Part shown: positions 1-64,000 of the stretch, one piece after another
Position numbering within the stretch: position 1 is the stretch's first letter
Layout of the letters: every line of letters begins with the position of its first letter
Source of the DNA: an uncultured Candidatus Saccharibacteria bacterium
GTDB taxonomy: Bacteria; Patescibacteriota; JAUYIX01; CAYMIK01
NCBI GenBank assembly: GCA_964390745.1
Contig: CAYMIK010000001.1
Span: 48,670-112,669 of the forward strand
DNA length: 64,000 nt
Reading direction: 5' to 3'
Program-made: the position numbers and the translations under genes
The notes under the pieces: model-generated
Told to the model about the DNA's origin: nothing
Databases searched by the model: none
The model's input: the letters and a program-made list of their open reading frames with translations, nothing else

Positions 1-1741
1 TTCCATGTTTAGTGTTGTAGGCTTCCTGAATCTTTCTTCGTCGTTCAACTTCAGAGATGGCGCCTTTCATAGAATCGGTCATGCGATCGGCGTACATAAT
101 AACGTGGCCCTCAACGTGACGAGCAGCACGACCCATTATCTGGATCAATGATGGTTTATCGCGCAAGAAACTTTCTTTGTCGGCATCCAAAATGCCAATT
201 AATGAAACTTCCGGAAGGTCCAAACCTTCACGCAAAAGGTTAATTCCAACGAGAACGTCGTACAAACCTAATCGAAGATCGCGCAAAATTTCGAGTCGTT
301 CAAAAGTTTCAATATCCGAGTGCAAATACTGAACCTTGATGCCCGCTTCTTTCATGTAGGTTGTAAGTTCTTCGGCCATCTTTTTGGTCAAGGTGGTTAC
401 TAAAACTCGCTGACCTTTTTGAACGCGGTTTTGAATTTCATTCATCAAATCGTCAACTTGATTCTCTGTCTTTCGAACTTCAACGGTTGGATCCAATAAA
501 CCAGTGGGGCGAATAATTTGTTCTACGACTTGATCGGATTTTTCCAGTTCGTATTGCGATGGTGTTGCGGAAACATAAATGGTTTGGCCAACACGCTTCA
601 AAAATTCTGTAAATTTCAAAGGACGATTGTCATAGGCTGCGCGCAAACGAAAACCATAATCAACGAGGTTGCGTTTACGAGCTAAGTCGCCCTTAAACAT
701 TCCGCCAATCTGGGGAATCGTTTTGTGCGACTCATCAATAAACGTCAGGAAGTCTTTGGGGAAATAATCTAACAAGACATACGAAGGCTGACCAGGCTTT
801 CTGCCATCCATGTAACGTGAGTAGTTTTCGATGCCGGAAACAAAGCCAACTTCGGAGAGCATTTCAACATCGTGGTTGGTGCGTTGCGCTAATCGTTGTG
901 CTTCAACAAGTTTGTTTTGTTTCTCAAATTCACGGACTTCGTATTCCAGATCGATTTTAATCATTTCAACGGCCTTGTCGATAATGCTTCGCTCCGTGGC
1001 ATAGTGGGAAGCAGGGTAGATGGTGAGTTCGTCGAGTTTTTCTATAATTTCTCCGGTGAGACCATGAACCTTTGAAATGGTTTCGATATTGTCGCCAAAC
1101 ATACTGATCTTGTAGACATTGTCTTCGTAGCTCGGGTGTATCTCAATCATGTCGCCACGGACACGAAACGTTCCACGAATAAAATCAATATCGTTGCGGG
1201 AATAATTTACGCCAACCAAAGACTTGAGCAATTCTTTTTGCTTCACGGGAACAGATTTCTTGATCACGATTTTTACTTTTTCGTATTCGTGGGGGTTTCC
1301 TAAACCGTAGATACAAGAAACGGACGCAACAATAATGACATCGCGTCTTGTAAGAAGGGACATGGTTGCCGCGTGTCGCAGACGATCAATCTCTTCGTTT
1401 CTCTGACTTTCTTTGGATATATATGTGTCAGTGCGGGGAATATACGACTCTGGTTGATAGTAGTCGTAGTAGCTGACAAAATATTGCACAGCATTGTGTG
1501 GAAAGAATTCTTGAAATTCGGATGCCAACTGCGCGGCTAATGTTTTGTTGTGCGCAATAACCAGTGTGGGACGCTGCAAGTTTTGAATGACGCCAGCCAT
1601 CGTAAAAGTTTTACCCGATCCGGTCACGCCTAAAAGCGTCTGGTGCATGAGCCCATCCTTGATTCCTTGGGTGAGCTTTTTGATTGCCTGCTCTTGGTCG
1701 CCCTTGGGTTTGAATTTTGAAACGAGTTGAAATTGTGGCAT
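1..1741 (-). CDS. uvrB: Excinuclease ABC subunit B (UvrB), C-terminal part truncated by window start
   Basis: Reverse-strand translation from ATG at 1739-1741 reads [79 protein letters not shown], the canonical UvrB N-terminus with Walker A. The ORF stays open to position 1; the ORF track omits it because it is edge-truncated. Confidence 0.9.
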
Positions 1742-1884
1742 TGGATTACCTAGTATGCCATGCAAAAAAGTTTTTGTCGAGCTTCGAGTAGGAATTTCTG
1801 CAAAGCCACATCACCCAGCGAAGAATCTTCGTCGGGTTGATGGGCAAGACGTAGCTTGCACTGTGCCTCGCAGGTTGCGAGGAC

Positions 1885-2223
1885 TTACGGACGCAACTCG
1901 CGCGGAGCGTCCAGAACGTAAGACAGCCGCGCGAAGCTCTCGATGATCTCGTCGAGTTTCTTGGAGTCAGAAAGAAGGAGCTGTCGCACCTCTTCCGTGT
2001 CCTCCGAGTGCCCGATCGTGTTCGCGGCATGGCCCAGGAATCGATCCTCCAGCCGTTCCGCCGTGATCCTGGACAACTTCAGGGCATCCTGTAGAACGGA
2101 CACGATGCCGTTAGGGTTGTCCGGCGCTTCAGGTTTGCCGGAGTCTGCCGCAGTTTCAGCCCGTGGCAGACGGTCCGACCCCATGAAGAACCGTTTCTTC
2201 GAACTTGGATATTCGAGGCTCAT
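1885..2223 (-). CDS. Hypothetical 112-aa protein, 4th gene of high-GC operon (island A)
   Basis: ORF MSLEYPSSKKRFFMGSDRLPRAETAADSGKPEAPDNP... with strong RBS AAGGAGGAGG 4 nt upstream (revcomp of 2224-2235). High-GC codon usage unlike flanking genes. No recognisable family. Confidence 0.6.
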   Translation of the reverse strand: MSLEYPSSKKRFFMGSDRLPRAETAADSGKPEAPDNPNGIVSVLQDALKLSRITAERLEDRFLGHAANTIGHSEDTEEVRQLLLSDSKKLDEIIESFARLSYVLDAPRELRP

Positions 2224-2235
2224 GCCTCCTCCTTG

Positions 2236-2562
2236 TCAGCGGTTTCTGATCCGCAGAAAGTTCAGCACCATTTGAATGCGCTCATTCCGTTCTGTTCCCT
2301 CGAACGCAGTTGCTGCGAGCTGTGCCTGGAAGCAGGTGTACTCGTGCGTCCCAACCAGGTAGACGATGAAGTCGGGCGCCGTGCTCCACGAAGACACGAG
2401 GTCGATGTGTTGATCGGGTGCCATGCTGAGGATGTTGACGGTCTCCATGATCTCGAGTCCGATTCTCATTCGCGATGCCGCGAAGCTGGACTCGTCGTTG
2501 TCCAACCTCTCGAGCCGTGCCAGGTGCATCTTTGCATCCCGCCTTTTCGAATTGTTGGACAT
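2236..2562 (-). CDS. Hypothetical ~108-aa protein, 3rd gene of island A; start taken at internal Met MSNNSKRR
   Basis: ORF 2236..2625 on the minus strand. The internal ATG at 2560-2562 is preceded by RBS GGAGAGGAA, whereas the upstream Met (2625) has no RBS. High GC. No recognisable family. Confidence 0.55.
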   Translation of the reverse strand: MSNNSKRRDAKMHLARLERLDNDESSFAASRMRIGLEIMETVNILSMAPDQHIDLVSSWSTAPDFIVYLVGTHEYTCFQAQLAATAFEGTERNERIQMVLNFLRIRNR

Positions 2563-2771
2563 GATTCCTCTCCGTTGGTTCGTGGTGAAGGGTTCTATGA
2601 GCATCCTAACGACAACCTTATGCATTGTAAAGCCTTACGACGAAGCCATTTTCCCAATGGCAAAAGTCGCGTGACGGTGTTCAGTCACTGCAACTCCCTC
2701 TTGACCCGGTCGTGGTCGCAAGGTGCCTCCTACGCGTGCGAATAGCGAACGCTTGGGTATTTCGCGTGCCG

Positions 2772-3137
2772 TTATACGGCACGCACTCGTCCTCTCTGCT
2801 GCCTGAGCCATACCCGGAATGGCCCATAGTACTGCTGGTACAGCAGGTGGCCCGTGCTCCCTGCGAGACGTGGTGCGACGAGGAGAAGGTTATCCTGCGT
2901 CGCGAGATTCTGGAACGAAAGGCGGCTCTTGATGGGCGGGTTGAGAAGCCCAAGTTCCACCGCCACGTACACCGCGAAAAGCGGTGCCCAGTTCTTGGCG
3001 ACGGAGTCCTTTACCCCGCAGATCTCCACGAGATTCCGTGCGATGTCATCGCGGACTCGGGCCAGATGGTCACATCGACCCAGTGCCTCGGGAACGATTG
3101 TTCCCCCTCCAGTTTCGGTGATGTACCGCTGGCTCAT
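2772..3137 (-). CDS. Hypothetical 121-aa protein, 2nd gene of island A
   Basis: ORF MSQRYITETGGGTIVPEALGRCDHLARVRDD... with RBS GGGGGAGGAAG 4 nt upstream. High GC. A hairpin GTGCCGTTATACGGCAC overlaps its stop. No recognisable family. Confidence 0.6.
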   Translation of the reverse strand: MSQRYITETGGGTIVPEALGRCDHLARVRDDIARNLVEICGVKDSVAKNWAPLFAVYVAVELGLLNPPIKSRLSFQNLATQDNLLLVAPRLAGSTGHLLYQQYYGPFRVWLRQQRGRVRAV

Positions 3138-3183
3138 GTCTTCCTCCCCCTGTGAAGGTGTGACTGCTCGGTCTACGAGGGTG

Positions 3184-3531
3184 TTACGACTGCACGGCGA
3201 CTTCCGCCGGGTTCTCTCGCATGTACTTCCTCACGAGCTCCTGACTATCAAAGAAGTCGCTGCTCTCGAGTTTCCAGGCGCACTCCTCGAGCTGGGCGAG
3301 TGAGACTTCGGTATTGGGTGGCAGGTCGTGCCTCCAACGGACGAAGCGATCGACGCTCCGCATCGATGTAAGGCGATCCAGACACGAGTGGGTCTCGAGG
3401 TGGAGCCCAATGCTCGTGCGGGCGGCCTGTCGACGTATTTCGCCCGTCTTGAGCGCCATTCGACCCTTCCACTCCCGGACGAGCTGAACTGCATGCTTCA
3501 AGAAGTTCGGGTTCGTCGTTTCCTGAGTCAC
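3184..3531 (-). CDS. Hypothetical ~115-aa protein, 1st gene of island A (GTG start)
   Basis: ORF (M/V)TQETTNPNFLKHAVQLVREWKG... with RBS GAGGAGG 6 nt upstream of GTG at 3529-3531. High GC. No recognisable family. Confidence 0.55.
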   Translation of the reverse strand: MTQETTNPNFLKHAVQLVREWKGRMALKTGEIRRQAARTSIGLHLETHSCLDRLTSMRSVDRFVRWRHDLPPNTEVSLAQLEECAWKLESSDFFDSQELVRKYMRENPAEVAVQS

Positions 3532-3581
3532 GGTGTCCTCCTCGGCTTGGCCGGTGATTGTGAGGTGGGTCTCGCGGCTTC

Positions 3582-3611
3582 ACTATAGAGGTGACTTTGG
3601 CTGTATGTCAA
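3582..3611 (-). promoter_or_regulatory. Sigma70-like promoter for island A operon (TTGACA-18-TATAGT on minus strand)
   Basis: Revcomp of 3582-3611 reads TTGACAtacagccaaagtcacctcTATAGT, about 50 nt upstream of the first island-A gene. Confidence 0.45.
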
Positions 3612-3651
3612 TGTGCTCGCAAACCCGCACAAAACCTGCTATTATACCCGC

Positions 3652-4239
3652 ATGATTCGACAACTTACCGGAACGATTATTTCTAAAGGAGCGGGCGAAC
3701 TGGTTTTGGACGTCCATGGCGTGGGCTACCAGGTCTTTATTACGGTACGCGATGAATCGGCGCTGCCTTTGGTTGGCGAATCTGCCACATTATATACGCT
3801 TCACTATATCCGCGAAGCCGCACAGGATTTGTACGGATTTTCTTCGTTGGAAGAATTATCAACATTTGAAATGCTGCTTGAAGTAAACGGCGTTGGTCCA
3901 AAGGCTGGCATGTCGATTCTTTCCAAAGCAAGTCCAAGCGAAATTCATCGAGCTATAACGAGCCAAGACACTTCTATTCTCACGAAGATATCTGGCATCG
4001 GGAAAAAGACTGCCGAACGAGTTGTCATGGAACTGAAGAATAAAGTAAATGATTTTGCTATTGCTTCCTTGGAAACGGGTATCGACATTTTGACACCCGG
4101 AACAGAAGCCCTCGATGCCCTTGTTGCTTTGGGCTGCACAAAAGATGAAGCAAAGATGGCACTTTCAAAGATTATGAAACCTGAAATGAAGATTGAAGAT
4201 CAGGTGAAAGAAGCATTGAAGTATTTGGGAACGAAATAA
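3652..4239 (+). CDS. ruvA: Holliday junction DNA helicase RuvA
   Basis: MIRQLTGTIISKGAGELVLDVHGVGYQVFITV... is a typical RuvA N-terminus (MIxxLxG), with HhH and C-terminal domain III. The ATG at 3652 lies about 9 nt after a TATTAT -10 box, so the mRNA may be leaderless. The track ORF begins earlier at 3613. Confidence 0.85.
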   Translation: MIRQLTGTIISKGAGELVLDVHGVGYQVFITVRDESALPLVGESATLYTLHYIREAAQDLYGFSSLEELSTFEMLLEVNGVGPKAGMSILSKASPSEIHRAITSQDTSILTKISGIGKKTAERVVMELKNKVNDFAIASLETGIDILTPGTEALDALVALGCTKDEAKMALSKIMKPEMKIEDQVKEALKYLGTK

Positions 4240-4250
4240 TTCAAAGACTC

Positions 4251-5240
4251 ATGAGTATATCTTTTGAAGTAACAAAAGAATCGCTGAATGAATTCGTAAC
4301 AACCCATCCGCACGGTCACCTTTTGCAATCGTATGAGTGGGGAGAGGCGCAAGAAGCTTTCGGTGAACCGATTTTTCGTGTTGTCGTGAAAGAAAATGAA
4401 ACCATTCTTGCCGCCGCTACGGTTATCGTAAAAACTTTTTACAAAAACTTTCACTACCTCTACTGCCCCAAGGGTCCGCTTTTTGCCGAAGGTGCATCGG
4501 AAGAAATTCGCAAACAACTTTTTGAGGCGATACACCACGAAGCTACAAAACGCGGCTCAATTTTTCTGCGTGTTGCCCCCGAACTTCAAGAAAAGCCTGA
4601 ATGGCTTTCGCATTTCAAGAAATCAAATCAAGAACTTGAGCCCCACGAGACACTCATTCTGGATCTGTCAAAATCAGAAGAACAACTTCTTGCCGAAATG
4701 AAGTCAAAAACACGTTACAATATTAAACTCGCAGAAAAGAAGGGCGTGAAGGTTGTTTCGGGAACGGACCAAAAATATCTTGAGGCATTTTTACAGCTCA
4801 ACCAAGAAACTGCAACGCGAGATAAGTTCACCGTCCATAAAAATTCTTACTACCATGCGCAACTTGAAAAGCTTGGACCTGCAGGATTTCTTAAAATCTA
4901 CGTTGCCTTCGTAAACGAGAAGCCTGTTGCGGCAAACCTCGTTTCGTTTTTTGGTAATCGCGTAACCTATGTACATGGCGCGTCTTCCAATGAAGCACGA
5001 AATCTCATGCCCACCTTTGCGCTCCAGTGGCAGGCAATCAAGGATGCAAAAAATGACAACAAAAGCGAGTACGATTTTTGGGGAATCGATGCATCACAAG
5101 ACCCAAACCATCCGTGGGCCGGTATTACTCGTTTCAAAACAGGATTTGGTGGAACTGTGGTAAAATATATTGGAGCATACGACCACGTATATCGAAGGGG
5201 TCTAGCTTCGTTGTATACATTATATAAACGCATCGCGTAA
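4251..5240 (+). CDS. FemAB/FemX-family peptidoglycan interpeptide-bridge aminoacyltransferase (329 aa)
   Basis: Size and sequence features typical of the FemABX family (HPHGHLLQSYEWGE, YCPKGP, KSKTRYNIKLAEKKGV, FWGI). Sits next to murE. Confidence 0.7.
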   Translation: MSISFEVTKESLNEFVTTHPHGHLLQSYEWGEAQEAFGEPIFRVVVKENETILAAATVIVKTFYKNFHYLYCPKGPLFAEGASEEIRKQLFEAIHHEATKRGSIFLRVAPELQEKPEWLSHFKKSNQELEPHETLILDLSKSEEQLLAEMKSKTRYNIKLAEKKGVKVVSGTDQKYLEAFLQLNQETATRDKFTVHKNSYYHAQLEKLGPAGFLKIYVAFVNEKPVAANLVSFFGNRVTYVHGASSNEARNLMPTFALQWQAIKDAKNDNKSEYDFWGIDASQDPNHPWAGITRFKTGFGGTVVKYIGAYDHVYRRGLASLYTLYKRIA

Positions 5241-5250
5241 GAGTAGAAAA

Positions 5251-5583
5251 ATGGAAAAGAAGCTTTTCATTGTCTCGGGTGTCTTTCTGGTAATAGCCAT
5301 TGTCTTTGGTATTTTTTATTTTATGAATCGAACTCCTGTACAAAAAGAACCCGTAAACTTTGCAGACCCAGCAACCCTCGACTCTGATAACGATGGTCTT
5401 ACTGACGCAGAAGAGCAGCAAGCAAAAACAGACGTACATCAAGCTGACAGTGATGGAGATGGACTGACTGACTACCAAGAAGTGAAAACATTTTTCACGA
5501 ATCCCAACTCACAGGATACGGATCACGACGGATATAGCGACAAGGCTGAGATTGATACGAAGCATAATCCCAACGGAGCATAA
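5251..5583 (+). CDS. Small membrane-anchored protein with three thrombospondin-type-3-like Ca-binding repeats (DxDxDGxxDxxE)
   Basis: N-terminal TM helix (LFIVSGVFLVIAIVFGIFYF), then DSDNDGLTDAEE, DSDGDGLTDYQE, DTDHDGYSDKAE. Confidence 0.6.
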   Translation: MEKKLFIVSGVFLVIAIVFGIFYFMNRTPVQKEPVNFADPATLDSDNDGLTDAEEQQAKTDVHQADSDGDGLTDYQEVKTFFTNPNSQDTDHDGYSDKAEIDTKHNPNGA

Positions 5584-5588
5584 GAGCC

Positions 5589-6920
5589 ATGAAAGATTTT
5601 TTGAAGAAAATTCTTCCTAAATCTGCTATCAAGGTGTATCACAAAGTTTTGGTATTTGCTGCAGCTATGTGGTATGGGTTTCCATCGGATAAAATGATCA
5701 TCATTGGTGTCACGGGAACAAAGGGAAAAACCAGCACAACAAACTTCATTGCTGATATGTTGGAGTCCACGGGTGCAAAGGTTGCAGCCCTTTCTACGGC
5801 AGTCTATCGGCTTCCAGGAAAAAGTTGGGTGAACGCCACAAAGATGACGATGCCAGGCCGAACGCAATTGCAACGATTCTTGCAAAAAGCGCACAGAGCC
5901 GGATGCAAGTATGTTGTGGTAGAAACTTCCAGTGAGGGGATTGCTCAGAATCGAACAACCGCCATAAGTTACGACGTTGCCGTTTTTACAAACATCAGCC
6001 CAGAGCATATCGAGTCTCACGGGAGTTTTGAAAATTACAAAAAAGCAAAGCAAAAACTTTTCCAGGGGCTTATGCGTTCCCGGCGAAAAGCGGGTGTAAA
6101 AAAAGTTTCCGTGGTGAATCTTGACGATGAAGCTGCACAAGATTTTTTGAAGTTTCCTGCTGACGCGCACTACGGATTTTCAATGAGCGGAAAAACACAA
6201 GAAGGCGTTGAGGCGATTGAAGCCAGCAACGTTCAAACCTCACGCGCTGGCCTCACGTTTGATATTTCGGTGAACGGATTGAAAGATTCTGTTTTTGCAC
6301 CAATCTCTGGTGCCTTTCATGTACAAAATTTACTCGCTGCTATAGCAGTGCTGCTTTCACAGAATATTTCGTGGAAAAAAATTCGTGAAGCACTTACGGT
6401 GGTCAAGCCGGTTCCCGGCCGAATGCAATTTGTCGCGTACCAAAATCCATTTACTGTTATTGTTGATTATGCGCACGAACCAAAATCACTGGGAGTTATT
6501 TTACGCGAAGCACGCGACCTTGCTGGTGCTGATCATCAGGTTATCGTTCTCACGGGCGCACAAGGCGGTGGGCGAGATCACGCCAAACGTCCACAGATGG
6601 GCCAGGTTGCCAAAGAAAATGCGGACTTTATCGTTGTGACCAATGAAGATCCTTATGATGAAGACCCACAGAAAATTATTGATGATGTTGCTAGGGGTGT
6701 TCAGGATGCTGGTGGGGTAGAAGGCACAGATTTTGTAAAAGTTGCTGACAGAGCCGAAGCAATTCAAAAAGCTATCGACGTCGCCAAGCCCGGTGACGTG
6801 GTGGTACTAGCGGGCAAGGGCTCGGAAACGGTTATGGCAGTTCGAGAAAACAAAAAAGTTCCCTGGAGCGACTCAGAGGTGGTTCAGCGAATCCTTGATT
6901 CGAAGAAATCCGGGGCGTAA
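5589..6920 (+). CDS. murE: UDP-N-acetylmuramoyl-tripeptide synthetase (MurE-type Mur ligase)
   Basis: P-loop GVTGTKGKTSTT, a Mur ligase middle domain, a C-terminal domain and 443 aa are all typical of MurE. Confidence 0.8.
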   Translation: MKDFLKKILPKSAIKVYHKVLVFAAAMWYGFPSDKMIIIGVTGTKGKTSTTNFIADMLESTGAKVAALSTAVYRLPGKSWVNATKMTMPGRTQLQRFLQKAHRAGCKYVVVETSSEGIAQNRTTAISYDVAVFTNISPEHIESHGSFENYKKAKQKLFQGLMRSRRKAGVKKVSVVNLDDEAAQDFLKFPADAHYGFSMSGKTQEGVEAIEASNVQTSRAGLTFDISVNGLKDSVFAPISGAFHVQNLLAAIAVLLSQNISWKKIREALTVVKPVPGRMQFVAYQNPFTVIVDYAHEPKSLGVILREARDLAGADHQVIVLTGAQGGGRDHAKRPQMGQVAKENADFIVVTNEDPYDEDPQKIIDDVARGVQDAGGVEGTDFVKVADRAEAIQKAIDVAKPGDVVVLAGKGSETVMAVRENKKVPWSDSEVVQRILDSKKSGA

Positions 6921-6933
6921 CGAATTTGCAAGC

Positions 6934-7380
6934 CTAGAAAAGCCACGTGAACAAGAAGTAGTAGGCTGTGCCAAAAACGACTCCAGCAATAACGCCGGCG
7001 GCGACTTCAGCACGAGTGTGTCCAACGCGGATATGCAGTTGTTCAAATTTCGTCTGTTCTTCCTTGGGCAAAAAGGTGACAAGGTGATGAATATCTTGTA
7101 AGCTTTTATTGACGTAGTTTCGAAGTCCGAGTGCATCGCGCACAATGACAAGGCCAAAGACAATAGAAAGCGCGAAAACGCCAGAATTTATACCTTCAGC
7201 AAGGCCAATGGCAACAGCAAGGCTCGTAACCAGGGCCGTATGGCTCGATGGCATGCCGCTGTAGCTCCACATACTATGAACGTCTTGGTTGCGTTTCGAG
7301 AACTTCTTGACGATGAACTTGATTACTTGAGCAGTGAATGCGGTAAAACCAGCAGCGAGAACAATTATTGGCACAGCCAT
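6934..7380 (-). CDS. Divergent PAP2 / YuiD-like membrane protein (148 aa)
   Basis: Multi-TM protein with an SGMPSSHTALVTSLAVAIG motif characteristic of the divergent PAP2 (DUF212) family. Confidence 0.6.
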   Translation of the reverse strand: MAVPIIVLAAGFTAFTAQVIKFIVKKFSKRNQDVHSMWSYSGMPSSHTALVTSLAVAIGLAEGINSGVFALSIVFGLVIVRDALGLRNYVNKSLQDIHHLVTFLPKEEQTKFEQLHIRVGHTRAEVAAGVIAGVVFGTAYYFLFTWLF

Positions 7381-7421
7381 TTTTAGATCAAATTATTGCG
7401 AGATGAAGTATAACAAAAATT

Positions 7422-8012
7422 ATGAAAAGCGAAAATATCCTTTTTGTTGATACGATAACGAAAAAAGCCGGTATGACCATTTCACGAGGCGGGAAGCTTT
7501 TTACTGCCCATTTTGGAGAGAGGCACCAATATTCTCGTGATCTTATTAGGGTCTTTGATACTGTTTTGAAGAAAGCGCGTCTGAAACCTGCCAATCTGGC
7601 CGGTGTTGTGGTCTTGGTTGGACCTGGCTCATATACCTCGATTCGTATTGGGGTTTCTTTTGCAAACGCACTGGGTTTTGCGCAGAACGTGCCTGTTGCG
7701 GCCAAAACTCTCTTTGAAGCGCTGCCTCATGGCTCCAAGGAGACAGTTCTTTTGGAAGCAGGCCGAGGGAATATCTTTTACCACAAAGCTTCCAAGGAAG
7801 GTGTATGGACAAATGCTGATTTGGCAAAAAAGACTGGCGAGTTTGTTGGTTTGGAACTTTCCGAAGAAACCCTGGCTCAATTTTCGAAGAAGCCAAAAGA
7901 AGCGACCCTTGATATTGCGGCCGTTTTGTCTGATGTGAAATGGCCCAAAAAATTTGCACCCGTTGCCGCGCACTACATCTTGCCACCGAATATTATGGTG
8001 AAGAAGAAATAA
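7422..8012 (+). CDS. tsaB: tRNA threonylcarbamoyladenosine biosynthesis protein TsaB (YeaZ-like)
   Basis: GPGSYTSIRIGVSFANALGFA matches the YeaZ/TsaB signature. 196 aa. Confidence 0.7.
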   Translation: MKSENILFVDTITKKAGMTISRGGKLFTAHFGERHQYSRDLIRVFDTVLKKARLKPANLAGVVVLVGPGSYTSIRIGVSFANALGFAQNVPVAAKTLFEALPHGSKETVLLEAGRGNIFYHKASKEGVWTNADLAKKTGEFVGLELSEETLAQFSKKPKEATLDIAAVLSDVKWPKKFAPVAAHYILPPNIMVKKK

Positions 8013-8100
8013 TCAAGAAAATAAGAACCAAGCCGGGCCTTGCGACGTCGCGGATGCGTCGTCGAAAGGTCACCGGCTGGCGCCAAGCTCTTGGGCTTGG

Positions 8101-8523
8101 CTATTCGCACAGGTTGAGCTGCTTTCGGCACGTGCTGCCGATCAGGTGTTCGGGGTCTAGGCTCGGGAGCTTACCCGAAACCAGGTAGAGAGGGTTGGGG
8201 TCCTCATACCCCCTGAGAAGGAAGACCTTCTCCTCTTGCATGACCCCTCCGGGATCGTGCGGGGGCTCGACCCTGCGGGTCGCGACCGCCACCACCTTCA
8301 GGTTCTCTGGTGTCTTGGGGTCGTTTTTCAGGTCCCACCAGTCGGTCACGACGGCGGTCTTCTTGGTCTCGAGGATCGCGATCTGCCGCTCGCGCTCCTC
8401 GAGCTTCCCGGCCGCGATGACCAACGTGAGCCCCGTGCCCGCAATGGCCAGGATGCCCACGAGGAAGATCATGCGACCGTAGAACTTGATCGTATCCTCG
8501 CGGTAATCTTTCTGAATCGCCAT
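8101..8523 (-). CDS. Hypothetical 140-aa single-pass membrane protein encoded in a high-GC island (island B)
   Basis: MAIQKDYREDTIKFYGRMIFLVGILAIAGTGLTLVIAAG... has a cytoplasmic N-terminus, one TM helix and about 100 aa outside. RBS GGGAGAG upstream. G+C far above the flanks. Hairpins plus a T-run lie downstream around 8028-8100. Confidence 0.55.
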   Translation of the reverse strand: MAIQKDYREDTIKFYGRMIFLVGILAIAGTGLTLVIAAGKLEERERQIAILETKKTAVVTDWWDLKNDPKTPENLKVVAVATRRVEPPHDPGGVMQEEKVFLLRGYEDPNPLYLVSGKLPSLDPEHLIGSTCRKQLNLCE

Positions 8524-9029
8524 TCGACTCTCCCTGCTCTTGTGCCAAAAGGCCGAAGTCGAGGTGATCCCGACATTCGTAAGAGACTCATCAAGGTATC
8601 ACAAATACCATCTTTTGTCAACCCTCTATTTAACGCATATTTAAGCCATTTTTTAGGGATAATTAATCTTTGGGCCGCACAATGAGTAGTAGCACCAAAG
8701 TCGCAATTATTATGCGAGGAGTCGGGGATTGGGAGGTGAAATAAGGACCTCGAACCCACCCATTAAGCTTTGGCTTAACCAAGCCTAATCCCCAGGGGTG
8801 TGGAAAAAATGGCCAAAAAAGCCCTTCGTGGAGGCCGAAAAATGAGGCTTAAATAAGCCCAAAAACCCCCTTTTTCTTGACATGAGCCGCCACGCATGAT
8901 AACCTTCGACCTAACAATTGCATACAAGGTCAAGGCCTAAAGGTTCATAGTTTATTACCTAATTAACCAACGAACCACGAACCAGAAGGTCTTTCGTACA
9001 ACCCCCGAAAAAGGGATTGTGCACTGTTC

Positions 9030-10238
9030 TTGTTGTGTCAATTAATTTTAGGAATCCCTATTCGTACTATTCTCTCCTCAGCAAAAAACACCGCTTCGAA
9101 GGCTACGTCTGAAATTGCTGCCCGATTCAAACAATTTGAAATCTCATCCCTTATCCGCAAACAAAATATTGTTCCTGCCATTGTCTTCGTAACGGCTGCC
9201 ATCTTGGTAGGGTTCAATATCTCGAATGCGTCATCTGGGTCTTCTACGGTTTCTGACCGTCCAAATAGTCTTTTGTACGACTATCTTGAAAAAGATGTTG
9301 TAACCGAAAAGGCGACTGCGGACTCAGGAACAGCTTCATACCAAACAGTTGCTACGTTGGCTTCGGCCTCTTCGGCAAACATTGGTGTTGCTACTGATGT
9401 CTATGACACCTCTGACGATACTACTCCCGACATGGCTGTTTCTCTTTCGGGACAGGTACTCGACAAGCCATTGCTTGCTTCTGCTGATACTATTACGTAC
9501 CGACGAGACAAAAGTGTTACTCATACCGTTCAACCGGGTGAAACGCTTATCTCTATCGCTCGTAAGTATGACTTGAAGCTCTCAACGGTTTTGTGGGCAA
9601 ACGGATTGAACACCGGAAGTGTTGTAAAGCCTGGCCAGAAACTTTTGATCTTGCCAGTTAACGGTACGCACCATGTGGTGAAAGAATCTGATACGCTTGA
9701 TTCGTTGGCTGCAAAGTTCAAGGTGAAAAAAGAAGTTATTGCTGCCTTCAATGACCTTGCTGGTGAGCAACTTCCAAAGGCTGGTTCTGACATTGTTATC
9801 CCTGGTGGATCAGATCCTGCTTCACTCGAACCTGCTCCTGAGCCTACGCCAGTTCGTACTACAACTCGAACACGCGTTGCTGCAGCTATTGAAAATCTTG
9901 CTCCTGTCGTACGCCTTGGCGGCGGCGGTGGTGGCCATCGATTCGCATACGGTTACTGTACGTGGTATGTTGCGCAAAAGCGTTATGTTCCATGGCCAGG
10001 AAATGCAAGTGCATGGCCTGCGAACGCTCGAGCCTACGGTTACTCTGAAGGTAAGACTCCTGCTGCTGGTGCAATCTATGCTGAACCATGGCTTGCAGGT
10101 GGCGTAGGACACGTATCATACGTTGAACGCGTAAACCCAGATGGAAGCTTCTTGATCTCTGAGATGAACTATGCTGGTTGGAACAAAAAGAGTTACCGAA
10201 CCGTCTCTGCTCATCCTCCAGGAATCTTCATCTACTAA
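9030..10238 (+). CDS. Membrane-anchored peptidoglycan hydrolase with two LysM domains and a C-terminal CHAP domain
   Basis: TM anchor IVPAIVFVTAAILVGF. LysM repeats (VQPGETLISIARKYDLKLSTVLWANGL... and VVKESDTLDSLAAKFKVKKEVIAAFNDL...). CHAP motifs (YGYCTWYVAQKR..., GHVSYVERV). Start uncertain: TTG at 9030 with no in-frame ATG before the TM segment. Confidence 0.75.
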   Translation: MLCQLILGIPIRTILSSAKNTASKATSEIAARFKQFEISSLIRKQNIVPAIVFVTAAILVGFNISNASSGSSTVSDRPNSLLYDYLEKDVVTEKATADSGTASYQTVATLASASSANIGVATDVYDTSDDTTPDMAVSLSGQVLDKPLLASADTITYRRDKSVTHTVQPGETLISIARKYDLKLSTVLWANGLNTGSVVKPGQKLLILPVNGTHHVVKESDTLDSLAAKFKVKKEVIAAFNDLAGEQLPKAGSDIVIPGGSDPASLEPAPEPTPVRTTTRTRVAAAIENLAPVVRLGGGGGGHRFAYGYCTWYVAQKRYVPWPGNASAWPANARAYGYSEGKTPAAGAIYAEPWLAGGVGHVSYVERVNPDGSFLISEMNYAGWNKKSYRTVSAHPPGIFIY

Positions 10239-10286
10239 CGTATCGATACGGCGCCTCACGGCGTCACTCGACATGACAGATAGAAA

Positions 10287-10320
10287 CACTCGGCCCTCTG
10301 TGGCCGAGTGTTTTGTTTTC
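10287..10320 (+). terminator. Rho-independent terminator after LysM/CHAP gene
   Basis: CACTCGGCC-ctctg-TGGCCGAGTG followed by TTTTGTTTTC. Confidence 0.7.
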
Positions 10321-10376
10321 TGGTATAATTTACGCGTGTTTCCAACGCAATTTTTTGCGTAACAGGCAAAGAGGCT

Positions 10377-10805
10377 ATGCCAAAATCAAAAAAGAAAAAA
10401 CAACTCGAAACTGAGAACACCGAAGTGCTTACGCAGGATTCTACGGATACGAAAGAAACGAATCAAAAAGATGACGACCTGCAACTCTCAGATCAAGACA
10501 TTTCGCAGATTATGGATTTGCGCGCCAAAAAACTTGGGGTGCTTTTAGCTACCTCTACTATGCCCGACGAAGTAAAAGAGGCATGGGTGGCGCTTCTCCC
10601 TGAACTCTCATTGAGCCAGTTGGATCGACTTACTAACATCTTGGAAGCCGAGTATTTGAATAACGGAACAGCACCTATCGATGAATTCTATTCCACCAAG
10701 TGGAAAGAGGCGAAGGAAGAGTATTTTGAAGCGATTGAAAAGATCGAAGATGATGCGAGAGAGAAAGTAGCGAAGTTTCAGAATATTCAAAAAGAGTTGC
10801 ACTGA
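10377..10805 (+). CDS. Small acidic hypothetical protein (142 aa), translationally coupled to giant protein
   Basis: RBS AAAGAGG. Product is acidic and K/E/D-rich. Its stop TGA overlaps the ATG of the next gene (TGATG at 10803-10807). Confidence 0.6.
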   Translation: MPKSKKKKQLETENTEVLTQDSTDTKETNQKDDDLQLSDQDISQIMDLRAKKLGVLLATSTMPDEVKEAWVALLPELSLSQLDRLTNILEAEYLNNGTAPIDEFYSTKWKEAKEEYFEAIEKIEDDAREKVAKFQNIQKELH

Positions 10806-13800
10806 TGGGAATGTTTGAAGGCCCAAAACCACCGAAACCCAAGAAACCAGCAAAGAGTTTGTTTGGAAAAGTTTTAGGTTCGAAAAAACGTAAACAACCG
10901 ACAAGGGGTCCTGAGCTTCCTGATTCTGATCGTTTGGGTCCCGTAGAAATTTTTGATGCACAATTCGAAGCACCGGATTCGCATGAGCCGAGTTTTGAAC
11001 TTCAGAGCCGAGGAACCGAGGCTATCGTAGCAGAGTTTCGAGAGATATACGAAGAGCCGGCCGTAACTGATGTCGCAACCGAGGCCCCTGCTGCTCCAAA
11101 AGAAACACGCGAACCCGAACGAAGTGAAGAGGATAAGCGCATTGATGACGCAGTAAACTTCCTTCGTGGGAAAAAGGTGAAGATTTACAATCCCGAAAGC
11201 GGTGTCGAAGAAGAGTATGACGTTCATAGCCTTCGAGTGCGCAATGGCGTTGGCATGGTTGATGGCTCCTCCTTTGATAGCAAAAACGCATTTAGTGAGA
11301 TTCCGCTCGATTTGGTATTGGCGCAACACGGGAAGCAACCGTGGGGGCTTAAGACAATGAACGATGCTGCCAAAGAGGGACTCAAAAGATTTACGGCTGA
11401 CAAGGCGTTGTTCACTCCAGAAAACATTGCAGACATTGAAAGCTTTATGAGCGGCGAGAATACCACTGGTAGTTTGGCGCGCGAGCACATGATGCGGGCT
11501 ATTTATGATTACCTTTATCATTGTTCTGGAGAGAATGGGAGAGAGGAGCCAGAGAGGTATTTTAGTACCTTTGATGCTTCTGTTACAGAAACAGCCACAA
11601 CTCCTGACGGATCATTTGGCCATGAGGCGTTACAACCTGAACGTACTGAGGAGCAAAAAAGAATTGAGGAGACGGTTGCCTTTTTCCGAGACAAGAAGGT
11701 TAAGATTCCAAGACCAGAAAATGGCAAGGAAGATGATTTTGAAGTTGATAGCATCAAGGTGCGCAATGGTATTGGTATGGTTGTTGCTTCCAAAGAAGGG
11801 CCAAATGGCGAAAGAGTGCGTGGCGAATTTCCGCTCGATCTTGCCTTGTTGCAACACGGCGAATCTCCGTGGCGCATTGAGGCAATGAACGATGCTGCGC
11901 GTAGTGCAGTCTTGAGATTCATGGATGCAGCACCGCCAGAAATGCAAAAGGAAATTGATCGCTACTTCTTTGGTCACGAAAACCCTGCACCCGAACGTAC
12001 AGACGCGAGGCTCATTGGATCTGTTTATTTCTACGCGTATGGTGAAAATGGAGCGAATGGGAGCACGGACGTTGAAAGATCATTCGATGTTCATAGCACG
12101 GCTGCTCAAGAGGTGGGCACGGCTGCTCCTAGCCCTACAGGCGCAGAAGTTCCACCGGTCGTAGTGACAGCAACCCCAGAAAGCTCAGGAACAGAGACAC
12201 CACGAACCGAACCTTCTACGGAAACGGCCTCACCTGAATTACATACTCCACTCACTGAAGAAGAGAAAATGGTGCGATCACGAGAGGCGCTTCGGGACGC
12301 GATTTCTGAACTTCAGGGAAAACAAATTTGGGCCTACAATGTTGCCACAGGAGAATTTGAACAAAACTTTATTTTAGAGAACGGCACCGTAAACAATGGT
12401 GTTGCCATGGCGCGTGTGCGAAAGTTGGGTTCTACCGAACCCATGTCGCAACTTTCTTTGCAAAGCATGGATGAAATTTTGAGTATGAATGGTCTTCAGC
12501 CTTGGGGCATGCGATATATGTCACCGGAAGCACAGGCCGTCATAGCAGAGGCAACATGGAGAGATCACGAACACGCAGAACTCATCACTGATGTATTTTC
12601 GGGAAGAAGCGACTTTGGCCAACTCACACCAGAGCAACGCCGTGTTATTGAGCAGCTTCGAATTCAGGCGTACAGCGCTAAGCCCGGTTTTCATAATGAG
12701 AATACCGGCGCTGCTTTGCCCCAGCAACAAACAGAATCGCAACCACAACAAGAGTCGCAGCCACAACCAAAGAGCGCAGGGTCTCTTGGTAAGAGAATGA
12801 TCGAGGCATTCAAGAATCTTCCCAAGAATGTCGCTGAACGTGCAAAAAGTATTCCTCAAAATGTTATAAAGTTCTTAAAGGAAAATCCCGAGAGCATCGG
12901 CTACTCCGTTGCTGGGTTTGTTGCGTTTCGTGCTATGCACTTTGTAGGTATACAGGCCATACGCGATCTCTATCAGTATGGAAAACAAAAAGCGGTTATC
13001 GATGGGTATGCTCGTGTTTTTGAAAAAACCCGTCCGGGCATGGCACATACACTTGAGGATATGGGCCGATACTTAAATCAGCATGGAGAACAAAAGCCAA
13101 AGGGCATAAAGAAGGATGCTAACGTAACTTCGGGCCGAAACCAGCTTATTGCGAAACGGAATGAATTCGATACCAGCCCGAAGGGCGCTGAATATCGGGC
13201 ACTTCGTGAAGCAAAAAGAAACGGTGAGCTATCTCGAAAGGACGCACGGCGCCTGGAAGAACTTCACGAGGAACGTTTTCCTATGCGTGAAAGCCTGGTA
13301 TCGTTCCGTGAACAACTGGGCGTTATTAAAGGTGGCGACAAGGCTGATTCACCAGAACGTCAGCTTTTGCGAAACTATTTCAATGAAGCCACGACTCTGG
13401 AGAAGGGCCAGCTTGGTATTTTGAAGTTGCGCTCAGAAGACATCGTATCGAAGTACATGGAAACAAAGATGAGTGGTGTGCAAGCGCTACGAAGTGCCAC
13501 GACGGCAGCCATAATGACGTATGTGTACTCGCACCCACCAGTAGCAGTTTGGGCAGGAAAAGCCAGAGTTATGACGATGGGATTCTTTGATGTTTGGCAG
13601 AAACGAAACGACGAAGAACGATTCAATAAAATCCAAAACGATCTTCGATCGCAAGAGAAAGGCTACAAAAAACTACCAGAGCAATTGAATATTCAATCGG
13701 CTGTAAGCCAAGCTGCGACAAGAATATATCATGAGCTTCGCGGAAAACCAGACGCGTCAGCAGCGGAACAACAAGAGACAAAACGGGCACGTATCAAAGC

Positions 13801-16540
13801 CTTGGCAGTTGTTACAAACTACGCACTGGCTGGCGGCGCATTGCGACCATTCATACGAATGGGCTCAGAGAGCGCAAGTTGGATTTCAGAAAAGGCTTCG
13901 AATGGTATTGATCTTGTTTCTGAAAAGATTCCTGGACACCTCGATCTTCACCCTGGTCACTGGGCAGCGAAAGTAGAAGATGCTCTGCGCCTTCATGAGC
14001 ACAAAACGGCCATTGATGCTGGTACGACCGGGGATGTTTCCAAATCTGTAGAGTCAGCGAAAAAAGCTCTTGATGCGGCTGCGGCTGTAGGCGCACAAAA
14101 ACCTGATGCAGAAATTTTGAAACATCTCGCGGAACAAGCACCGCAAGACACAAATGTACGACTCGAAGCGCCCCTAGTAGGTCTCGACGCAAAGAGCGGT
14201 GTAACCCCAGAAGACATTTCGCAAACACTTGAAAAACTCAAGGTTTCTCAAGATGATCTTTCTCGTCTAGTAAAGATTGAACTAGCCGGGAACCCATCGT
14301 TGCATAATGCCCATGAGGCACTTCAAGTTTTGCGTGAAGCGAAGCCTGCCGAGATTGAACAGTTCAAAGAAATCATGGGAAATCGTGACATCGCTCATGA
14401 TGTCGTAATTGAAACACAGGCGCGATTCAGAGATCAGGCTGCAGCGCTCGAAAAAGTATTAGGCAAAGATTCTCCAGCTGTTCAGGCAATTATGGCACAA
14501 AACAATGATCGACTCTCTGACGTTCTCACGGCACAGGCTGGTGGAGGCAAACACACCGAAGCAGATGTTGAGCGAGCCTTCCGCGTTGCCTTCGGAGAAA
14601 ATCCAACGCTTCATATCACTGATACTCACGTCCTTGGAACGATGATTCAGAACAGTCCAGAAGTGCAAACATTCTATTCCGCGCATGAAAACGTTCCGAT
14701 TAATGCACGAAATATTGTCGCTGTTGTAGAAGGAAAGGGGAATCAAGTCTTGCAAGCTATGAACAAACATGTAGATGCGGAATTGTTTGATAATCTTGCA
14801 GCCAACGCTCGCCCTAATGCCCTCATGAATGTGCCTGTTGCTTCTGGTGCCGCTGAGGATGCCATTCGTCAGGCAGCAGAGATTAAAACTCAGATGGCAG
14901 AAATCACGGGTGGAACTGTTGCGGACGTTGATAACTTGATGCATCGCGTTGGCGCACAAACAAACGAAGGACTCTTTGCAGTGATTCGTCGCGTGCAGCT
15001 TGATCGTCATTTGGAAGATCCGCAGCAAGCTCTTCGAATGTTGGCGCACATGAACGATCAACAACTTGGCCCCTATGCGGAAGTTGGAAGAGAGCAAGGC
15101 ACGCTCCGTCCACTCTCTGCAGCTGAACTGAACACCGTTGGTCAGCCGGTGCCACAGAGCGTTGCTGAAACGGTTGGCTCCGAGGCAGCACCAGAATCAA
15201 CACCAGAACCTGATGGCGAACCAGGCTCAGCAGGAGTTACGTACCCAGACCAGCCAGGAAGATTGGGCTCCTATTCTCAGAGTGAAGAAAATTTCCTTCG
15301 CAACTCCGGTGCCTTGAAACCAGAAGATGGCCCGGCACCATTTGATCAAACACAACGCCAAATGGATTATCTGCGCAATGCACCACGCCCTGATCAGCAG
15401 AATTATTTGCGAAATGCGCCACAAGGTTCATCCCGCCCACTCGTTCGTGAACCAATCATGAAACAAAGCGAGGGTGCACGGATGACCCACCCAGCCTGGG
15501 AGCCTGGCCAGCATGGAATCCGAAATCCTGAACGCGTCCCTTCGGCTCTTCAGGTTCATGAAGTTCCGGGTCAACCATCGCATATCGACGTTGCGCCTCC
15601 ACCTGGCCTGCACGTTGAACAAGTTCCTGATAGCGAAATTTGGATCAGCAAGGGAGAACTTGCGCCTATTACCGATGAAAAACTGAATGAGCTGCGTGAA
15701 AACTATTTGAAATTGCCACTCGAAGATCGCCAGAAGGCTGAAAATTGGGCGAATGTTGCTGCGCGATACCATCTCCGTCCTGGTGTTTTACGCGACATAA
15801 CAAACCCGATTGATGGACGCCTTCGTGTAACGATGGATACAAATGGTGATATAGAAATTCAGGATAGATTTGGCAGCCATCCGTACCGAGCTCCGAGAAA
15901 CGTAGCAGCTGACCCGTATTTCCAACAAGCTTTTGAAAAACCAGTCGAAGAAACCTATCGATCGGCCTATATCTCAACAAGGGGCAAACTGACTGAAGGT
16001 GAAACCACGACAACGGATTACGGTGGCGACAAGCAAACCGTTCATCTTGATGAAGACGGCACCTACACGAGAATAAGTCCTCGAGGCACAGAGATCTGGC
16101 CTGATCCGGACAATGAAAACCCAATGCAGCCAAGTACGATTCCATTTTCACAAACGGCACCGCAGGAACAACCGCAAAATCAAATGGGGTCACAAGACCA
16201 AATGCCACCTCGCGCACGATCTGGTGAACGCCAGCCAATCTTCAAGGAAGGTTCGCGAGGTTCATACGGAAACCAGGGTTATGGCGGTGGCGGAAATGGC
16301 GGTGAACGCCAACCCATCATGAAAAACGGCTCACAAGGTTATGGGGGTTATAGTGGTGAACGCCAACCCATTATCAAGAACGGCTCGCAGGGCTATGGCG
16401 GAAATAGTGGTGGACGTGGCTACAATAGTGGAGAGCGCGAGCCTGTTCCTCCTGTCTGGCAGCAGCATCCACGAGGCATTGTTCCTCGCGGGGGATCTGG
16501 GAGACGAGGGGATGCCCCAAGTATCAACATAAATCTGTAA
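10805..16540 (+). CDS. Giant hypothetical protein (1911 aa) with three tandem ~150-aa internal repeats and a G/Q/Y-rich C-terminal repeat tail
   Basis: Single uninterrupted ORF. Three divergent copies of one domain, approximately nt 11100-11570, 11600-12065 and 12245-12665 (shared pattern KRI(D/E)..V.F.R.KKVKI..PE.G.E...V.S..VRNG.GMV, then ...PLDL.L.QHG..PW....MNDAA). C-terminus has GERQPI(M/F/I)K(N/E)GS.GYGG repeats at about 16210-16440. Confidence 0.75.
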   Translation: MGMFEGPKPPKPKKPAKSLFGKVLGSKKRKQPTRGPELPDSDRLGPVEIFDAQFEAPDSHEPSFELQSRGTEAIVAEFREIYEEPAVTDVATEAPAAPKETREPERSEEDKRIDDAVNFLRGKKVKIYNPESGVEEEYDVHSLRVRNGVGMVDGSSFDSKNAFSEIPLDLVLAQHGKQPWGLKTMNDAAKEGLKRFTADKALFTPENIADIESFMSGENTTGSLAREHMMRAIYDYLYHCSGENGREEPERYFSTFDASVTETATTPDGSFGHEALQPERTEEQKRIEETVAFFRDKKVKIPRPENGKEDDFEVDSIKVRNGIGMVVASKEGPNGERVRGEFPLDLALLQHGESPWRIEAMNDAARSAVLRFMDAAPPEMQKEIDRYFFGHENPAPERTDARLIGSVYFYAYGENGANGSTDVERSFDVHSTAAQEVGTAAPSPTGAEVPPVVVTATPESSGTETPRTEPSTETASPELHTPLTEEEKMVRSREALRDAISELQGKQIWAYNVATGEFEQNFILENGTVNNGVAMARVRKLGSTEPMSQLSLQSMDEILSMNGLQPWGMRYMSPEAQAVIAEATWRDHEHAELITDVFSGRSDFGQLTPEQRRVIEQLRIQAYSAKPGFHNENTGAALPQQQTESQPQQESQPQPKSAGSLGKRMIEAFKNLPKNVAERAKSIPQNVIKFLKENPESIGYSVAGFVAFRAMHFVGIQAIRDLYQYGKQKAVIDGYARVFEKTRPGMAHTLEDMGRYLNQHGEQKPKGIKKDANVTSGRNQLIAKRNEFDTSPKGAEYRALREAKRNGELSRKDARRLEELHEERFPMRESLVSFREQLGVIKGGDKADSPERQLLRNYFNEATTLEKGQLGILKLRSEDIVSKYMETKMSGVQALRSATTAAIMTYVYSHPPVAVWAGKARVMTMGFFDVWQKRNDEERFNKIQNDLRSQEKGYKKLPEQLNIQSAVSQAATRIYHELRGKPDASAAEQQETKRARIKALAVVTNYALAGGALRPFIRMGSESASWISEKASNGIDLVSEKIPGHLDLHPGHWAAKVEDALRLHEHKTAIDAGTTGDVSKSVESAKKALDAAAAVGAQKPDAEILKHLAEQAPQDTNVRLEAPLVGLDAKSGVTPEDISQTLEKLKVSQDDLSRLVKIELAGNPSLHNAHEALQVLREAKPAEIEQFKEIMGNRDIAHDVVIETQARFRDQAAALEKVLGKDSPAVQAIMAQNNDRLSDVLTAQAGGGKHTEADVERAFRVAFGENPTLHITDTHVLGTMIQNSPEVQTFYSAHENVPINARNIVAVVEGKGNQVLQAMNKHVDAELFDNLAANARPNALMNVPVASGAAEDAIRQAAEIKTQMAEITGGTVADVDNLMHRVGAQTNEGLFAVIRRVQLDRHLEDPQQALRMLAHMNDQQLGPYAEVGREQGTLRPLSAAELNTVGQPVPQSVAETVGSEAAPESTPEPDGEPGSAGVTYPDQPGRLGSYSQSEENFLRNSGALKPEDGPAPFDQTQRQMDYLRNAPRPDQQNYLRNAPQGSSRPLVREPIMKQSEGARMTHPAWEPGQHGIRNPERVPSALQVHEVPGQPSHIDVAPPPGLHVEQVPDSEIWISKGELAPITDEKLNELRENYLKLPLEDRQKAENWANVAARYHLRPGVLRDITNPIDGRLRVTMDTNGDIEIQDRFGSHPYRAPRNVAADPYFQQAFEKPVEETYRSAYISTRGKLTEGETTTTDYGGDKQTVHLDEDGTYTRISPRGTEIWPDPDNENPMQPSTIPFSQTAPQEQPQNQMGSQDQMPPRARSGERQPIFKEGSRGSYGNQGYGGGGNGGERQPIMKNGSQGYGGYSGERQPIIKNGSQGYGGNSGGRGYNSGEREPVPPVWQQHPRGIVPRGGSGRRGDAPSININL

Positions 16541-16596
16541 TTTCCCTTAATAAAGCGGAAAAGTCGCCACACCGCGAGAATTGTGGAAAACTGCCC

Positions 16597-16636
16597 TTGA
16601 CAAATCCTTGACAATATATCAGAGACTGGTATACTA
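16597..16636 (+). promoter_or_regulatory. Sigma70-like promoter upstream of rpoB (tandem TTGACA boxes, then TATACT)
   Basis: cccTTGACAaatccTTGACAatatatcagagactggTATACT. About 75-nt leader to rpoB; RBS AAAAAAGGAG before the ATG at 16714. Confidence 0.5.
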
Positions 16637-16713
16637 ACTCCATGCAAGTTTTTTGTGTTATCTAGGCCTCAAAAGCCATTTTTTAGCTCATTTCAAAAAA
16701 GGAGCCTCTTTTT

Positions 16714-19700
16714 ATGTCCAAAAACGTGACCGTTAGCGCAGAGCATCTGCGTAAGTTTTTCACCAAAAATCATGCGGCTGCACCCCTTCCAGCGCTGATC
16801 GAAAACCAAATCACATCATATAACTGGTTCATTAAAGAAGGTTTGCGAGAACTTTTCGACGAAATTACCCCAATTGTGGGTTATACCGGAAAGGACTACG
16901 AACTCCACTTCTTGGATTACTACCTCGACGAACCTAAGTTCGAAGAAACCGTAGCCAAAGAGCGAAACACTACCTACGAGGCTCCGCTTCGCGTACAGGT
17001 TCGCTTGATTAACAAGAAAACCGGCGAAATCAAAGACCAAGAAATTTTCTTGGGCGATTTTCCACTTATGACCGAACGCGGAACGTTCATCGTGAACGGT
17101 GTTGAACGCGTTATTGTATCGCAGCTTATCCGATCTGCTGGTGTGTTCTTTACGGCTGAACATGTTCGCGGTGAAAAGATGTTTGGTGCCAAGGTTATTC
17201 CAAACCGTGGTGCGTGGCTTGAATTTGAAATGGACCAAAACGGCGTTATCTATGTAAAGATCGACCGAAAACGAAAAGTTGCCGCTACTTCATTGTTGCG
17301 CGCCTTTGGTTATGGAAGCGACGAAGAAATTCTTGAACTCTTCAAAGATGTAGACACCAACCCACAACGCCAATTTATTACCAAAACCCTGAAGAAAGAC
17401 TCCGCAAAGACCGAAGAAGAAGGCTTGAAGGAAGTCTACAAGCGTATTCGACCAGGCGATTTGGCAACAGCTGATAACGCACGTTCGATGATTGAATCGA
17501 TGTTCTTTGAGTTCGACCGCTACGACTTCGGTCGTGTTGGTCGATTTATGATCAACCGCAGATTGGGAATCGATGTTGCCAACACCAAAGAAAACCGAGT
17601 GTTGCGACGCGAAGATATTGTATTGATCTTGAAACAAATCATTAAGCTCACTAACGAACAAGGTGAAGCAGACGACATTGACCACTTAGGAAACCGACGA
17701 ATCCGTTCCGTAGGTGAATTGATTCAGAACAAGTTCCGAATTGGTTTGGCACGTATGCAACGAATCGTTGTTGACCGAATGTCTACATTGGATATGGACG
17801 CCGTTGCGCCATCTCAGTTGGTAAACGCACGACCAGTGATTGCTGCTGTAAAGGAATTCTTCACCAACTCACAGTTGTCACAGTTCATGGATCAAACCAA
17901 CCCACTCGCTGAGTTGGAACACAAGCGACGCCTTTCGGCCATGGGACCTGGTGGATTAAGCCGTGAACGCGCAGGATTTGATGTTCGTGACGTGCACCGA
18001 TCTCACTACGGACGCATTTGTCCTATTGCTACCCCAGAAGGTCCAAACATTGGTTTGGTGGGACACTTGTCTTCATTTGCAAAGATTAATGACTACGGAT
18101 TTATCGAAACACCTTTTTCAAAGGTTGTGAAAGCTTTGCCGAACAAGGCCGACAAGACCGAAGGCCGCATTGCATCGGAAGATATTAAGGGCATTGTAAA
18201 AGCTGGTGAAAAGATCACTGAAGCTGCTGCCAAGAAACTCGAAAAAGAAAAAGATTTGGAAGTAATTCCTGTGAAGCCTTTTGTTTCGAGCGAAGTTGTT
18301 CACTTGAACGCCTTTGAAGAAGGGGAATCTATTACCACTCCTGCAACAACACCTATTGATTCTGAAGGATACTTTGTTGATGCGATGATCCCAGCACGTG
18401 TAAAAGGTGAACCGGGACTCGTTGAAGCAGAGCGCGTTGACTATGTTGACGTTGCTGCAAACCAGATCGTTTCTATCTCAACCTCACTTATTCCTTTCTT
18501 GGAACACGACGACGCAAACCGAGCCTTGATGGGTTCGAACATGCAACGCCAGGCTGTTTCTACGCTTGTTCCTCACTCTCCAGTGGTTGGAACCGGTGTT
18601 GAAGGACGAGCTGCTCGAGACTCAGGACAAGTAGTTGTTTCGAAGCATGCTGGTAAGGTTGTAAAAGTTGATTCTGCTCAGATCGTTATTCAGGATGAAA
18701 AGAAAAACCTCCACGAATATCACTTGCGCGTGTTTGATCGATCCAACACTTCAACTTGTATCAATCAGCGACCAATCGTCAATATTGATCAAGAAGTTGA
18801 AGTTGGCGACGTACTTGCTGACGGTGCTTCTACCCAAGACGGAGAATTGGCACTCGGACAGAACATCTTGGTTGCCTACATGGGCTTTGGTGGTGGAAAC
18901 TACGAAGACGCTATCTTGATTTCTGAACGATTGGTTCAGCGAGATGTCTTTAGCTCGATCCACATCGAAGATTATTCTATTGATGTTCGTGATACCAAAC
19001 TTGGACCTGAAGTTGTTACCCGAGATATTCCAAACGTTGGTGAAGAAAAATTGAAAGATCTTACCGAAGAAGGAATTATCCGAATCGGTGCTGAAGTAAA
19101 ATCTGGTGATATCCTTGTTGGAAAGATTACTCCAAAGGGTGAAACAGACTTAACGGCTGAAGAGCGACTCTTGAAGGCAATCTTCGGCGAACAAGCTCGC
19201 GACGTAAAGGATACTTCACTCTATTTGCCTCACGGTGAATATGGAAAAGTTGTTGATGTAAAAATCTTCTCACGAGAAACCGGAGACAAGTTGCCAACCG
19301 GAGTTACAAAGACCATTCAGGTTTCTATTGCTCGTATCCGAAGAATCCAAGTAGGCGACAAGCTTGCTGGACGCCACGGTAACAAGGGTGTTATCTCTCG
19401 AGTTATGGCCGTTGAAGATATGCCACACATGGCTGACGGAACCCCAATCGACTTAATCTTGAACCCACTCGGTGTTGCAAGCCGTATGAACGTAGGACAG
19501 ATTTTAGAATGTGTTCTTGGTTTCGCCGCACACAAACTTGGATACAAAGTTGCTACCCCAGTTTTGGACGGTGTTCCTGAAGATGTTATCAAGGGCGAAC
19601 TTACCAAGGCTGGCTTGCCAACTGATGGAAAGATTCAGCTCTACGATGGCCGAACTGGTGAAGCATTCGACAACAAGACAACCGTTGGAATTTCGTACAT

Positions 19701-20148
19701 CTTGAAACTTCACCACTTGGTTGATGAAAAGATGCACCAACGATCCATTGGACCCTACTCACTTGTTACCCAGCAACCTCTTGGTGGTAAGGCACAATTT
19801 GGTGGTCAGCGATTTGGTGAAATGGAAGTTTGGGCACTCGAAGCGTACGGATCAGTTCACACCTTGCAAGAAATTTTGACGATCAAGTCTGACGACGTGG
19901 TTGGTCGCTCAAAGACCTATGAATCGATTGTGAAGGGTGAGCCTATTAAGAAGCCAAACATCCCAGAATCATTCAACGTATTAGTACGTGAATTGAAGGG
20001 CTTGGGATTGAACGTTGAATTGCTTGGTTATGAAGAAGAACAGCCAGATGAAGATGCTCCGAAAGCAGTAGCAGAAGCGAAGCCAGAAGCAAGTGAAGTC
20101 AAAGAAGAGACATCTTCCGAAGTTGTAACCAAAGAGGAGACAAAATAA
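16714..20148 (+). CDS. rpoB: DNA-directed RNA polymerase subunit beta
   Basis: 1144 aa with conserved RpoB blocks ([17 protein letters not shown]..., [25 protein letters not shown]). Confidence 0.95.
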
Positions 20149-23100
20149 TGACACCCCAAACTGTAACAACTCCAAAAAGAATCCGCGCTGCGCACGACTT
20201 TGAAGCCGTTCGCTTGCGACTTGCTTCTCCTGACACCATTTTAGAGTGGTCACACGGTGAAGTTCTTAAACCTGAAACGATTAACTACCGAACCCAAAAG
20301 CCAGAACGAGATGGCTTGTTCTGTGAACGAATCTTTGGACCAACCAAAGACTGGGAATGTTACTGTGGTAAGTATAAGCGCATTCGTTACAAAGGAATTA
20401 TTTGTGACAAGTGTGGCGTTGAAGTTACCCGATCTATCGTTCGACGTGAACGAATGGGCCACATTGGTCTTGCTGTTCCTGTTTCGCACATTTGGTTCTT
20501 GCGCGGTGTTCCAAGCAAGATTGGTGCCGTTCTGGACCTCAGCGTTCAACAGCTCGAAAAAGTTATTTACTTTGCAAGCTACATCATCACACAAGTAGAT
20601 GAAGCCGCAAAAGAACAAGCAACCAAACAAATTGCTCAAGAATTCAAGCAGAAGAAAGGGGAGATCGACAAATTCTTTGACGATCAATTCTCTCAATTGA
20701 AACAAGACAAGCTTGAAGCCTTGAAGAAAGCTGGGAGCGACAAAGACAAGAAAGATGTTGAAGGCCGATTCGGCGAAGAAACAGCTCGAAAGAACTCTGA
20801 AAAGCAGTTGCAAAATGAACGACTTGAAGAAGCCGTTGAAGTTGCACGCAAAGAATTGAAAGACCTCAAGGCGCTTCGAATTATCTCTGAACTTGAATAC
20901 CGTGACCTTTCTATGAAGTATGGCCACGTCTTCAAGGCAAGCATCGGTGCTGAAGCTTTGCGCGGCATTGTAGAAAAGATTGATCTTGATGCTTTGGCAA
21001 AAGAACTTGAAGAAGAAATCAAACATGCTGTTGCTTCCAAGAAAAAGAAGATTACACGCCGATTGAAGGTTATCAAGGGAATGAAGAATGCCGGTGTTCG
21101 TCCTGAATGGATGTTCATTACCGTGCTTCCCGTTATTCCACCAGACCTTCGACCAATGGTTCAGTTAGACGGTGGCCGATTTGCCGCATCTGACTTGAAC
21201 GATTTGTACCGACGCGTGATTAACCGAAACAACCGCTTGAAGCGATTGATTGAATTGAATTCACCAGAAGTTATCTGCCGAAACGAAAAGCGTATGTTGC
21301 AAGAAGCGGTTGACGCTTTGATCGACAACAACGCACGACGTGGTAAGGCTGTTGCTTCCTCAACTGGTCAGAAGCGAACATTGAAGTCGCTCGCAGACCT
21401 CTTGAAGGGTAAGCAAGGACGATTCCGTCAGAACTTGCTTGGTAAGCGCGTTGACTACTCGGGACGATCGGTAATTGTTGTTGGTCCTACGTTGCGATTG
21501 AATCAGTGTGGTATTCCAAAGAAAATGGCACTCGAACTTTACAAGCCATTCGTTATTCATTTGTTGATTGCGAATGAATTTGCCTACAACGTTCGATCCG
21601 CTGGAAAATTGATTGAACAAGAACGCCCAGAAGTTTGGGATATGTTGGAACAGGCAATTGAAGGAACACACGTCTTACTGAACCGAGCTCCTACACTTCA
21701 CCGACTTGGTATTCAGGCCTTCTCGCCAGTTTTGGTGGAAGGAAAAGCTATCCAGTTGCACCCAATGGTATGTACCGCATTCAACGCTGACTTCGACGGT
21801 GACCAGATGGCTGTTCACTTGCCACTCACTGTTCAGGCTCGTGAAGAAGCAAAGAACATCATGCTTGCAACACAGAACCTTTTGAAGCCTGCAACAGGTG
21901 AACCAATCGTTTCTGCTACCCAGGACATGGTTTTGGGTTCGTACTATATGACAGGAATTGTTCCAAAACGAAAAGGTGAAGGAAAGACGTTCGCATACTC
22001 TCGTGAAGCTATTCTTGCTTACGAATCAGGCGCGATTGATATCAATGCAGAAATCAACGTACGACTTCGCGAAGGTGAAATTGTAAAGACATCTGCTGGA
22101 CGAATTTTGTTCAACCTCATTTTGCCAAAAGAAATGTGGTTCATCAATGAACAAATGAACAAGAAATCATTGAAGAAAATCATCAGCCGCGTATTTGAAG
22201 AATATGGTCGCGATCGATGTGTAGAAGTTATCGACGAAATCAAGAAGACCGGTTTCGAATATCTTACTCGATCTGGTTTGTCATGGGGAATTGATGACTT
22301 GCAGATCCCTGAAGCGAAAAAAGGTTTGGTTGATGCTGCCGACAAAGAAATTGACGAAGTAAATGAACACTTCCGCATGGGTCTCTTGTCTGACGAAGAG
22401 CGATATGCCAAGACCATTGAAATTTGGTCTCGAGTGAAAGGCCAAGTGGAAATCGAAGTAAAGAAGAAGTTGAACTCAGTAACCAACCCAGTTCACGCCA
22501 TGATTGAATCTGGTGCTCGTGGTTCTTGGGGACAGACAGCTCAGATGACTGGTATGCGTGGATTGATGGCTTCTCCATCAGGACGCACCATCGAGCTTCC
22601 TATTAAGAACTCCTTCAAAGAAGGCTTGGACGTTCTTGAATACTTCGTATCTACTCACGGTGCCCGAAAAGGTATGTCCGATACGGCTCTTCGAACGGCA
22701 AACGCTGGTTACCTCACGCGACGACTTGTAGACGTTTCTCAAGATGTTGTTGTAACGGAAGAAGATTGTGGTGACAAAGAAGGCTTCACGGTTTCTCGAA
22801 AAGAAGATGAAGATATGGGCCTTGGCTACCCAACCAAATACTTTGGTCGCGTAGCTATTGATACCGTTGTTGATCCAAAGACTGGCGAAGTGCTCGTTCA
22901 AGCAGGGGAATACATTGATGGCGAAAAGATTGCCAGAATTGAAAAAGCCGCTGTTGAATCGATTCACATTCGATCAGTATTGCACTGTAAGACCGCTCGT
23001 GGAATCTGCCAGAAGTGTTACGGATTCGACCTTGGAAACAACCGACCAGTAAACATGGGTTCCGCAGTTGGAATCGTTGCTGCTCAGTCCATTGGTGAAC

Positions 23101-24125
23101 CAGGAACACAGCTTACGATGCGTACCTTCCAAATGGGTGGTATCGCTGGTGGAGACATTACACAAGGTTTGCCACGTGTTGAAGAATTGCTCGAAGCTCG
23201 CGCTATTAAGAAGCCTGCAGCCATTGCAGAATTCGATGGAAAGATTGAAATCGAAGATCGCGACAACCAAAAGATCGTGAAGCTCGTTTCAGCTGATGTT
23301 TTGACAGACGAATTCCCAAATGACGATACAATCAAGAAGCTCCGAGTCAAGCACGATCAGAAGGTTCAGAAAGATGATCTCTTGTTTGAAACCAGCGCTG
23401 GTGACAAGGTTCGAGCACGAAACAACGGAATCGTTCGTGTATTGAAGAATAAGGTTATGCTGGTTCATGAAACGAACATGGTAAAGGAATACATTGCTCC
23501 ACGAGGAATTGGTCTCTGGGTTGCAAAGGGTGACTTAGTAACTGCAGGAACGCAGCTTACCGATGGACACCTCGACTTGCGTGAACTCTTTGCCATCTCT
23601 GGGCTCACCGAAGTTCAAAAGTACATCATCCGTGAAGTACAAAACATCTACTCGAGCCAAGGTCAGGATTTGAACGACAAGCACATCGAAATTATTATTC
23701 GACAAATGTTCTCACGAGTTCGCATTATCGATTCTGGTGATACAGCATTCTTGCCAGATGAAGTTGTGAGCCGACCACGTGTTGAACAAGAGAATAAGCG
23801 TATCAAGAAAGAAGGCGGAAAGCTTGCGACCTACGAAGATATCTTGCTTGGTATCACGAAGGCCTCGCTCTCAACCGACTCCTTCTTGGCAGCTGCATCG
23901 TTCATTGAAACAGCCAAGGTCTTGATTGACGCTGCTGTGAGCGGAAAAGTTGACTACTTGAACGGTCTCAAAGAAAACGTGATCATTGGTAAGTTGATCC
24001 CTGCTGGATCTGGCTACCTCGAGCGACAAAACCGCTTGAAGCGAATGAAGGGTCACGAACTTGTGAAACTCTCCGAAGATTCTCTCATGACAAGCGAGCG
24101 AATTGGACAGAGAAATAGAGACTAG
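20148..24125 (+). CDS. rpoC: DNA-directed RNA polymerase subunit beta-prime
   Basis: 1325 aa. Zn-finger CxxC...Cxx[13 protein letters not shown] catalytic motif, trigger loop. 1-nt stop/start overlap with rpoB. Confidence 0.95.
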
Positions 24126-24144
24126 TCTTTTTCGCAGAACACTT

Positions 24145-24172
24145 AAAACCGGCTGAAAGCCGGTTTTAAGTT
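24145..24172 (+). terminator. Rho-independent terminator after rpoC
   Basis: AAAACCGGCT-gaaa-GCCGGTTTT followed by AAGTTTG. Confidence 0.7.
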
Positions 24173-24242
24173 TGCGTTGAAGTTGTGCTGGAAATGTGTT
24201 AGAATAATTTTGGAGTGAAAAGTTAAATTCAAACAAATACAT

Positions 24243-27200
24243 ATGAATACGCACCTCAATAAACTTGTACGAGTTACGCTTACGGCGTTGCTGGTAGTTT
24301 TTTCAGTACCCGCAGGATTTTTTCTATCGATGAATACAGCATTTGCTTCAACGTATACCGTTGCCAGCAATGGAAGTAGTGCAAATGACAGCGACTGCTC
24401 TACGAGTCCGAGTTCAATAACACTCCTCGAAGCGGTGGCATGTGCAAACTCGCATCCAGGCCCAGATACTATTTCGATTCCAGCTAATGGTGCCATGGGT
24501 GGCGCAATAACGCTTGGTGGAGGAATTAGTGTGAGCAGCGGAGAGGATCTGACGATTATTGGCGCAGGATCCGGATCCACAACTATTACTTCTGGTGGGA
24601 TTACTATTGTAGGTGCTGGATTCAGTCTTTCGGGCGTAACGCTCGCTATTAGCGGTACACCTCAAGCTGGTATCGCAGAGACTGACCCTTACACCGGCAA
24701 CTTTAGCTTAAACGATGTTGTCATGACGGGAACGCCTTCGATTGGCGTATACTTAGGTGCTGACGAAGGATTCACTATCACGGGCAATGTTTCCGTTACG
24801 AATAGCAACATAGCTGGTGACCGTGCCGGAGTGGCTATCGGTCTTGGTGGTGGCGGATCGCCGACAACGAAATTGCACATAACTGGTACCGTGGATGTAT
24901 CAGATAGTACGTTTACTATCGCTCCAACCGATGGAAATGGTTTCAATGCGGGTGTCGCTATGTTCTCTGCGGATGCTGGTGGAGCCGTAAGCATTGATAA
25001 CAACGTAACTGTACAAGAGGGAACGGCTGAAGGATCTGGTTTTGTGGCTATGGATATGGCCGATTTGGGAACAAGCTTTGGCAGTACGGTTGACATTGTT
25101 GGTAACTCAATAACAACTGGCGGAACGGATCTTCTTGGCGCTGGTGTTGCCGATCTTATTCGCTCAGTTGGCCTTACGACGATTTCTGGAAATACGGTTT
25201 CGGGTGGCATTGGAGAAAATGCCAACTTCGCGGGTGGAGTACTCATGGCTGATGGTGGATGTATTTTTGGTGGAACATGTACCGGTCAAGAGGATCTGGT
25301 AATTTCAAACAATGATATCGACGTGAGTTTTGAGGGAGCGCCCAGCATGCCAGTTATTATGGCCCAAGCAGAAACGGCTACTGTAAATGGAAATACTGTT
25401 GATTTGAATGGTGAAGATGCTAATGGTATTGTTTGTTCTTCGTTTACTAGCACGCCAGACTGCACCGTGAACGACAATGTTATCTCGCACGTTGGTGGTC
25501 AGTCGGGAATAGTTCTTACCCCAAGTTTTGATGCGCAGATTGTAAATGGGGATATTTATAACAATGTTGTATGGGGCGGTACGAATGATGCGGGTTTTGG
25601 GATTCTTGCCGCTTCTGTTCCTATGGGTGGGCCTCAACCAGCAGGGGCAACTATTAATGCCAATATCTTCAACAACTCTGTTGATGGCAATGGACACACG
25701 GTAGGTATTGCTGCTGGTGACATGACGGGTGACACGGTTTTAGATGCCGTGGTCTTCAATAACGCTGTCGCTAACTACAATACGGCGAGTTCGGCTGGGA
25801 TTATGCAGATTGGAACATCGGAAGATGTTTCGTTTGCGCATGATCACAATATGGTTGGCCCATCATCAACGAATTCATTTGTCTCGACTCCGGACGGGAT
25901 GAGCTTTTCGGACTTATCGCTCGGCACGGGTGATGTGGTGGATGACCCTGAATTTACCAATGCAGCAACGGGTGATCTTTCGATCGATGTAACCTCGCCT
26001 GCTGTTGATACTGGTACCTCGGTTTCTAATACCGTGAGTGCCCCATCAACCGACTTTAACGGCGACCCACGACCAGCACGTGATGCATTTGATATTGGAG
26101 CTTTTGAGTATCAGAATCAGTCACCGGTTACAGCCGCGGGCGTTGACCAGAATAAATACAAGGGCGCTTCGCTGACAGACTCCGTTACGCTCCACTGTGA
26201 CGCAACGGACCCAGAAGGCGACACGCCCATTACATATGCCTGGACACGAACAAGCGGCCCTTCATCTGTTTCGTTTACTGGGGCTTCAACTGCTGACGCA
26301 AGTTTCACCCCAGGTGCCGTTGGAACCTATGTTATTCGATGTACCGCAACAGACAGTTTATCTGCGCCAGGGTACGACGAGATGAACGTTGTGGTAACGG
26401 CAAATACGGCTCCTTCTGCGAACGCTGGCGTTGACCAGGCGGTACATACTGGAGATAGTGTGACGCTCCACTGTGCGTCTACTGATACAGAAGAAGACAC
26501 GATTACCTATGCCTGGACAAACGTCTCTGGGCCAACAACCCCTTCACTCGCAACGGCATCAACCGCCGATAGCGGCTTTACGGCAGCAGCAGTTGGCACC
26601 TATGTTGTGCGATGCACTACAGGGGATTCGTATAACACGTCGGCCACAAATGACACTGTTTCTATAGTTGTCACAGATGCCAATACCTCCCCAACAGCAA
26701 ACGCTGGTCCTGATCAGTACACAACCATTGGTGATCAGGTAAACCTCACGTGTGCTGCTTCAACCGATCCTGATGTTGGCGACTCATTGACATATCACTG
26801 GACGCAAACTTCTGGCTCGACTGTTTCTCTCTCGAGTACATCGAGTGCTACTCCACACTTTACGCCCACAACATTGGGAAATCGAACATTCCAATGTCAG
26901 GTAACAGATGCGCACGCAGCAACCAACACCGACTCTGTTGTTATTCATGCGACTGCCCAACGCATTGCTGGCGCAGATCGATACAACACTGCCATCGCGC
27001 TTTCCCAGAGCATGTATAGCAGCTCACATACGGTTTCTGCAATGGTGATCGCTTCTGGGGAAAACTATCCAGATGCTTTGGCCTCAGGCCCATTGGCTGC
27101 TCTTATCCACGGGCCAGTACTCCTTGTTCAAAAAACATGGGCCCCGGGAGAAGTACGAACGGAAATTGCCCGACTCTGGAATAACAGTGACGATTCCGCA

Positions 27201-27920
27201 ACGGACATCTATATTATTGGTGGTACGAGCGCCATACAGGACTCGGTAGTTGCACAAATTCAAGCTGTGAACTCCAAGCTCGACATAAAACGACTCGCGG
27301 GTTCTGATCGAATTGATACGGCCATCAAAGTAGCTCAGGAAATGGACTCTGTTCGTGGGTTAAATCCAAGCAACGTAGCCGTTGCTTCTGGCTATAACTT
27401 CAATGATGCCGCAGCTATGGCTGCTGTTGGCTCCGACTCAACGGTAAACTCTCGATACATTCCGGTGCTATTGAATGGCACGGGCTCACTCGATTCTCGC
27501 GTTTCAAGCTATATTAACGGCAAAAAATCTTCGCTTTCGAAGGTCTGGGCAATAGGTTCGACAAGTGCCATATCAAACTCGGCACAGACTTCCTTGAACT
27601 CGATCGTCGGCTCTTCAAAAGTCACACGACTTTCCGGATCTGATAAGTATGGAAATACAACCGCTATAGCATCACAGTTTTACCCATCTGCTGCAGCGGT
27701 TACGATCACGGTTGGTGGAAATTTCCCAGACGTATTGGCTGGTGGTCCATACGCAGCTTCGAAGCATGCGCCAGTGTTGTATGTTTCTTCTTCCTCCGTT
27801 CCCTCTGCAAATACAACCTTCCTTGACGCCAAAGCAAGTACCCTTAACTATGTATATGTTTTGGGTGGAACAACTGCCATACCAAACACGGTAAAACAGA
27901 CCGTTCAACAGCACCTCTAG
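24243..27920 (+). CDS. Large secreted/cell-surface protein (1225 aa): signal peptide, right-handed beta-helix region, PKD-like repeats, three C-terminal CWB2-type cell-wall-binding repeats
   Basis: N-terminal signal/TM. CSTSPSSITLLEAVACANSHPGPDTISIPA motif typical of beta-helix adhesin-like proteins, with G/T/S/N-rich beta-helix repeats. Repeated ANAGxDQ...TLxC...DP(D/E)xDTxTYxWT PKD-like modules. C-terminal AGADRYNTA.../LAGSDRIDTA... repeats (CWB2-like). Confidence 0.75.
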   Translation: MNTHLNKLVRVTLTALLVVFSVPAGFFLSMNTAFASTYTVASNGSSANDSDCSTSPSSITLLEAVACANSHPGPDTISIPANGAMGGAITLGGGISVSSGEDLTIIGAGSGSTTITSGGITIVGAGFSLSGVTLAISGTPQAGIAETDPYTGNFSLNDVVMTGTPSIGVYLGADEGFTITGNVSVTNSNIAGDRAGVAIGLGGGGSPTTKLHITGTVDVSDSTFTIAPTDGNGFNAGVAMFSADAGGAVSIDNNVTVQEGTAEGSGFVAMDMADLGTSFGSTVDIVGNSITTGGTDLLGAGVADLIRSVGLTTISGNTVSGGIGENANFAGGVLMADGGCIFGGTCTGQEDLVISNNDIDVSFEGAPSMPVIMAQAETATVNGNTVDLNGEDANGIVCSSFTSTPDCTVNDNVISHVGGQSGIVLTPSFDAQIVNGDIYNNVVWGGTNDAGFGILAASVPMGGPQPAGATINANIFNNSVDGNGHTVGIAAGDMTGDTVLDAVVFNNAVANYNTASSAGIMQIGTSEDVSFAHDHNMVGPSSTNSFVSTPDGMSFSDLSLGTGDVVDDPEFTNAATGDLSIDVTSPAVDTGTSVSNTVSAPSTDFNGDPRPARDAFDIGAFEYQNQSPVTAAGVDQNKYKGASLTDSVTLHCDATDPEGDTPITYAWTRTSGPSSVSFTGASTADASFTPGAVGTYVIRCTATDSLSAPGYDEMNVVVTANTAPSANAGVDQAVHTGDSVTLHCASTDTEEDTITYAWTNVSGPTTPSLATASTADSGFTAAAVGTYVVRCTTGDSYNTSATNDTVSIVVTDANTSPTANAGPDQYTTIGDQVNLTCAASTDPDVGDSLTYHWTQTSGSTVSLSSTSSATPHFTPTTLGNRTFQCQVTDAHAATNTDSVVIHATAQRIAGADRYNTAIALSQSMYSSSHTVSAMVIASGENYPDALASGPLAALIHGPVLLVQKTWAPGEVRTEIARLWNNSDDSATDIYIIGGTSAIQDSVVAQIQAVNSKLDIKRLAGSDRIDTAIKVAQEMDSVRGLNPSNVAVASGYNFNDAAAMAAVGSDSTVNSRYIPVLLNGTGSLDSRVSSYINGKKSSLSKVWAIGSTSAISNSAQTSLNSIVGSSKVTRLSGSDKYGNTTAIASQFYPSAAAVTITVGGNFPDVLAGGPYAASKHAPVLYVSSSSVPSANTTFLDAKASTLNYVYVLGGTTAIPNTVKQTVQQHL

Positions 27921-27934
27921 TCTCATGAGACTAT

Positions 27935-27966
27935 AAAAAAGAGCGCTTCGTGCGCTCTTTTTTGTT
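27935..27966 (+). terminator. Rho-independent terminator after first surface-protein gene
   Basis: AAAAAAGAGCGC-ttcgt-GCGCTCTTTTTTG. A perfect 14-nt palindrome AGTCTCATGAGACT also sits at the stop codon (27919-27932). Confidence 0.7.
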
Positions 27967-28021
27967 CGTTGAAAAACTGCCCTAAAAATGGTATGATCCT
28001 GATACGAAAAAACAAAAATAC

Positions 28022-31000
28022 ATGAGAAACGGGATTTCCTTTTTTGAGAAATTAGCACGTCTTGCCGTTGTGGCAGGGGTTGTTTTTATGTCTTCAGGAG
28101 CTTCGTATATTGTGAAGTTGCCAGTGGCAAAAGCTGTAACGGTCATGACGGTGGAGGATCTTGCGGATGGAACAGGTGACAGTGACTGCACCAATGGTGC
28201 GACGCTTCGAGAAGCTTTTGGAACAGGCAATGGCTGCGTAAACGACAGCGAAAGCCCCGATACCGCATACACGCTCAACCTTACGGAAACCGGCACATAC
28301 CTTACTTCGGCTAGTGTTACCATTCCAGCTAACATTAGCGTTACTATCATCGGCCAAGGTTCTGGCGCAACCACTATTTCAAGCACCTCAACGGATCCAT
28401 TTCTTACTACCACTGCCGGCACTGGTTCACTCAGTATTTCTGCCCTTACTATCACCGCTTCAACGGAATTTCAATATGTAGTAGGTGTTGCAACGCCGAT
28501 GGATGGCAACGTTACTATTGATCACGTGACTATTCACGCCGAAGATGCTATCCCGCTGTTCATAGGGGCCGGCTCAGCCGATGGAGTTGAGTCACTTGGC
28601 GGAGCTTCGATTACCAATTCAACATTCAATGCAAATAATAACGGCATCTATGTTGGACTCAGGCCCGGAATGTTCGAAGTTTCGCGAGCGCATGTTTTTG
28701 ACACCGAATTCGACATTACCAATAACGTATTTAATATTGACGATGGTACGGGTGGCATTGGCGCCTCAAACGCCATAACGTTTTTGGCTACAACGGCATC
28801 AGCGGATATTGAAAACAATGACATCAATATGACTGGTACGGGCAACTTGGCTGGGGGAGTATATATTGGTAACTTTTACGATGAGGCGGGTACCCTTTTG
28901 GGCGACCCAATGATCATCGCGGCTAATAACATCTCGGGCGCTCCAGATCTTGGTGGAGGTATTAACATCCAAATGCCATCCTATGGCGGAGCTACGGTTG
29001 GCAGCAATACTATTACGGGCAACATTACCGGCATTAATACGGCTCCTATTGAAATCTTCAACGAAGATTGCTTTTCGGCGGAGTGTGGCAATGTGGGCTC
29101 AACAAGTATTACGAGCAATACTATAGATGTCACTGCTGCGAGTGCGTTTAATGTGTTGAGCTCAGGAATTCTTGCCTACGGCAATACCAACACGATTGCA
29201 TTTAATTACGTTGCGCTTTCTGATGGCTCTGGCGGTGTCATTCCTGATACCAATGGAATCACCTGTGTCGCTTTTTACAATCAAGCCTGCGATGTTTCAG
29301 GAAATGACGTGAGTGGTTTTGGGCAGTTTGGAATAGCCGGACTTGTGCCTGTAGATGGCGTAACCTTGAACATGACGGCAACAAATAACCTTGTGCACGA
29401 TGCGCAAACAAGTACTGCGCGTGGAATCACTATACAGGCCGCAGACTATGGGATGGGGGATCCGGAATCTACAACGCTGAACTTTGACGTCATGAATAAT
29501 ACGATTGCGAATGTCTCAACGAGTGGTGGTGGCGCCATTGTCGCTGATACCGATACGACGTCTGTGACCGGCGACGTTGTAAATGCATCAATCTTCAATA
29601 ATATCGTTGAGAATAATGCGTATGGCATTGGCACCATAACCGCCGGTGGTTCTGATGAAACGATTGTCATGCACAATGATTACAATTTAGTACATACAAC
29701 TCTCATTGCACCAGCGGCAGATAACTATTTTGGAACTATGAGTACGGGCGATGTTGCGGCAGGTGATCATGATGTTTCTTCGGCGGCGAGCTTTGTGGGC
29801 TCAGGCGACTATTCACTTGCTCCGTCATCACCAGCTCTCAATGCTGGCGCGGGCTCTTTCTACTCGCTTGATGCACCAACCACTGATATTGCTGGAACCA
29901 CTCGTCCGCAAGGAGCGGGCTATGATATTGGTGCTTTTGAGCTTGCAGTAAATGCTTCACCAATCGCAAACGCTGGATCCGATCAGTACACCAGCATCAA
30001 CGAAACAAACACACTGAACTGCTCGGGTTCAACCGACCCCGATGATGACACGCTCACGTACTCCTGGTCACAAACTGCTGGAAGTTCGGTGACGCTTTCT
30101 TCTGCATCAGCGGCAGCGCCAACATTTACGCCAACAAGTCTTGGCGACAGAACTTTCCGTTGCACCGTGAACGATGGTACTAATCCGAGCGTTTATGACG
30201 ATGTTGTTGTTCATGCTACCGCAAAGCGCATTGCAGGCGCGGATCGATACAGCACCTCTGTTGCCATTTCTCAGGCCCAGTACACAAGCTCGCATACAGT
30301 ATCAGCCATGGTAATAGCTTCGGGCGAAAACTATCCCGATGCCTTGGCGGCTGGCCCACTTGCAGCACTCGTTCATGGCCCCGTACTTCTGGTTCAAAAA
30401 ACATGGGCGCCATCACAAATCCGCACAGAAATTGCACGGCTCTGGAATAATGTTGATGATAGTGCCAACGATATTTATATTGTTGGTGGTACAAGCGCTA
30501 TTTCTGATTCGGTGAAAAACCAAATTCAGGCAGTGAACTCAAAACTTGATATCAAGCGTCTCGCAGGATCCGATCGAATTGATACGGCGCTCATGATTGC
30601 CAAAGAGATGGACAGTATACGTGGTCAGAGCCCAACCAATGTTTCGGTTGCTTCCGGATACAACTATCTCGATGCTGCCGCTATTGCTGTGCCAGGTTCG
30701 GATTCGAGCATTAACTCACGATATATTCCAGTTTTGCTCACTGGTACCACAAGTCTCGATTCTCGAGTGAATTCGTACATAAAGAGCAAAAAAAGTAGCA
30801 TCTCTAAGGTTTGGATTGCTGGTTCTACCAGCAACGTGTCGTCTTCTGCGCAGACATCCTTGAATGCTATTGTTGGATCGTCAAAGGTTACGCGACTTTC
30901 TGCCTCGACCCACGAAGACGTAGCTGTAGTCATTGCCACACAGTTTTATGCGGCTCCAGCATCTGTTGGTCTCACCACTACTGAGAGTTTCCCAGACGTT

Positions 31001-31186
31001 CTCGCGGCTGGCCCGTTTGCTGGTGCTCGACGCATGCCCATATTGTATTCAGACAATGTTTTAGTGAATGATACTCTGGCATCTTACGAAGATGCGCGTG
31101 CAGCTTCACTCGCGTCGGTGTACGTCTTTGGCGGCACATCAGCGATATCGAACGGAACGAAGCAAATCCTGCAGCAACACCTCTAA
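28022..31186 (+). CDS. Paralogous large secreted/cell-surface protein (1054 aa): beta-helix, PKD-like repeats, CWB2 repeats
   Basis: Same architecture as 24243..27920, and a near-identical C-terminal third (RIAGADRYSTSVAISQAQYTSSHTVSAMVIASGENYPDALAAGPLAALVHGPVLLVQKTWAP...). Own promoter TTGAAA-17-TATGAT at about 27975-28005. Confidence 0.75.
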   Translation: MRNGISFFEKLARLAVVAGVVFMSSGASYIVKLPVAKAVTVMTVEDLADGTGDSDCTNGATLREAFGTGNGCVNDSESPDTAYTLNLTETGTYLTSASVTIPANISVTIIGQGSGATTISSTSTDPFLTTTAGTGSLSISALTITASTEFQYVVGVATPMDGNVTIDHVTIHAEDAIPLFIGAGSADGVESLGGASITNSTFNANNNGIYVGLRPGMFEVSRAHVFDTEFDITNNVFNIDDGTGGIGASNAITFLATTASADIENNDINMTGTGNLAGGVYIGNFYDEAGTLLGDPMIIAANNISGAPDLGGGINIQMPSYGGATVGSNTITGNITGINTAPIEIFNEDCFSAECGNVGSTSITSNTIDVTAASAFNVLSSGILAYGNTNTIAFNYVALSDGSGGVIPDTNGITCVAFYNQACDVSGNDVSGFGQFGIAGLVPVDGVTLNMTATNNLVHDAQTSTARGITIQAADYGMGDPESTTLNFDVMNNTIANVSTSGGGAIVADTDTTSVTGDVVNASIFNNIVENNAYGIGTITAGGSDETIVMHNDYNLVHTTLIAPAADNYFGTMSTGDVAAGDHDVSSAASFVGSGDYSLAPSSPALNAGAGSFYSLDAPTTDIAGTTRPQGAGYDIGAFELAVNASPIANAGSDQYTSINETNTLNCSGSTDPDDDTLTYSWSQTAGSSVTLSSASAAAPTFTPTSLGDRTFRCTVNDGTNPSVYDDVVVHATAKRIAGADRYSTSVAISQAQYTSSHTVSAMVIASGENYPDALAAGPLAALVHGPVLLVQKTWAPSQIRTEIARLWNNVDDSANDIYIVGGTSAISDSVKNQIQAVNSKLDIKRLAGSDRIDTALMIAKEMDSIRGQSPTNVSVASGYNYLDAAAIAVPGSDSSINSRYIPVLLTGTTSLDSRVNSYIKSKKSSISKVWIAGSTSNVSSSAQTSLNAIVGSSKVTRLSASTHEDVAVVIATQFYAAPASVGLTTTESFPDVLAAGPFAGARRMPILYSDNVLVNDTLASYEDARAASLASVYVFGGTSAISNGTKQILQQHL

Positions 31187-31277
31187 GTCTCGTGGCCCAC
31201 AGAGTCGGGCCTGTACAAAATCGTTGAAATGTGTTACAATAACGAGTGACTTTTTGGCTTGAATAAAAGAAAAATAC

Positions 31278-33668
31278 ATGCCACGCAAAAGAAAAAACAG
31301 TTCCAAGATGCGAACAAGGCTTTCTGAAACGAATTCACGAAAGAAAAGCGAACCTGTGAGCCGATTTGATCTCAAACCCGAAACCAGCCGAGCTATTCTT
31401 GCGGTGGTGGTTTTCGTTTTGGCACTGATCTCGCTGCTCAGCATTTTCCACGCTGCAGGAACCTTTGGCAGACTGTGGATTCACTATGTTTCATTGCTTT
31501 TTGGAATTGGCGTGTATGTAATGCCGCTTTTGCTTGTCGCACTCGCATTTGCTATTTTGAATCTTAAAAAGTTTCCGACCAAGAAGACGACCTATCTGGG
31601 ATTTGTGTTGTTTGTTGTGGGCTTTGTTGGTTTAGCGCACCTTGCTGCAAACCAAGATCAGGCTCTGGATATTGCCGCACGGGGAACGGGCGGTGGATTT
31701 ATCGGGTATGGCATTTCTCGTCCCTTGTACCTGCTCTTTGGCGGTTGGGGAGCTTTGGTTATCCTTGTTGCGGATGTTGTTATTTCGCTCCTGTTGTTCT
31801 TCAATGAATCGATAAAGCTTATTATGGAAAAGATTCGTCTTGCAGACCGCGAGGTAGACGAAGACGAAGAAGCCGATGAAGAGAAAAAGCCTGCACTTGC
31901 ATCCGAAAAAGGACAGCCCAAGATGCGAATTTTGGATTTCAAAGATAAGATGGCCAAGAAAAAGGAAGACAACGTGAAGGTTTTGGAGATGCGCGAGAAG
32001 GGAAAAGAAGAAAGCTTTGGTCCTGCTATTGAAACGAAGAAAAATCGTGATATTAACTGGGAGTTTCCACCACTCAAGCTATTGGATGATGCATTGGATC
32101 GCCCTTCTTCGGGAGATATTAAGAGCAACGCGAAAATTATTCAGGATACTTTGGCCAACTTCGGTATAAATGTTGAGATGGGCGATGTTTCTGTTGGGCC
32201 AACCGTAACGCAGTATACCTTGCGTCCTGAAGCGGGAACCAAACTTTCAAAAATTGTAGCCTTGCAAAACGATTTGGCTTTGGCTTTGGCCGCTCACCCT
32301 ATTCGAATTGAAGCTCCTATTCCTGGAAAGTCTGTTGTGGGTATCGAAATTCCGAATGTTACTATTGCCACGGTCCGTATTCGTGAACTTTTGGAAAGCA
32401 AAGAATTTCACCAGGCCAAAGGTGACCTCTTGTTCCCACTTGGTCGCGATGTTTCTGGTGTGCCCATTGTCTCTACCGTTGAAAAGATGCCACACTTGTT
32501 GATCGCTGGTGCTACGGGTTCTGGTAAGTCTGTTGCCATTAACGCGCTGCTCATTAGCTTGCTCTACCACAACACTCCAGAAGATTTGAAACTTATTCTG
32601 GTTGACCCAAAACGCGTGGAACTTTCACACTACAACGATATACCGCACCTGCTTACACCCGTTATAACCGAAGCAAAGAAAACGGTGAACTCATTGAAGT
32701 GGATCGTGGGCGAAATGGATCGACGATACAAACTCTTGCAGGCACACGGTGCTCGAAACATCCAAAGCTACAACGAGAAAAATACCGAAAGTCATTTGCC
32801 AAAAATTGTTTTGGTCATTGATGAGTTGGCGGATCTCATGGCGGTTGCAGCACGCGAAGTAGAAGCTTCCATTGTTCGTTTGGCGCAAATGGCTCGTGCG
32901 GTGGGTATTCACTTGGTAGTAGCAACCCAGCGTCCTTCCGTTGATGTTATTACGGGTCTTATCAAGGCAAACATCCCAACACGTATTGCCTTTAGCGTGG
33001 CTTCTTCGGTAGATTCGCGAACTATTTTGGATACCGTAGGTGCTGATAAGTTGCTTGGAAATGGTGACATGCTGTATCTCCCGCAGGAACTTTCGAAACC
33101 AAAACGTATTCAGGGCGCATTCGTCAGTGAAGGTGAAGTCGAAAAAGTTACGGACTTTTTGAAGAACAAGCGCGAACCAGAATATGTTGAAGAGGTTACG
33201 GCAAAACAAGGCGCTGTTCCTGGAATCCCAGGAAGCGGTGACGAAGCTGACGATGACTTGTACGGCGAAGCAAAGCAGGTTGTTATTGAAATGGGTAAGG
33301 CTTCGGCTTCATTGTTACAACGACGTTTGCGCGTTGGATATGCTCGTGCTGCTCGCTTGATCGACCTTCTTGAGCAAAATGGTGTTGTTGGCCCAGGCGA
33401 AGGTGCAAAACCACGTGAGATTTTGATTGGCCAAGAAGGTGAAAATCTTGCAACCGTTTCTGATGGCGAAGGATTTGATGCGCACGATGGAGAGAAGCCT
33501 CGAATTGCTGAGGATGATGCAATGGAGAACGAAGAGTCACGTGATAGCTCGAACCATACAGAAGAACGGGAACCTACCCAAGAAACGCAAGAGTCACCCG
33601 AAGAAGACAACGATACGCCACCCGATGAAGATGACGATAACAACAACTCATCACGAAGAGACTGGTAA
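31278..33668 (+). CDS. ftsK: DNA translocase FtsK/SpoIIIE
   Basis: N-terminal TM helices, Walker A GATGSGKS, LVVATQRPSVDVITG, C-terminal gamma-like domain. 796 aa. Confidence 0.9.
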   Translation: MPRKRKNSSKMRTRLSETNSRKKSEPVSRFDLKPETSRAILAVVVFVLALISLLSIFHAAGTFGRLWIHYVSLLFGIGVYVMPLLLVALAFAILNLKKFPTKKTTYLGFVLFVVGFVGLAHLAANQDQALDIAARGTGGGFIGYGISRPLYLLFGGWGALVILVADVVISLLLFFNESIKLIMEKIRLADREVDEDEEADEEKKPALASEKGQPKMRILDFKDKMAKKKEDNVKVLEMREKGKEESFGPAIETKKNRDINWEFPPLKLLDDALDRPSSGDIKSNAKIIQDTLANFGINVEMGDVSVGPTVTQYTLRPEAGTKLSKIVALQNDLALALAAHPIRIEAPIPGKSVVGIEIPNVTIATVRIRELLESKEFHQAKGDLLFPLGRDVSGVPIVSTVEKMPHLLIAGATGSGKSVAINALLISLLYHNTPEDLKLILVDPKRVELSHYNDIPHLLTPVITEAKKTVNSLKWIVGEMDRRYKLLQAHGARNIQSYNEKNTESHLPKIVLVIDELADLMAVAAREVEASIVRLAQMARAVGIHLVVATQRPSVDVITGLIKANIPTRIAFSVASSVDSRTILDTVGADKLLGNGDMLYLPQELSKPKRIQGAFVSEGEVEKVTDFLKNKREPEYVEEVTAKQGAVPGIPGSGDEADDDLYGEAKQVVIEMGKASASLLQRRLRVGYARAARLIDLLEQNGVVGPGEGAKPREILIGQEGENLATVSDGEGFDAHDGEKPRIAEDDAMENEESRDSSNHTEEREPTQETQESPEEDNDTPPDEDDDNNNSSRRDW

Positions 33669-35143
33669 TGTCGATTGAAGACTATCTCACAAGGCCGCCC
33701 GTACCCGAAGACGATGCAAATCTTCCGGAGGTTCATGAACCTGTAGATACTCGCTGGTATTCTCGAATGGAGCAGTATGGCACATTCGAAGATTTTGCGT
33801 ACCTTGATGGGGCTGGATGGCGTCGTGAAGAAGAAAAACAAAAGTTCCTTGCCGGCGAAACAGAAAATCCTATGCTGGACTATCCAAAGATTCGTCCAGA
33901 GTTTTTGCATAATCGTTTGGTGAATCTTGTAATGCTGCGGGAAGAGATTGAAGCAGAAGAGCAAGATCCCTACGTGAAAAGTGAGTATCTTGCAAAGATC
34001 AATCATCGCCTTGCCGAAGCTACTATGCTCCAGGCAACACTTCGTGGAGACATGGAACAATTTGATGAGTGCAGCAAGTTTATCTACGGTGACCCATCGC
34101 CAGAAATCTTTTCATACTTTGTTCACCGCAGAAGGGAACAGGCAAAGAAGCTTCTCGAGAGTCCCGATGAATTCAAAAGAGCGGCTGCGCAAGATTTTCT
34201 TGATTCGTTTCCCGATGTTGAGAAACCAGACCTCGAACCGGTTCCGGCAGAGTTTGTGAAGAAGGTTGGAGAACAAGTACATACGGAGCTACGAGAAGTC
34301 TGGGGAGTTGATGCAAAAGAAGGCGAAAGAGAGTATGCCTCCGAAGAAGTTCTAGAACTCGTCGAAGAGTTGCTTCAAAAACTTGAAGCAGAAGGATGGA
34401 GAGCTCGGCTCGCTGATCGGGGAGGATTCTCTATCAGCCAAGAAGAGCGGGCAGTAAATATTCCAAGGAACAAAAGGTACAAAGAAGCTGCTCTCTATGA
34501 GCTTTTGACCCATGAAATTTTGACGCATGTAGCCAAGCGTGTCATTGGTGCGCGCACGAATATTCAGCTTTATCAAATCGGCTCTGATGATTACGATATC
34601 GGCGAGGAGGGCCTTACGACGCTGAGGCAGTCAGCGCTGTTTGGTAAGTACAAAGAATATGCGGGTGGCGAAAACTATGTAGGAATATCGGTGGCACGTG
34701 GATTTGAAAGACAGGAAGATGGTTCTATTCAGGCAACCCACCCACGAGATTTTCGTGAGACATTCGATATGATGAAAAAGTATTCAAAGGTTGGTTTGCT
34801 GATAGACAATCCAAAGATATCCGAGCAAGATCTCGAAAAACAATCCAAGGACGCTGCTTGGACGAGATGCGTGCGAACATTCCGTGGAACAGATTGCAAA
34901 ACCAAGGGTGTATGTCTGAATCGTGACTTATTTTACGCCGATGGAAATATAAAGATGTGGCGACTCTTTCAAGAGAACGGCGAAAACAGCATTCCATACA
35001 CCATGGCGATCTCTATGATTGGAAAAACAAATCCTACAAACCCGCAAACCCTCAAAGCAGGCTCGCATTTTAACCTCATGATGGTTCGTTTTCAGCGAGA
35101 CGCCACCAATGCAGAGGTGCAGGCGCTCCGACATCCCCAATAG
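33668..35143 (+). CDS. Putative HExxH zinc metallopeptidase-like protein (DUF1704/QEGLA-like), translationally coupled to ftsK
   Basis: 491 aa. ELLTHEILTHVAKR carries HExxH. DIGEEGLTT resembles the QEGLA motif of the DUF1704 family. Start overlaps the ftsK stop (TAATG). Confidence 0.5.
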   Translation: MSIEDYLTRPPVPEDDANLPEVHEPVDTRWYSRMEQYGTFEDFAYLDGAGWRREEEKQKFLAGETENPMLDYPKIRPEFLHNRLVNLVMLREEIEAEEQDPYVKSEYLAKINHRLAEATMLQATLRGDMEQFDECSKFIYGDPSPEIFSYFVHRRREQAKKLLESPDEFKRAAAQDFLDSFPDVEKPDLEPVPAEFVKKVGEQVHTELREVWGVDAKEGEREYASEEVLELVEELLQKLEAEGWRARLADRGGFSISQEERAVNIPRNKRYKEAALYELLTHEILTHVAKRVIGARTNIQLYQIGSDDYDIGEEGLTTLRQSALFGKYKEYAGGENYVGISVARGFERQEDGSIQATHPRDFRETFDMMKKYSKVGLLIDNPKISEQDLEKQSKDAAWTRCVRTFRGTDCKTKGVCLNRDLFYADGNIKMWRLFQENGENSIPYTMAISMIGKTNPTNPQTLKAGSHFNLMMVRFQRDATNAEVQALRHPQ

Positions 35144-35224
35144 GTTTTCGCAGCTTTTTACCCCGATTTTAGGCTAAAAAGAGGCTCATTTGATTGTGGA
35201 AACCTTTTTATGCTATAATAGATA

Positions 35225-35335
35225 GGTCAAATTCAGAAAACGAGTGGCCCCAAAGGCCATTTTTGTTTTTCTGCCTCTTTTGAACAACTAGGCAGATGTG
35301 AAAAAAAGCCAAGAAACATTTCTTGGCATCTTTGC
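35225..35335. terminator. Convergent terminators between HExxH gene (+) and gpmI (-)
   Basis: TGGCCCCAAAGGCCA followed by TTTTTGTTTTT for the plus strand. GCCAAGAAATGTTTCTTGGC followed by TTTTTTT, read on the minus strand, for gpmI. Confidence 0.6.
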
Positions 35336-35354
35336 TTTGAGGTGTCTACGTGTG

Positions 35355-36968
35355 TTAGGCGAATATTAAATTCGCTGAATTCTGTGGTACCAGATTTGGA
35401 AGCAGTGAGGTCCCCGACATCTGTGCTGGTTTTGGGACACCCATGATATCTAAAATAGTTGGTGCAACATCGGCCAAAATGCCTGCAGGCGTGAGCCAGC
35501 CTTCATAGACATCATCGAGGTTTTGTGGCTCTTGTAAACCATTGTATGACGAGATCATAATCAGCGGCACAGGGTTCGATGTGTGTTCTTTGTCGATTTG
35601 CCCGGTCTGTGGATCAATCTTTTGTTCGGCGTTTCCATGGTCGCCGGTTATGAGCACAACGCCACCAAGCCCAGTTACAAGTTCGGTAAGTCGTCCGATT
35701 TGTCCATCAAGGGTTTCGAGAGCTTCAATGGTTGCTGGCAAATTTCCCGTGTGGCCAACCATGTCAGGGTTGGCGTAGTTGATGACAACGAAATCGTAGT
35801 ACCCGCGCTTTATCGCATCAAAAGTCTTATCCGTTATCTCGTAGGCGCTCATACCGGGAACGGTGGAGTAGTCAGCAACGGGCTTGGATGGAACCAAGAT
35901 TCTATCTTCGTTCAAGAAGGGTTTTTCTTCGCCACCGTTAAAAAAGTAGGTAACGTGCGCGTACTTTTCTGTTTCGGCAACGTGCAATTGACGGAATCCA
36001 CGTTCTGATAATGTTTTTGCTAAAGGACTTTCTACCTTCGGGTTTGGAAAGGCAACTTGTACTGGCATGGCTTCTTCGTATTCTGTCATCGTGACAAAAT
36101 AGAGAGAGCGCACGTATCGAGCACGATTAAATTTTTCGAAACCCGGAAGCGCAATGGCCTTGGTTAGTTCGCGTGCGCGGTCTGCGCGGAAGTTGAAAAA
36201 CACGGCAGCATCACCATCTTGGATTCTGGTAAGTGGTGCTCCGTTGCTTTGCATGATAACGGTTGGTTCGAGTTGTTCATCAAAAATATTTTGTGCATAA
36301 CTTGAACGAATCGCATCAAGTGGGTCAGTGGCTTGAACACCAACGCCTTCTGCTATGGCATTGTAAGCTTTCTCAACGCGATCCCAGTTGTTGTTTCGGT
36401 CCATCGCAAAGTAGCGTCCGGAAAGTGACGCGATCTGACCCACGCCGATTCGTTTTATTTCCTCCAGAAGTTTTTCGATGTACTGCGAAGCTGAATTGTA
36501 TGGAGTGTCACGGCCGTCAAGAATGGCATGAACAAAAACATTCTTTAAGTCCTGTTGCTTGGCAAATTCCAAAAGGGCGACACAGTGGTCAAAGCTTGCG
36601 TGAACGCCGCCGGGGGAGACGAGACCAATAATATGAAAAGCAGAATTATTTTTTTTGACCTGTTGCGCAGCTTTTTTGAATTCTTTGTTTTCGAAGAATG
36701 ATCCATCGTCAATGGCCATATTGATACGAGGCTCATTTTGATAGAGTATAGTTCCCGCACCAATGGTTTGATGGCCCACTTCGGAGTTTCCCGGGTCGCC
36801 CCAAGGAAGTCCTACGGAAATTCCGGCAGCTTGCAATGAGACACTTGGGAAAAACGAAAAATAGCTCTCCAGATTGGGCATTTTGGCGAGTCGAATAGCG
36901 TTTCCTTCATTTTTTGGTCCACAGCCGAAACCATCCAGGACCATGAGAACGACCGGCTTGGGTCGCAT
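35355..36968 (-). CDS. gpmI: 2,3-bisphosphoglycerate-independent phosphoglycerate mutase
   Basis: MRPKPVVLMVLDGFGCGPK...SEVGHQTIGAG and 537 aa are typical of iPGM. Confidence 0.9.
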   Translation of the reverse strand: MRPKPVVLMVLDGFGCGPKNEGNAIRLAKMPNLESYFSFFPSVSLQAAGISVGLPWGDPGNSEVGHQTIGAGTILYQNEPRINMAIDDGSFFENKEFKKAAQQVKKNNSAFHIIGLVSPGGVHASFDHCVALLEFAKQQDLKNVFVHAILDGRDTPYNSASQYIEKLLEEIKRIGVGQIASLSGRYFAMDRNNNWDRVEKAYNAIAEGVGVQATDPLDAIRSSYAQNIFDEQLEPTVIMQSNGAPLTRIQDGDAAVFFNFRADRARELTKAIALPGFEKFNRARYVRSLYFVTMTEYEEAMPVQVAFPNPKVESPLAKTLSERGFRQLHVAETEKYAHVTYFFNGGEEKPFLNEDRILVPSKPVADYSTVPGMSAYEITDKTFDAIKRGYYDFVVINYANPDMVGHTGNLPATIEALETLDGQIGRLTELVTGLGGVVLITGDHGNAEQKIDPQTGQIDKEHTSNPVPLIMISSYNGLQEPQNLDDVYEGWLTPAGILADVAPTILDIMGVPKPAQMSGTSLLPNLVPQNSANLIFA

Positions 36969-37068
36969 TGTTTTTCCGCTCCTTTCGTGCAGGAATTATA
37001 CCATAAAATAAGCCACTACTTCTGGTGGTCCAAGAAGGGAGAGCCCCACTTGGGTCAGCTCAAAAGCG

Positions 37069-38151
37069 CTATTTCTGCTTCTTCGATAGCAACTTCCTTA
37101 AATCCTTTTTCTTTGTGAGAATGTCAGCCCAAGCATCACCTGATTTTTCGAGTATGTTTGGCACATTTGCCATGGTGAAATCTTTTGGTGAAACGGTTTC
37201 CAGCTGCTTCCAGGAAACCGGCATTGAAACAGTAGCATCTTTGTAGGCGCGGACACTGTAGATAGAAGCGAGCGTCTTTCCTAGAGAGTTTTGGTTGAAG
37301 TCAAAAAAGATTTTTCCACGACGCTTCGGTACAGACCACTCCATTGTAATCTTTTTGGGGTCAGACTGAAGTATAAAGTTTCCAATTTCTCGTGCCATCT
37401 CTCGCGTTTCTTCGTAGGTTACGTCTCGTTTTATTGGAGTGTAGATATGGATGCCAGTTTTTCCAGAAAGCTTCACGAACGGTGTGAGTTGTAGCTGTTT
37501 CATAACATCGTACACTTTGAATGCTACCTCACGAGTTGCTTCAAAAGACTTTTTATTGCGCTCGGGTTCAGCATGGGCCTTCTCTTTGCCCGAATATATA
37601 TAGGGATCCAGGTCAAAGACCATAAAATCTGGATAGTTCAAAATACTTTTCCGAACATTCTCTTTTGAACTGGTAAATTTTGTTGGTTTCTTTGCAGCGT
37701 CGGGCGCACTCGTATTCATTCGCGAGTACCATGGGTGAAAATCAACTATACCAAGCTGAACGAACCACAGAATGGTTTGAAGGTTTTCAACAAGAAAGAA
37801 CGGGAAGTCCGATTCTTTGTCTCCCGAGAACATGTCGAATGTTTTTACGAACTTTGGCACCTCGCTTTGCGGGTGTTTTTGAAAGAACGATAAACCCGTA
37901 ACACCATGCGGATATCGAACTACTGTCACGGGCCGATCTTTGAGGTGGGGTAACAAGTATGGCGAAACATTTGTGTAGTACGCAAGAAGCTCGCGTTTCG
38001 TATACCCCCTGCTTTCTCTGGTCTTGGGCCAAAATGGTTTATCGAGATGTGTCACCTCAATATGATCAGAACCAATCTTTAGCGAGCCGCCCTCATTGGG
38101 CAGCTCTTTGAGTTGTTGTAAGGTCGCTTTTGCAACTTTCTTAGAAGTCAT
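37069..38151 (-). CDS. NHEJ DNA polymerase/primase (LigD polymerase domain, stand-alone)
   Basis: 360 aa. LigD PolDom-like conserved blocks (VTHLDKPFWP, YYTNVSPYLLPHLKDRP, VDFHPW, FDLDP). 4-nt overlap with the upstream ligase gene. Confidence 0.75.
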   Translation of the reverse strand: MTSKKVAKATLQQLKELPNEGGSLKIGSDHIEVTHLDKPFWPKTRESRGYTKRELLAYYTNVSPYLLPHLKDRPVTVVRYPHGVTGLSFFQKHPQSEVPKFVKTFDMFSGDKESDFPFFLVENLQTILWFVQLGIVDFHPWYSRMNTSAPDAAKKPTKFTSSKENVRKSILNYPDFMVFDLDPYIYSGKEKAHAEPERNKKSFEATREVAFKVYDVMKQLQLTPFVKLSGKTGIHIYTPIKRDVTYEETREMAREIGNFILQSDPKKITMEWSVPKRRGKIFFDFNQNSLGKTLASIYSVRAYKDATVSMPVSWKQLETVSPKDFTMANVPNILEKSGDAWADILTKKKDLRKLLSKKQK

Positions 38152-39158
38152 TTTGGCCTTTCGAGGATTACGTCTTTTGGCTTTTTATCAACACGAAGCC
38201 CCACAAAAACGGGCTTGCGAAGTTTCACGTCACGTGTAACTTCGGCATATTTTACCTCGCACACAAACTGCGGGCGCATCCAGTGTGGGCGCGCGGCCAT
38301 GAGTCCGTAAGTTTCAAAGGGGGAGGTTTGACGTTCCAGTTTTCGAAATTTTTTCATGAGGTCCAGAAGCATCTGGTCATTAAAACCCGTACCAACATTT
38401 CCCATGTGGATGAGTTTCTTGGTTTTTGGATCATGTGTTCCAAGAATCAGCGCGCCAAAGACATCGTTTCGAGCACCTTTGCCTTCTGTCCAGCCACAAA
38501 TAATAAATTCTTGTTGGTTATTACCTTTTATCTTTTGCCAGATTCGTGTTCCTGCAACGTATTCGCTCTCGGCATGTTTTGCAACCATTCCTTCGAAACC
38601 TTTTTGCATCATGAGCCTGAAAAACTTCTTTCCTGTTTTTGGAACCGCCGGAACAAATTGCACCAAACCTTTTTTGGGTACGACTCTCTCAAGAAAGTTT
38701 TTTCGCTCAATAAACGGGACACGAACAAAGCTTCGTCCTTCGAAGTAGGGAAGATCAAAGACGAAAAAAGCGACAGGATGCTTGGTGACCAGTGTGGAAA
38801 TATCTTCATCGGTTCCAATGCCAAGCCGTGGTTGAATGTCTTGAAAGCCCAAGATATTCGTATTCGAGATTGCGGTAATCTCGCCGTCCAAAACAAAGTT
38901 TTTGTAAGGAAGTCTGGCGACCGCTGCGGCAATTTCCGGAAACTGATAGGAAATATCATTTCCACGACGCGTAACGAGTGAAACCTTGGGCCCTTTCTTG
39001 AATGCAAGCGCACGAACACCATCAAACTTTACTTCAAAGAAAGTTTCAGCGTCATCAAATGGTTCGGCAATGAGCTGACACAGTGCTGGCACAAAAAACT
39101 TGGGATAAGCGGCCCGTTTTGCAAGAGATGGAGAAAGTTTTTTGTGAGCCACAGCCAT
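38148..39158 (-). CDS. ligD: ATP-dependent DNA ligase (LigD ligase domain, stand-alone)
   Basis: 336 aa. Adenylation motif I EVKFDGVR, an OB-fold domain, and EG(M/I)VAK motif. Confidence 0.8.
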   Translation of the reverse strand: MAVAHKKLSPSLAKRAAYPKFFVPALCQLIAEPFDDAETFFEVKFDGVRALAFKKGPKVSLVTRRGNDISYQFPEIAAAVARLPYKNFVLDGEITAISNTNILGFQDIQPRLGIGTDEDISTLVTKHPVAFFVFDLPYFEGRSFVRVPFIERKNFLERVVPKKGLVQFVPAVPKTGKKFFRLMMQKGFEGMVAKHAESEYVAGTRIWQKIKGNNQQEFIICGWTEGKGARNDVFGALILGTHDPKTKKLIHMGNVGTGFNDQMLLDLMKKFRKLERQTSPFETYGLMAARPHWMRPQFVCEVKYAEVTRDVKLRKPVFVGLRVDKKPKDVILERPK

Positions 39159-39161
39159 ATA

Positions 39162-39941
39162 TTACTTCGCTACCTTTAAGCTTTCTTGCAAGATGCTCAT
39201 TAGGTCACCAACTTCTACCTTCTTTACGCTCTTGGTTTCTTTTGGAACCTTCAATTTGCCATGACGCTTCTTCTCGATGAGTGCCAACAGTCGTTTCTTG
39301 TAGGTGTCAGTATATTTCGTGGCATCAAACTTGTCAGTCATTTGAGAAATCAGCGAGTGCGCCATTTGAATTTCTTTTTTGGAAAATTCTTGTTTCGGTA
39401 TGGAAACAATTTCTTCTACCGGGCGAAGTGTTTGTGCAAAGTGCATCAGTTCCAACATGAGCGCACCCTTGCGTTCCGTGATGGCTGCTAAATGTTGTTT
39501 ATTTCGAATGACTACTTTGGCAATGCCAAGCTTATCAGAATCATGAAGTGCCTTGGCGAGCAATGAATACGCGCGTTTGCCACCAGTGTCTGGCGCAAGA
39601 GCGTAGGGTTTATCAAATAATAGTGGGTCAACCTCTGATCGATCAACGAACTCCAGGATGCTTACACTTTTTGTGAGTTCTAAGTCTGCGCGCTTAAAAT
39701 CTTTATCGTCTAAAATGACGTACTTTCCTTTTTTGTATTCATATCCTCGGACAATTTCGTCCCAAGGAATGGCACGATTGGAGTTTTGTTCCACGCGAGC
39801 AAAGTGGATGGGTTTCAAATCGGTTTTATGCAAAAAATGAAAACGCAAATTTTCTGTTTTTTGAACAGAGTGCAAAGAAACGGGTATGGAGACGAGTCCA
39901 AAACCGATGGTGCCTTTCCAGAGCGGGCGTCCAGACTTCAT
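39162..39941 (-). CDS. ku: Ku-family DNA end-binding protein
   Basis: MKSGRPLWKGTIGFGLVSIPVSLHSV... is a canonical bacterial Ku N-terminus. 259 aa with a lysine-rich tail. 3 nt upstream of the ligD start. Confidence 0.85.
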   Translation of the reverse strand: MKSGRPLWKGTIGFGLVSIPVSLHSVQKTENLRFHFLHKTDLKPIHFARVEQNSNRAIPWDEIVRGYEYKKGKYVILDDKDFKRADLELTKSVSILEFVDRSEVDPLLFDKPYALAPDTGGKRAYSLLAKALHDSDKLGIAKVVIRNKQHLAAITERKGALMLELMHFAQTLRPVEEIVSIPKQEFSKKEIQMAHSLISQMTDKFDATKYTDTYKKRLLALIEKKRHGKLKVPKETKSVKKVEVGDLMSILQESLKVAK

Positions 39942-40024
39942 ACAACCTCAAATTATTACCCTTGTATTCTAGCGCGAATCGAGAAAAATGTCTTGAGGTT
40001 GGCGATTCTCTGAGCGTAGTTATT

Positions 40025-40064
40025 TTGCAAAAAGAATCACACCGGCTCGGGGCAGCGAGCCGGT
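40025..40064 (-). terminator. Rho-independent terminator of island C gene
   Basis: Minus strand reads CACCGGCTCG-ctgccc-CGAGCCGGTG followed by TGATTCTTTTTGC. Confidence 0.7.
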
Positions 40065-40137
40065 GAAGAAGGGATGCGCGGAATTTCGCGCGATAGTACT
40101 GATTGTCATCTGGCCTGCCCGCCAGAGAGCCCAGCTC

Positions 40138-40485
40138 TCAGCCTGTACGCTGCCGCTGCTCGTTCGCCGAGCAGAGCACGGCAACGGTGCCACGCACATC
40201 GCGGAGGTGGGCCTCCGCGTTCGGCATCCTGTCCCTGATCATGAAGATCAGTTCGGGGTAGGCGGGCGTAAGCAGCGTGTCCACCTCGACGATCACGGTC
40301 GTTGCGCCCAGCATGAGCGCAGCGTTGGGACCCTGTGCGAACCGGGTCAGTACTGCCGCCAGGTTCCGTACGAGCTCCGGGCGCGCGTGGCCATCCAAAG
40401 GATCGGATGGGTCCCGGGCGATGCCCCGCAGTGAGAACCGCGGGCATCCATTTTCGAGACTTCCTTCGGGAATCGTGATTTCCAT
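40138..40485 (-). CDS. Hypothetical 115-aa cytoplasmic protein encoded in a high-GC cassette (island C)
   Basis: MEITIPEGSLENGCPRFSLRGIARDPSDPLDGHARPELVRNLAAVLTRFAQGPNAALMLGATTVIVEV... with RBS GGAGGAAA 4 nt before the ATG at 40483-40485. GC3 very high versus neighbours. Possible roadblock/LC7-like fold, a weak guess. Confidence 0.55.
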   Translation of the reverse strand: MEITIPEGSLENGCPRFSLRGIARDPSDPLDGHARPELVRNLAAVLTRFAQGPNAALMLGATTVIVEVDTLLTPAYPELIFMIRDRMPNAEAHLRDVRGTVAVLCSANEQRQRTG

Positions 40486-40513
40486 CGTTTCCTCCAAACA
40501 CGGGGTTTAACTC

Positions 40514-40542
40514 AGTATATGAAGGCATTAGCATCCTGTCAA
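40514..40542 (-). promoter_or_regulatory. Near-consensus sigma70 promoter for island C gene (TTGACA-17-TATACT)
   Basis: Minus strand reads tgttcaTTGACAggatgctaatgccttcaTATACTgagtt, about 25 nt upstream of the RBS. Confidence 0.55.
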
Positions 40543-40611
40543 TGAACACAAAAAGAGTTCAGCGATCATGGTTGCCCAAAAGAAAGATCCAGGGTATAAT
40601 TTACAAACATC

Positions 40612-41709
40612 TTGGGGCTAACTCTTTTCATGATGCAAGCAAAATTTGAACGAAGAAAAATAGTCCGAACCCAAACACTTGGGGAAGTTTTTCGTCGTAC
40701 GCGGTTAGAGCGTGGTTATCAACTCGATGAAGTTGCCAAGCGTACCATGATCCCAGTGGCCTTCGTTGAATATCTGGAAAAAGGGAAGCATGAAGCACTC
40801 CCGGCACGAGTGTACGTGGAAGGCTATGTCAGAAAGGTTGCGGATGCCCTGAACCTCAACGAAAACGCCATGGTGAAAATTTATAAACGAGAAGTGGGAA
40901 TTCAGGAAAACCTCGCCAAAGAACACAAAAAACACGAAAAGACCTCGCGATTTAAAAACCCGCGGTTTGTTGTTCATCCAACGCTCCTTCGAAATGTTGT
41001 GGTTGTCCTCCTTATCTTTGCTGCCGTTGGATACCTCTGGTTTCAGGTCAGTTCGCTTTCAAAGGCTCCACAGATCTCACTCATTCAGCCCAACAGCGAT
41101 ACCCATATTAACACCGACGAACTTCTGGTGCTTGGCAATGTGAGCAAAGGCGCATCGGTAACAATTAACGGGCAGTCAGTTTTTGTGAGTGAATCGGGTG
41201 ATTTCAAGGAAAATCTTACCCTTGAAGAAGGTGCCAATAGCATTCAAGTGCAGGCGCAAAGCCGTCTAGGGAAGGTAACCACTATTACCCGACAGGTGTA
41301 TGCCGATGTTCTCACGAACACAAAAGTAGCAACGACGAAGACTTCTGGCTCATCCGGGTCAACTTCCACCACGAATGGCGTCTCGAATACGCCGGCCGGA
41401 ACACCGATGGTTTTGGGTTCTGAAACAACATCCTCGGCAACGGTTCCTGTGTCTCAAGACGTCAAGGTGGGCGTAGCCATTGCTGATACGGCTACGTGGG
41501 TACAGGTTTCAGTAGATGGGAAACAGGCTTTTTCTGGCACGATGTTGCCTGGTTCTTCAAAGTCTTTCACGGGCAAAGACAACGTCACGATTACGAGCGG
41601 TAAAGCAAACAAGACGCTTATTACGTTCAATGGAAAAAATATCGGCGCGCTCGACTCTTCTGGTGGCGTAGTGCGTGATGTAAAGTTTGATAAGAATACG
41701 AGTTTGTAA
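40612..41709 (+). CDS. RodZ-like cytoskeleton protein (XRE-type HTH, TM, C-terminal DUF4115-like domain)
   Basis: N-terminal HTH (TLGEVFRRTRLERGYQLDEVAKRT), a TM helix (VVVLLIFAAVGYLWF), and a Ser/Thr-rich linker. Likely real start is the ATG at 40630 (MMQAKF); the track starts at the TTG at 40612. Promoter TTGCCC-17-TATAAT at 40578-40601. Confidence 0.65.
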   Translation: MGLTLFMMQAKFERRKIVRTQTLGEVFRRTRLERGYQLDEVAKRTMIPVAFVEYLEKGKHEALPARVYVEGYVRKVADALNLNENAMVKIYKREVGIQENLAKEHKKHEKTSRFKNPRFVVHPTLLRNVVVVLLIFAAVGYLWFQVSSLSKAPQISLIQPNSDTHINTDELLVLGNVSKGASVTINGQSVFVSESGDFKENLTLEEGANSIQVQAQSRLGKVTTITRQVYADVLTNTKVATTKTSGSSGSTSTTNGVSNTPAGTPMVLGSETTSSATVPVSQDVKVGVAIADTATWVQVSVDGKQAFSGTMLPGSSKSFTGKDNVTITSGKANKTLITFNGKNIGALDSSGGVVRDVKFDKNTSL

Positions 41710-42010
41710 ATTGCAAAAACGGACAACTCACCACTGGCGAGATTGCCGGCGGGGAGGTATCTTGTATTTTCCCCGCGATCGCTCTGGCTGTGGCCAATGT
41801 GGCGTGGGCTAGAGCTTGGTCACGGCGGGGCCGAGCAGAGACCCGGGTGGATCACCGGAAGATTCGGGGTGTCTGTCGGCGAGCGTAAGGCGTAGCGGCC
41901 TCTGCGCGACGGGGACTTCGCGAGGTGCGGAGGTGGGCTGCGTTGGGAGCGGAGCCTCGCCGATCCCACTCCCTTGTCGGTTCCGCCGCGTGCGCAAGCC
42001 GGATTCGAAT

Positions 42011-42226
42011 TCAGGGGTTCCCACTGCTTTTCCCTCCGCGAAGGTCATCCATGCTCAGGATGAGTTTGGGGTTTGTTAGGTCCACGGCGGGACCGGCGAA
42101 GCCGAGTCCACCTCGCCCCTCGACCATCTCCCACGGATCTCGCAGGTGGTAGGGGCGAATTCGTACTTCATTCTCGGCTGTGCGTCCAGAGGATTGAGAC
42201 TTTTCTCCAGCGGGCTCGTTCTTCAT
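42011..42226 (-). CDS. Hypothetical 71-aa protein in high-GC island D (possibly the 5' part of a frameshifted longer gene)
   Basis: MKNEPAGEKSQSSGRTAENEVRIRPYHLRDPWEMVEGRGGLGFAGPAVDLTNPKLILSMDDLRGGKSSGNP with strong RBS AAGGAAGAGG 3 nt before ATG. A second ORF in the +1 frame (41809..42048) continues for 79 aa. Confidence 0.4.
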   Translation of the reverse strand: MKNEPAGEKSQSSGRTAENEVRIRPYHLRDPWEMVEGRGGLGFAGPAVDLTNPKLILSMDDLRGGKSSGNP

Positions 42227-42393
42227 GGCCTCTTCCTTCTGACAGCGATGTGAATGATGCCATGGTACACACAAAACCCCTCTTTCGTAAAGGGTACTTT
42301 TCGGCTATAATGAACGTACTTTAATGTCTGCTTTAGACATTTTTAAGGAGGAGCTGGTAGTTTCAAGGAGCGAAGTAATTAAAGAAAGGTTTT

Positions 42394-43455
42394 ATGCCAA
42401 AAGCAAGTACAAAAGACGCTTCGATAAAAGTGAGCGAAGCTGAAAACAAAGAGCGAGCAAAGGCAGCACTCAAGGCTGTTGAACAAATTCAGGAGCGTTT
42501 TGGAGCTGGTTCGATTATGAAAATGGGAGAAGCAACCACCATGGATGTGGATGTTGTCCCAACGGGTTCGATTTCTCTTGATATCGCGCTTGGCGCAGGC
42601 GGTGTTCCTAAAGGACGCATCATCGAAATTTATGGACCTGAGTCTTCCGGAAAGACAACCTTGGCGCAACATATTGTGGCCGAAGTTCAAAAGCGTGGTG
42701 GAACAGCAGCATATATTGATGCTGAGCACGCCCTGGATCCAAAGTATGCCAAAAATGTTGGAGTGAACGTTGATGAGCTTCTCATCTCTCAGCCTGACAA
42801 CGGTGAGCAGGCCTTGGAAATTCTCGAAACCTTGGTGCAATCAAATGCGGTTGACGTTGTTGTAGTAGACTCCGTTGCTGCTCTTACGCCTCAAGCTGAA
42901 ATTGAAGGCGACATGGGTGAAGCACACATGGGCTTGCAGGCTCGACTCATGAGCCAAGCTCTGCGAAAGCTCACGGCAGCAATCAAGAAGTCTAACTGTA
43001 TCGTTGTCTTCATCAACCAAATTCGAATGAAAATTGGTGTGATGTTTGGTAACCCAGAAACGACTACGGGTGGAAATGCTTTGAAGTTTTATGCTTCTGT
43101 CCGATTGGAAATTCGACGACGAGCAACCATTAAGCGTGGTGAAGAAATGTTGGGTAACCGCGTCAAAGTAAAGGTTGCGAAGAACAAAATTGCTGCACCA
43201 TTTCAAACTGCAGAGTTTGACATCATTTTCTCAGAAGGAATTTCTCGTGAAGGTGATCTCGTTGACACTGGCGTTATGTATGGCGTTGTGAAGAAAGCTG
43301 GTGCTTGGTTCCAGTTTGGCGAAGAAAAGTTGGCGAACGGTCGCGAAGCTACCAAGGAATACTTGAAAGCGAACAAGAAGACCGCAGATGCCATCGAAAA
43401 AGCTATCTGGAAAGCCGTGAAAGATGGACAGGTGAAGGCAAAGGCAGAAGAGTAA
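42394..43455 (+). CDS. recA: Recombinase RecA
   Basis: [13 protein letters not shown] Walker A, L1/L2 loops and 353 aa. Upstream TATAAT at 42305-42310, then a palindrome ATGTCTGCTTTAGACAT that could be an operator. Confidence 0.95.
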
Positions 43456-43459
43456 AATA

Positions 43460-43490
43460 AAAAAGGCCCTTGCAAAAGGGCCTTTTTCTT
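43460..43490 (+). terminator. Rho-independent terminator after recA
   Basis: AAAAAGGCCCTT-gcaa-AAGGGCCTTTTTCTT. Confidence 0.75.
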
Positions 43491-43504
43491 GGTAGAGAAA
43501 CTTT

Positions 43505-43846
43505 ATGAAAATCGTTCGACGAGACCAAACAAAAAAAGTTCAAAATGGAAAATCCTGTTACGCCTTTGAATATCCTATGGGAGACAAAGAAATCAACGGC
43601 GCAATCATTGGTATTACGGGGAAATACCCTGAGAATGGGCGTCTTGTGAACGAAAAGGTGCGAGAGATGGTGTATGTTATGCAAGGAAAGGGGTCAATAA
43701 CCATTGAGGGAGATTTTATACAACTCCAAGAGGGCGACCTTCTCATGATTGAGCCGGGTGAACGCTATGTTTGGGAAGGAAGTATGCGAATGTTCGTGCC
43801 GTGTGTCCCTGCTTGGTATCCTGAGCAGCATAAGCAGGTGGAATAA
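43505..43846 (+). CDS. Cupin-domain protein (113 aa)
   Basis: The two conserved beta-barrel motifs G(X)5... and ...EPGERYVWEG are typical of a small cupin. Confidence 0.55.
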   Translation: MKIVRRDQTKKVQNGKSCYAFEYPMGDKEINGAIIGITGKYPENGRLVNEKVREMVYVMQGKGSITIEGDFIQLQEGDLLMIEPGERYVWEGSMRMFVPCVPAWYPEQHKQVE

Positions 43847-44325
43847 TGTACAACCATGAACCAAAAGGGTATCACTGCCCGTTTTGTTTGCTTGCCTCCG
43901 GGGTAGAAAACAAAAATGTCCTTACGAAACAAGACGATATTGTGTATCAAGACCGACTCGTAACGGCGTTTATTGCATCACACTGGTGGCCAAAGAATGC
44001 AGGCCACGTAATAATCATTCCCAACAAGCACTTCGAAAATATTTATGATCTCCCCGATAATCTTTCTGCACGAATTCACAAAATAGAACGAATGGTGGCC
44101 ATTGCGTTCAAGGCGGTATACCACTGTGATGGGGTAAGTTCACGACAGCACAATGAGTCGGCTGGAAATCAGGATGTCTGGCATTATCATTTGCATGTGT
44201 TTCCTCGTTATAAAAATGATCAGTTGTACGAACATCATGCACAGAAACAAGTGGCGAACCCGGAAGAAAGAAAGAGATATAGCAAAAAAATTCGGACTTA
44301 CTTTCAAAAGCATCCCGTAAAGTAG
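43846..44325 (+). CDS. HIT-family (histidine triad) protein
   Basis: HVIIIPNKH... then HYHLHVFPR (HxHxHxx triad). 1-nt overlap with the cupin gene. Confidence 0.7.
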   Translation: MYNHEPKGYHCPFCLLASGVENKNVLTKQDDIVYQDRLVTAFIASHWWPKNAGHVIIIPNKHFENIYDLPDNLSARIHKIERMVAIAFKAVYHCDGVSSRQHNESAGNQDVWHYHLHVFPRYKNDQLYEHHAQKQVANPEERKRYSKKIRTYFQKHPVK

Positions 44326-44328
44326 TGA

Positions 44329-44655
44329 CTATTCGCCGTACAGTTCTTTGGTGTTCACTGAGAGTTTGATAATTTCATCCATCGAGTCATCGCTGGCGGC
44401 TTTGTTGCGAAGGAGTGCGCCGCATCGTTCACACTCGTACAGAATTTTCCAGGCGCCTTTTTTGTTTTTCTGAACGCCGGTTGGTTTCAATAGACCCTCA
44501 CACGTATTCGCTCGATCCCCAGGATGAATGTCTATATGCTTGCTGTATAAACAAAAAGGGCAGTGGTTACGGTAACCAACTGCTGCCTTTTCAACTTGTT
44601 TCCCGCAGTGGGAGCAGGTGAAAGATTCGTTTTTCGGAATGAATGTTTGGGACAT
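44329..44655 (-). CDS. RNHCP-domain zinc-ribbon protein
   Basis: CSHCGK...YRNHCPFCLYSKH...CERCG matches the RNHCP domain signature. 108 aa. Confidence 0.65.
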   Translation of the reverse strand: MSQTFIPKNESFTCSHCGKQVEKAAVGYRNHCPFCLYSKHIDIHPGDRANTCEGLLKPTGVQKNKKGAWKILYECERCGALLRNKAASDDSMDEIIKLSVNTKELYGE

Positions 44656-44707
44656 TGTTTTGTAATTTCTGGGCTCGCATCTTGCGGCGCCACACTCGAA
44701 ATAACAA

Positions 44708-45265
44708 CTATGCTCGTTCTACGTACGAACCGTCTCTGGTATCAACAATAATCTCTTCGCCTTCTTTGATGAACAAAGGAGCGTTAACTTGAAGACCAGT
44801 TTCGATCTTGATCTGCTTTGATCCGCCTTGCGCAGTATCACCTTTGATTCCAGGAGGGGACTCGATAACACGGAACTTCATTTTAATTGGAAGCTCGATA
44901 GCAACGGGCGCACCGTTGTAATACATAGCTTCAAGTTCAAGACCTTCTTTCAAGTAGTCTTTCTTGTCGCCAATTTGTGATGCATCTAAGGTGATGGTTT
45001 CATAGGTGTCTTGTTCCATGAACGAAAAGCTCTTGTCGTCACCATACAGGTACTGAACTTTTCGAAGATCCAAGTCGGCGGGTTCCATGGTTTCGTTTCC
45101 TTGAACCGTCTTCTCGAGAATTGAGCCGTTGATCATGTTTCGCAGCTTCAACTTCAAGACAGCGCCGCCGCGACCCATTTTGTGGTGCTCGGCTTTGATA
45201 ATTTCATATGGTTGGCCATTGATGGATACCTCAACGCCCATTTTCAATTCGTTCATTGAAAGCAC
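44708..45265 (-). CDS. efp: Elongation factor P
   Basis: KMGVEVSINGQPYEIIKAEHHKMGRGGAVLKLKLRNMINGS... is typical of EF-P. 185 aa. Confidence 0.9.
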   Translation of the reverse strand: MLSMNELKMGVEVSINGQPYEIIKAEHHKMGRGGAVLKLKLRNMINGSILEKTVQGNETMEPADLDLRKVQYLYGDDKSFSFMEQDTYETITLDASQIGDKKDYLKEGLELEAMYYNGAPVAIELPIKMKFRVIESPPGIKGDTAQGGSKQIKIETGLQVNAPLFIKEGEEIIVDTRDGSYVERA

Positions 45266-45300
45266 AAGAACCTCTCACTTTTAAATCTCTATTTATAGAT

Positions 45301-45365
45301 CCTTCGGCTTTTCAAAAAAACAAAAGGCACAAAGGAAGGCTTTTGCTTTTTTGAAAAGCCGAAGG
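45301..45365 (-). terminator. Long inverted repeat (19-bp perfect arms) with flanking T/A tracts between rpsR and efp; probable terminator of the rpsF-ssb-rpsR operon
   Basis: CCTTCGGCTTTTCAAAAAA (45301-45319) ... TTTTTTGAAAAGCCGAAGG (45347-45365). Confidence 0.6.
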
Positions 45366-45371
45366 TGATGA

Positions 45372-45596
45372 TTAACGCATCTCGTACGGCAACAATGCCA
45401 TATATCGAGCACGCTTGATTGCTTGCGTCAACTTTCGTTGATGCTTGGCGCAAACGCCCGTTCGGGTTGCAGCCATAATCTTTCCGTAAGGGGAAAGAAA
45501 TCGCTTCAAGTTGCGAGAATCTTTGTAGTCGATATCTTTTGCCTGGTCGATACAGAATCGGCAGGCTCGAGCTCGCTGGTAGAATTCAGTGTTCAT
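45372..45596 (-). CDS. rpsR: 30S ribosomal protein S18
   Basis: FYQRARACRFCIDQAKDIDYKDSRNLKRFLSPYGKI... 74 aa. Confidence 0.9.
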   Translation of the reverse strand: MNTEFYQRARACRFCIDQAKDIDYKDSRNLKRFLSPYGKIMAATRTGVCAKHQRKLTQAIKRARYMALLPYEMR

Positions 45597-45678
45597 TTAA
45601 TTATTTCTTAATACTTATGAAGTTAACGCGTGGCGTGAAAGCAGTTGCCTGCCCCCACGCGACGTTTGTTGATAAAAG

Positions 45679-46140
45679 TTAGAACGGAATGTCTTCGATG
45701 CTAATCTCTTCATCCTTTGGCGCTGCAGCTGCCGTAGAAGCAGCAGGTGCCTTGGATGTTTCGTCAATTGTCATGTTGGTAACAGGAGAGTTGGCAGCAG
45801 ATCCACCAGATGAGCGTCCGCCCAACATGATCATGTTATCAGCAATGATCTCTGTTCGGTAACGCTTCTTTCCATCGTCGCCGTCCCAGTTGCGGGTTTC
45901 AAGGCGACCTTCGATGTACACTTGAGAACCTTTCTTCAAGTACTGACCAATGATGTCAGCAAGCTTTCGCCAGGCAACCACATTGTGGAATTCGGTCTTT
46001 TCTTTGTCTCCGCCTGACTGATCTTTCCACTTCATGGATGTTGCTACTGAGAAGTTGGCAACATTTTGACCCGAAGGGGTAGTCTTTACTTCTGGATCTC
46101 GGGTAAGGCGCCCGATAATCATGACTTTGTTGAGGTCCAT
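45679..46140 (-). CDS. ssb: Single-stranded DNA-binding protein
   Basis: MDLNKVMIIGRLTRDPEV...NVANFSVAT...TEFHNVVAWRKLADI... OB fold, Gly/Ser-rich linker, acidic C-terminal tip DIPF. Confidence 0.9.
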   Translation of the reverse strand: MDLNKVMIIGRLTRDPEVKTTPSGQNVANFSVATSMKWKDQSGGDKEKTEFHNVVAWRKLADIIGQYLKKGSQVYIEGRLETRNWDGDDGKKRYRTEIIADNMIMLGGRSSGGSAANSPVTNMTIDETSKAPAASTAAAAPKDEEISIEDIPF

Positions 46141-46213
46141 ATTGTTCCTCTAAGATTAATTTGCTCTCACTCTAGAATAGCACAGGTTAAAAGAATCTAA
46201 ACTATTCGTTAAA

Positions 46214-46873
46214 CTACTTATCGATGTCTGGATTCTTGTCCAAGTCGTCTTCTAAGATTTCATCAAGCTTCTTATCGATAGCTTCCAAATCTTTTTCAGA
46301 GGTAACCTTCTTTTCGGCCAAATCTTTCTTCATTTCTTCCTTGATCTTTTCAGCTGTTTCTTTCGTCAAAACTTCCAATTCAGGATCAGCGGCAGCAGCT
46401 TTTGCTTCTTTCTTCTTGGCTCGTTTTGCATCGCGTTCAGCTTGCAATCGTTTTACCTTCTCGGAGTCTTTCTTGATGAGCAAGAAACGCATGATTGGTT
46501 CAATGAGCTTCAGCTGCTTTTCGAGGTCAATAACCGTCCGAGGTTGCAAGTTGAGTTTCAAAACAACATACACGCCCATGTTGTGACCGTTGATTTCGTA
46601 TGAAAGTTTTTGCTTTCCCCAAATGCTCTCGTCGGCAATTTTTCCTTCGATTTTCTCAACAATCTTTCGAATGTGTTCAGAAACGGAAGCCTGCTCTACA
46701 TCGTTCACTGTTGGGGTGAGCAAGTAGGTGAGTTCGTACTGAACAGGTTCTTTATTTTCTTCTGCAGCAAAAAGTTCTACATCGGTAGCTTCGGTTTGAA
46801 GTTCCGCGTTGATATCCTTTTTTGCTTCTTCTGCTTCAACTTCTTTCGAAGCCTTGGTCTTTGCATCGGCCAT
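46214..46873 (-). CDS. rpsF: 30S ribosomal protein S6 with long K/E-rich C-terminal extension
   Basis: YELTYLLTPTV...HIRKIVEKIEGKIADESIWGKQKLSYEINGHNMGVYVVLKL... Start chosen at MADAKT (ATG 46871-46873, RBS AAAGGAAAA). The track ORF extends in-frame to 47098 through GC-rich non-coding sequence. Confidence 0.8.
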   Translation of the reverse strand: MADAKTKASKEVEAEEAKKDINAELQTEATDVELFAAEENKEPVQYELTYLLTPTVNDVEQASVSEHIRKIVEKIEGKIADESIWGKQKLSYEINGHNMGVYVVLKLNLQPRTVIDLEKQLKLIEPIMRFLLIKKDSEKVKRLQAERDAKRAKKKEAKAAAADPELEVLTKETAEKIKEEMKKDLAEKKVTSEKDLEAIDKKLDEILEDDLDKNPDIDK

Positions 46874-47116
46874 TGATTTTCCTTTATGTATAGCTAAAAA
46901 ATAGGGTCCAGACATGGGTGCCCCGCGTATAAAGGCGGGATCTGGAAGCCCCCGCAGCTTATCATTTGGGGTGTTTTTTGTCAAGAACATGGGGCAAATT
47001 CGAAGCCCCCTCGACCACGCAGTGGCGTGAGCGAAGGAGGCCCCGAAGGACAGCCGTTGGCGGTACAACTTCGGGCGCCGTCTTCTGTCTAGGGCCAAGA
47101 AGGCGGCGTTGTGCGG

Positions 47117-47272
47117 CTACTCGAGCCGCTCTGAGAGAGCATGGAAACCGAGCGCGATGACGAGTAGTGTGAATCCGGTGTAGGGCAGGTCGTGGTCGAT
47201 GAACCAGCAACCCACGCCTCCTACTTTCTCGCATGCTCGGTTGAGTGAGCTGCTAAGTGTCAGACGGTCCAT
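47117..47272 (-). CDS. Hypothetical 51-aa small membrane protein, 2nd gene of high-GC island E
   Basis: MDRLTLSSSLNRACEKVGGVGCWFIDHDLPYTGFTLLVIALGFHALSERLE. RBS GAGAGGAG 5 nt before the ATG. One TM segment. Begins 32 nt after the stop of the 185-aa gene. Confidence 0.4.
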   Translation of the reverse strand: MDRLTLSSSLNRACEKVGGVGCWFIDHDLPYTGFTLLVIALGFHALSERLE

Positions 47273-47304
47273 CGAGCTCCTCTCGTATGAGTCAGGATGT
47301 GTAG

Positions 47305-47862
47305 CTAACCTCGTGTCAGAAACAGACCCAGAACGATTGCGAAGGGGACCAGGATCATCGCGATGAGGTTCACGAAGATCCAAAACAGGTCCCTGGCGGT
47401 CAGATAGTTCAGAACAGGCCACCGGCCTCCGAAAAACAACTGATGGAGGCGACAGGCAAAACGATCGTGATGCTTCTCGAGCGGAGTCGCCGTGACGTTG
47501 TCGTCCGGCCAGCCTCGGGGAGCAAGCTTTCTGAAGACTCGCATCTTCACTGCGTTGGTCTGGTTCCTTGCACACCTCGAGAGCTTGAACGGGATTGTGG
47601 AGGCCACGAGCAGCAGAATCCCGATCATGTTGAACGGTCCCATCTTGGGGTAAGGCCGTGGTAGCCGTGTCCCAGGTGGGTCCAGGTGCATCCACCGCGC
47701 GTTGCTCGGATCGTGGGCGTCTTCAAGCAGTGGGATGGGGTTTCCGAATCCCCACGCCATGAAAGCTTCGCAGCCCCATTGAAGGAGGCCGCCTGCGAAC
47801 ATCACGATTCCAGCGAGAGAGTCCAGGAAGGGGGTGCGCTCGTCATGCAGCTTCGCCATCAT
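47305..47862 (-). CDS. Hypothetical 185-aa membrane protein (3 predicted TM helices) in high-GC island E
   Basis: MMAKLHDERTPFLDSLAGIVMFAGGLLQWGCEAFMAWGF...FNMIGILLLVASTIPF...LFWIFVNLIAMILVPFAIVLGLFLTRG. RBS AAAGGAAG upstream. High GC. No recognisable family. Confidence 0.55.
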   Translation of the reverse strand: MMAKLHDERTPFLDSLAGIVMFAGGLLQWGCEAFMAWGFGNPIPLLEDAHDPSNARWMHLDPPGTRLPRPYPKMGPFNMIGILLLVASTIPFKLSRCARNQTNAVKMRVFRKLAPRGWPDDNVTATPLEKHHDRFACRLHQLFFGGRWPVLNYLTARDLFWIFVNLIAMILVPFAIVLGLFLTRG

Positions 47863-47953
47863 GAGGCTTCCTTTCGATCGGCTCGAAGCCGAGGAATGAG
47901 CAAAACTGCCTGCAGTCTAGCAGGAAGGTGTTTTTAAAATCAAGTTTCTTATG

Positions 47954-49057
47954 TTAATTCGCAAAGAAGAAGTGCATGACATCGCCGTCTTGGACGACGT
48001 AGTCTTTGCCTTCGAGTTTCAATTTTCCGTGTTCACGGCAACCGGCTTCTCCGTTGAATTGAACAAAGTCTTGCCAGTTGATGACTTCTGCTTTGATAAA
48101 TCCGTTTTCGAAGTCGGTGTGAATAACACCAGCAGCTTGCGGTGCCTTGGTGCCGCGCGTTATCGTCCATGCGCGAGTTTCGGTGGGGCCACTCGTTAAA
48201 TAGGTGATGAGGTTTAAAGCTTCGTATGATTTTTGAACGAGGTCATCAAGGCCAGACTGTTTGAGTCCGTAGGTTTCGAGCAATTCTTTTTTCTCTGTCT
48301 CATCGAGCTCGGAAAGTTCTTGTTCAATTTTGACCGAAATAGCCACGGCTTCTTTAATCTCTGGTTTTTTTGCCATAACGTCTTGAAGAATTTTTTCTCG
48401 ATCTTGAATCTGTGATTCAGAAATATTCAAAACATATACAAATGGTTTGCTGGTGATAAGCTGCAAGTCGTGAATGATTTTTGCTTCGTCAGCATCTGCA
48501 GGCGAAACCGTGTTGGCCAGCTTTCCTTCGCTCAATGCTTTTTGGAGTTTTTCGTAGGCGACAGCTTCTTTGATGGATTGTTTATCGCCCGACTTCGCTT
48601 TTTTTGAGACAGCTGAAAGTCGTTTTTCGGTGGTTTCGAGATCTGCCAAAACAAGTTCTGCGTTAATTACTTCGATGTCATCCATTGGGTCAACGCGTCC
48701 TGAGACATGAATAATATCGCCGTCTTCAAACGCTCGCACGATGTGTGCAATGGCATCAACTTCACGAATGTTGGCGAGAAATTTATTTCCTAAACCTTCG
48801 CCTTTGTGCGCGTCTTTTACGAGCCCAGCAATATCGACAAATTCAATGGTGGTTGGAAGTTTTTTTACTGATTGCGAAACAACCGCAAGTTTTTCAATGC
48901 GTTCGTCGGGAACGGTAACGGTTCCAACATTTGGTTCAATGGTTGCAAACGGATAGTTTGCAGCTTCAACCTGATTTTTTGTAATGGCATTAAAGAGGGT
49001 AGACTTTCCAACGTTTGGAAGGCCAACAATGCCGACAGCAAATGACATATTATTCAA
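47954..49057 (-). CDS. ychF: Ribosome-binding ATPase YchF
   Basis: (MNN)MSFAVGIVGLPNVGKSTLFNAIT..., an Obg-like G domain, and a C-terminal TGS domain (VQDGDVMHFFFA). Confidence 0.9.
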   Translation of the reverse strand: MNNMSFAVGIVGLPNVGKSTLFNAITKNQVEAANYPFATIEPNVGTVTVPDERIEKLAVVSQSVKKLPTTIEFVDIAGLVKDAHKGEGLGNKFLANIREVDAIAHIVRAFEDGDIIHVSGRVDPMDDIEVINAELVLADLETTEKRLSAVSKKAKSGDKQSIKEAVAYEKLQKALSEGKLANTVSPADADEAKIIHDLQLITSKPFVYVLNISESQIQDREKILQDVMAKKPEIKEAVAISVKIEQELSELDETEKKELLETYGLKQSGLDDLVQKSYEALNLITYLTSGPTETRAWTITRGTKAPQAAGVIHTDFENGFIKAEVINWQDFVQFNGEAGCREHGKLKLEGKDYVVQDGDVMHFFFAN

Positions 49058-49664
49058 AAAGATTAAGGAGTTCAGATGGCGAATCTACAATAGCAGCTGG
49101 ATTGCCTTCTTGCAACAGCTTTCGGTCATGGAAGCCCCAGGTAACAGCAATAGCGGGCACTCCTACTTTTGTTGCTTCCAAGATGTCTCCGAGCGTATCT
49201 GTGATAATCACCGAGCTCTCTGGGGATGCTTTATGTTTCTGCAGGAGGTACTGAATTTTTTCGTGCTTGCTTTCATGAAATTCAAAACCGAGAATTTCTT
49301 CAAATGATCCTTCGAGTCTGTGCTCTGCAAGAAATTTTTCTACGGAACTCTTTGCACTTGAGGTGACAATGTTCATACGAAAATTTTTTGAGAGACGGGA
49401 AACTACGTTCTCCATTCCGGGTACGGGGTACATACCTCGGACCCTTTTGTCATAGTTCTTTGCCCACTGCGGCTTGATGTCTTCTATGGGTACAGATGGC
49501 TTCGTGCGTATGCTATCGTAGACATTTCCTGCAAAGTACATTCTATAGTCTTCTTCTCGCGCTTCTGGTATGAATGACTGCCAAATTTCAAAGGATAATT
49601 TAAAACTATCGATGATAACACCATCAAAATCAAAGTGAAGAAGTTTTGTGTGCTTAAAAGTCAT
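49050..49664 (-). CDS. HAD-superfamily hydrolase (phosphatase-like)
   Basis: Motif I FDFDGVIIDS and 204 aa. 8-nt overlap with the ychF start. Confidence 0.6.
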   Translation of the reverse strand: MTFKHTKLLHFDFDGVIIDSFKLSFEIWQSFIPEAREEDYRMYFAGNVYDSIRTKPSVPIEDIKPQWAKNYDKRVRGMYPVPGMENVVSRLSKNFRMNIVTSSAKSSVEKFLAEHRLEGSFEEILGFEFHESKHEKIQYLLQKHKASPESSVIITDTLGDILEATKVGVPAIAVTWGFHDRKLLQEGNPAAIVDSPSELLNLFE

Positions 49665-49923
49665 GAAGATAGGCCCGTTGAATGCGAAGAGTCTATCGTG
49701 GTTTGCGGCTTTTGTAAAGCATTATAGCTTTTTCTTCGACTTCTTTGGAACCTTCGCACCAGCTTTCCTCGCCTTCGACAAACCTACCGCAATAGCTTGT
49801 TTGCGGCTCTTGAAGCGACGTGTGCGCTTTTGCTCATGCAGTTCTTTGTGCACGTGTAAACCCTTGACACGCTGCTCAATAGGGTATATTGTCTATTACA
49901 CAATAAATATTGTCTGTATAACA

Positions 49924-51807
49924 ATGAAGAACCTCTTTCGCTCGGAGACGGCCTATGAACTCCTTTCGCTTTTTACTCAAGAACCGGTACAAAAGCGGTA
50001 TCTTGCGGAGATCGCTAAGGCACTCCAAAAAGATATGGCGAATACCACTCGTGAGCTCGAGAAACTCGTGAAGGAAGAAATTCTTGTCATGACTGAAGAA
50101 AATGGAAAGAAGTACTATCGACTCAATAGTTCCAATCCATTCACAAAAGAACTCTCGGCACTTTTTAAAAAGCTCGATGATGTGTACGTGCAGCGATCGT
50201 TCCAAAACAAGTGGCTTCTTGCCGAGGATATCCCAAACATGGATCCGTTTTTTAGTATGTTGTGGATGCGCTCGTTTGTTGATGAGTTTAAAAATCCAAG
50301 CGGAGTGGCATACAAAGAAGTTGTTGGAATATTTAAGGACTACCACCTATGGTTTTTCTTTGATGAAAAAGATGCCTACAACGTGGGCGAACACATTGTG
50401 AATAAAATGGAAAAGTCGCCGGAGTTCATGGAAGAGGTGAATAAAGAGATTGTGAAGCACTCCGATAAGCTTCGAGATTTTGCTCTTACGTTGCCAGAAG
50501 AAAACCTCAAGAAACTTTCGAATAAAAAACTTTGGGAGCTGTACAAAAAACACGACGACATTCACACGGCCTACTATCAGTGGGGATGGATTCCGGTAGC
50601 TGCTGATATGTTTGGTGGCAACCTCACGACTCGAGGTAAGGAAATTCTGAAGCAAAAAGGAGTCTCCGAAGAAAAGGTGAATGAGTACTTAAATATTCTT
50701 ACACAACCTACAGCCAAGTCGGCAATCGCGGAGGAGCAAGAAAGTTTAGAGCGCATTGGTGCGTTGGTGCAGGAAGATTCAAAGCAAGTGAAAATATTTG
50801 CTGAAATATTCCGAAAGTTTAAGGAAGAAGATGTAAAAAAGTACGGCTTGTATACCCACAGCGAAGAGTATGAGAAATTGTTTGAAGAAACGGTTCGCGT
50901 TTTGGAGTCACAGATTGCTCCAAAGATCCTGAAGAAGTTACAAGAACACTTCGCCAAATACTTTTACACAAAGTTTTTGTTTACAGAAGAGCAGGGCGTG
51001 TATTCGTTTGAGCACTATCTAAAATCTTTGGTTCGGCTCGTAAACTACGAACCAAATCTGGCTGTAAAGCTGCAAGACGAATCAAAAGAATTGGCAAGAA
51101 ATGCTAAGATTCGAAGTGAACTTATAAAGAAACTCAAGCTGAATACTTCGGAGATCCGATTCTTTGATGCCTGGGGTGAATTTATGGTGACAAAGATTTA
51201 CCGAAGATTCGCTCAGCTTTTTGCTCTGTACAAGATGGTTCCCATCCTCACGGAAATAGGTGCGCGTTTTGGTCTTACGCTCAAGCAAACGAAGTTCTTG
51301 ATGTACGAAGAGATTCGCGACGGGCTCTTGGAGGATCGCGTGAACAAAGAAATGACACGACAACGCGTTGCATTCTCAGTTTTTGTGACGCGTCCTGATT
51401 CGAGCGAGTTTATTACTGGGCTTTCGGCGAAGAAGATTGCCGAAGTTGTACAAAAGGAACACATTGAACAGGTGAGTGAGTTTTCAGGCCAATGTGGCTG
51501 CCCGGGCATTGCAGAGGGTCGTGTTCGTATCATCAATGAGGCACATGAAATGTCAAAGATGCATGATGGTGACATCCTTGTAGCAATTTCTACGCAGCCC
51601 GATCTTGTTCCAGCTATGAAAAAAGCCGCGGCAATTATTACAGACCAGGGAGGCGTGACAAGCCATGCGGCCATTGTTGCGCGCGAGATGCGAACACCCT
51701 GCGTGATTGGAACCAAGATTGGATCTAAGTTGCTTCATGATGGTGACTATGTGAAGGTGGACGCAACAAAGGGGAAGGTCCTCATTATAGAGAGCGCGAA
51801 AAAGTAA
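49924..51807 (+). CDS. PEP-utilising-enzyme mobile-domain protein (628 aa) with unassigned N-terminal region
   Basis: C-terminal GGVTSHAAIVAREMRTPCVIGT is the PEP-utilising phosphohistidine mobile domain. No ATP-grasp/nucleotide-binding region is recognisable upstream. Start taken at MKNLFRSETAYELL (ATG 49924), with promoter TTGACA-17-TATATT at 49874-49902. Confidence 0.6.
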   Translation: MKNLFRSETAYELLSLFTQEPVQKRYLAEIAKALQKDMANTTRELEKLVKEEILVMTEENGKKYYRLNSSNPFTKELSALFKKLDDVYVQRSFQNKWLLAEDIPNMDPFFSMLWMRSFVDEFKNPSGVAYKEVVGIFKDYHLWFFFDEKDAYNVGEHIVNKMEKSPEFMEEVNKEIVKHSDKLRDFALTLPEENLKKLSNKKLWELYKKHDDIHTAYYQWGWIPVAADMFGGNLTTRGKEILKQKGVSEEKVNEYLNILTQPTAKSAIAEEQESLERIGALVQEDSKQVKIFAEIFRKFKEEDVKKYGLYTHSEEYEKLFEETVRVLESQIAPKILKKLQEHFAKYFYTKFLFTEEQGVYSFEHYLKSLVRLVNYEPNLAVKLQDESKELARNAKIRSELIKKLKLNTSEIRFFDAWGEFMVTKIYRRFAQLFALYKMVPILTEIGARFGLTLKQTKFLMYEEIRDGLLEDRVNKEMTRQRVAFSVFVTRPDSSEFITGLSAKKIAEVVQKEHIEQVSEFSGQCGCPGIAEGRVRIINEAHEMSKMHDGDILVAISTQPDLVPAMKKAAAIITDQGGVTSHAAIVAREMRTPCVIGTKIGSKLLHDGDYVKVDATKGKVLIIESAKK

Positions 51808-51871
51808 CAATGACTCGAAACAAAAATCCTGCCGCACGGCAGGATTTTTTTTGATCGACGTGATTTCGCCT

Positions 51872-53629
51872 TTAGGTTTCGATAATCACCGGCAACACCA
51901 TTGGGCGTCGTGCGGTCTTTTGCCAGAGGTACTGGCCGATATCGTTTCGAACCTTATTCTTGACCATGTCAAAGTTTGGTTCACTGTTGGCATCCTTTTT
52001 CTCGAAAGCCTTCTTCACAATAACTTTCGCGCCTTCAATGATGTCGGAGTTTTCTTTCATGTAGGTGAAACCGCGAGAAATAATTTCTGGGTCAGAAACC
52101 AACGCACCGTTTCGTCCTTCAACCGTCATCATGATCACGAACATGCCGTCTTCGGCAAGTTGCTCACGGTCACGCAAGACAACGTTTGAAACGTCGCCAA
52201 CGCCAAGCCCGTCAACCATAACGTGATCGGCATTCACTCGTTGCTGAGTCAAAACACCTTTGCCACCATGGAATTCCATAATCTGTCCGTTATCGGGCAA
52301 GAAAATATTGGAAGCGGGGAATCCAATGGACTCAGCGATGTCAGCATTAATAGCTCGCATGTACACTTGGCCGTGATTTGGCAAGAAGTACTTTGGGTTT
52401 ACCAAACGAATCATGAGCTTGTTGTCTTCGCTCCAACCGTGACCACCAGAGTGAACGTCCATCATGCGGTAGTTAATAACTTTCGCTTGTTGTCGGTGAA
52501 GGTTGTCACGCAAGTGCTGAACGGTTCGTTCGTTTCCGGCGATAACCGAAGACGAGAACAAAACAGTGTCACCCTTTTTCAAGTGAATGAAGCGGTGATC
52601 GCCTGAAGCAATTCGTGAAAGTGCGGCATTCTCTTCGCCCTGTGCACCTGTCGCCAAAACAACCACGCGGTTATCTGGGAGGCGATTCACTTCTTGCGAA
52701 TCAACGAGAATCTTTGGATTGATGTTAATTTTCTTCAGGGTGTGTGCAATGTCGATGTAATTCTTCATTGAGCGGCCTTCAATAGCAACCTTTCGGCCGT
52801 ACTTTTCTGCCAAGTTCAAGATCTGTTGAATTCGTCCTAAGTGGGATGAAAACACACCAACAATCAATCGTCCTTTGAGGGTGCTAAAGATGTTGTCGAT
52901 GTTTGCCATAATTTCTTTTTCAGAAACGGCATACCCTTTGTTTTCACAGCTCGTTGAGTCACACCACAAAGCTATAACATTCATGTCATGAAACTTTGCG
53001 ATGGCGGCAATATTTGCTGGCTTGTCTCCAACGGGTGAGTGGTCAAACTTAAAGTCACCTGTGAAAATCACGATTCCTTCTGGCGTGTGAACGGCGATTC
53101 CCATCGAATCAGGAATGTTGTGGTTCACGTGGAAGAACTCTAATTGCATACGACCAAGTTTTACAATATCACCAGGTTGTACCGCGTGAATGTTGAGTTT
53201 GGTGTTAACACTAAACTCCTCATGACGCTTGTCCATGATGCCCTTTGCAAGTGCTGGGGCATACACGGGTGGGTTGCCAATTCGTGGCAAGACATAGGAA
53301 GCCGCACCAACATGGTCTAAGTGACCGTGTGTAATGGCAACAGCTTTAATGTTTCGTTCTTTACCTTTGAGATAATCAACATTCGGGATAACGAAATCGA
53401 CTCCAGGCATATTTTCTTCCGGAAATTGCACGCCAACGTCGATAATAATGATGTCGCCATCATATTCAACGAGTGTGCAGTTTCGACCAACTTCTTCTAA
53501 GCCACCTAAGGCCATCATGCGAAGCTTTTTGTCGTTCGGACTTTGCTGGATAAATTTCTTTACTTCCTCTTTTTTACGTCGGGGGAAGAATGGACGTTTT
53601 GGCATTTTCTGCCGTGATTGAATCATCAT
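51872..53629 (-). CDS. rnj: Ribonuclease J (metallo-beta-lactamase / beta-CASP RNase)
   Basis: ALGGLEEVGRNCTLVEYDGDIIIIDVGVQFP...AITHGHLDHVGAASYVLP (HxHxDH motif). 585 aa. Confidence 0.85.
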   Translation of the reverse strand: MMIQSRQKMPKRPFFPRRKKEEVKKFIQQSPNDKKLRMMALGGLEEVGRNCTLVEYDGDIIIIDVGVQFPEENMPGVDFVIPNVDYLKGKERNIKAVAITHGHLDHVGAASYVLPRIGNPPVYAPALAKGIMDKRHEEFSVNTKLNIHAVQPGDIVKLGRMQLEFFHVNHNIPDSMGIAVHTPEGIVIFTGDFKFDHSPVGDKPANIAAIAKFHDMNVIALWCDSTSCENKGYAVSEKEIMANIDNIFSTLKGRLIVGVFSSHLGRIQQILNLAEKYGRKVAIEGRSMKNYIDIAHTLKKININPKILVDSQEVNRLPDNRVVVLATGAQGEENAALSRIASGDHRFIHLKKGDTVLFSSSVIAGNERTVQHLRDNLHRQQAKVINYRMMDVHSGGHGWSEDNKLMIRLVNPKYFLPNHGQVYMRAINADIAESIGFPASNIFLPDNGQIMEFHGGKGVLTQQRVNADHVMVDGLGVGDVSNVVLRDREQLAEDGMFVIMMTVEGRNGALVSDPEIISRGFTYMKENSDIIEGAKVIVKKAFEKKDANSEPNFDMVKNKVRNDIGQYLWQKTARRPMVLPVIIET

Positions 53630-53867
53630 GTGATTCTTTTCTTAAATTAAACTGAATAAATTTTGAGTTTTGAATTCGTGCGGTCTCTTTGGCATTCCCT
53701 TTTGCGCCGTGTCAGCTCGCTCCTGCGAGCTCGCCCTCGCTCTTTTTGCCCTTCGGGCAAAAACCGTGCCCGCTCAGGCTCCGGGCGCCGCAAAAAGAAA
53801 CGCCAAATCGACCGCACTATTCAAATATTTTTTATGATCTGCAGCCTCAACTGCAGAATAACCAACC

Positions 53868-55610
53868 TTACTTAAAGACTCGCTTTGTCTTCACGTAAAG
53901 ATCTTTCACATCAATAAACCGGTCGGACGGCGTACTGATATTTGTGATCGAAGTCCCAGAGAGATTTCGATATGTTGGATACAAATAATTAGGGGAGTAG
54001 AGGAAGATCGTTGAAGCCCCGTTCGTAATGGTTTTCTGGATAGCTTCATATTTTGCAGCTCGATCTTTTGGATCGGTAGAAGTTCGTGCGGCAACAAGCT
54101 GCTTGTCTAAGCCTTCATCCTTCACGAATCCCAAGTTCAAACCCGGATCAAATGCTTGGCTCGAGTGCCAGAACGGATACAGATCAGCGTCTAAGCCAAG
54201 ATTTTGCGAAAACAATAATGCTTCATACTTTCGTGGGCGAATAAATGTCTGCTGAATTTCGGCGACGCTAAAGGTTTGGACTTCCAAATTTATTCCGGCT
54301 TGATTCCACGACTCTTTCAAATAATTTGCCGTCGCAACATTTTGTGGCCAGTCAGTAGTTTGTAAGTGGATGGTAAGCTCTTTGCCGTTTTTGTCGTAGA
54401 AGAAGCCGTCATCACGCTGTTTGTAGTCAGCGGAAGTGAGCTGTTTTTTTGCAGCTTCAATATTAAAGTCATACTTTGTAACGTTGTCGGTGTATCCCAA
54501 AAATCCTGGCAAGAGTGGGCCGTTCACGGGAATGCCGTGACCCTTCAAAACATTTTGAATCAGGCCGTTCTTGTCTGTCGCGTAGGAGATTGCACGGCGA
54601 ACTTCAATTTTTGAGAGTGCCGAATTTTCGGAGGGATTCAAAAATACAGAAGTTGCTACCGGTAATCGATATTCGTGAATATTCACTCCTTTGCGAGTAA
54701 TAGAACCGAGACTTGTTGCATCGATGTAGTTCATACCGTCTATCTTTTTTCGATTGAACGCATTGATCATATCATCGGGCGTTTGGTAGAAGTCGAATTC
54801 GATCGAATTGATCATGGGTTGACCACCGTAGTAGTCTGTATTTTTATCCAACGTGAACGACAAGATATCGCCCGCGCTCTTATCTTTTTTCAATTCAGAA
54901 AACTTAAATGGACCAGTTCCGATTGGTTTGTGGTTTTCTTCCACCACGGTTGCATTGGTTGCTGGAACGCTCTGCCAAATGTGTGCTGGCAAAATTCCAA
55001 AGGTGAGTGTGGTCAAGAACGGAGCAAACGCAGAAGGCAAAACAAACTTTACGGTGTTGTCATCAACCTTGGAAACAGTAATTCCTTTCAAGCTTGGACG
55101 AAGTGGGCTCGCGTAGTTCTGATCTTGAATGGCGCCAACAGTAAAGATAACGTCATCAGCGCTGAATGTTTCGCCATCATGCCACTTCACGCCTTTGCGT
55201 AAGTGAAACGTATAGGTTTTTTTGTCAGAGGAAATATCGTAGCTTTCTGCGAGGTCAGTCACAACTTGGTAATTTGCGTCTACGCGCATCAAGCCAGAGA
55301 AAACAAGCGCCGAAATGTCTCGGTCTGCATCAGTGGTTTGGTTATACAAAGGGTTAATGAACTTTGGTTCACCAACAATGCCTTCTTTGTAGACTCCGCC
55401 TGCGATTCCAATCGCGTTTGTTTGCGAGATGTACCAGCGGTAGACCGACAAAAGAGCACCAGCAACGACAACGATAAGTGCGATCGTGACGATCAACTTG
55501 TCGCCCGTTTTGAAAAGTTTTGGTGTGTGAACAATCTTTTTCCAAAACGAAGGTTTGCTTCCATTTACAGGAAGCGGTGCAGGATTTTGGGTTGGGGAAG
55601 AATTCAACAT
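53868..55610 (-). CDS. ABC transporter substrate-binding protein, family 5 (OppA/DppA-like), membrane-anchored
   Basis: 580 aa. N-terminal TM anchor. Mature domain starts with the SBP_bac_5-like GGVYKEGIVGEPKFINPLY... Confidence 0.75.
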   Translation of the reverse strand: MLNSSPTQNPAPLPVNGSKPSFWKKIVHTPKLFKTGDKLIVTIALIVVVAGALLSVYRWYISQTNAIGIAGGVYKEGIVGEPKFINPLYNQTTDADRDISALVFSGLMRVDANYQVVTDLAESYDISSDKKTYTFHLRKGVKWHDGETFSADDVIFTVGAIQDQNYASPLRPSLKGITVSKVDDNTVKFVLPSAFAPFLTTLTFGILPAHIWQSVPATNATVVEENHKPIGTGPFKFSELKKDKSAGDILSFTLDKNTDYYGGQPMINSIEFDFYQTPDDMINAFNRKKIDGMNYIDATSLGSITRKGVNIHEYRLPVATSVFLNPSENSALSKIEVRRAISYATDKNGLIQNVLKGHGIPVNGPLLPGFLGYTDNVTKYDFNIEAAKKQLTSADYKQRDDGFFYDKNGKELTIHLQTTDWPQNVATANYLKESWNQAGINLEVQTFSVAEIQQTFIRPRKYEALLFSQNLGLDADLYPFWHSSQAFDPGLNLGFVKDEGLDKQLVAARTSTDPKDRAAKYEAIQKTITNGASTIFLYSPNYLYPTYRNLSGTSITNISTPSDRFIDVKDLYVKTKRVFK

Positions 55611-55828
55611 TAGATAAAGAGAGCTGCTACAGACGCTCCGAAAAAGAGGATAGCGAGTACGATCGTAATAATAAACAGTGCCTTTTCGGGACCTCTTTTT
55701 TGGAAAATGATTGTCTCGCCACCAAAGGTGTTGCCAATGCCCGTGCTCTTGTTCTGTAGCAAAACAGCTACAGTCATGAGGACTGCGAGTACAATTTGAG
55801 CAATAGTAATGATCTGAGTAATAGGCAT
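55610..55828 (-). CDS. secG: Preprotein translocase subunit SecG
   Basis: MPITQIITIAQIVLAVLMTVAVLLQNKSTGIGNTFGG... 72 aa. 1-nt overlap with the downstream SBP gene start. Confidence 0.75.
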   Translation of the reverse strand: MPITQIITIAQIVLAVLMTVAVLLQNKSTGIGNTFGGETIIFQKRGPEKALFIITIVLAILFFGASVAALFI

Positions 55829-56108
55829 AGATTCAGTCGGGGGCGGGTTTCGGACCCGCTTGGGACATTTCAGGTAACACGAAGACAATAGCACGAAGGG
55901 TGTGATTTGTCAAGGTTGGAGAGTTTTTTGAGGTACGTTTGAGGGTGAGTTCAAGGGGCGGAAAATGGACGAAAAACAAACACCGAGAAGCTTGCTGTTG
56001 CAGGGCTTCTCGGCGGAAGCCGCCTAGACTCAAAGTTATTATAGTTATGGGCTTTTTGCTATAATTCTGGTGAGACGTGAGGGGAAGGATACACGAAAAC
56101 GTGGGGAC

Positions 56109-56137
56109 TTGACAAAGTCCTTACAATCGTGTATAAT
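56109..56137 (+). promoter_or_regulatory. Perfect-consensus sigma70 promoter (TTGACA-17-TATAAT) driving island F gene
   Basis: ggggacTTGACAaagtccttacaatcgtgTATAATagcc. RBS GGAGGAA at 56204-56210 precedes the GTG at 56215. Confidence 0.6.
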
Positions 56138-56214
56138 AGCCCGTTCACAATCTCTGTTCTGTTCCTTAACATCAATTCGACACTCGAGGTGAACATCGAG
56201 TGTGGAGGAACATC

Positions 56215-57963
56215 GTGGAAAAGCCCAAGCTTACGTGGAGCCAGGCTATGACGATTGGCGCCCTGGCCTGGGCGCAAGAAGTTCAACACGAAGTTCGAAC
56301 TATGACTCAGGAGGTTCTCGAGCGCATCCAGCAGTTTTCGTGGATCGCGCTTCGGGCTAACCTCGGGGTGTTCGCAAAGGCGTTTCTGAAGTACATCGCG
56401 CCTGCGCTCATCCCGCTCGTGCTCATGCTCGTGGTTCCTTCGGCAGTCGGAGGAATCGTGAAGCTGCTCTGTGTGCCCGTCTTCATCGCTGTCGCCCGTT
56501 GGGGCTACAAGCGGTTCAAGGCGGCGTGTTGGGACAAGCCGTGGATTTTTCTTGCGGCTTCGATCGCCATCCCTGTGGTGGCGAGCTTCGGGTTCCGATA
56601 CGCCATCCAGGCGTTCGGGTTCAAGCTCTTGCTCGTCGCGATCCCACTAACCCTGATTCGGTTCATGTGGAGTTTCGGACGTCTCACGCTCGTGCTGTTT
56701 GCGGAGACGTTCGTACTGGTTGCTGTTGTCTTCAACTTCGGCTTCCCGCGCGTCTTCAAGTGCGATGCCCAGAGGGGCGTCGAGCCTCTCGTGACTGGGT
56801 GCACCATCACCCAGAACCACATCCCGTGGAACACGATGACGATGTCGAGTATCCTCGGGGACTGGTTGAAGACGTTGCCCGGGTTTCCGGGTAACTCCAA
56901 CGTCTCCGCTACCTTCCGAGACATTTCGGTGTCTTCGGATGGCAAGGCGTTCTGGGGAGTGGCCGGATGGTCGGACACTCAGGTGGAGAAGTCCGTGGCG
57001 GTCAAGATCGATATCGCGACCCACAAGGTCATCAAGGCGATCTGGATCTATACGCCATTTACGGTTCGCTGCAGCAAAGAGTTCGGTCTCTGTTCTATCG
57101 TTTCGCAGATGGGTAATCGAGTCTATCTGATCGATGACGTCACCAACGAGGTCGTGCGAGAGTACGATCTCAGTGGGGCGATGCCAAGCTACCAGATGGA
57201 AACAGGGAGAGGAGAGATCCTTTTCCTGTGCATGCCCTCCAGCGGTATCGACCGAGAGCGCATTGCGCCGCTCGGACCAGTGGAGCAGGTTCGCTGGGAA
57301 GACACCGGCGCCTCGCTACTTCTGGGTAAGCTGGAACTGGCGACGGGAGTCTTTACGATCCAGCCGGTGAAGGGCAAGTACGACAGCGCCCTCATGGGTA
57401 AGGAGACCATGTTCGCTTCGTATGACCCGGTACATGAGAAGATCATGCTGGGTGCAACAAAGTTGGGCGTTATCGACCTCGGGTCGATGACGTACAGCAA
57501 GGTGCCTGGCAGCGGTCTCACGCAGTTTCTTCCGGGAAACACGACGGCCGGTGCCGTGGTGGATACCCGGACCGGGACCATCTACGCAAACAGACCAGCA
57601 TTCGGCATCTATAGTTACCGCTACGAGAACGGCGTGCTGCGGGTGACGGGGAAGATCTCCGTGGACCTTGGTGGGCGTCTTCTTCTGACCGATCCGCGAC
57701 GCGGATTGGTCTACAGCGCGAACTATGGGCGTGGATTTGTGGAGGTCATCGACCCTACAGTACCTAGCCCAAAGCCGATGCGATGGACGGTGGGTAACAA
57801 CATCCGTAGCCTCAAGCTTGATCTCGGCGAGAGCCCGGATGAAGACTGGCTGTATGTTGCCAGCGCGTTCGGATATACGAGAATCAATCTGAGCGAGGCC
57901 CTCGGGGAGCGTTACCTCCCGAATGTACAGACCGCGTCGAATTCGGATGCGGTCATACGGTGA
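56215..57963 (+). CDS. Hypothetical membrane protein (4-5 N-terminal TM helices) with C-terminal YVTN-like beta-propeller domain, encoded in high-GC island F
   Basis: 583 aa from the GTG at 56215; the track starts at 56200. TM helices IAPALIPLVLMLVVPSAVGGIV, FLAASIAIPVVASFGF, LLLVAIPLTLIRFMW, LTLVLFAETFVLVAVVF. C-terminal repeats resemble YVTN propeller blades (VYLIDDVTNEVVREYDL, LGATKLGVIDLGSMTYSKV, GLVYSANYGRGFVEVIDPTV). High GC. Confidence 0.6.
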   Translation: MEKPKLTWSQAMTIGALAWAQEVQHEVRTMTQEVLERIQQFSWIALRANLGVFAKAFLKYIAPALIPLVLMLVVPSAVGGIVKLLCVPVFIAVARWGYKRFKAACWDKPWIFLAASIAIPVVASFGFRYAIQAFGFKLLLVAIPLTLIRFMWSFGRLTLVLFAETFVLVAVVFNFGFPRVFKCDAQRGVEPLVTGCTITQNHIPWNTMTMSSILGDWLKTLPGFPGNSNVSATFRDISVSSDGKAFWGVAGWSDTQVEKSVAVKIDIATHKVIKAIWIYTPFTVRCSKEFGLCSIVSQMGNRVYLIDDVTNEVVREYDLSGAMPSYQMETGRGEILFLCMPSSGIDRERIAPLGPVEQVRWEDTGASLLLGKLELATGVFTIQPVKGKYDSALMGKETMFASYDPVHEKIMLGATKLGVIDLGSMTYSKVPGSGLTQFLPGNTTAGAVVDTRTGTIYANRPAFGIYSYRYENGVLRVTGKISVDLGGRLLLTDPRRGLVYSANYGRGFVEVIDPTVPSPKPMRWTVGNNIRSLKLDLGESPDEDWLYVASAFGYTRINLSEALGERYLPNVQTASNSDAVIR

Positions 57964-57976
57964 TGGAGGTTCTGTT

Positions 57977-58050
57977 CAGGACGCTGTGTCGTCCTGAATT
58001 CGCCCGGTGCGCACTCTTTTTCGAAGAGAGCGCCCGGGTTTTTCTTTTGC
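57977..58050 (+). terminator. Tandem hairpins plus T-run terminator after island F gene
   Basis: TTCAGGACG-ctgtgt-CGTCCTGAA, then GCGCACTCTT-tttcg-AAGAGAGCGC followed by CCGGGTTTTTCTTTTG. Confidence 0.55.
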
Positions 58051-58137
58051 AAAAAACGCCCTCCCAAAATTTCATCAAACGTGTTATAATATTTTCAAAG
58101 GTTCGCCAACTTCCAGGCGAGCTTTGAAACCTTTTTC

Positions 58138-61100
58138 ATGACAAAAACACAAATCAAAATTCGCGATTTTCACATTCGCGCTGCCCAGCTTCACGGAGCA
58201 TCTCGCGTCTTTTTATTATTGTATGTTTTGGTGCTCGAAATGTTCGTGGCAATTCATAAGATATTTGCACACTTTGTTTTTGGCAAGCACAAAGCCTTTG
58301 AAAAGTTTGCGTGCCGCGATGTACAAGGAGCAATTACTGATTCGTATAGTGATCACGAACGGTTCCATAAAATTTCACTGAGCAGTGTCACGATGGTGGC
58401 TCTTGTTTCGGTAATGTATGTTTTAGCTGGCGTTCTCGCACCTGGCCCACACATGCTTCGGGCTGCAAGTTTGATCGTGAATGACAACGGTGATGCTGGT
58501 GACGGTACATGTGATTCTTCGTGTACCTTGCGAGATGCGATAGAAAATGCCAACTCGAGCCCAGGCGCTGATGTTATTACATTTGACTCGGCAACAGTTA
58601 TTACGCCTACTTCGCCATTACCAGATATTACAGAAACAGTTTCCATTGATGGCGATGTTGATTCTAATGGCACTCCAGATGTTGTGATAAGTGGTGGCGC
58701 TGCCGGTGCAACGAGCGGCATAACGATTGCCTCAAATGACGTTACGATTTCTGGTCTCGTGATACAAGGATTTTCCGGTGATGGTATTTCTATCATTGGT
58801 AGCAACAATGTTATTACGCGTAACTACATTGGAACGAACTCAACAGCAACTTCGGCGGCTACGAATACAGGTAGTGGTATTACTATTGCCGATGATACGA
58901 TTGATCCAAGCTCGAACAACGTCATTGGCGGAACGAGTTCCTCTGATCGAAATATTATTTCGGGGAATACGCAAAACGGCGTAAAGCTGTCCGGAAGCTT
59001 TGTGACGGATAACGATGTTCAGGGTAACTACATTGGCACCAATGCTGCTGGAACCTCGGCCATTCCAAACGGACAATCAGGTATCCGAATTGAATCAAGC
59101 GCTTCGTCAAATATTATCGGTGGTAGCGTTGGGGCCTCAGATCCTGGAACTGCACCAGGAAACCTCATCAGCGGAAACACCTCAAGCGGAGTCATTCTTT
59201 TGAGTGACAACAACCAGGTGGCCGGAAATATTATTGGACTCAATGCGTCGGGCACGGCAGCTCTTGCCAACTCGGACGGATTTACCATTGCCGGATCTGG
59301 CAATACGGTTGGCGGTGCAAGCACATCGTTTAGAAACATCATCAGCGGCAATGCGAACGGTGTAACAATTACAGCCGGCGATAACACGGTCCAGTATAAC
59401 TATATTGGAACCAATATTGCGGGAGACACGGCAAGAGCTAATAGTTCCCGTGGCGTTCGTGTGAGTGGCGGACTCACGAATATTTACAACAACCTCGTTG
59501 CCGGAAATCCAACACAGCTGTATCTGCAATCAGATGCAGACATTAAGGGTAATATTGTGGGGTTGAACGCAGTAGGATCCGCAGCATTTGGAAGTCAGCA
59601 AAACGGCGTATATATCTTGGCAGGAACAGTAACGGTTGGGAGTACTTCGAGCTCTGATCGAAATGTTATCGCCGGAAACTCAAGCATTGGTATTGCGGTT
59701 ATTGGCAGCGGTCCCCGCGCAACCATTCAAGGAAACTATATCGGAACCGATGCAACCGGGGCAACGGCCATAGCAAACGGTATGGGGATTGGCATGGTTG
59801 GTGGCGCAACGGGCAACAGCATCGGCGATACAAACTCAGGAACTTCGTGTACGGGTGCATGCAACGTTATCTCTGGCAACACCACCGACGAAATTTTTAT
59901 TGATAGTGGTGCGCATGGAAATACTGTCCAAGGAAATTATATTGGCGTGAATGCTCTTGGCACAAAGCCAATCAGCTGGACAGCTTCGGGAGCTAAGCAT
60001 TCAATTCACATTCAGGACAACTCCTACAACAACCAAATTGGTGGTTCGCGGGATGAGAATGTTGCTGAGCTGGGCGATGGAAATCTTATTTCGGGAAATC
60101 AGCAAAGTGGCGGTGCCGGCATATATATCACACTGCACTCTTTCAACGGCACAACAGGAAATCCGATTCTTGGAAATCTTATAGGTACCAGCCCAACAGG
60201 TGCATTTCAGGATTCTTACAACAATACAACCGGTGCCGCCGGCGCTGATGGCATCAATGACTTCCGGAATGCCGTAGGATTTTACTGCATCGATTCTTCG
60301 TACTGTTCTCTTGGTGACGGAACAACGGCGCATGCAAACCTCATATCTGGAAACGGCGTGGGTGTTCAGATTTCGAACAATCCATTGTCAACGTATAATC
60401 TGAACTACATTGGTACCAATAAAACGGCCACACTTCCGTTTTCGAATTCAGCATATCAGGGCCAGAATGGTCTTCACTTTGGGATCTACTTTAATGGTGG
60501 TCACGACGAATCTGGATCTGTTGTTGAAAATAATATTATCTCTGGATTTTACAAGGCCGATCCTGATCTTTCGGGTGGTGTTTCTGCTGCCAGTATGGGC
60601 ATTGCTGTTGGTCTTGGAAGTTCTGATGGTTCAGGTGAACTCCGCAATATTACGTTCCTTCGAAACAAAATAGGAACTGATATTGACGGCACATCGGTCA
60701 TAAAAAACAATGTTGGTTTTTATTGCTTCAATGGTGGCAACGTTGAAATTGGGAGCAGTGATATTAATGATCGCAATATTATTTCTGGCAACGGCGAGGG
60801 TGGCGTAGGTGGGCCATTTGAAACACTCGCAGCTGATGGCTATTGCCGGGATATTACAATAGAAAAAAATTACTTCGGTACGGATATCAACGGAAACACA
60901 TCGCTTGGAAACGGTAATTCGTTGAACTTTTTGGCGGGCTCTGGTGCAATAACTGTCCAAGATAACGTTATTGGTAGCTCGGAAGAGGATGGCGTTCGAA
61001 CGGTTTCTTCAACGAACAACTACATTGGAAACAAAATTGGCGTTGGCGCCGATGGTACGACAAACCTTGCAAATGCCGCAGATGGCATCTCTGTTGATAC

Positions 61101-64000
61101 TTCGGGTGCCATGGTGCTCCAAAATAATGTCATTCGGAACAATGGACAGCGTGGTGTTCATCTTACGGAAGCCTCGGCGACCATTGACGGCAATACTGTA
61201 AGTAACAATACGGGTGATGGAATCACTCTGGATGATTCGAACTCTTGTACCATTACCGACAACACTATCACTGATAACGGTAATGTTGGTATTAATATGT
61301 CCGGAGTATCCGAATCGGCAATCGGTACAACGGGCCATGGCAATACGGTGACGGGTCATGCGGTAAGTGGCTTGGTACTTTCGAATGTATCACACACCAA
61401 TACCGTTATCGATAACACCATTTCTTCCAATGACGGCGATGCAAATGGCGCCGGGATATCGATCAATGAAAGTTTTAATAATACCGTTTCGAATAATACC
61501 CTCGATCAAAATGCTCGTGGCGTACTGCTCAGGGCAAGCGACTCGTTTTCTACCTACGAAAACACAGTGACGCAAAACGAAATCACCAATAGTACTGGTT
61601 CTGGTGTTGTGGTGCAAAATCCACAAACACAAGGAAACACCATTTCCAATAACACCATTTCGGCCAACCATGCCTATGGTATTGATAATGAAACCACCCA
61701 CTCGTCAGACGATCCAACCCCCACCGGCGGAGACAACGTTATCGACTCCAATACGCTGTCCCTCAACCTCCTTTCGGGAATTCGAAACTATGGCGCATCG
61801 CCAGCCATTACCAATAATACATTTACACAAAACGTTAAGAGTGGTGTTTCGAACGTTGTAAATTATGGTGCGAACACCAATCCAAGTACTGCTTCTGATG
61901 ACACAACGTCGCTGCCAGAAATTACCGGGAATACATTCAACGGAAATCAAGAATACGGAATATACAGTCTTGATACGGCGCCCTCAAACAAAGATACTTT
62001 GAAGGATGACAATACCTTTGATGACAACAATACGCTTGGGCGCATTCGCCAAGAGTGGTATGGACTTGTGAAAGTTACAGTAGAAGGCGTGATACAAGAT
62101 GCTGCTTCTGTTGATATTTTTGATAACACCGAAAGCGATAACCTTGCTTCGTTGGTTACTGCTGCTACGGGATATGCACCTGACACGGCAAGCCTTACCG
62201 ATGTGCAAACCTGGGAAGTGGTTCCCGAATTTCAAGTATCACCCACAGGAACGCTCCAAGCATTCTCGCCGCACAAAGTTATTGCTGCTGTTGATGGTGA
62301 CGCTGAAACGGTAACTTTTAAATACAATGGAGTAAATGACTCGGGCGAAGTAGGTCCAACGGGTTTTGGAAATACAAACGGACGCTACCAAGTAGCGTTA
62401 GTGAATATCACGAAGGTGCCCAACACCGTTCATGGCACGGTGTTTACTGACGTGAATGAAAATGGCACCAACGATAGCGAGGCTGGCAAGTCTGGTGTTG
62501 CAGTAACGTTGTATAAGAGCACGGACACAACCTTTGGAAGCGATACAGCAGCTGCTACAACTACTACGGCAAGTGACGGTACCTACACGTTCAGTGGGGT
62601 AGTGCAAGGAAATTATTTTGTAAAGATTTCCACTCCAACGAATTATGCCGATACCACTTCGAATCCAGGAAGTTTGATTACTTTTGCGAGCGAAAATGAA
62701 ACGAAGACACAAGATTTCGGAGTTGTTGCTGTGCCGCCTCCGCCGCCAACACCAAGCGGAACTATTCGGGGAACGGTATTCCAGGATACAAATAAAAATA
62801 AAGTTTTCGAAGGCGGAGAATTGGGCCTTTCGGGAATAGAAGTTTCGTTGTATAACGACTCGAATGCCAACGGTGCGTTTGACTCGGGCACCGATCAACT
62901 TTTAGCAACGCGAACAACGAACACGAGTGGTGTGTATCGTTTCATAGGCATAGGACTTCGAAATTACTTCCTTACCGTCCAAACTCCAACGAATCGTTCG
63001 CTTACCACAGCAAATAGCCCAACCGATCTTTTGAAACTCGATGTTGACGGCGAAACCCTGACGCAAGACTTTGGTTTTACTGCTTTGCCAGAAACTCCTA
63101 CTCCGGAACCCAAACCAACCCCCAAGCCTGGCTCTGGTGGTGGAACAAAACCCATCATTAATCCTATTACGGGTGGTTCTAATGTTGGCATTGTGGCACC
63201 ACGAACAGGTGCCAGTGCAACGAATTCTTTTGTTGCTATTGCAGCTGTTGTCTTGGCCGCCATTAACGTACTCACGGCTGCCGGTTCAGGCTTTCCGCTT
63301 TTGTTGCGTCTCCTCTTTGACCTTTTCACTGAGCCTTTGATGGCATTGTTCGGTGCAAAGAAAGAACCATGGGGCAAACTCTTTGACTCCATCACTAATG
63401 AGCCTATCGATTTGGGTATTGTTCGTTTGTACGATGCAAATACCATGAAGCTTACTGCAACTGCCGTAACGGATCGAACAGGACGTTTCAAATTTTTCCC
63501 AAAGAGAGGCTCGTATGTAGCGAAGGCAGACAAGAAGGGATATATTTTCCCTTCAAGCCTTTTGAAATCCGCTCCAGGATATCAGAAGCCAAACCTGTAT
63601 TTTGGTGATCGATTTAATATCTCTGACCAAAATCAAACCTTCAATCGTGATGTTCCTCTTGATCGTGAAAGCAAAGAGGGAAGTGAGAAACTTCTTTTGA
63701 AGCTCCATGCAAAACGAGTATTGCGAAACGTCTTTGCCTACTCGGGTATTGTTATTGGAATCGTGAATATGGTTGTCTTGCTTTCGTGGCTGACGTTTGG
63801 CATCTTCGTTGTGCACGTTATTCTCTTTGCATTCTTCTGGCGAATAACCCGGCCACGTAAACCAAAAACGTGGGGCATTGTCTATGACGAAGAAACAAAG
63901 AAGCCTATTGCGGGCGCAGTGGTTCGAATCTTTGACCAACGGTTTGGACGATTACTTGATGCCACGCTCTCGAATCGCAACGGAAAATTTGGATTCCTCA
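58138..64000 (+). CDS. Giant secreted/surface protein (>1950 aa, 3' end beyond window): right-handed parallel beta-helix repeats, tandem Cna-B/SdrD-B-like domains, Pro/Thr linker, C-terminal TM segments
   Basis: Frame-1 ORF from the ATG at 58138, open to the window end; absent from the ORF track because it is edge-truncated. DGTCDSSCTLRDAIENANSSPGADVITFDS motif. Repeated NYIGTN...GN.I.GN beta-helix rungs over about 3 kb. GTVFTDVNENGTNDSEAGKSGVAVTLYKS and GTVFQDTNKNKVFEGGELGLSGIEVSLYND are Cna-B-type domains. Hydrophobic C-terminal segments. Confidence 0.8.
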   Translation, partial: MTKTQIKIRDFHIRAAQLHGASRVFLLLYVLVLEMFVAIHKIFAHFVFGKHKAFEKFACRDVQGAITDSYSDHERFHKISLSSVTMVALVSVMYVLAGVLAPGPHMLRAASLIVNDNGDAGDGTCDSSCTLRDAIENANSSPGADVITFDSATVITPTSPLPDITETVSIDGDVDSNGTPDVVISGGAAGATSGITIASNDVTISGLVIQGFSGDGISIIGSNNVITRNYIGTNSTATSAATNTGSGITIADDTIDPSSNNVIGGTSSSDRNIISGNTQNGVKLSGSFVTDNDVQGNYIGTNAAGTSAIPNGQSGIRIESSASSNIIGGSVGASDPGTAPGNLISGNTSSGVILLSDNNQVAGNIIGLNASGTAALANSDGFTIAGSGNTVGGASTSFRNIISGNANGVTITAGDNTVQYNYIGTNIAGDTARANSSRGVRVSGGLTNIYNNLVAGNPTQLYLQSDADIKGNIVGLNAVGSAAFGSQQNGVYILAGTVTVGSTSSSDRNVIAGNSSIGIAVIGSGPRATIQGNYIGTDATGATAIANGMGIGMVGGATGNSIGDTNSGTSCTGACNVISGNTTDEIFIDSGAHGNTVQGNYIGVNALGTKPISWTASGAKHSIHIQDNSYNNQIGGSRDENVAELGDGNLISGNQQSGGAGIYITLHSFNGTTGNPILGNLIGTSPTGAFQDSYNNTTGAAGADGINDFRNAVGFYCIDSSYCSLGDGTTAHANLISGNGVGVQISNNPLSTYNLNYIGTNKTATLPFSNSAYQGQNGLHFGIYFNGGHDESGSVVENNIISGFYKADPDLSGGVSAASMGIAVGLGSSDGSGELRNITFLRNKIGTDIDGTSVIKNNVGFYCFNGGNVEIGSSDINDRNIISGNGEGGVGGPFETLAADGYCRDITIEKNYFGTDINGNTSLGNGNSLNFLAGSGAITVQDNVIGSSEEDGVRTVSSTNNYIGNKIGVGADGTTNLANAADGISVDTSGAMVLQNNVIRNNGQRGVHLTEASATIDGNTVSNNTGDGITLDDSNSCTITDNTITDNGNVGINMSGVSESAIGTTGHGNTVTGHAVSGLVLSNVSHTNTVIDNTISSNDGDANGAGISINESFNNTVSNNTLDQNARGVLLRASDSFSTYENTVTQNEITNSTGSGVVVQNPQTQGNTISNNTISANHAYGIDNETTHSSDDPTPTGGDNVIDSNTLSLNLLSGIRNYGASPAITNNTFTQNVKSGVSNVVNYGANTNPSTASDDTTSLPEITGNTFNGNQEYGIYSLDTAPSNKDTLKDDNTFDDNNTLGRIRQEWYGLVKVTVEGVIQDAASVDIFDNTESDNLASLVTAATGYAPDTASLTDVQTWEVVPEFQVSPTGTLQAFSPHKVIAAVDGDAETVTFKYNGVNDSGEVGPTGFGNTNGRYQVALVNITKVPNTVHGTVFTDVNENGTNDSEAGKSGVAVTLYKSTDTTFGSDTAAATTTTASDGTYTFSGVVQGNYFVKISTPTNYADTTSNPGSLITFASENETKTQDFGVVAVPPPPPTPSGTIRGTVFQDTNKNKVFEGGELGLSGIEVSLYNDSNANGAFDSGTDQLLATRTTNTSGVYRFIGIGLRNYFLTVQTPTNRSLTTANSPTDLLKLDVDGETLTQDFGFTALPETPTPEPKPTPKPGSGGGTKPIINPITGGSNVGIVAPRTGASATNSFVAIAAVVLAAINVLTAAGSGFPLLLRLLFDLFTEPLMALFGAKKEPWGKLFDSITNEPIDLGIVRLYDANTMKLTATAVTDRTGRFKFFPKRGSYVAKADKKGYIFPSSLLKSAPGYQKPNLYFGDRFNISDQNQTFNRDVPLDRESKEGSEKLLLKLHAKRVLRNVFAYSGIVIGIVNMVVLLSWLTFGIFVVHVILFAFFWRITRPRKPKTWGIVYDEETKKPIAGAVVRIFDQRFGRLLDATLSNRNGKFGFL

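Follow-up and report, generated by a model that had tools for sequence, protein, structure and literature searches.

The chromosome analyzed here carries, in the divergent promoter region between uvrB and ruvA, a G+C-rich insert of four small genes (island A) that is probably a horizontally acquired, self-contained expression cassette. The analysis covered a 64-kb stretch of DNA, referred to below as the window, which encodes UvrB, RuvA, RpoB, RpoC, FtsK, RecA, S6 (rpsF), YchF, Ku, and LigD. The DNA is cellular and probably comes from an ultra-small, deep-branching member of the Patescibacteria (CPR).

Composition and borders of island A

Island A spans positions 1800 to 3611 on the minus strand and has a G+C content of 58.0%, whereas the surrounding host sequence has about 43 to 46%. 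Along this region, the G+C trace rises from 0.41–0.46 to 0.57–0.61 between about 1800 and 3610 and then returns to 0.42–0.47. The original prediction had placed a 1.8-kb stretch of about 60% G+C, estimated by eye, between these two genes, and our measurement agrees with it. The borders were set by this shift in composition and not by a repeat or recombination site; neither direct nor inverted flanking repeats were found at the island. On one side lies uvrB (2 to 1741, minus strand), which runs off the end of the window, and on the other lies ruvA (3652 to 4239, plus strand). Since the four island genes, A1 to A4, are oriented like uvrB, the island is upstream of uvrB and inside the divergent promoter region. 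Both neighbors are uncut, the junctions contain no truncated gene fragments, and four complete open reading frames (ORFs) fill approximately 76% of the island.

The foreign origin of island A is well supported. The third-codon-position G+C content (GC3) is 0.69 to 0.75 in A1 to A4 and 0.435 ± 0.029 in host genes (n = 24), which puts the island genes about 9 to 11 host standard deviations over the host mean and makes them clearly distinct from host genes. The dinucleotide distance δ* is 137 versus 72 ± 31 for host windows, within the top 5% of these windows, and the ratio R/(R+K) is 0.74 in island proteins versus 0.39 in host proteins. GC3, codon, dinucleotide, and amino acid values are thus all unlike those of the host, as the predicted foreign composition would have it. 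The donor may be an unsampled cell or mobile element of about 60% G+C. An actinobacterial source, which the earlier mention of actinobacterial-style ribosome-binding sites might suggest, is pure conjecture, because no homolog was found from which a donor could be named.

We searched genome and metagenome collections for close relatives of the host that could provide an empty-site comparison, and none exceeded 47% RuvA identity, the closest being 45 to 47% identical. The insertion of island A is inferred from its composition. The only relative found with the same divergent uvrB/ruvA layout is the distantly related Doudnabacteria metagenome-assembled genome L045, whose UvrB is 64% identical. Its uvrB/ruvA spacer holds a GC-rich orphan ORF, different from island A, and this islet has no consensus promoter or terminator.

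The switch in composition is abrupt, and the source, one contig of 118 kb, belongs to a metagenome-derived record without close relatives; this could also reflect a chimera, in which assembly, binning, or gap filling joined DNA from an organism of higher G+C content to the host contig. We consider this very unlikely. Host sequence resumes on both sides of the island, and the insert keeps gene boundaries exactly, comprising a promoter, four whole ORFs, and a spacer. The same holds at six places within 64 kb, so that a chimera would need twelve precise false joins. Moreover, L045 also has a GC-rich ORF in its uvrB/ruvA slot.

Four protein-coding genes on the minus strand

The four minus-strand ORFs of 108 to 121 amino acids in the original prediction, one of them with a GTG start, are all present. 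A1 (3184 to 3531) encodes 115 amino acids from the GTG codon, with a pI of 7.9 and no transmembrane segment; A2 (2772 to 3137) encodes 121 amino acids from an ATG, with a pI of 9.8. A3 (2236 to 2562) encodes 108 amino acids from ATG 2562, with a pI of 6.3, and A4 (1885 to 2223) encodes 112 amino acids from an ATG, with a pI of 5.2. Two starts are possible for A3: ATG 2529 (97 amino acids), given in the source annotation, and ATG 2562, which has the better Shine-Dalgarno (SD) sequence in front of it. A1 and A2 are 46 nt apart, and the spacers of 209 nt between A2 and A3 and of 12 nt between A3 and A4 are as predicted. We found no paralogy among A1 to A4 and the ORFs of other G+C-rich islets in the window. 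By eye, the first ~40 residues of A4 look of low complexity and its C-terminal part looks helical. With a GC3 (0.41) below its GC1 (0.66), a fifth mini-ORF (2635 to 2721; 28 codons, GGAGG-CACC-TTG) does not qualify as a gene.

A1 to A4 are protein-coding genes on the minus strand. A1, A3, and A4 display the periodicity GC3 > GC1 > GC2, while in A2 GC1 is about equal to GC3. A leave-one-out codon model built from the island scored the annotated minus-strand frame best in all four genes; for A2, the annotated frame reached +0.195 bits per codon versus +0.023 for the antisense frame. No frame of the island fits the host codon model. GC-rich DNA within an AT-richer genome is often RNA, and ORFs are open in many frames of the island, so one could ask whether island A is instead a structured RNA, or whether it is the plus-strand ORFs that are translated. 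In particular, an antisense ORF at 2712 to 3155 shows the same periodicity as A2, as expected when GC1 and GC3 are nearly equal. We regard either option as extremely improbable. Rfam covariance models gave no match, even at E ≤ 1, in an E-value scan of positions 1 to 8000, nor in a gathering-threshold scan of the whole window, and the 209-nt A2-A3 gap folds ordinarily as a whole (z = 0.07), without unusual stability as RNA. SD motifs are correctly spaced and occur on the minus strand only, the plus-strand ORFs having none; GGAGG itself occurs nine times on the minus strand between 1800 and 3611 and not once on the plus strand. The codon model therefore identifies the minus-strand frames as protein genes rather than RNA or antisense ORFs and, together with the strand of the SD motifs, rules out antisense genes, as the original reading had assumed.

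Promoters, ribosome-binding sites, and hairpins

The promoters, SD sites, and hairpins described here are in silico consensus matches and not measured signals. The predicted promoter TTGACA-18-TATAGT (P1; 3582 to 3611, minus strand) stands as a consensus match, with 11/12 sigma-70 positions. It points into A1 and sits in AT-richer junction DNA at the 5′ edge of the island, 40 nt from ruvA. The window contains four promoter matches of 11/12 or better, with about 1.0 (1.03) expected. A weak promoter-like site (P2; TTTACA-17-TAGGAT, 9/12) lies at 2603 to 2631 on the minus strand, within the 209 nt that separate A2 from A3, and uvrB has a weak promoter-like consensus match of its own at 1752 to 1780 (minus strand).

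Each gene is preceded by an SD sequence on the minus strand: GAGGAGG for A1 (3537 to 3543), 5 nt upstream of the start; GGGGGAGG for A2 (3143 to 3150); GGAGAGG for A3 (2567 to 2573), serving ATG 2562; and GGAGGAGG for A4 (2225 to 2232). Their pairing energies with the anti-SD sequence are −11.8, −11.3, −6.6, and −11.4 kcal/mol, respectively, and those at host gene starts in the window range from +1.7 to −9.1 kcal/mol. The claim that every gene has a strong GGAGG-type site thus holds for A1, A2, and A4, which exceed every host gene in the window, and fails for A3, whose site is ordinary.

A 10-bp GC-rich hairpin without a T-tract spans the A2 stop codon (2763 to 2785, minus strand; −17.2 kcal/mol, z = −2.19, with 6 of 200 shuffled sequences folding as well) and possibly closes the first transcription unit. 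With this hairpin and P2 in or beside the 209-nt gap, the proposed arrangement as two units, A1-A2 and A3-A4, is plausible. Directly past the A4 stop codon, a stem-loop at 1863 to 1884 (minus strand) is not significant (−12.6 kcal/mol, z = −0.97) and has no T-tract either, so that transcripts may extend into uvrB; a terminator-like site was not found on the minus strand of the island. A1-A2 and A3-A4 would be transcribed from the island's own promoter or promoters, possibly through into uvrB.

Search for relatives and possible functions

The four proteins had been described as belonging to no recognizable family, and wider searches bear this out. Pfam, NCBIfam, PHROGs, and PADLOC gave no match to A1 to A4 at E ≤ 1 beyond noise (PADLOC gave none at all at this threshold), a sequence search of the PDB returned nothing, and phage and plasmid searches with tblastn and blastn, together with scans of viral contigs, yielded nothing significant for any of the four. 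An exhaustive phmmer/HMMER search of A2 against 1.84 billion (1.84e9) proteins recovered A2 itself and two sub-threshold matches, to a YadA-type adhesin and an FSIP2-like protein, which we rejected as repeat artefacts. Among A1 to A4, this validated exhaustive search covers A2 only. Word-seeded searches on concatenated pairs gave zero matches and are weak negatives, for they also missed the database entries of the queries themselves; given this failed self-hit control, A1, A3, and A4 may have relatives that these searches overlooked. A1 and A4 each form a singleton cluster. The clusters of the host lineage are singletons throughout, and the orphan status of the island proteins therefore partly reflects poor sampling.

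The original prediction had proposed a structure search for all four proteins. It was run with the A3 model, for which Foldseek found only noise in the PDB and BFVD and nothing at E < 1. The AlphaFold2 single-sequence model of A3 has six helices (pLDDT 61, pTM 0.46), and that of A2 has a mean pLDDT of 49. With models of such low confidence, statements that the proteins are helical or form pairwise complexes are weak. Within this limit, the four products may be small cytoplasmic proteins, soluble and probably helical for the most part. Each gene pair might encode a two-protein complex, not an enzyme, with an accessory, nonessential role, such as modulating the host or competitors or neutralizing a partner; we put this forward tentatively and consider it doubtful.

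Could A1-A2 and A3-A4 be two type II toxin-antitoxin-like modules, or could the island be a small anti-phage cassette, as suggested earlier? The layout invites the comparison: two pairs of adjacent small genes (108 to 121 amino acids) with spacers of 46 and 12 nt, each pair perhaps under its own promoter, on DNA of foreign origin. However, no test favored the suggestion, and we judge it quite unlikely. Neither a toxin, antitoxin, or defense family (Pfam, NCBIfam, and PADLOC, E ≤ 1) nor a DNA-binding antitoxin domain (Pfam and NCBIfam) was found, and the neighbors are housekeeping genes rather than a defense island. The pI values of the pairs (7.9/9.8 and 6.3/5.2) depart from the usual pattern of acidic antitoxin and basic toxin. 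The A3 model has Foldseek matches to HEPN toxins, at noise level (E > 3, TM < 0.4, on a model of pLDDT 61), and A1 has a tblastn match to a phage nucleotidyltransferase at E = 0.9; yet the G[SG]...DxD nucleotidyltransferase motif is missing from A1, and the Rx4–6H matches are poorly placed. With motif checks negative or unconvincing, the HEPN/MNT assignment was rejected. A WXG100/Esx assignment was also set aside. WXG motifs had been reported absent; A1 does carry a WKG at residues 21 to 23, which is not central, and is otherwise unlike WXG100 proteins, A2 to A4 have no such motif, and there is no match to PF06013 or elsewhere in Pfam.

Other G+C-rich islets in the window

Island A is not unique in the window, a point missed in the original prediction. 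At least six G+C-rich inserts, island A included, lie between core genes and make up ~10% of the window. Islet C lies between an 11/12 promoter match and a 10-bp terminator, and islet F has a 12/12 promoter match. Three islets, among them island A, share a build in which a promoter is followed by one or more SD-led, GC-rich orphan genes. Three of the four best promoter matches of the window lie at the 5′ edges of islets and point inward (P about 1e-6, calculated post hoc). We found no integrase or transposase genes, no terminal or flanking repeats, and, by eye, no attC sites, and the islet boundaries share no sequence beyond a short TTGCAAAAA motif. A TTTTGCAAAA-type motif occurs at several islet junctions.

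The number of such inserts, together with the absence of relatives anywhere, the absence of mobility genes from the inserts, and the end-joining genes of the host, could mean that island A is captured DNA without function here, inserted too recently for its ORFs to have decayed. We think this unlikely in view of the four complete ORFs occupying most of the island, their well-spaced SD sequences, the promoter at the right end, and the junctions free of gene fragments. An orderly build repeated in three islets is also unlike random fragments, and streamlined genomes of such bacteria usually lose useless DNA.

A self-contained cassette therefore remains our preferred reading of island A, and either illegitimate recombination or end joining may have captured it. 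Genes for Ku, an ATP-dependent ligase, and a LigD primase-polymerase lie at 37069 to 39941 in the host sequence, which makes end joining of foreign DNA a plausible route, although for island A this route is conjecture. Insertion into a promoter region breaks no operon, and island A would thus be tolerated.

Comparison with known systems

Phage morons (Cumby, Davidson and Maxwell 2012, PMC3594210) are independent promoter-gene-terminator units inserted among the conserved genes of prophages. Island A resembles them in having a G+C content unlike that of its neighbors (0.58 versus about 0.44), its own consensus promoter match, a position between two conserved genes left intact, and a cargo of small proteins of unassigned function, and its sister islet C has both promoter and terminator. 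Unlike morons, island A lies in a cellular chromosome between core genes, has no PHROG match, comprises four genes rather than one or two, and lacks a clear terminator at its 3′ end. A bolder proposal is that the lineage gains such GC-rich, self-expressing orphan cassettes (“chromosomal morons”) by a dedicated, undescribed route, perhaps marked by TTTTGCAAAA, each unit consisting of a consensus promoter, a strong SD sequence, one or more ORFs, and a hairpin, and that A1 to A4 form a new two-by-two accessory system linked to an episymbiotic lifestyle. We consider this rather unlikely.

As a rule, orphan genes and foreign genes have a higher A+T content than their host. Island A resembles the genomic islets of Patescibacteria (PMC12455944) and of bacteria generally in its unusual composition, its cargo of accessory orphan genes, and its intergenic site, and differs in being GC-richer than its host and in its conspicuous build of consensus promoter and SD sequences. 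Both genomic islands and horizontal gene transfer reportedly occur often in Patescibacteria (PMC12455944). Compared with classical islands, island A is much smaller and is not associated with a tRNA or tmRNA target; it also lacks an integrase and direct repeats.

Type II toxin-antitoxin systems, including HEPN/MNT, likewise consist of paired, adjacent small genes with short spacers on foreign DNA; island A differs from them in lacking a toxin or antitoxin domain, a plausibly placed catalytic motif, and charge asymmetry. Integron cassettes and CALINs are also compact, with mostly orphan ORFs of foreign composition on one strand. In contrast, the hairpins of island A lack, by eye, the R″/L″-L′/R′ architecture and the GTTRRRY core, and the cassettes, which bring their own promoters, are dispersed one by one along the chromosome instead of forming an array. 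Inspection by eye showed only short perfect hairpins and no attC-like imperfect palindrome, and no integrase (intI) is present among the annotated genes of the window; an integron origin was therefore rejected.

Implications

The practical value of island A is that of a clean, clonable, and assayable unit, with a single promoter region ahead of four small genes. Even if it is merely neutral captured DNA, it would still be a useful marker of gene acquisition mediated by end joining. Should the cassettes prove genuine and expressed, this genome, which is streamlined and probably episymbiotic, would acquire foreign genes that are ready for expression, at numerous intergenic positions and with no recognizable mobile-element machinery. 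This would bear on how CPR bacteria gain functions despite genome reduction, and it would point to a pool of wholly unsampled proteins from a donor of higher G+C content.

Island A is a compositionally foreign insert in a cellular chromosome

The window derives from a cellular chromosome, encoding RpoB, RpoC, FtsK, iPGM, RecA, RodZ, S6, YchF, and RNase J. The closest RuvA matches, which include several CPR MAGs, reach only 45 to 47% identity, and UvrB is 64% identical to the UvrB of a Candidatus Doudnabacteria MAG. On sequence grounds, the host is probably a deep-branching Patescibacterium. Its large proteins include one of 1,911 aa (10805-16540, plus strand), with no Pfam match whatever, and the products of two tandem paralogs (24243-27920 and 28022-31186, plus strand) that have a 300-nt segment in common at 74% identity; the first paralog, the only one scanned, contains PKD-like and CWB2 cell-wall-binding domains. 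All three are probably surface proteins.

Between uvrB (2-1741, minus strand) and ruvA (3652-4239, plus strand), G+C content rises from 0.41-0.46 to 0.57-0.61 over the stretch that we call island A (~1800-3610) and drops again after it, bearing out the original prediction of a G+C-rich segment. The four minus-strand ORFs predicted there were recovered at exactly the same coordinates: A1 (3184-3531; GTG start, 115 aa), A2 (2772-3137; 121 aa), A3 (2236-2562; 108 aa), and A4 (1885-2223; 112 aa). Given the strands of the two flanking genes, A1 to A4 are oriented as uvrB and fill the divergent uvrB/ruvA promoter region. Gaps of 209 nt and 12 nt separate A2 from A3 and A3 from A4, respectively. The start of A3 is ambiguous: the annotated product has 97 aa from ATG 2529, and a better Shine-Dalgarno (SD) site precedes ATG 2562.

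The foreign origin proposed for these genes is supported by three compositional measures. Since GC3 in the host genes is 0.435 ± 0.029 (24 genes), the island A genes lie 9 to 11 standard deviations above the host. Measured against the host, host windows of equal size have a dinucleotide delta* of 72 ± 31 and island A has one of 137 (top 4.8%); R/(R+K) is 0.39 in host proteins and 0.74 in the A1 to A4 products. High GC3 is not this genome's mark of high expression, as host RpoB and RpoC have values of 0.42-0.43.

The minus-strand ORFs are the protein-coding ones

Open frames are expected in GC-rich DNA. An ORF scan of island A found open ORFs in nearly all frames, and we therefore tested the alternatives that the island encodes an RNA or is read from the other strand. 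Rfam returned zero matches, both in an E-value scan of 1-8000 and at gathering thresholds over the whole 64-kb window, and there are no tRNA genes in the whole 64 kb. A1, A3, and A4 have the periodicity of coding sequence (GC3, 0.71-0.75; GC1, 0.52-0.63; GC2, 0.40-0.43). In A2, GC1 approximates GC3, so that periodicity by itself cannot distinguish this gene from its antisense ORF. A leave-one-out codon model, for which the window's other GC-rich ORFs served as the training set, settles the question, giving the annotated frame the top score for all eight islet ORFs; A2 scored +0.195 bits per codon in the annotated frame and +0.023 in the antisense frame. A host codon model was negative for every frame. 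All nine GGAGG motifs inside island A lie on the minus strand, agreeing with the codon model that the minus-strand ORFs are the coding ones, as had been predicted.

Expression signals of island A

A strong GGAGG-type ribosome-binding site had been ascribed to each gene. This holds for A1, A2, and A4, whose SD sites (anti-SD pairing energies of −11.8, −11.3, and −11.4 kcal/mol) exceed every host gene start in the window (+1.7 to −9.1 kcal/mol); the site of A3, GGAGAGG (−6.6 kcal/mol), is ordinary by the same comparison. The predicted promoter, TTGACA-18-TATAGT, is present on the minus strand at 3611-3582 with an 11/12 consensus match, and a weak promoter-like site (2631-2603; 9/12) lies upstream of A3. 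A 10-bp hairpin without a T-tract covers the stop codon of A2 (−17.2 kcal/mol; z = −2.2), a stem 3′ of A4 folds no more stably than shuffled sequence does (z = −1.0), and the A2-A3 gap shows no unusual degree of structure (folding z = 0.07). The promoter-like sites, the hairpin, and the gap results make two predicted transcription units, A1-A2 and A3-A4, plausible; predicted read-through from the island to uvrB is possible. A 28-codon ORF with a GGAGG lead in the A2-A3 gap was rejected as a gene, having the wrong periodicity.

The A1 to A4 products are orphans

Searches of Pfam, PHROGs, PADLOC, and NCBIfam at an E value of ≤1 returned nothing beyond noise for A1 to A4, leaving the suggested toxin-antitoxin or anti-phage function unsupported. 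Nor were there matches to PDB sequences or in viral-contig scans, and tblastn against phages and plasmids and blastn against plasmids gave nothing significant. Noise-level matches to HEPN and nucleotidyltransferase families led us to check motifs: the nucleotidyltransferase motif is absent from A1, Rx4-6H occurs only in unsuitable positions, and neither reading was supported. No paralogy was found among the four proteins or with other islet ORFs. Each of A1, A2, A4, and A3 in its 97-aa form makes up a singleton cluster, and all four derive from a single NCBI contig of 118 kb.

For A2 alone among the four, there is a validated deep search, an exhaustive phmmer run against 1.84 billion representatives, which recovered A2 itself and no relative; the two further matches, a YadA-type adhesin repeat and an FSIP2-like repeat protein, are artefacts. 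Word-seeded searches of concatenated pairs were empty and missed even the queries' own entries (cluster representatives by exact look-up), so these negatives are weak for proteins of ~110 aa; in a further search, the same method recovered a 582-aa self match. In AF2 modelling without an alignment, A3 came out as six helices (pLDDT, 61; pTM, 0.46), a model for which Foldseek found no match with an E value of <1 in PDB and BFVD; the A2 model (pLDDT, 49) was unusable.

GC-rich inserts recur between core genes

Counting island A, the window holds at least six GC-rich inserts, all between core genes and jointly amounting to ~10% of its length. The other five, islets B to F, have a G+C content of 56-60%: B (~8013-8600), C (39950-40605, between Ku and RodZ), D (41710-42390, between RodZ and RecA), E (~47100-47950, between S6 and YchF), and F (56150-58050). 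Orphan ORFs occupy B (8101-8523, minus strand; GC3, 0.85), C (40138-40497, minus strand; 0.76), E (47305-47862, minus strand; 0.72), and F (56200-57963, plus strand; 0.73), the last encoding 587 aa and, judged by eye, probably a membrane protein. Islet D has no ORF of coding periodicity and no Rfam match, and its folding z is about −1.6 whichever strand is taken; it may be a decayed cassette or encode a non-coding RNA. Into islet E extends the N terminus of a 294-aa ORF (46214-47098, minus strand) whose ribosomal protein S6 domain is confined to residues 120-209; this extension is probably an artefact of stop-poor DNA, and the true rpsF start is therefore likely further downstream.

Sites matching the sigma-70 consensus at 11/12 or better number four in the window against 1.03 expected (P = 0.03). 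Three of the four best matches sit at islet 5′ edges (A, C, and F) and point inward, an arrangement with a chance probability of ~1e-6 in a post hoc test. In islet C, TTGACA-17-TATACT (40542-40514, minus strand; 11/12) is followed by GGAGGAAACG-ATG; the ORF probably starts at this ATG (40485), with GGAGGAAACG as its SD site, and not at TTG 40497. A terminator (40065-40040, minus strand; 10 bp, T-tail) lies at the islet end. The islet F site, TTGACA-17-TATAAT (56109-56137, plus strand), is a perfect consensus.

The same divergent uvrB/ruvA layout occurs in the Candidatus Doudnabacteria MAG contig JAGQLO010000004.1 (locus L045, 7408-8000), where another, distinct GC-rich orphan ORF occupies the ~590-nt spacer (149 aa; 7486-7935, minus strand; GC3, 0.71; G+C, 0.57-0.63 versus 0.50). 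Neither a consensus promoter nor a terminator was found in this spacer. GC-rich orphan ORFs are likewise present in two other Patescibacteria loci (L006, 13546-14877; L129, 1366-1920).

Junctions and a candidate route of acquisition

No integrase, transposase, or tRNA target was seen, and searches for direct repeats in the flanks, terminal inverted repeats, and a boundary sequence common to the islets were negative. One feature alone recurs at junctions, the 9-mer TTGCAAAAA. Of its four exact copies in the 64 kb, three lie exactly at islet/host junctions (C-left, 40025; D-left, 41711; F-right, 58047), adjoining the islet 3′ hairpin and T-tract wherever the latter can be recognised. A degenerate copy is present at 1760, 40 nt outside island A, and at two sites the 9-mer belongs to the palindrome TTTTGCAAAA. 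The 9-mer may represent a target site, part or tail of a terminator, or mere host intergenic sequence.

Adjoining islet C is an end-joining gene set encoding a LigD primase-polymerase, an ATP-dependent ligase, and Ku (37069-39941, minus strand). To our knowledge, the complete three-gene set is uncommon in Patescibacteria. Foreign DNA may have been captured at breaks through end joining by these proteins, which would give scarless inserts of this type; the gene set is thus a candidate route for such capture.

Island A as a moron-like cassette

Phage morons are by definition insertions between conserved genes that differ in G+C and carry their own promoter and terminator (PMC3594210). Island A resembles them in its G+C contrast, its own promoter match, and its conserved flanks. 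By our analysis, it appears to work like a moron but not to be one, because it lacks a phage context and its terminator is doubtful. Genomic islands and HGT are frequent in Patescibacteria (PMC12455944); in contrast to such islands, island A is very small, without mobility genes, GC-richer than its host, and equipped with consensus expression signals. Toxin-antitoxin, defence, integron, and WXG100 readings each lack at least one tested defining feature.

The evidence best supports a reading of island A as a horizontally acquired four-gene orphan cassette, predicted to be self-expressing, and one instance of a recurrent class of moron-like inserts in this chromosome. Island A would gain in interest if a dedicated route of acquisition lay behind the recurrence of this cassette build.

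Follow-up and report, generated by a model that had tools for sequence, protein, structure and literature searches.

The window, meaning the whole stretch of 64,000 nt that was analyzed, belongs to a Patescibacteria (CPR) bacterium with a small genome and carries six GC-rich islands (A to F). These segments total 6.4 kb, or 10% of the window, and have a GC content of 58–62% compared with a background of 46%. The individual values are 0.578 for island A (1782-3613), 0.598 for B (7997-8580), 0.604 for C (39994-40529), 0.616 for D (41709-42262), 0.576 for E (46896-47937), and 0.578 for F (56207-58051). In 500-bp windows of host DNA (n = 540), mean GC is 0.461 (sd 0.026, maximum 0.55); the islands reach z = 4.4–5.9 and no host window (0/540) is as high. 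All six islands described in an earlier sequence-only reading of this DNA are present. Their ORFs have a GC3 of 0.61–0.85 (mean 0.725), compared with 0.443 ± 0.035 in 32 host genes (Mann-Whitney p = 2.5e-6). The same reading held that the GC jump is mostly limited to coding regions. This is contradicted by the untranslated island DNA (UTRs, spacers, and tails), with a GC content of 0.566 versus 0.427 in host intergenic DNA. The whole island segment is GC-rich, beyond its codons alone, with the core promoter being the sole AT-rich part. GC edges are abrupt, falling within about 50 bp, and the flanking genes show no rise in GC3.

Island A (1782..3613, minus strand) is a GC-rich operon of four to five genes in the variable segment from uvrB (start 1741, minus strand) to ruvA (ATG 3652). 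It contains A4 (3184-3531), A3 (2772-3137), A2 (2236-2562), A1 (1885-2223), and a possible mini-ORF around 2625-2711, all on the minus strand. GC3 is 0.69–0.75, a GGAGG-type ribosome-binding site (RBS) lies ahead of each ORF, and the promoter at 3582-3611 (minus strand) reads TTGACA-18-TATAGT, an 11/12 consensus match. Homology to the relatives L172 and L173 ends at 1781/1816 and 3606/3614, and the slot in relatives is occupied by other GC-rich ORFs. Island B (7997..8621, minus strand) lies in the gap from tsaB to the LysM/CHAP gene. Its gene B1 (8101-8523, minus strand; GC3 0.85; RBS GGGAGAG) encodes 140 aa with one predicted transmembrane (TM) helix. The island also has a weak putative promoter (TTGACA-17-TACCTT, 8593-8621, minus strand) and a hairpin with a T-run tail around 8030-8095. 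No homology to relatives was found across 7699-8834; the slot contains a DHH gene and a different 174-aa GC-rich ORF in L173 and is nearly empty in L172.

Island C (39994..40545, minus strand) is situated between ku and rodZ. It combines a promoter (TTGACA-17-TATACT, 11/12, 40514-40542), a GGAGG site (40492-40496), gene C1 (40138-40485; 115 aa, soluble; GC3 0.76), and a terminator called by scanner (40040-40065; 10 pairs, 8 of them GC), all on the minus strand. The segment 37004-40538, comprising the NHEJ genes and island C, is missing in L169 and L170, where iPGM abuts RodZ. The window encodes RecA as well as this NHEJ set (Ku, ligase, LigD-PrimPol). Island D (41709..42262, minus strand) is the GC-rich rodZ-recA spacer. 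It contains two overlapping ORFs on the minus strand, namely D2 (42011-42226), a conserved small ORF of 71 aa, and D1 (41809-42048). It has no strong promoter, its codon periodicity is weak, and the stretch 41714-41849 (about 140 nt) is conserved at the nucleotide level, with protein-level conservation not clear. It is homologous to positions 10963-11694 of L169 (about 70% nucleotide identity; amino acid identity 61–65% for D2 and 49–59% for D1), with period-3 substitutions and dN/dS of 0.12–0.23. Synonymous divergence is saturated, yet both copies are still about 60% GC. In L170/L171, the slot is empty (128 bp). Island D is not a clean cassette, though it holds at least one conserved small ORF.

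Island E (46996..47905, minus strand) is a two-gene operon in the rpsF/ychF slot. E1 (47305-47862, minus strand) encodes 185 aa with about three TM helices, and E2' (47117-47272, minus strand; RBS GAGGAG) encodes a hydrophobic protein of 51 aa. GC3 is 0.72/0.67. A GC-rich 3' tail follows at 46996-47116 (minus strand), and the weak promoter (TTGATT-18-TAGACT) overlaps a hairpin (47909-47924) that is the conserved terminator of ychF. L167, a close relative whose YchF is 95% identical in amino acids, has 1.9 kb of unrelated GC-rich sequence in this slot instead.

Island F (55918..58137, plus strand) lies between secG/opp and a giant beta-helix gene starting at 58138. The N-terminus of this adjoining surface protein is hypervariable. 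On the plus strand, the island carries a perfect promoter (TTGACA-17-TATAAT, 12/12, 56109-56137), a GGAGG site (56204-56208), gene F1 (56215-57963; GC3 0.73), and a terminator around 57995-58040, recognized by eye as a bulged stem with a T-run. F1, which is annotated in an NCBI record, encodes 582 aa with 4–6 N-terminal TM helices and a seven-bladed YVTN/YncE-like beta-propeller. The structural model has an overall pLDDT of 74, rising above 90 within the propeller, with E. coli YncE as the top PDB match. F1 shares the seven-bladed fold with YncE and archaeal S-layer YVTN propellers (PDB 3vgz, 1l0q; Foldseek E = 3e-12, target-normalized TM-score 0.72), and YVTN-like repeat motifs are visible in its sequence. 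In contrast, sequence identity is only 16%, and YncE has no counterpart to the N-terminal TM bundle. F1 is a predicted membrane-anchored YncE/YVTN-like beta-propeller of a very rare family, with 10 remote homologues among 1.84 billion representatives. The closest (36–38% identity) lies on a contig of 66.6% GC, where it is compositionally native; another is on a 58.7% GC contig of a flagellated bacterium. Members 19–31% identical to F1 occupy the F slot in L162, L165/L166, and L167. The copies in L165-L167 are GC-rich and inverted relative to F1, and the L162 copy is only mildly GC-rich (GC3 0.57). The nearest relative of F1 is the gene from the natively 66% GC genome, not its slot-mates.

The claim that these are compact single-gene cassettes needs qualification, given the operons of islands A and E and the character of D. 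As proposed, the islands are intergenic and the adjoining genes intact, matching the length of orthologues in relatives. Within the window, no integrase, transposase, tRNA, tmRNA, or shared or flanking repeat was found at the islands, again in agreement with the earlier reading. The GGAGG-type sites are real, correctly spaced, and significantly stronger than those of the host: Shine-Dalgarno pairing energy is -9.6 for islands versus -4.1 kcal/mol for host genes in the window (p = 1.3e-4), and -8.5 versus -2.5 for cassettes and host genes of relatives (p = 4e-6). The near-consensus promoters reported for A, C, and F and the terminators of C and F were likewise recovered; promoters are weak in B and E. 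Islands A, B, C, E, and F show strong codon periodicity (GC1 > GC2 << GC3), and dN/dS of cassettes is 0.12–0.41 between genomes. The cassette ORFs are genuine genes that encode proteins and evolve under purifying selection.

All islands carry one common non-host codon signature. RSCU correlates at 0.77–0.86 between island groups and at about 0 with host genes. The correlation between the islands and the cassettes of relatives is 0.90 overall and 0.69 on G/C-ending codons alone, a measure on which natively high-GC genomes reach only 0.21–0.35. No island protein matched Pfam, NCBIfam, PHROGs, or PADLOC; a TIGR02276 repeat model scored F1 at 16.8 bits, below its cut-off of 27.85. There was also no match to any island protein in 72,556 plasmid and 50,697 phage records, and no donor or vehicle for the cassettes was found in phage, plasmid, and IMG/VR collections. 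None of 20 tested cassette ORFs has a Pfam domain, and each of the 20 is a complete unit equipped with its own signals. The description of the ORFs as orphans is therefore upheld against these profile collections and fails for F1, given its remote homologues. For the small cassette proteins, orphan status is weakly established because they were covered by word-indexed or profile search alone, which failed to detect the true homologues of F1.

The same intergenic slots are filled by GC-rich, Pfam-less ORFs in related Patescibacteria assembled independently from at least five other samples (DRR235453, SRR29270592, SRR14932486, JGI 3300045330/SRR23702522, SRR30862820). Slot contents differ even where the flanking genes are 77–98% identical. 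For example, L167 closely matches the window in RNase J (98%), YchF (95%), and SSB (89%), but its E-slot genes are unrelated and its inverted F-slot gene is only 24% identical to F1. Other GC-rich Pfam-less ORFs are found in the A, B, D, and E slots of L169, L172, and L173, and the contents of A, B, C, and E show no detectable homology between close relatives. Orthologous loci lacking the islands do exist (the D slot of L170/L171 and the C slot of L169/L170 are empty), alongside those filled by different GC-rich ORFs. Of the possibility that the islands are conserved loci with native codon usage, only the first half holds: the loci are conserved, but their contents are not, and codon usage of the contents is non-native in every genome compared. 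Related genomes have the slots in common, but what fills them is gained, lost, tandem-stacked, or replaced.

Two cases capture this movement. A 105-aa A-slot cassette common to L172 and L173 has a dS of 0.23 (92–94% nucleotide identity), compared with a dS of 1.3–3.0 (65–87% identity) for the flanking core genes. At least one cassette has thus moved between lineages after the flanking core genes diverged. In addition, L172 contains an extra unit without counterpart in L173. It spans about 480 bp, is complete with promoter, RBS, and ORF, and is inserted directly after a neighboring terminator with no clear repeats. At slot borders, no peaks of synonymous divergence were seen that would be positive evidence for flank-mediated replacement.

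We consider it probable (roughly 0.6) that the islands are autonomous, moron-like cassettes from a distinct GC-rich mobile pool, residing in conserved chromosomal slots. In each cassette, a promoter and a strong Shine-Dalgarno site would precede 1–5 small ORFs, usually followed by a terminator. The source pool would have about 56–60% GC, the recipient being a Patescibacteria lineage with a chromosome of roughly 45% GC in which a restricted number of intergenic slots are permissive. New cassettes may enter when DNA taken up by the cell is inserted between genes without a recombinase, in an illegitimate or NHEJ-type event. Once resident, they could pass from one relative to another through homologous recombination in the conserved flanking genes, with turnover presumably too fast for amelioration to host composition. 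Horizontal acquisition is the best explanation because of the non-host codons, foreign-strength RBSs, GC-rich non-coding parts, and one cassette younger than its flanks. The earlier proposal of repeated gene-sized acquisitions from a high-GC donor is hence retained insofar as the units are horizontal, foreign-looking, and expressed, but not as six one-off events, since the slots are lineage-wide with changing contents. The cassettes thus form a system of the whole lineage and are not peculiar to this genome, which points to a fast-turnover pool moving without a recognizable mobility enzyme in this bacterium and its relatives. Island D counts against this explanation, as saturated dS with about 60% GC in both copies is unlike simple amelioration. 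The failure to find a donor or vehicle in the phage, plasmid, and IMG/VR collections and the missing peaks at slot borders also weigh against it. So does the F family: its recurrence in one slot across four related genomes, despite its extreme rarity, fits poorly with independent random acquisitions and suggests that the family is either targeted to the slot or an old resident that evolves fast. From predicted topology, the membrane proteins (F1 beta-propeller, B1, E1/E2') likely have envelope, surface, and interaction roles, and A1-A4 and C1 are likely cytoplasmic.

The strongest competing explanation, though an unlikely one, is that these are native, lineage-specific, very fast-evolving genes resident in their slots since the clade ancestor, with a high GC content upheld either through selection on the DNA or mRNA or through GC-biased gene conversion where recombination is concentrated in hotspots. 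Such residents would account for the inheritance of island D by the window and L169, and for the hypervariable N-terminus of the giant surface protein, as expected under diversifying selection. They would also fit the rare F family, which four related genomes carry in the same slot by the giant gene and whose GC3 stays at 0.73–0.75 in three of them (the window, L165, and L167) even though identity is low. However, native descent sits poorly with the orientation and nearest relative of F1, the lack of detectable homology among A, B, C, and E contents, and the cassette younger than its flanks. Flanking genes would have to share in any conversion, yet the edges are abrupt with no GC3 rise beyond them. 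Strong Shine-Dalgarno sites are found on cassettes and not on native genes, and the presence/absence polymorphisms and empty sites are clean.

Independent captures of chromosome pieces from a single cellular donor of high GC content, such as the bacterial host of a presumed epibiont, with no shared pool or slots, are less probable still. The two high-GC contigs with F1 homologues are in line with such a donor. Patescibacteria are reported to gain genes horizontally from other phyla, but most transfers come from other Patescibacteria (PMC12455944). Random fragments should often be partial, Pfam-recognizable genes, in contrast to the 20 complete, Pfam-less ORFs, and on G/C-ending codons the islands are closer to other cassettes than to native high-GC genomes. 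Several genomes also use the same slots.

GC-rich structured non-coding RNA genes are common in AT-rich genomes, and high-GC DNA yields long chance ORFs on several frames. Islands of this type with spurious ORFs would suit the weak periodicity of D and its nucleotide-conserved stretch, but are very improbable overall and rejected for A, B, C, E, and F on the basis of their periodicity, well-spaced Shine-Dalgarno sites, dN/dS below 0.5, and a 582-codon F1 with homologues and a confident fold. Rfam yielded no family at gathering score in the window, permissive settings giving one chance-level match, in island D. Chimeric joins or binning with reads of a high-GC organism could arise in a metagenome-derived contig, here a 118 kb NCBI record. 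This is hardly credible and effectively refuted, as all six insertions are exactly intergenic with coherent signals and both flanks from the same syntenic genome, and the pattern is repeated at the same slots by independent assemblies from other samples. Deliberate engineering or recoding, also raised by the sequence-only reading, would mean synthetic cassettes placed at neutral sites, and the near-consensus promoters, GGAGG sites, and clean terminators do resemble designed parts. It has a negligible probability and is refuted by equivalent but different cassettes, under purifying selection between wild genomes, in unrelated environmental assemblies, and by the lack of known domains or of similarity to plasmid records, markers, or reporters.

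Among known systems, integron gene cassettes are similarly small, mostly single-ORF, often ORFan, tandem-accumulating, and swapped between genomes. They differ in being promoterless and collected in one array, whereas the present units bring or use their own promoter in many dispersed slots, with no integrase, attI, or attC-like repeats. Phage morons (the Hendrix/Juhala concept, reviewed by Cumby, Davidson & Maxwell 2012, PMC3594210) also constitute extra DNA between two conserved genes relative to syntenic relatives, with a GC content unlike the surroundings, and encode small accessory proteins, often membrane-bound and of unknown function, in units without integrase or repeats. However, morons are defined in phages and prophages, whereas these islands lie between housekeeping genes of a bacterial chromosome (uvrB/ruvA, rodZ/recA, rpsF/ychF, and others) with no nearby phage gene or PHROG match, in slots reused across genomes and with tandem-stacked units. 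The replacement flexible genomic islands of aquatic prokaryotes (Lopez-Perez, Martin-Cuadrado & Rodriguez-Valera 2014, PMC4033161) are 10–100 kb multigene clusters of recognizable function (O-antigen, glycosylation), unlike the 0.5–1.9 kb ORFan islets here, and they lack the uniform GC-rich, strong-Shine-Dalgarno signature; their diagnostic boundary peaks of synonymous substitution are not seen here. They nevertheless resemble the slots in having different, often unalignable genes at the same locus, no integrase/IS hallmarks, and a proposed exchange by homologous recombination through flanks. Giant-protein and surface loci are typical of them, and the F slot abuts such a gene.

Six GC-rich islands occur in the window, at 1782-3613 (A), 7997-8580 (B), 39994-40529 (C), 41709-42262 (D), 46896-47937 (E) and 56207-58051 (F), with borders refined by homology. 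They coincide with the six segments picked out in a sequence-only reading and were recovered both in a composition profile at 400 bp and in a finer scan at 150 bp. Their GC content is 0.576-0.616, compared to 0.461 in the host (sd 0.026, maximum 0.55; 540 host windows of 500 bp), corresponding to z-scores of 4.4-5.9. Their combined length, 6.4 kb, is 10% of the window. As that reading held, all six are flanked by intact housekeeping genes: island A lies between uvrB and ruvA, B between tsaB and a LysM/CHAP hydrolase gene, C between ku and rodZ, D between rodZ and recA, E between rpsF and ychF, and F between secG-opp and the gene for a giant beta-helix protein. Also encoded in the window are rpoB, rpoC, ftsK, murE and rnj, and homologues of its genes place the host in the Patescibacteria (CPR). 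The GC jump had been described as confined mostly to the coding region, which is not the case: 1,207 bp of island untranslated regions, spacers and tails have a GC content of 0.566, compared to 0.427 in 2,539 bp of host intergenic DNA. The GC-richness therefore belongs to the DNA segment and not to codon choice.

The islands are protein-coding. Being high-GC DNA, they contain overlapping chance ORFs in several frames. In each island except D, where codon periodicity is weak, one frame shows the pattern GC1 > GC2 << GC3, with a GC3 of 0.67-0.85 against 0.443 +/- 0.035 in 32 host genes (p = 2.5e-6). Relative synonymous codon usage is correlated among A, B+C+E and F (0.77-0.86) and uncorrelated with that of host genes (approximately 0), while two halves of the host set correlate at 0.95. 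Predicted anti-Shine-Dalgarno pairing averages -9.6 kcal/mol in island genes and -4.1 kcal/mol in 29 host genes (p = 1.3e-4). Codon usage, translation signals and segment-wide composition are thus three signatures that are common to the islands and absent from the host. A structured RNA identity was rejected, given that Rfam at gathering score gave no matches across the window, ARAGORN detected no tRNA or tmRNA, and a permissive Rfam search of island D returned a single chance miRNA match (E = 0.2).

The islands differ in layout. Island A is a minus-strand operon directed toward uvrB, in which a TTGACA-18-TATAGT promoter precedes A4, A3, a possible mini-ORF, A2 (true start ATG 2562) and A1. 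Island B is a single gene, B1, with one predicted transmembrane helix. Island C, read from its coding strand, comprises TTGACA-17-TATACT, GGAGG, C1 and a terminator with a 10-bp stem. Island E is a two-gene operon of E1, with approximately three transmembrane helices, and the 51-residue E2'. Island F consists of a perfect TTGACA-17-TATAAT promoter, GGAGG, a GTG start at 56215, the 582-residue F1, and a bulged hairpin with a T-run. The promoters of A, C and F, which had been proposed from inspection, were called independently by a consensus scanner (11, 11 and 12 of 12 matches, respectively). Both C and F had likewise been credited with clean terminators; that of C was called by the scanner, while that of F is the bulged structure seen in the sequence. 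Predicted promoters and terminators of their own are hence clear in C and F, a promoter alone is clear in A, and such signals are weak or absent in B, D and E. The conserved element CCTGCTAGACTGCAGG was dropped as a cassette promoter, as it is a hairpin and T-run directly 3' of ychF and more likely the ychF terminator. A further structure lies between efp and ssb (45301-45365), where a 26-nt inverted repeat, 96% complementary with a 13-nt loop and A/T runs on both sides, looks like a putative bidirectional terminator. Most host genes have no recognisable Shine-Dalgarno sequence, and several, for example ruvA, have a -10 box a few bases before the start codon, which suggests that SD-independent or leaderless initiation may be widespread in the lineage.

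The island ORFs are annotated singletons, all from one 118-kb NCBI contig, and F1, at least, is not the orphan it had been described as. Pfam, NCBIfam, PHROGs and PADLOC searches of all island proteins detected nothing other than a sub-threshold YVTN repeat in F1 (TIGR02276, 16.8 bits; curated cut-off 27.85), no paralogy was found among them, and a PDB sequence search with C1, A2, A3 and A4 gave no significant matches. A word-indexed homology search returned F1 alone. Exhaustive HMMER searching of 1.84 billion representatives recovered ten relatives, the best being 36% identical over near full length (E = 7.5e-83); negatives of the word-indexed search are consequently weak. AlphaFold gave no usable model of F1 from the sequence alone (pLDDT 43); in the model built with the homologue alignment, pLDDT is mostly above 90 across residues ~185-565. 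The model is a seven-bladed beta-propeller nearest to Escherichia coli YncE and the archaeal S-layer YVTN domain, with four to six transmembrane helices N-terminal to the propeller, and matches in a viral fold library were to generic propellers. On the basis of this fold and these helices, F1 is predicted to be a membrane-anchored YVTN-type propeller, plausibly located at the cell surface.

No donor or vehicle of the cassettes was found when all island proteins were searched by tblastn against 50,697 phage (INPHARED) and 72,556 plasmid (PLSDB) records, nor did IMG/VR scans with E1 and B1 give a match. Within its family, F1 groups with P0008, which is compositionally native on a contig of 66.6% GC. 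Another homologue, P0011, is encoded on a 59% GC contig (L163) where two small ORFs just upstream (9225-9967) are AT-rich (GC 0.42-0.45), the reverse of what is seen in the window.

Related genomes were reached only via Logan assemblies, through homologues of F1, RodZ and FemX; GTDB representatives and JGI metagenomes yielded no close relatives (best RecA 67%, best YchF 57%, no RodZ match). Some of the contigs with an F1 homologue come from close relatives of the window organism. For example, L167 has the same gene order, with identities of 98% for RNase J, 95% for YchF, 89% for SSB, 87% for HAD and 77% for Opp-SBP. Its F slot, the gap beside the giant beta-helix gene, holds a gene in opposite orientation that is 24% identical to F1, with a GC of 0.60 and a GC3 of 0.74 against 0.34-0.45 in the flanks, and unrelated GC-rich sequence of 1.9 kb (GC 0.56-0.57) fills its E slot. 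The F slots of L165 and L166 likewise contain a GC-rich gene (GC3 0.75). Between uvrB and ruvA, L172 and L173 have two to three other GC-rich ORFs, and the tsaB/DHH-LysM slot, almost empty in L172, contains a GC-rich ORF of 174 residues in L173. In L169, D homologues and additional units occupy the rodZ-recA slot, which in L170 and L171 is empty (128 bp). Other GC-rich ORFs lie between rpsF and ychF in L169 and L170. Extra slots, holA-rpsT and rpsT-uvrB, are filled in L173. Of the orthologous loci in relatives, some are empty (L169, L170, L171) and others are filled by different GC-rich ORFs. No Pfam domains were detected in ten cassette ORFs of the relatives. These cassettes share the signatures of the window islands, with Shine-Dalgarno pairing of -8.5 kcal/mol versus -2.5 kcal/mol in their hosts (p = 4e-6) and a codon usage correlation with the window islands of 0.90. 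When only G/C-ending codons are considered, the correlation is 0.69 for cassettes, 0.21-0.35 for natively high-GC genomes and -0.15 for host genes.

Not all variable genes are GC-rich. A set encoding the LigD primase-polymerase, an ATP-dependent ligase and Ku (37004-39941), of host-like GC, is missing from L169 and L170. In these genomes iPGM directly adjoins rodZ, so the NHEJ genes and island C are additions in the window; the NHEJ set appears to be a separate accessory insertion directly beside the island. At 7699-8834, the window has the B1 cassette in place of a DHH-family phosphoesterase gene that relatives carry between tsaB and the LysM hydrolase gene (L172 13671-14591, L173 13732-14661). 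L167, a close relative, lacks the gene at 49648-51807, which has host-like GC and encodes 719 residues with a PEP-utilising mobile domain; at this position it has just a 58-residue DUF6496 ORF. Genes of this kind would form a second class of variable gene.

Island D has a different history. Its conserved small ORF is visible only by comparison with a relative, L169, to which it is ~70% identical at the nucleotide level. Substitutions follow a period of three across D2, which retains the motif RPxHLxDPW...GRGGL...GPAVDLTxPxLILS and is overlapped by the D1 ORF, and dN/dS is 0.12-0.23. In the segment adjoining rodZ (41714-41849), conservation is at the nucleotide and not the protein level. These features point to D being a comparatively old cassette shared by vertical descent, perhaps including a non-coding element, and not a newly arrived expression unit. 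Its GC is still ~60%. The adjacent recA leader (42262-42393) is ~95% identical to that of L169, compared to 85% for the recA coding sequence, and contains the palindrome AATGTCTGCTTTAGACATT directly 3' of a TATAAT box. This is a candidate SOS-box-like repressor operator.

Shared cassettes have dN/dS values of 0.12-0.41, versus 0.02-0.13 for host genes, indicating real genes under looser constraint. At least one has also moved. A 105-residue A-slot gene common to L172 and L173 has a dS of 0.23 and a nucleotide identity of 92-94%, far closer than the flanking uvrB, ruvA, femX and tsaB (dS 1.3-3.0, identity 65-87%), which indicates exchange after these genomes diverged. In addition, L172 has an extra unit of ~480 bp, missing from L173, that consists of an AT-rich promoter, AAGGAGAG, a GC-rich ORF of ~120 residues and a hairpin, and sits directly 3' of the terminator of the neighbouring cassette operon. 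No convincing target-site duplication was seen at this insertion, a possible imperfect similarity of 13-18 bp being unpersuasive. (L173 and L174 are identical where they overlap.) Breakpoints in blastn comparisons with L167, L169, L172 and L173 fall at gene ends. Consistent with the sequence-only reading, no integrase, transposase, flanking repeat or tRNA is associated with the islands: a window-wide repeat search and 22 junctions revealed no shared repeats or att motifs, no ORF scanned has a recombinase domain, and ARAGORN was negative. A test of synonymous divergence at boundaries, as proposed for replacement genomic islands (PMC4033161), showed no peaks beside E and a gradient beside F that is confounded by the generally variable SBP gene; it is insensitive, as the genomes are just ~80% identical.

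On the best-supported interpretation, each island is an autonomous, moron-like cassette drawn from a gene pool of distinct composition. A restricted number of conserved, permissive intergenic slots would house these cassettes, which come and go, stack up and replace one another rapidly and can pass from one relative to another. The horizontal acquisition proposed earlier is thereby retained, and recast as a system of slots and cassettes common to the lineage. Cassettes would enter by recombinase-independent insertion, and homologous recombination in the conserved flanking genes would then spread them. The window encodes Ku, an ATP ligase, LigD-PrimPol and RecA. Horizontal transfer is reported to be abundant in Patescibacteria and to occur mostly among them (PMC12455944).

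Either there is a hidden GC-rich donor or vehicle, or something keeps cassette genes GC-rich in a low-GC genome. In the latter case, GC-richness would be actively maintained in situ, which we consider unlikely. Three observations lend it some probability: no donor or vehicle was found, island D remains GC-rich despite its age, and the extremely rare F family is present at the same slot in four genomes, with a GC3 of 0.73-0.75 in three and 0.57 in the fourth (L162). The copies that three related genomes carry at this slot share only 19-20% identity. Random independent imports explain such recurrence poorly; it would be compatible with targeting or with a long-standing resident of maintained GC. 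A broader proposal is similarly doubtful. In it, the clade keeps a dedicated, compositionally distinct reservoir of self-expressing ORFan cassettes, which are targeted to fixed slots and exchanged among them without a recombinase, for example by competence with NHEJ or RecA or by an unrecognised element or vehicle, and whose GC is actively preserved. A type II toxin-antitoxin identity for the A operon, or for the 126- and 105-residue pair of the relatives, was rejected, as there are no Pfam, NCBIfam, PADLOC or PDB sequence matches and the likeness is limited to a small overlapping-gene layout. Misassembly and the engineering once entertained are excluded by the presence of the pattern in independent environmental assemblies from several samples.

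Among known systems, the cassettes most resemble phage morons and replacement flexible genomic islands. Phage morons are extra DNA of deviant GC with their own promoter and terminator (PMC3594210), and the ~480-bp unit of L172 is organized in exactly this way. The breakpoints, empty sites and this unit likewise represent extra DNA between conserved syntenic genes, with GC deviating from the surroundings in the window and relatives alike. The islands differ from morons in that they are not in phages or prophages; their flanks include uvrB, ruvA, murE, rpoB/C, recA, rpsF, ychF and rnj. As in replacement islands, completely different genes are found at the same locus in the A, B, E and F slots, but scale and signature are different; in terms of variants of one kind of function, the F slot holds a single rare family in four genomes, and ORFs of the other slots have no recognisable domains. 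Integron cassettes and additive islands are distinguished by integrases or transposases and by attC-like or terminal repeats, which the window islands lack. A limited literature search did not turn up any account of GC-rich ORFan cassettes with strong SD sites in fixed slots.

In bacteria, a gene that is an orphan or a recent acquisition usually has a higher AT content than the rest of its genome, and the reduced CPR genomes are regarded as having little dispensable DNA. In this 64-kb core region, about 10% appears to consist of GC-rich, strongly expressed-looking ORFan units in reusable slots, which turn over between genomes with flanking proteins 77-98% identical and without recognisable mobility machinery. 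If general, this would show where strain-specific functions of Patescibacteria reside, including candidate host-interaction, surface and conflict genes, and the compositional and ribosome-binding signature would permit such genes to be found automatically. It would also offer natural permissive insertion sites with native promoters for the genetics of hard-to-manipulate bacteria. Were the reservoir proposal true, the cassettes would constitute a new chromosomal system, integron- or moron-like in function and mechanistically unrelated, that might supply variable surface and interaction proteins for an epibiotic lifestyle.

Surface proteins are also encoded outside the islands. The gene for the giant NosD/beta-helix surface protein (58138-64000, running past the window end) lies next to the F slot in each of four related genomes; identity to its L167 orthologue is 36-45% in the N-terminal and middle parts and 65% in the C-terminal part, which suggests that gene and slot may form a hypervariable surface locus. 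Two tandem paralogous surface proteins with PKD and three CWB2 cell-wall-binding domains are encoded at 24243-31186, with a 300-nt stretch 74% identical between them. A 1911-residue ORF without a Pfam domain (10805-16540) has 54-nt tandem repeats at 16210-16395 and mild GC humps at 15012-15640 and 16155-16540; ORFs at the same position in relatives range from 871 to more than 1633 residues.

Follow-up and report, generated by a model that had tools for sequence, protein, structure and literature searches.

Proteins of the Rid/YjgF/UK114 group are about 115-130 aa long and adopt a chorismate-mutase-like beta-alpha-beta-alpha-beta(2) fold. Rid proteins assemble as homotrimers with an inter-subunit active site, and RidA has a conserved catalytic Arg residue. 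An integron cassette consists of a promoterless ORF followed by an attC site with R'' and R' core sites. Orphan genes, in turn, normally match the GC content of their host, and phage-derived orphans are lower in GC (Vakirlis & Kupczok 2024, PMC11293555).

Here, we describe a 115-codon gene in a short GC-rich islet of a 64-kb window, the term used below for the whole stretch of DNA that was analysed. The islet has a GC content of 62-66%, as compared to 45% for the host, and its product has no relative among known proteins. With moderate confidence, we interpret the unit as a strain-specific cassette that was most likely gained by horizontal transfer and works as an independent monocistronic transcription unit.

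The transcription unit and its product

The preliminary description had proposed a compact promoter-RBS-CDS-terminator unit with high GC3, presented as if it lay on the plus strand. Every element was located where it had been placed, and the unit is self-contained, with its own promoter, Shine-Dalgarno (SD) sequence, CDS and terminator, but it runs on the minus strand. The -35 hexamer, TTGACA (40542..40537), is followed after a 17-nt spacer by the -10 hexamer, TATACT (40519..40514), giving a promoter that matches the consensus at 11 of 12 positions. Transcription is predicted to start near 40507. The SD sequence GGAGGAAA (40495..40488) lies 5 nt 5' of the ATG at 40485, from which the CDS extends over 115 codons (40485..40138) to a TGA stop codon (40140..40138). 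A 3' UTR of approximately 72 nt (40137..40066) contains two extra hairpins (-16.8 and -9.2 kcal/mol) and leads into a predicted intrinsic-terminator-like hairpin and T-tract (40065..40029). The terminator stem (40065..40040) has 10 bp, eight of them G-C pairs, a 6-nt loop and a folding energy of -18.9 kcal/mol, and is followed by TGATTCTTTTT. Both promoters and terminators were called as consensus matches, read from the sequence. Sigma-70 matches of at least 11/12 were found at four sites in the window, versus 1.0 +/- 0.9 expected from composition-preserving block shuffles.

The encoded protein has a mass of 12.5 kDa and a pI of 5.6, with no Lys and 12 Arg residues. Its frame includes the peptides EITIPEGSLENGCPR and NLAAVLTR. 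Neither a transmembrane segment nor a signal-like N-terminus was found, consistent with the cytoplasmic location that had been assigned to it. The description of the protein as an orphan was borne out by every search of profiles, clusters, contigs, phages and plasmids. No match was obtained in Pfam (E <= 1), NCBIfam (E <= 10) or PADLOC; these profile searches likewise gave no match to the Rid family (PF01042). The best PHROGs match had E = 0.36, and phmmer against PDB sequences returned nothing meaningful and no Rid match. A word-index search of 5.8 billion clusters found no match, and an exhaustive HMMER search of 1.84 billion representatives (~15 billion proteins) gave only two, P0001 and P0002. 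Both were rejected as spurious, being translated tandem repeats whose scores were inflated by 17 and 7 weak repeats, respectively. Back-translated, annotation-independent scans of viral and JGI metagenome contigs found no relative, and tblastn against phage and plasmid records found nothing. The 115-aa protein is a true orphan, with no relative among the ~15 billion known proteins.

For the fold, single-sequence AlphaFold2 gave a low-confidence model (pTM 0.50, pLDDT 58.8) with a predicted element order of about beta-beta-alpha(-alpha)-beta-alpha-beta-beta. On this model, the product probably folds as a compact two-layer alpha/beta sandwich. A Foldseek search with the low-confidence model yielded no significant match to any known fold family, with best E values of 0.1 (PDB) and 0.02 (BFVD). 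The non-significant matches included OmpA-like and FtsZ C-terminal domains, which are also two-layer alpha/beta, and weak similarity to RusA-like resolvases in the viral library. The faint resemblance to roadblock/LC7 folds that had been suggested earlier did not hold up; there was no Pfam match to PF03259, and no roadblock, LC7 or MglB structure was among the structural matches listed. Because model confidence is low, the resemblance to Rid and chorismate-mutase-like proteins is offered as a low-confidence, fold-level lead and not as a family assignment.

Islet composition, insertion site and related islets

Pfam confirmed the neighbours of the unit, which directly precedes ku on the minus strand and is divergent from rodZ. 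On that strand, these are Ku (39941..39162), a LigD ligase-domain protein (39158..38148), a LigD Prim-Pol protein (PolDom, 38151..37069) and iPGM (36968..35355); the RodZ-like protein starts at 40630 and RecA at 42394, both on the plus strand. GC content is ~0.60-0.66 across ~40010-40518, as compared to 0.40-0.49 in the flanks and 0.47 in the whole window, and it changes abruptly at both edges of the ~490-bp insert.

The closest relatives of the genome come from Logan runs SRR29270592, SRR31058921 and SRR14932486 and from JGI sample 3300021146. Two relatives in independent assemblies, L161 and L162, were reached via the 90% cluster of RecA, and a third, L166, via a Ku homolog of 54% identity. 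In L161, the iPGM and RodZ genes are adjacent and divergent, 170 bp apart. Positions 3348-5142 of L161 align to 35182-37003 of the window and positions 5186-6340 align to 40539-41708, so that window segment 37004..40538, which holds PolDom, LigD, Ku and the orphan islet, is absent from L161, where the gap measures 43 bp. iPGM is next to RodZ in L166 as well, where the NHEJ operon lies on the other side of RodZ. Since both relatives have this arrangement, the iPGM-RodZ adjacency is probably ancestral and the 3.5-kb block of the window derived, the polarity of insertion versus loss being read from these two outgroups. L161 is the sole relative that aligns across the junction, at ~72-74% DNA identity, which places the breakpoint within a few bases.

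On the side facing RodZ, the sequence becomes homologous to L161 again at TCAATGAACACAAAAAGAGTTCA. This conserved block contains a host palindrome, TGAAC-N9-GTTCA (40543..40561), which separates the promoter of the orphan from that of rodZ, TTGCCC-17-TATAAT (40572..40600), itself conserved. The block also supplies the TTGA of the orphan -35 hexamer, the CA of which is window-specific DNA. We considered whether the whole orphan promoter might be ancestral host DNA and rejected this, as similarity to L161 beyond TTGA is at chance level; 641 of 2000 shuffles did no worse. Because only TTGA lies in the conserved block and the rest is not demonstrably homologous, the promoter straddles the junction.

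The composition of the islet deviates from that of the host in GC, in GC3 (0.77 versus ~0.45) and in the absence of Lys beside 12 Arg residues, and the islet is polymorphic for presence at a syntenic site (L161, L166). Neither a donor nor mobility machinery was found, and no homolog points to a donor; a search of the islet for flanking direct or inverted repeats, a target-site duplication or an integrase was negative. A well-sampled high-GC donor lineage should leave homologs in the databases, and none exists. An integron gene cassette was rejected as an identity for the unit, which has its own promoter and, by inspection, no attC cores (RYYYAAC / GTTRRRY) in its 3' hairpins.

In the strain-specific cassette that we favour, a near-consensus sigma-70-type promoter at the AT-rich islet edge, with its -35 box across the junction with conserved host DNA, would drive a leader of ~22 nt with a strong SD and then the 115-codon CDS. 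The CDS follows the codon usage of high-GC genes, and its product, which lacks Lys but has 12 Arg residues, differs from host proteins. The GC-rich hairpin and T-tract would end the transcript ahead of the ku-ligD-polDom operon, itself equipped with a promoter-like site. The product would be a small, acidic, soluble protein whose modelled architecture is that of Rid/YjgF and chorismate-mutase-like oligomers that handle small molecules, and its role would be accessory, at the level of the strain and outside NHEJ. The gene would then adjoin ku because both came to rest in a single variable slot, the intergenic region that separates iPGM from RodZ.

The main rival to this reading, which we regard as possible but clearly less probable, is that the islet is recently captured foreign DNA with an intact ORF, a functionless neutral cargo heading for decay, whether transcribed or not. 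The gene occurs in a single genome without homologs and so gives no sign of purifying selection, its composition is unameliorated, and the adjoining slots are highly variable among the relatives. Against a neutral cargo, the ORF is intact and has a terminator, a promoter close to consensus and a strong SD in the right position, its product is predicted to be compact alpha/beta and not disordered, and the remaining GC-rich islets are also intact and have comparable signals.

In these other islets of the window, the ORFs have a GC3 of 0.69-0.85, and neither Pfam nor PHROGs gave a match to them. The islets lie at 1796-3594 (minus strand, four ORFs), 8011-8557 (140 aa, hydrophobic near the N-terminus in a way that suggests, by eye, a membrane anchor), 46902-47931 (185 aa) and 56233-58045 (587 aa). 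Against 5.8 billion clusters the 587-aa protein matched only itself, and the other islet proteins that were looked up are singletons from the same NCBI contig. No DNA or protein similarity was found between islets. Of the four sites that best match sigma-70 in the window, three are at upstream edges of islets (3611, 40542 and 56109, the last a perfect 12/12), and the fourth precedes rpoB. The SD is strong in all islet genes and weak or missing in many host genes. GC-rich orphans were also found in L161, at 8459-8665 (behind TTGACA-17-TATACT) and 15519-17233, and in L163, where a 198-aa orphan of 0.65 GC at 4464-5060 is missing at the syntenic site of L164; a GC-rich stretch of L162 (5450-8084) includes adenylosuccinate synthetase. 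Since orphans normally match host GC (PMC11293555), a set that lies 15-20 GC points above the host is atypical.

It is conceivable, though we think it doubtful, that the orphan is one member of a lineage-wide class of small, GC-rich cassettes that lack homologs, are fully equipped for expression and occupy the slots between core genes. Each such cassette may comprise a host-type near-consensus promoter, a strong SD, at least one ORF and sometimes a terminator, and the class may count at least five in the 64 kb analysed here, with further members at other slots in L161, L162 and L163. Their source would be an unsampled high-GC gene pool, such as an unknown host or partner organism or an unknown mobile element. 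The route of entry may be capture by the Ku/LigD system of the genome itself, without homology and at double-strand breaks, which would explain the missing repeats and integrases. In that case, the 115-aa protein may found a new protein family with a Rid-like fold.

The NHEJ neighbours

The orphan CDS lies 196 nt upstream of ku, on its strand, and it had been suggested that the gene might regulate the NHEJ genes or, alternatively, stand beside them by coincidence. Between the orphan terminator and the ku start codon (39941) lies a promoter-like site on the minus strand, AAGACA-17-TAGAAT (39994..39966, 9/12). Because this site and the -18.9 kcal/mol terminator precede ku, the arrangement suggests that the orphan is transcribed separately from ku-ligD. 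The NHEJ genes have a host-like GC content (~0.44) and the orphan 0.64, which argues for separate histories despite their common slot. The best match to Ku among GTDB representatives was 49% (Verrucomicrobiota). RecA had a best match of 67-71% in metagenomes.

We next asked how the orphan relates to other Ku loci. tblastn found no match to it in any of 86 such loci, including 80 from GTDB representatives and L163-L166. Four loci were inspected by gene content, namely L163 (70% Ku identity), L164 and L165 (both 67%) and L166 (54%), and none has an equivalent small upstream gene. In L163-L165, the loci of the two closest Ku homologs, an operon of Ku, LigD, DUF2127 and Prim-Pol lies directly behind a polysaccharide deacetylase gene, a context unrelated to that of the window. 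The L166 operon encodes Ku, LigD with a phosphoesterase domain, Prim-Pol and NUDIX, and has a terminator and a promoter upstream of ku with no orphan. As the protein has no homologs, its co-occurrence with Ku/LigD elsewhere is nil.

That the orphan is an accessory factor or regulator of NHEJ, sharing a transcript with ku-ligD-polDom or controlling it, appears improbable. The case for this reading consists of the position 196 nt from ku on one strand, the absence of both the orphan and the NHEJ genes from the L161 slot, such that they could have arrived together, the fact that terminators can leak, and the weak, non-significant similarity of the predicted structure to RusA-like resolvases. On the other side are a GC difference of ~20 points from the NHEJ genes, the strong hairpin terminator and separate ku promoter-like site, the lack of any relative in the 86 other Ku loci, the presence of DUF2127 or NUDIX in the four inspected operons (three of the four preceded by polysaccharide deacetylase), and an acidic protein without a DNA-binding motif. 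A regulatory role was therefore not upheld (no homologs, no match at other Ku loci, its own terminator, a promoter-like site for ku), and the evidence favours coincidental placement.

Assembly, reading frame and comparison with known systems

It is very improbable that the islet is an assembly artefact, in which DNA of a high-GC organism was chimerically joined into this metagenome-assembled contig. Its presence in one contig only, the abrupt shift in composition at both edges and the lack of a homolog anywhere would fit a chimera. However, syntenic DNA that belongs to the same genome borders the insert of ~490 bp at both ends, and the signals of the insert are phased over the edges, with the -35 box in host DNA and the T-tract at the AT-rich edge. 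Analogous GC-rich orphan islets also occur in three independent assemblies (L161, L162 and L163), and proteins of the other islets are in the same NCBI record. The last two observations led us to reject synthetic or planted inserts as well.

Several long ORFs overlap in the GC-rich DNA, three of them, of 77 to 147 codons, with the 115-codon ORF. Because 11% of islet shuffles contain an ORF of at least 115 codons, ORF length alone is no evidence of coding. Genes of high-GC genomes show a GC1/2/3 pattern of the 0.69/0.49/0.77 type, and these are the values of the 115-codon frame, as compared to ~0.45 at position 3 in the neighbouring host genes. The frame also shows significant period-3 composition (chi-square 20.7, p = 3e-5). 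With a codon model built from the remaining GC-rich islet genes in the window, the frame scored +18.2 bits, or 0.16 bits per codon, with leave-one-out in-frame values of 0.18-0.32 bits per codon for the training genes.

The public record calls a different gene, P0012, a 140-aa ORF on the minus strand (40528..40106) that we judged to be spurious. By exact look-up, the 140-aa sequence is present in the public protein collection, and the 115-aa and 119-aa sequences are absent from it. The 118,010-bp NCBI contig with this call also encodes the window's Ku, RecA, RodZ, iPGM and other islet proteins. The 140-aa frame is out of phase (GC1/2/3 of 0.71/0.64/0.50) and scored -31.9 bits, its product is 53% Arg+Gly+Pro+Ala, and AlphaFold gave it a pTM of 0.17 with essentially no secondary structure. 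It would be translated from an ATG that falls in the promoter spacer, ahead of the predicted transcription start, and no SD precedes this codon. An antisense ORF of 123 aa has a GTG start inside the terminator stem and scored +3.4 bits. Thus, despite the exact public entry and the number of long overlapping ORFs, we see only the slightest chance that either the annotated 140-aa ORF or the antisense ORF is the true gene. By composition, codon score and AlphaFold, the frame chosen in the preliminary description is better supported than the public call; the 115-aa frame is probably correct and the public 140-aa call mis-framed.

In a low-GC genome, a GC-rich stretch between genes is a classic signal of non-coding RNA, and the islet does form a sharp intergenic GC peak with a 3' part more stably folded than shuffles (z = -2.6), but a structured non-coding RNA instead of a gene is scarcely credible given the significant period-3 composition in phase with the SD and ATG, the lack of an Rfam match at the gathering threshold or E <= 10, and the lack of any homologous sequence found to show covariation. 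A search of the unit for tRNA and tmRNA found none.

By itself the unit matters little, as one more strain-specific hypothetical gene whose link to NHEJ is unsupported. The public record appears to annotate the wrong frame, and gene callers can go astray in this way when a low-GC genome contains foreign islets rich in GC. What is unusual is the repeated pattern in the window and its relatives, where orphans ~15-20 GC points above the host stand behind the region's best sigma-70 matches, with SD sites stronger than in most host genes. These recurring GC-rich, promoter-equipped orphan islets of the lineage are an observation worth following. Should the pattern stem from a particular route of acquisition or a hidden pool of donor genes, it would be relevant to gene gain in small-genome uncultured bacteria and to the origins of ORFans.

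Among known systems, the Rid/YjgF/YER057c/UK114 and AroH chorismate-mutase-like proteins are similar to the orphan in size (115 aa) and in predicted element order. In contrast, they share no sequence similarity with it, and identity in the structural alignments is 5-14%, obtained with an orphan model of pLDDT 59. Roadblock/LC7 proteins (MglB-like) are likewise small and two-layer alpha/beta, as the orphan is predicted to be. Accessory genes of NHEJ operons, such as DUF2127 in L163 and L164 and NUDIX in L166, are also small and physically linked to ku/ligD. Those genes are internal or terminal members of the operon, resemble it in composition and recur in related operons, whereas the orphan is outside the operon, behind its own terminator, compositionally foreign and unique. 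Strain-specific ORFans (PMC11293555) are alike in being short, restricted to a single genome, without homologs, located in a variable slot between core genes and atypical in codon usage. They are usually at host GC, or lower when phage-derived, and the 115-aa orphan is ~18 points higher. Unlike them, it also comes with a strong SD, a terminator and a promoter close to consensus, and it is one of several such islets in 64 kb.

GC-rich islets and their products

Among the host genes of the window are rpoB and rpoC, two genes for large surface proteins of the CWB2+PKD type, and one for a protein of 1911 aa without a Pfam match. No tRNA, tmRNA or Rfam family was found at threshold across positions 1-64000. 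Between uvrB and ruvA lies a GC-rich islet (1796-3594, minus strand, GC 0.58-0.60) of four consecutive ORFs (3531..3184, 3137..2772, about 2561..2236 and 2223..1885, all on the minus strand), each of which is preceded by a strong SD. Its promoter, TTGACA-18-TATAGT at 3611..3582 on the minus strand, matches the consensus at 11 of 12 positions. None of the four ORFs had a match in Pfam or PHROGs.

A perfect sigma-70 consensus promoter (12/12; TTGACA-17-TATAAT, 56109..56137) is located upstream of a GC-rich ORF of 587 aa (56200..57963), in the stretch 56109-58045. This ORF likewise had no Pfam match, and when its product was compared with 5.8 billion protein clusters, the sole match was its own NCBI entry, P0003.

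Two other GC-rich islets each contain a single orphan gene. The product of the islet at 8011-8557 is 140 aa long, with a hydrophobic N-terminal stretch and a GC3 of 0.85. The 185-aa product of the islet at 46902-47931 looks like a membrane protein; over 54 aa it is 33% identical to a small ORF that occupies the same S6-YchF slot in L162, the locus of a relative. In L163, a 0.43-GC locus of a relative that carries a Ku homolog, positions 4464-5060 hold a 198-aa orphan gene of 0.65 GC, with an ABC transporter on one side and a CLIPPER-repeat protein on the other. This gene is missing at the syntenic site of L164, a second Ku-homolog locus. The L163 islet is of the same kind as the GC-rich islets of the window.

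The orphan locus and the rodZ-recA region

The public NCBI record places a 140-aa Arg/Gly/Pro-rich ORF at 40106-40528 (minus strand), in a frame that differs from that of the well-supported 115-aa orphan ORF. The 140-aa call is probably a gene-calling error, for which the foreign GC-rich composition was probably responsible. Between the -35 box of the 115-aa orphan and the rodZ promoter is a palindrome, TGAAC-N9-GTTCA (40543-40561), which is kept in L161, the locus of another relative, and has no second copy in the 64-kb window. It may be a regulator-binding site common to the divergent orphan and rodZ promoters.

The region between rodZ and recA (window 41697-42251, L161 9137-9613, L162 137-900) is GC-rich in all three genomes, and both relatives show partial conservation of it, at about 70%. 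It contains short ORFs that are fragmented in a different pattern in each genome, and Rfam gave no match for the region even at E <= 10. A small, conserved gene with indels on the minus strand is one possible reading of the region, a structured RNA of no known family another.

The adjoining recA promoter and 5' leader (42262-42393) hardly vary among the window, L161 and L162. Within them lies a perfect palindrome, AATGTCT-N5-AGACATT (42323-42341), which occurs once in the window and is a putative operator, for example an SOS-box-like site.

Variable slots among relatives

The slot flanked by recA and the RNHCP-domain gene (window 43505-44325, L161 11155-12846, L162 2306-2755) carries different cargo in each genome: a cupin and a HIT protein in the window, a 563-aa protein without a Pfam match in L161 and a dCMP/cytidine deaminase in L162. 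The NHEJ operon (window 37069-39941) also differs among relatives in gene content and location. The 18 kb of L161 lack it. The L163 and L164 operons have an embedded DUF2127 gene and lie in an unrelated context. In L166, a third Ku-homolog locus, the operon is on the opposite side of RodZ and includes a NUDIX gene and a LigD bearing a phosphoesterase domain. The core genes of this lineage alternate with highly variable slots.

Follow-up and report, generated by a model that had tools for sequence, protein, structure and literature searches.

Phage morons and related small islets are inserts of one or two genes between genes that are adjacent in relatives. They deviate in nucleotide composition and codon usage, lack mobility genes, and have a promoter and terminator of their own; by the original definition, morons are located in phages or prophages. 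Classical genomic islands also consist of foreign-composition DNA with accessory genes, with a size of 10-200 kb, an integrase, a tRNA target, and direct repeats. Foreign DNA is mostly A+T-richer than its host, and horizontally acquired accessory orphan genes frequently have a role in conflict. Small membrane proteins, with a small ORF beside a larger membrane ORF, are also found in holins and in class II bacteriocin/immunity pairs. End joining captures heterologous DNA at genomic breaks, as was shown experimentally for an engineered break in Sinorhizobium (Dupuy et al. 2019; PMC6379672). According to a passage of the same paper on a correlation by Popa et al. 2011 (PMC6379672), recipients encoding end joining gain more genes from distant donors. 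Our literature searches, one on end joining in CPR bacteria and one on the SRA run of the single relative described below (SRR14932694), brought up no pertinent work.

The locus described here, islet E, resembles morons and small islets: it is a one-or-two-gene insert between genes adjacent in relatives, deviates in nucleotide composition and codon usage, lacks mobility genes, and is equipped with ribosome-binding sites and perhaps also with a promoter and hairpins of its own. On the other hand, it lies in a cellular chromosome among housekeeping genes with no PHROG match or phage genes around it, so that the comparison with morons is an analogy only. It is also G+C-richer than its surroundings, its putative promoter is weak (8/12), and its hairpins lack a U-tract. 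It shares with classical genomic islands the foreign composition and accessory genes, but it is only ~0.9 kb long and has no integrase, tRNA target, or significant direct repeats. As in end-joining capture, the host encodes Ku, an ATP-dependent ligase, and the LigD primase-polymerase, and islet E and similar islets nearby are compositionally distant and lack homology arms, repeats, or a recombinase. In the published case the break was engineered, whereas the route here is purely circumstantial.

The insert and its native flanks

The first-pass annotation of the 64-kb window (the whole stretch of DNA analyzed, 64,000 nt) had proposed a G+C-rich island at 46900-47940. Composition profiles and a likelihood changepoint set the extent of the insert, and its low edge was placed by the conserved rpsF promoter and leader. 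The insert and its surroundings are as follows.

46990..47925, minus strand: islet E, a foreign-type G+C-rich segment of ~0.94 kb with 58.8% G+C; edges approximate, within ~20 nt
47954-49045: ychF (Pfam YchF-GTPase_C, 1e-37)
46214-46873: ribosomal protein S6 gene, rpsF (Pfam, 3e-20)
46956..46984, minus strand: native rpsF promoter, TTGACA-N17-TAAGCT, outside the insert
46874..46955, minus strand: 5' leader of rpsF, native, in which a G+C-rich hairpin of two helices is predicted at 46904-46953; outside the insert

Islet E has ychF on one side and the rpsF-ssb-rpsR-efp operon on the other. Its G+C content of 58.8% contrasted with 42-44% in the flanks, and the composition shifted abruptly at the edges. 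The trinucleotide composition correlated with that of the other islets in the window (r=0.69-0.91) and not with that of host chunks (~0). The host is a poorly sampled bacterium of ~45% G+C, probably of the Patescibacteria/CPR type, whose best YchF match among representative genomes is 56-57% identical.

The gene order ychF-rpsF-ssb-rpsR(-efp) was kept in four related genomes (L004, L008, L011, and L065), where the gap between ychF and rpsF was 183-310 nt, compared with ~1080 nt here. In another relative, L013, the same spacer held two different lipoprotein-like ORFs, which indicates that the site tolerates insertions. The proposal of a G+C-rich insert at this place was supported, and the codon usage of the insert is not that of the host. 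The interval first assigned to the island was supported for ~46990-47925, but its low end (46904-46984) consists of the native rpsF promoter and 5' leader. The G+C-rich signal reached down to 46904 because the native leader hairpin is itself G+C-rich. An analogous conserved leader, GGCTCCCGGC...CCGGGC...CCAYGGCCTG, was present in L004, L008, and L013, and the promoters of L004 and L008 are likewise placed relative to it. The rpsF promoter and leader keep their conserved position. The leader had no match to an Rfam family.

The orphan gene orf185 and a doubtful second gene

Both ORFs named in the first-pass annotation were found, one of 185 aa and one of 51 aa separated by a 32-nt gap, together with the GAGGAG motif before the second ORF and two palindromes in the leader. 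The elements of the insert are as follows.

47305..47862, minus strand: orf185, orphan membrane protein gene, 185 aa, ATG start; NCBI-annotated as P0001
47117..47272, minus strand: orf51, possible gene, 51 aa, with a marginal hydrophobic segment at residues 33-47
47867..47872, minus strand: Shine-Dalgarno-like AGGAAG of orf185, ending 4 nt before the ATG
47277..47282, minus strand: GAGGAG Shine-Dalgarno of orf51, ending 4 nt before the ATG
47914..47943, minus strand: weak promoter-like element upstream of orf185 (TTGATT, 18-nt spacer, TAGACT; 8/12 consensus matches, read from sequence)
47909..47924, minus strand: palindrome CCTGC-TAGACT-GCAGG, then CAGTTTTG; weak intrinsic-terminator-like hairpin downstream of ychF (terminator scan)
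47879..47891, minus strand: palindrome CGGCTTCGAGCCG, 5-bp stem and 3-nt loop, in the putative orf185 5' UTR
46991..47116, minus strand: G+C-rich 3' tail with three hairpins, without U-tract

The G+C content was 0.584 for orf185 and 0.571 for orf51, in contrast to 0.42-0.44 for rpsF and ychF, which bears out the description of both ORFs as G+C-rich. In orf185, the values at the three codon positions (GC1/2/3) were.60/.44/.72, compared with a GC3 of.40-.51 in host genes. The difference between GC3 and GC2 (0.285) was equalled in 0/5000 shuffles (permutation P below 2e-4). When the six frames were scored with a codon model built from the remaining islets, only the orf185 frame came out as coding, and strong three-base periodicity was detected in one frame only across all 558 nt. 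These results suggest that orf185 is very likely a true gene.

The product had been described as a three-TM protein. Hydropathy analysis revealed two clear segments, one at residues 76-93 with a Kyte-Doolittle value of 1.6 and one at 158-182 where the value rises to 2.7, whereas the N-terminal segment at 13-39 was weaker (only ~1.3), so that two segments are firm and "three" is generous. The loop between the two clear segments (residues 94-157, 64 aa) is basic, with 12 K/R. A single-sequence AlphaFold2 model placed helices at 10-38, 76-113, 127-144, and 156-183, but its pLDDT was only 54 and it therefore gives no usable fold. In the most likely reading, orf185 encodes a small protein of the inner membrane that would have two or three helices, and the strongly basic loop would be cytoplasmic with an amphipathic helix. 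The N-terminus would then face the inside and the C-terminus the outside.

The case of orf51 is less clear. Its GC1/2/3 values were.62/.42/.67, with a permutation P of 0.003 that is uncorrected for frame choice, and of the six frames only its own was positive in the codon model of the islets, with a score of +0.089 per codon across its 51 codons. The frequency of stop-free 51-codon stretches at such G+C is estimated at ~1/6. The ORF was absent from the protein collection, which means that it is not annotated by NCBI. The single TM segment assigned to it corresponds to a marginal hydrophobic stretch that spans ~15 residues and peaks at 1.5. Thus, orf51 may be a second small gene, with uncertain coding status, or it may be a chance ORF. 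We also considered whether orf51 is what remains of a once longer gene, since the frame is open past the TAG and in frame with rpsF. This was mostly rejected, because the 3' tail scored as non-coding in the orf51 frame (-0.12 per codon in the codon model); its GC3 was still high (P=0.06), which leaves some room for a decayed continuation. The tail is probably the non-coding 3' UTR of an imported fragment. The predicted fold of 46874-47116 had a z-score of -2.1.

Upstream of orf185, the promoter-like element overlaps the ychF-distal hairpin, and the loop of the palindrome at 47909-47924 is the -10-like TAGACT itself. The element scored under the 9-of-12 threshold of the promoter scan. Four terminator-like sites were counted in the region, compared with 3.0 +/- 1.7 in shuffles, so that this hairpin alone is not significant.

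Homology searches were almost entirely empty. Neither orf185 nor orf51 matched a Pfam family at E<=1 or a PHROGs family at E<=0.1, and a comparison of these two and eight other islet ORFs with PADLOC was likewise empty at E<=0.1. With orf185 as the query, there was no NCBIfam match at E<=1 and nothing significant among PDB sequences (best E=0.21); tblastn against phages and plasmids and protein/profile pattern scans of viral and metagenome collections were empty, and a search of 5.8 billion clusters returned the self-match alone. The family searches and codon scores agree that orf185 is a membrane protein of no housekeeping family with non-native codon usage, as the first-pass annotation had supposed; it is an orphan. 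An exhaustive phmmer (HMMER) search of 1.84 billion representatives recovered orf185 itself and one partial relative of 72 aa, P0003 (E=2e-4). The alignment pairs residues 7-60 of orf185 with residues 19-72 of P0003 at 44% identity and takes in the first of the hydrophobic helices as well as an NPIP motif.

P0003 is encoded on L081, a 956-nt contig (Logan assembly of SRR14932694) that has islet-type codon usage throughout. Both loci share the same G+C-rich codon usage and strong ribosome-binding sites of the GGAGG type. They differ in that P0003 is a separate 72-aa gene followed by one for a 122-aa membrane protein, whereas orf185 is a single gene, and in that L081 has no counterpart of orf51. 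When the 122-aa protein was compared with the rest of orf185, the local similarity was not significant (P=0.28; BLASTP E of 2.5) and the global one was marginal (z of 2.0, P=0.03). A gene fusion or fission is a possible relation between the two arrangements.

Candidate functions of the two ORFs

The first-pass annotation had suggested that orf185 and orf51 form an abortive-infection or holin-like pair, or a bacteriocin-immunity pair. More generally, the two ORFs could act as a joint membrane module in abortive infection or superinfection exclusion, as holin and antiholin, as toxin and antitoxin, or as bacteriocin and immunity protein. Several features are compatible with such a module: the ORFs are on one strand, 32 nt apart, each with a Shine-Dalgarno sequence and islet-type codon usage; the orf185 product is small and polytopic in the membrane; the orf51 product has a hydrophobic stretch after the GG at its residues 18-19; and orphan accessory genes gained horizontally frequently serve conflict. 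The specific comparisons, however, went against it.

Holins are typically under ~150 aa, with 1-4 TM helices and a charged C-terminal tail. The orf185 product has 185 aa and ends in TRG, three residues past its last helix, and thus lacks a holin-type charged tail; its charge sits in the loop at 94-157. The neighbors (ychF and rpsF-ssb-rpsR-efp) are not a lysis cassette, and no endolysin, spanin, or phage-family match was detected in the islet. The abortive-infection or holin-like proposal thus had no match at E<=0.1 in PHROGs or in PADLOC, whose models cover known or candidate defence proteins and would miss an undescribed system, and there were no lysis or phage genes nearby.

The double-glycine leader consensus of class II bacteriocins is LSxxELxxIxGG. 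In orf51, K, A, R, and S occupy positions -4, -7, -8, and -12 relative to the GG, in place of the consensus I, L, E, and L. The order in islet E, the large ORF and then the small one, is the reverse of the usual order of bacteriocin and then immunity gene, and neither a peptidase-domain ABC exporter nor accessory genes were found in islet E or its immediate flanks. The bacteriocin-immunity proposal was not supported on these three points of leader, order, and exporter.

A conserved small ORF beside homologs of the large one had been named as a sign of a true pair. In L081, the only relative, the downstream genes are unlike orf51, so that a conserved large-plus-small functional unit is unsupported, though from a single case. 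Together with the empty searches (PADLOC and PHROG at E<=0.1, Pfam at E<=1), the lack of toxin genes nearby, and the missing annotation and marginal hydrophobic stretch of orf51, these results make a joint module unlikely. Unlike holins and class II bacteriocin/immunity pairs, orf185 and orf51 have no family match and lack partners for lysis or export, and no support was found for the ORFs of islet E as toxin, holin, or bacteriocin genes. For orf185 by itself, a role as an accessory envelope protein, of the immunity/exclusion type or in interaction with a partner, may be put forward as a tentative and rather doubtful suggestion.

Origin of islet E and its companions

At least six G+C-rich islets are present in the 64-kb window, and the other five share the codon usage of islet E. 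The islet-versus-host codon score was +0.35 to +0.54 per codon in all islet ORFs and -0.35 to -0.53 in eight host genes, and the GC3 of islet ORFs exceeded that of every host gene examined by 0.25-0.4. A Shine-Dalgarno sequence preceded 6/9 islet ORFs, compared with 7/29 host ORFs (Fisher P=0.028). In the ORF map, all six islets lay between intact genes. Near-consensus host-type promoters (TTGACA-N17-TATAAT-like) in A+T-rich DNA were found upstream of islets A, C, and F, and islet F has a strong terminator. The tested ORFs of the other five islets matched no family, viral scans with proteins from islets B, C, and F were empty, and the islet F protein was a singleton in the homolog search, with a single-sequence AlphaFold2 pLDDT of 41. 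The islets shared neither paralogous proteins nor common DNA repeats. The lack of a family or full-length homolog for any tested islet ORF indicates an unusual source and would be odd for random cellular fragments; it points to a mobile-element or viral accessory pool, or to fast-evolving genes.

Signatures of mobility were looked for in and around islet E. There was no tRNA or tmRNA in the 64-kb window and no integrase or transposase in islet E, which has room for two ORFs only. Repeats flanking the islet were at chance level (best 9-mer P=0.16, local alignment P=0.33). Candidate target-site duplications (AAAAACACC at 46970 and 47927; GGCTTCGA at 47000 and 47883) were rejected, because repeats of at least 9 nt occur in 16% of random position pairs. 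Similar promoter-like hexamers at the two ends of islet E are best explained as two promoters and not as a duplication. An integron cassette was also rejected, since no attC core-site motifs were visible by eye downstream of orf51. On the other hand, genes for the LigD PrimPol domain, an ATP-dependent ligase, and Ku lie at 37069-39941 with native codon usage (Pfam LigD_Prim-Pol 1e-75, DNA_ligase_A_M 1e-32, Ku 5e-42). From the absence of an integrase, tRNA, transposase, and significant repeat, the presence of at least six islets of like codon usage in 64 kb, and the Ku-LigD genes, we infer illegitimate capture at chromosome breaks.

The explanation that we consider probable is that islet E is a moron-like, horizontally acquired orphan islet in a permissive spacer, perhaps captured by end joining. 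The donor would be a G+C-richer, so far unsampled gene pool of ~55-60% G+C. When the chromosome breaks, foreign DNA could be captured illegitimately, and selection would keep intergenic insertions only. In this case, a short fragment would have entered the spacer that separates the stop codon of ychF from the native promoter of rpsF, bringing an intact orf185 and the 51-codon ORF with its own Shine-Dalgarno sequence. Expression of orf185 may depend on read-through from ychF past the weak hairpin, on the weak TTGATT-18-TAGACT promoter, or on both.

A different origin, in which the G+C-rich ORFs, orf185 among them, belong natively to this lineage and owe their deviant composition to a history of their own, such as ancient acquisition or peculiar selective constraints, appears quite unlikely. 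It has in its favor the host-type promoters directly before islets A, C, and F, which would be more readily expected of genes long resident or natively regulated than of genes captured recently at random, as well as the absence of mobility genes and repeats and of a donor in any database searched. Against this, the GC3 of the islets lies 0.25-0.4 above all examined host genes, their codon scores are opposite in sign, their use of ribosome-binding sites is unlike that of host genes, and the four syntenic relatives have no insert here. An ancient acquisition would also be expected to have drifted to the host composition already.

A still smaller chance is given to an artefact of assembly or binning that brought foreign reads into the metagenome-assembled contig. 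The source appears to be uncultivated, the contig is 118 kb long, the collection of representative genomes does not contain the species, and the composition changes sharply at the islet edges. However, all six islets are intergenic with flanking genes, promoters, and leaders intact, for which the chance was estimated at ~0.1 each and ~1e-6 jointly. Moreover, host sequence picks up in the correct synteny on both sides, and the islet ORFs are complete, with start codons and ribosome-binding sites.

Finally, although structured RNAs are conspicuous as G+C-rich segments in A+T-richer genomes, and islet E has three hairpins in its 3' tail and fold z-scores of about -2.1, a structured non-coding RNA gene with incidental ORFs is largely refuted by the strong one-frame codon periodicity over 558 nt and scarcely deserves credence given the protein-like hydrophobic helices, the likeness to P0003 at the protein level, and Rfam searches in which the whole window was empty at the gathering threshold and islet E gave only chance snoRNA- or lncRNA-like matches at E<=10.

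Horizontal acquisition of islet E can also be placed in a broader scheme, for which we see a rather small chance. The six islets would be a coherent set of orphan genes, many of them for membrane or envelope proteins, that were taken up repeatedly from one unsampled G+C-richer partner, a host cell or a virus, via Ku-LigD and were domesticated behind host promoters; orf185 and P0003 would then represent a new membrane protein family for partner interaction or immunity.

Taken alone, islet E is an ordinary horizontally acquired orphan gene. The interest may lie in the pattern of many tiny inserts of like codon usage between the core genes of a reduced, poorly sampled bacterium that has a complete end-joining system. 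Should this pattern prove real and general, it would show in nature how a small genome is shaped by gene capture that needs no homology. The inserts would also be a sign of a gene pool not yet sampled, of a host or a virus, and the donor could reveal the partner of this organism.

Islet E in the spacer between ychF and rpsF

Islet E, the focal G+C-rich segment, lies between ychF and the rpsF-ssb-rpsR-efp genes.

Features of islet E and its surroundings
45301-45365, between rpsR and efp: near-perfect 26-nt inverted repeat (96% complementary, 13-nt loop), probably a bidirectional terminator
46214-46873: ribosomal protein S6 gene rpsF (Pfam 3e-20), followed by ssb, rpsR and efp
46874-46955: rpsF 5' leader (L004, 7209-7260; L008, 7195-7250; L013, about 8095-8160; these are related-genome loci)
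46904-46953: G+C-rich two-helix hairpin of the rpsF leader, from folding
46956-46984: rpsF promoter TTGACA-N17-TAAGCT, from the sequence, matching the arrangement in relatives
47117-47272, minus strand: orf51, 51 aa, ATG start
47305-47862, minus strand: orf185, 185 aa, ATG start
47954-49045: ychF (Pfam YchF-GTPase_C 1e-37, MMR_HSR1 3e-23)

The first-pass annotation described this segment as an inserted, G+C-rich two-gene membrane module of unknown function, and its account of the layout was accurate. Both ORFs were in the ORF list, separated by 32 nt on the minus strand; GAGGAG ends 4 nt ahead of the orf51 ATG, as AGGAAG does ahead of that of orf185. Both palindromes that it quoted were found (47909-47924 and 47879-47891), and Pfam matches placed YchF on one side and S6 on the other. 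The G+C content was 0.59 over ~46990-47925 versus 0.42-0.44 in rpsF and ychF.

The interval originally proposed was too wide at one end. The foreign segment extends over about 46990-47925, whereas the lowest ~90 nt are native regulatory DNA, because the window has a promoter and leader arrangement equivalent to the one conserved in relatives: three syntenic relatives have a TTGACA-type promoter ahead of rpsF, followed by a conserved leader (GGCTCCCGGC ... CCGGGC ... CCAYGGCCTG). A naive G+C changepoint falls at 46904 because this native DNA is itself G+C-rich. The 126 nt past the orf51 stop are still G+C-rich and gave three hairpins on folding. They share the frame of orf51 and rpsF, yet the codon model described below scores them as non-coding, and we read this tail as the 3' UTR of the imported fragment.

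Among the fetched loci, ychF is followed by rpsF-ssb-rpsR within 183-310 nt in L004, L008, L011 and L065, and the run also includes efp in L004 and L008. The corresponding gap is about 1080 nt in the window. Comparison with these four relatives thus indicates that the gene order is ancestral and that the extra ~0.9 kb is an insert. Foreign composition and the short spacer of syntenic relatives together uphold the reading as an inserted module. The spacer tolerates insertions: the gap is also enlarged in L002 and L009, and in L013 it holds two unrelated lipoprotein-like ORFs of 146 and 126 aa on the opposite strand (7133-7999), which suggests that lineage-specific envelope genes land in this spacer recurrently. 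The best YchF identity in the representative-genome set was 56-57%, to MAGs labelled Peregrinibacteria/Peribacteria or Saccharibacteria and to others with doubtful labels. The source organism is therefore poorly sampled; we tentatively regard it as Patescibacteria-like.

The rpsF leader, directly downstream of the TTGACA-type promoter, is kept in L004, L008 and L013 with an analogue in the window; its hairpin has two helices and a 3' bulge containing CCAYG. It matched no Rfam family in the window or the three relatives, and the alignment of these four sequences was of poor quality; the leader may serve S6/S18 autoregulation specifically in this lineage. The S6 domain covers only residues 45-134 of the S6 protein; 44 aa precede it as an N-terminal extension, and about 85 K/E-rich aa follow it as a C-terminal extension, which the S6 of L013 has too.

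Coding status, relatives and predicted product

DNA rich in G+C yields long ORFs in several frames. A 192-aa ORF and a 90-aa ORF in the ORF list overlap orf185 and orf51, so an open frame alone is no proof of a gene. Three tests, namely codon-position G+C, phase signal and a codon model, singled out the annotated frames. Codon-position G+C was.60/.44/.72 in orf185, as is typical of genes from G+C-rich genomes, versus.67/.53/.50 and.73/.56/.48 in the overlapping alternatives. The phase signal persists over all 558 nt and was matched by 0 of 5000 shuffles. The codon model, trained solely on ORFs of the other islets against their off-frames, gave a positive score for the orf185 frame only (+0.18 per codon), with the five other frames negative; leave-one-out scoring put the training genes in the same range (+0.10 to +0.33). 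The NCBI annotation contains exactly the orf185 protein (P0001).

The gene status of orf51 is weaker. In its favour are a codon-position G+C of.62/.42/.67 (P=0.003, uncorrected), a codon score of +0.089 per codon with no other frame positive, and a good ribosome-binding site; against it are its length of just 51 codons, a marginal hydrophobic stretch and its absence from the NCBI annotation. A 294-aa ORF with a TTG start (46214-47098) was rejected as an artefact in which G+C-rich upstream DNA is open by chance in the rpsF frame; orf51 is in that frame as well, with one TAG between it and this ORF. In agreement with the NCBI annotation, the true start of the S6 gene is at 46873, giving a 219-aa product.

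Neither orf185 nor orf51 matched Pfam or NCBIfam (E<=1) or PHROGs or PADLOC (E<=0.1). A PDB sequence search returned nothing but noise at E>0.2, tblastn against phage and plasmid collections gave no match, and a word-indexed search of 5.8 billion clusters found only the orf185 protein itself. Exhaustive phmmer against 1.84 billion representatives recovered, besides self, one 72-aa protein, P0003 (E=2.2e-4), which is 44% identical to orf185 residues 7-60 (pairwise E=1e-13) across the first hydrophobic helix and an NPIP motif. Pattern scans of metagenome and viral collections, built from this alignment, gave no further relatives. P0003 is a separate gene on a 956-nt Logan contig, L081, followed by GAGGAG, a 122-aa membrane protein and a third gene. 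The layout of the 122-aa protein resembles the remainder of orf185, with no significant sequence similarity to it (BLASTP E=2.5; global z=2.0, P=0.03; local P=0.28). All three genes have islet-type codon usage (GC3.64-.72), so that L081 may stem from the donor-type gene pool.

No test supports the abortive-infection, holin-like or bacteriocin-immunity pairs originally put forward as candidates. A functional large-plus-small pair is likewise unsupported: we looked for a small ORF beside the sole orf185 relative, and none of the L081 genes resembles orf51. Of the three transmembrane segments assigned to orf185, residues 76-93 (Kyte-Doolittle 1.6) and 158-182 (up to 2.7) stand, whereas 13-39 is weaker (about 1.3); the single segment assigned to orf51 exists as a hydrophobic stretch that is marginal (maximum 1.5). 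The last two segments of orf185 are joined by a 64-residue loop containing 12 K/R, and by the positive-inside rule this suggests a topology with the N-terminus inside, the loop cytoplasmic and the C-terminus outside. AlphaFold2 without an alignment predicted helices at 10-38, 76-113, 127-144 and 156-183 (pLDDT 54); this model and that of the islet F protein (pLDDT 41) are too poor for fold comparison. The orf185 product is most likely a small protein of the inner membrane whose large cytoplasmic loop is basic. For its function we offer only an unlikely guess, drawn solely from what orphan membrane genes gained by horizontal transfer generally tend to do: an accessory role in the envelope, in immunity, exclusion or interaction with a partner.

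Other islets and a possible route of entry

The window holds at least five further G+C-rich islets.

Further islets in the window
1805-3578: islet A, between uvrB and ruvA; four tandem minus-strand ORFs at 1885-3531
8032-8572: islet B, between tsaB and the next gene; 140-aa membrane-anchored ORF at 8101-8523
40042-40445: islet C, between Ku and rodZ, abutting the Ku start; 119-aa ORF at 40138-40497
41720-42247: islet D, between rodZ and recA; 63% G+C
56178-58038: islet F, between a small gene and a large repeat protein; 587-aa multi-helix plus beta-rich ORF at 56200-57963

These five have 58-67% G+C, their ORFs follow one common codon usage, and on our reading of the ORF map each is flanked by intact housekeeping genes. 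GC3 of the main islet ORFs was.69-.85 versus.38-.51 in about 30 host genes; trinucleotide composition correlated among islets (r=.66-.91) and about 0 with host DNA; and the codon model scored every islet ORF positive and every tested host gene negative. Shine-Dalgarno motifs preceded 6 of 9 islet ORFs versus 7 of 29 host ORFs (Fisher P=0.028, with host starts taken uncurated as the longest ORFs). The islets have no DNA repeats in common, and their proteins are not paralogs. Islet D has no ORF with clean codon periodicity, no Rfam match and fold z-scores of about -1.7 on both strands; it may be a decayed gene or non-coding DNA.

Nine further islet ORFs were tested; they matched no Pfam or PADLOC family and gave one marginal PHROG match (E=0.033). 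The 587-aa protein was a singleton in the 5.8-billion-cluster search, and no viral relatives were found for the islet B, C and F proteins. With no family for any tested gene, the islets are unlike random pieces of an ordinary bacterial genome, and they appear to derive from an accessory, viral or fast-evolving pool.

We found no tRNA or tmRNA genes in the window. No integrase or transposase turned up among the genes inspected visually or with Pfam, and the repeats flanking islet E were no better than chance. The window does contain a complete end-joining set, as three separate genes (37069-39941) identified by Pfam, with native codon usage.

End-joining genes
37069-38151, minus strand: LigD primase-polymerase
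38148-39158, minus strand: ATP-dependent ligase
39162-39941, minus strand: Ku

Bacterial end joining has been shown experimentally to insert heterologous DNA into a chromosomal break (Dupuy et al., PMC6379672), and recipients with end-joining genes gain more genes from distant donors, according to the passage in that paper citing Popa et al. End joining is reported to go with large genomes (PMC7719229), so its presence in a CPR-like organism with a small genome is unusual. From these findings and the lack of mobility genes and repeats, we propose that foreign DNA would be captured at chromosome breaks independently of homology, and that selection would keep intergenic insertions only. Islets A, C and F lie directly behind near-consensus host-type promoters, which argues against very recent random capture; these promoters and the strong terminator that ends islet F recall phage 'morons'. 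In islet E, the promoter-like site matches just 8 of 12 consensus positions and overlaps a weak hairpin of ychF, so that expression by read-through from ychF appears likelier.

Several large ORFs were noted elsewhere in the window. Two adjacent ones with hydrophobic N-terminal segments (24243-27920, 1225 aa; 28022-31186, 1054 aa) share a 300-nt segment at 74% identity (26931-27230 and 30197-30496). One of 1911 aa lies at 10805-16540, and a long repeat-rich ORF with reiterated short motifs starts near 58100 and runs past the window end. A 491-aa protein (33668-35143) has a partial Pfam match to MATCAP, a microtubule-associated tyrosine carboxypeptidase (E=2e-14), which is odd for a bacterium.

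Islet E is an orphan within a familiar class, the small horizontally acquired islet. Modestly interesting alone, it gains somewhat as part of a coherent set of islets whose tested ORFs match no known family, within a genome encoding Ku and LigD.
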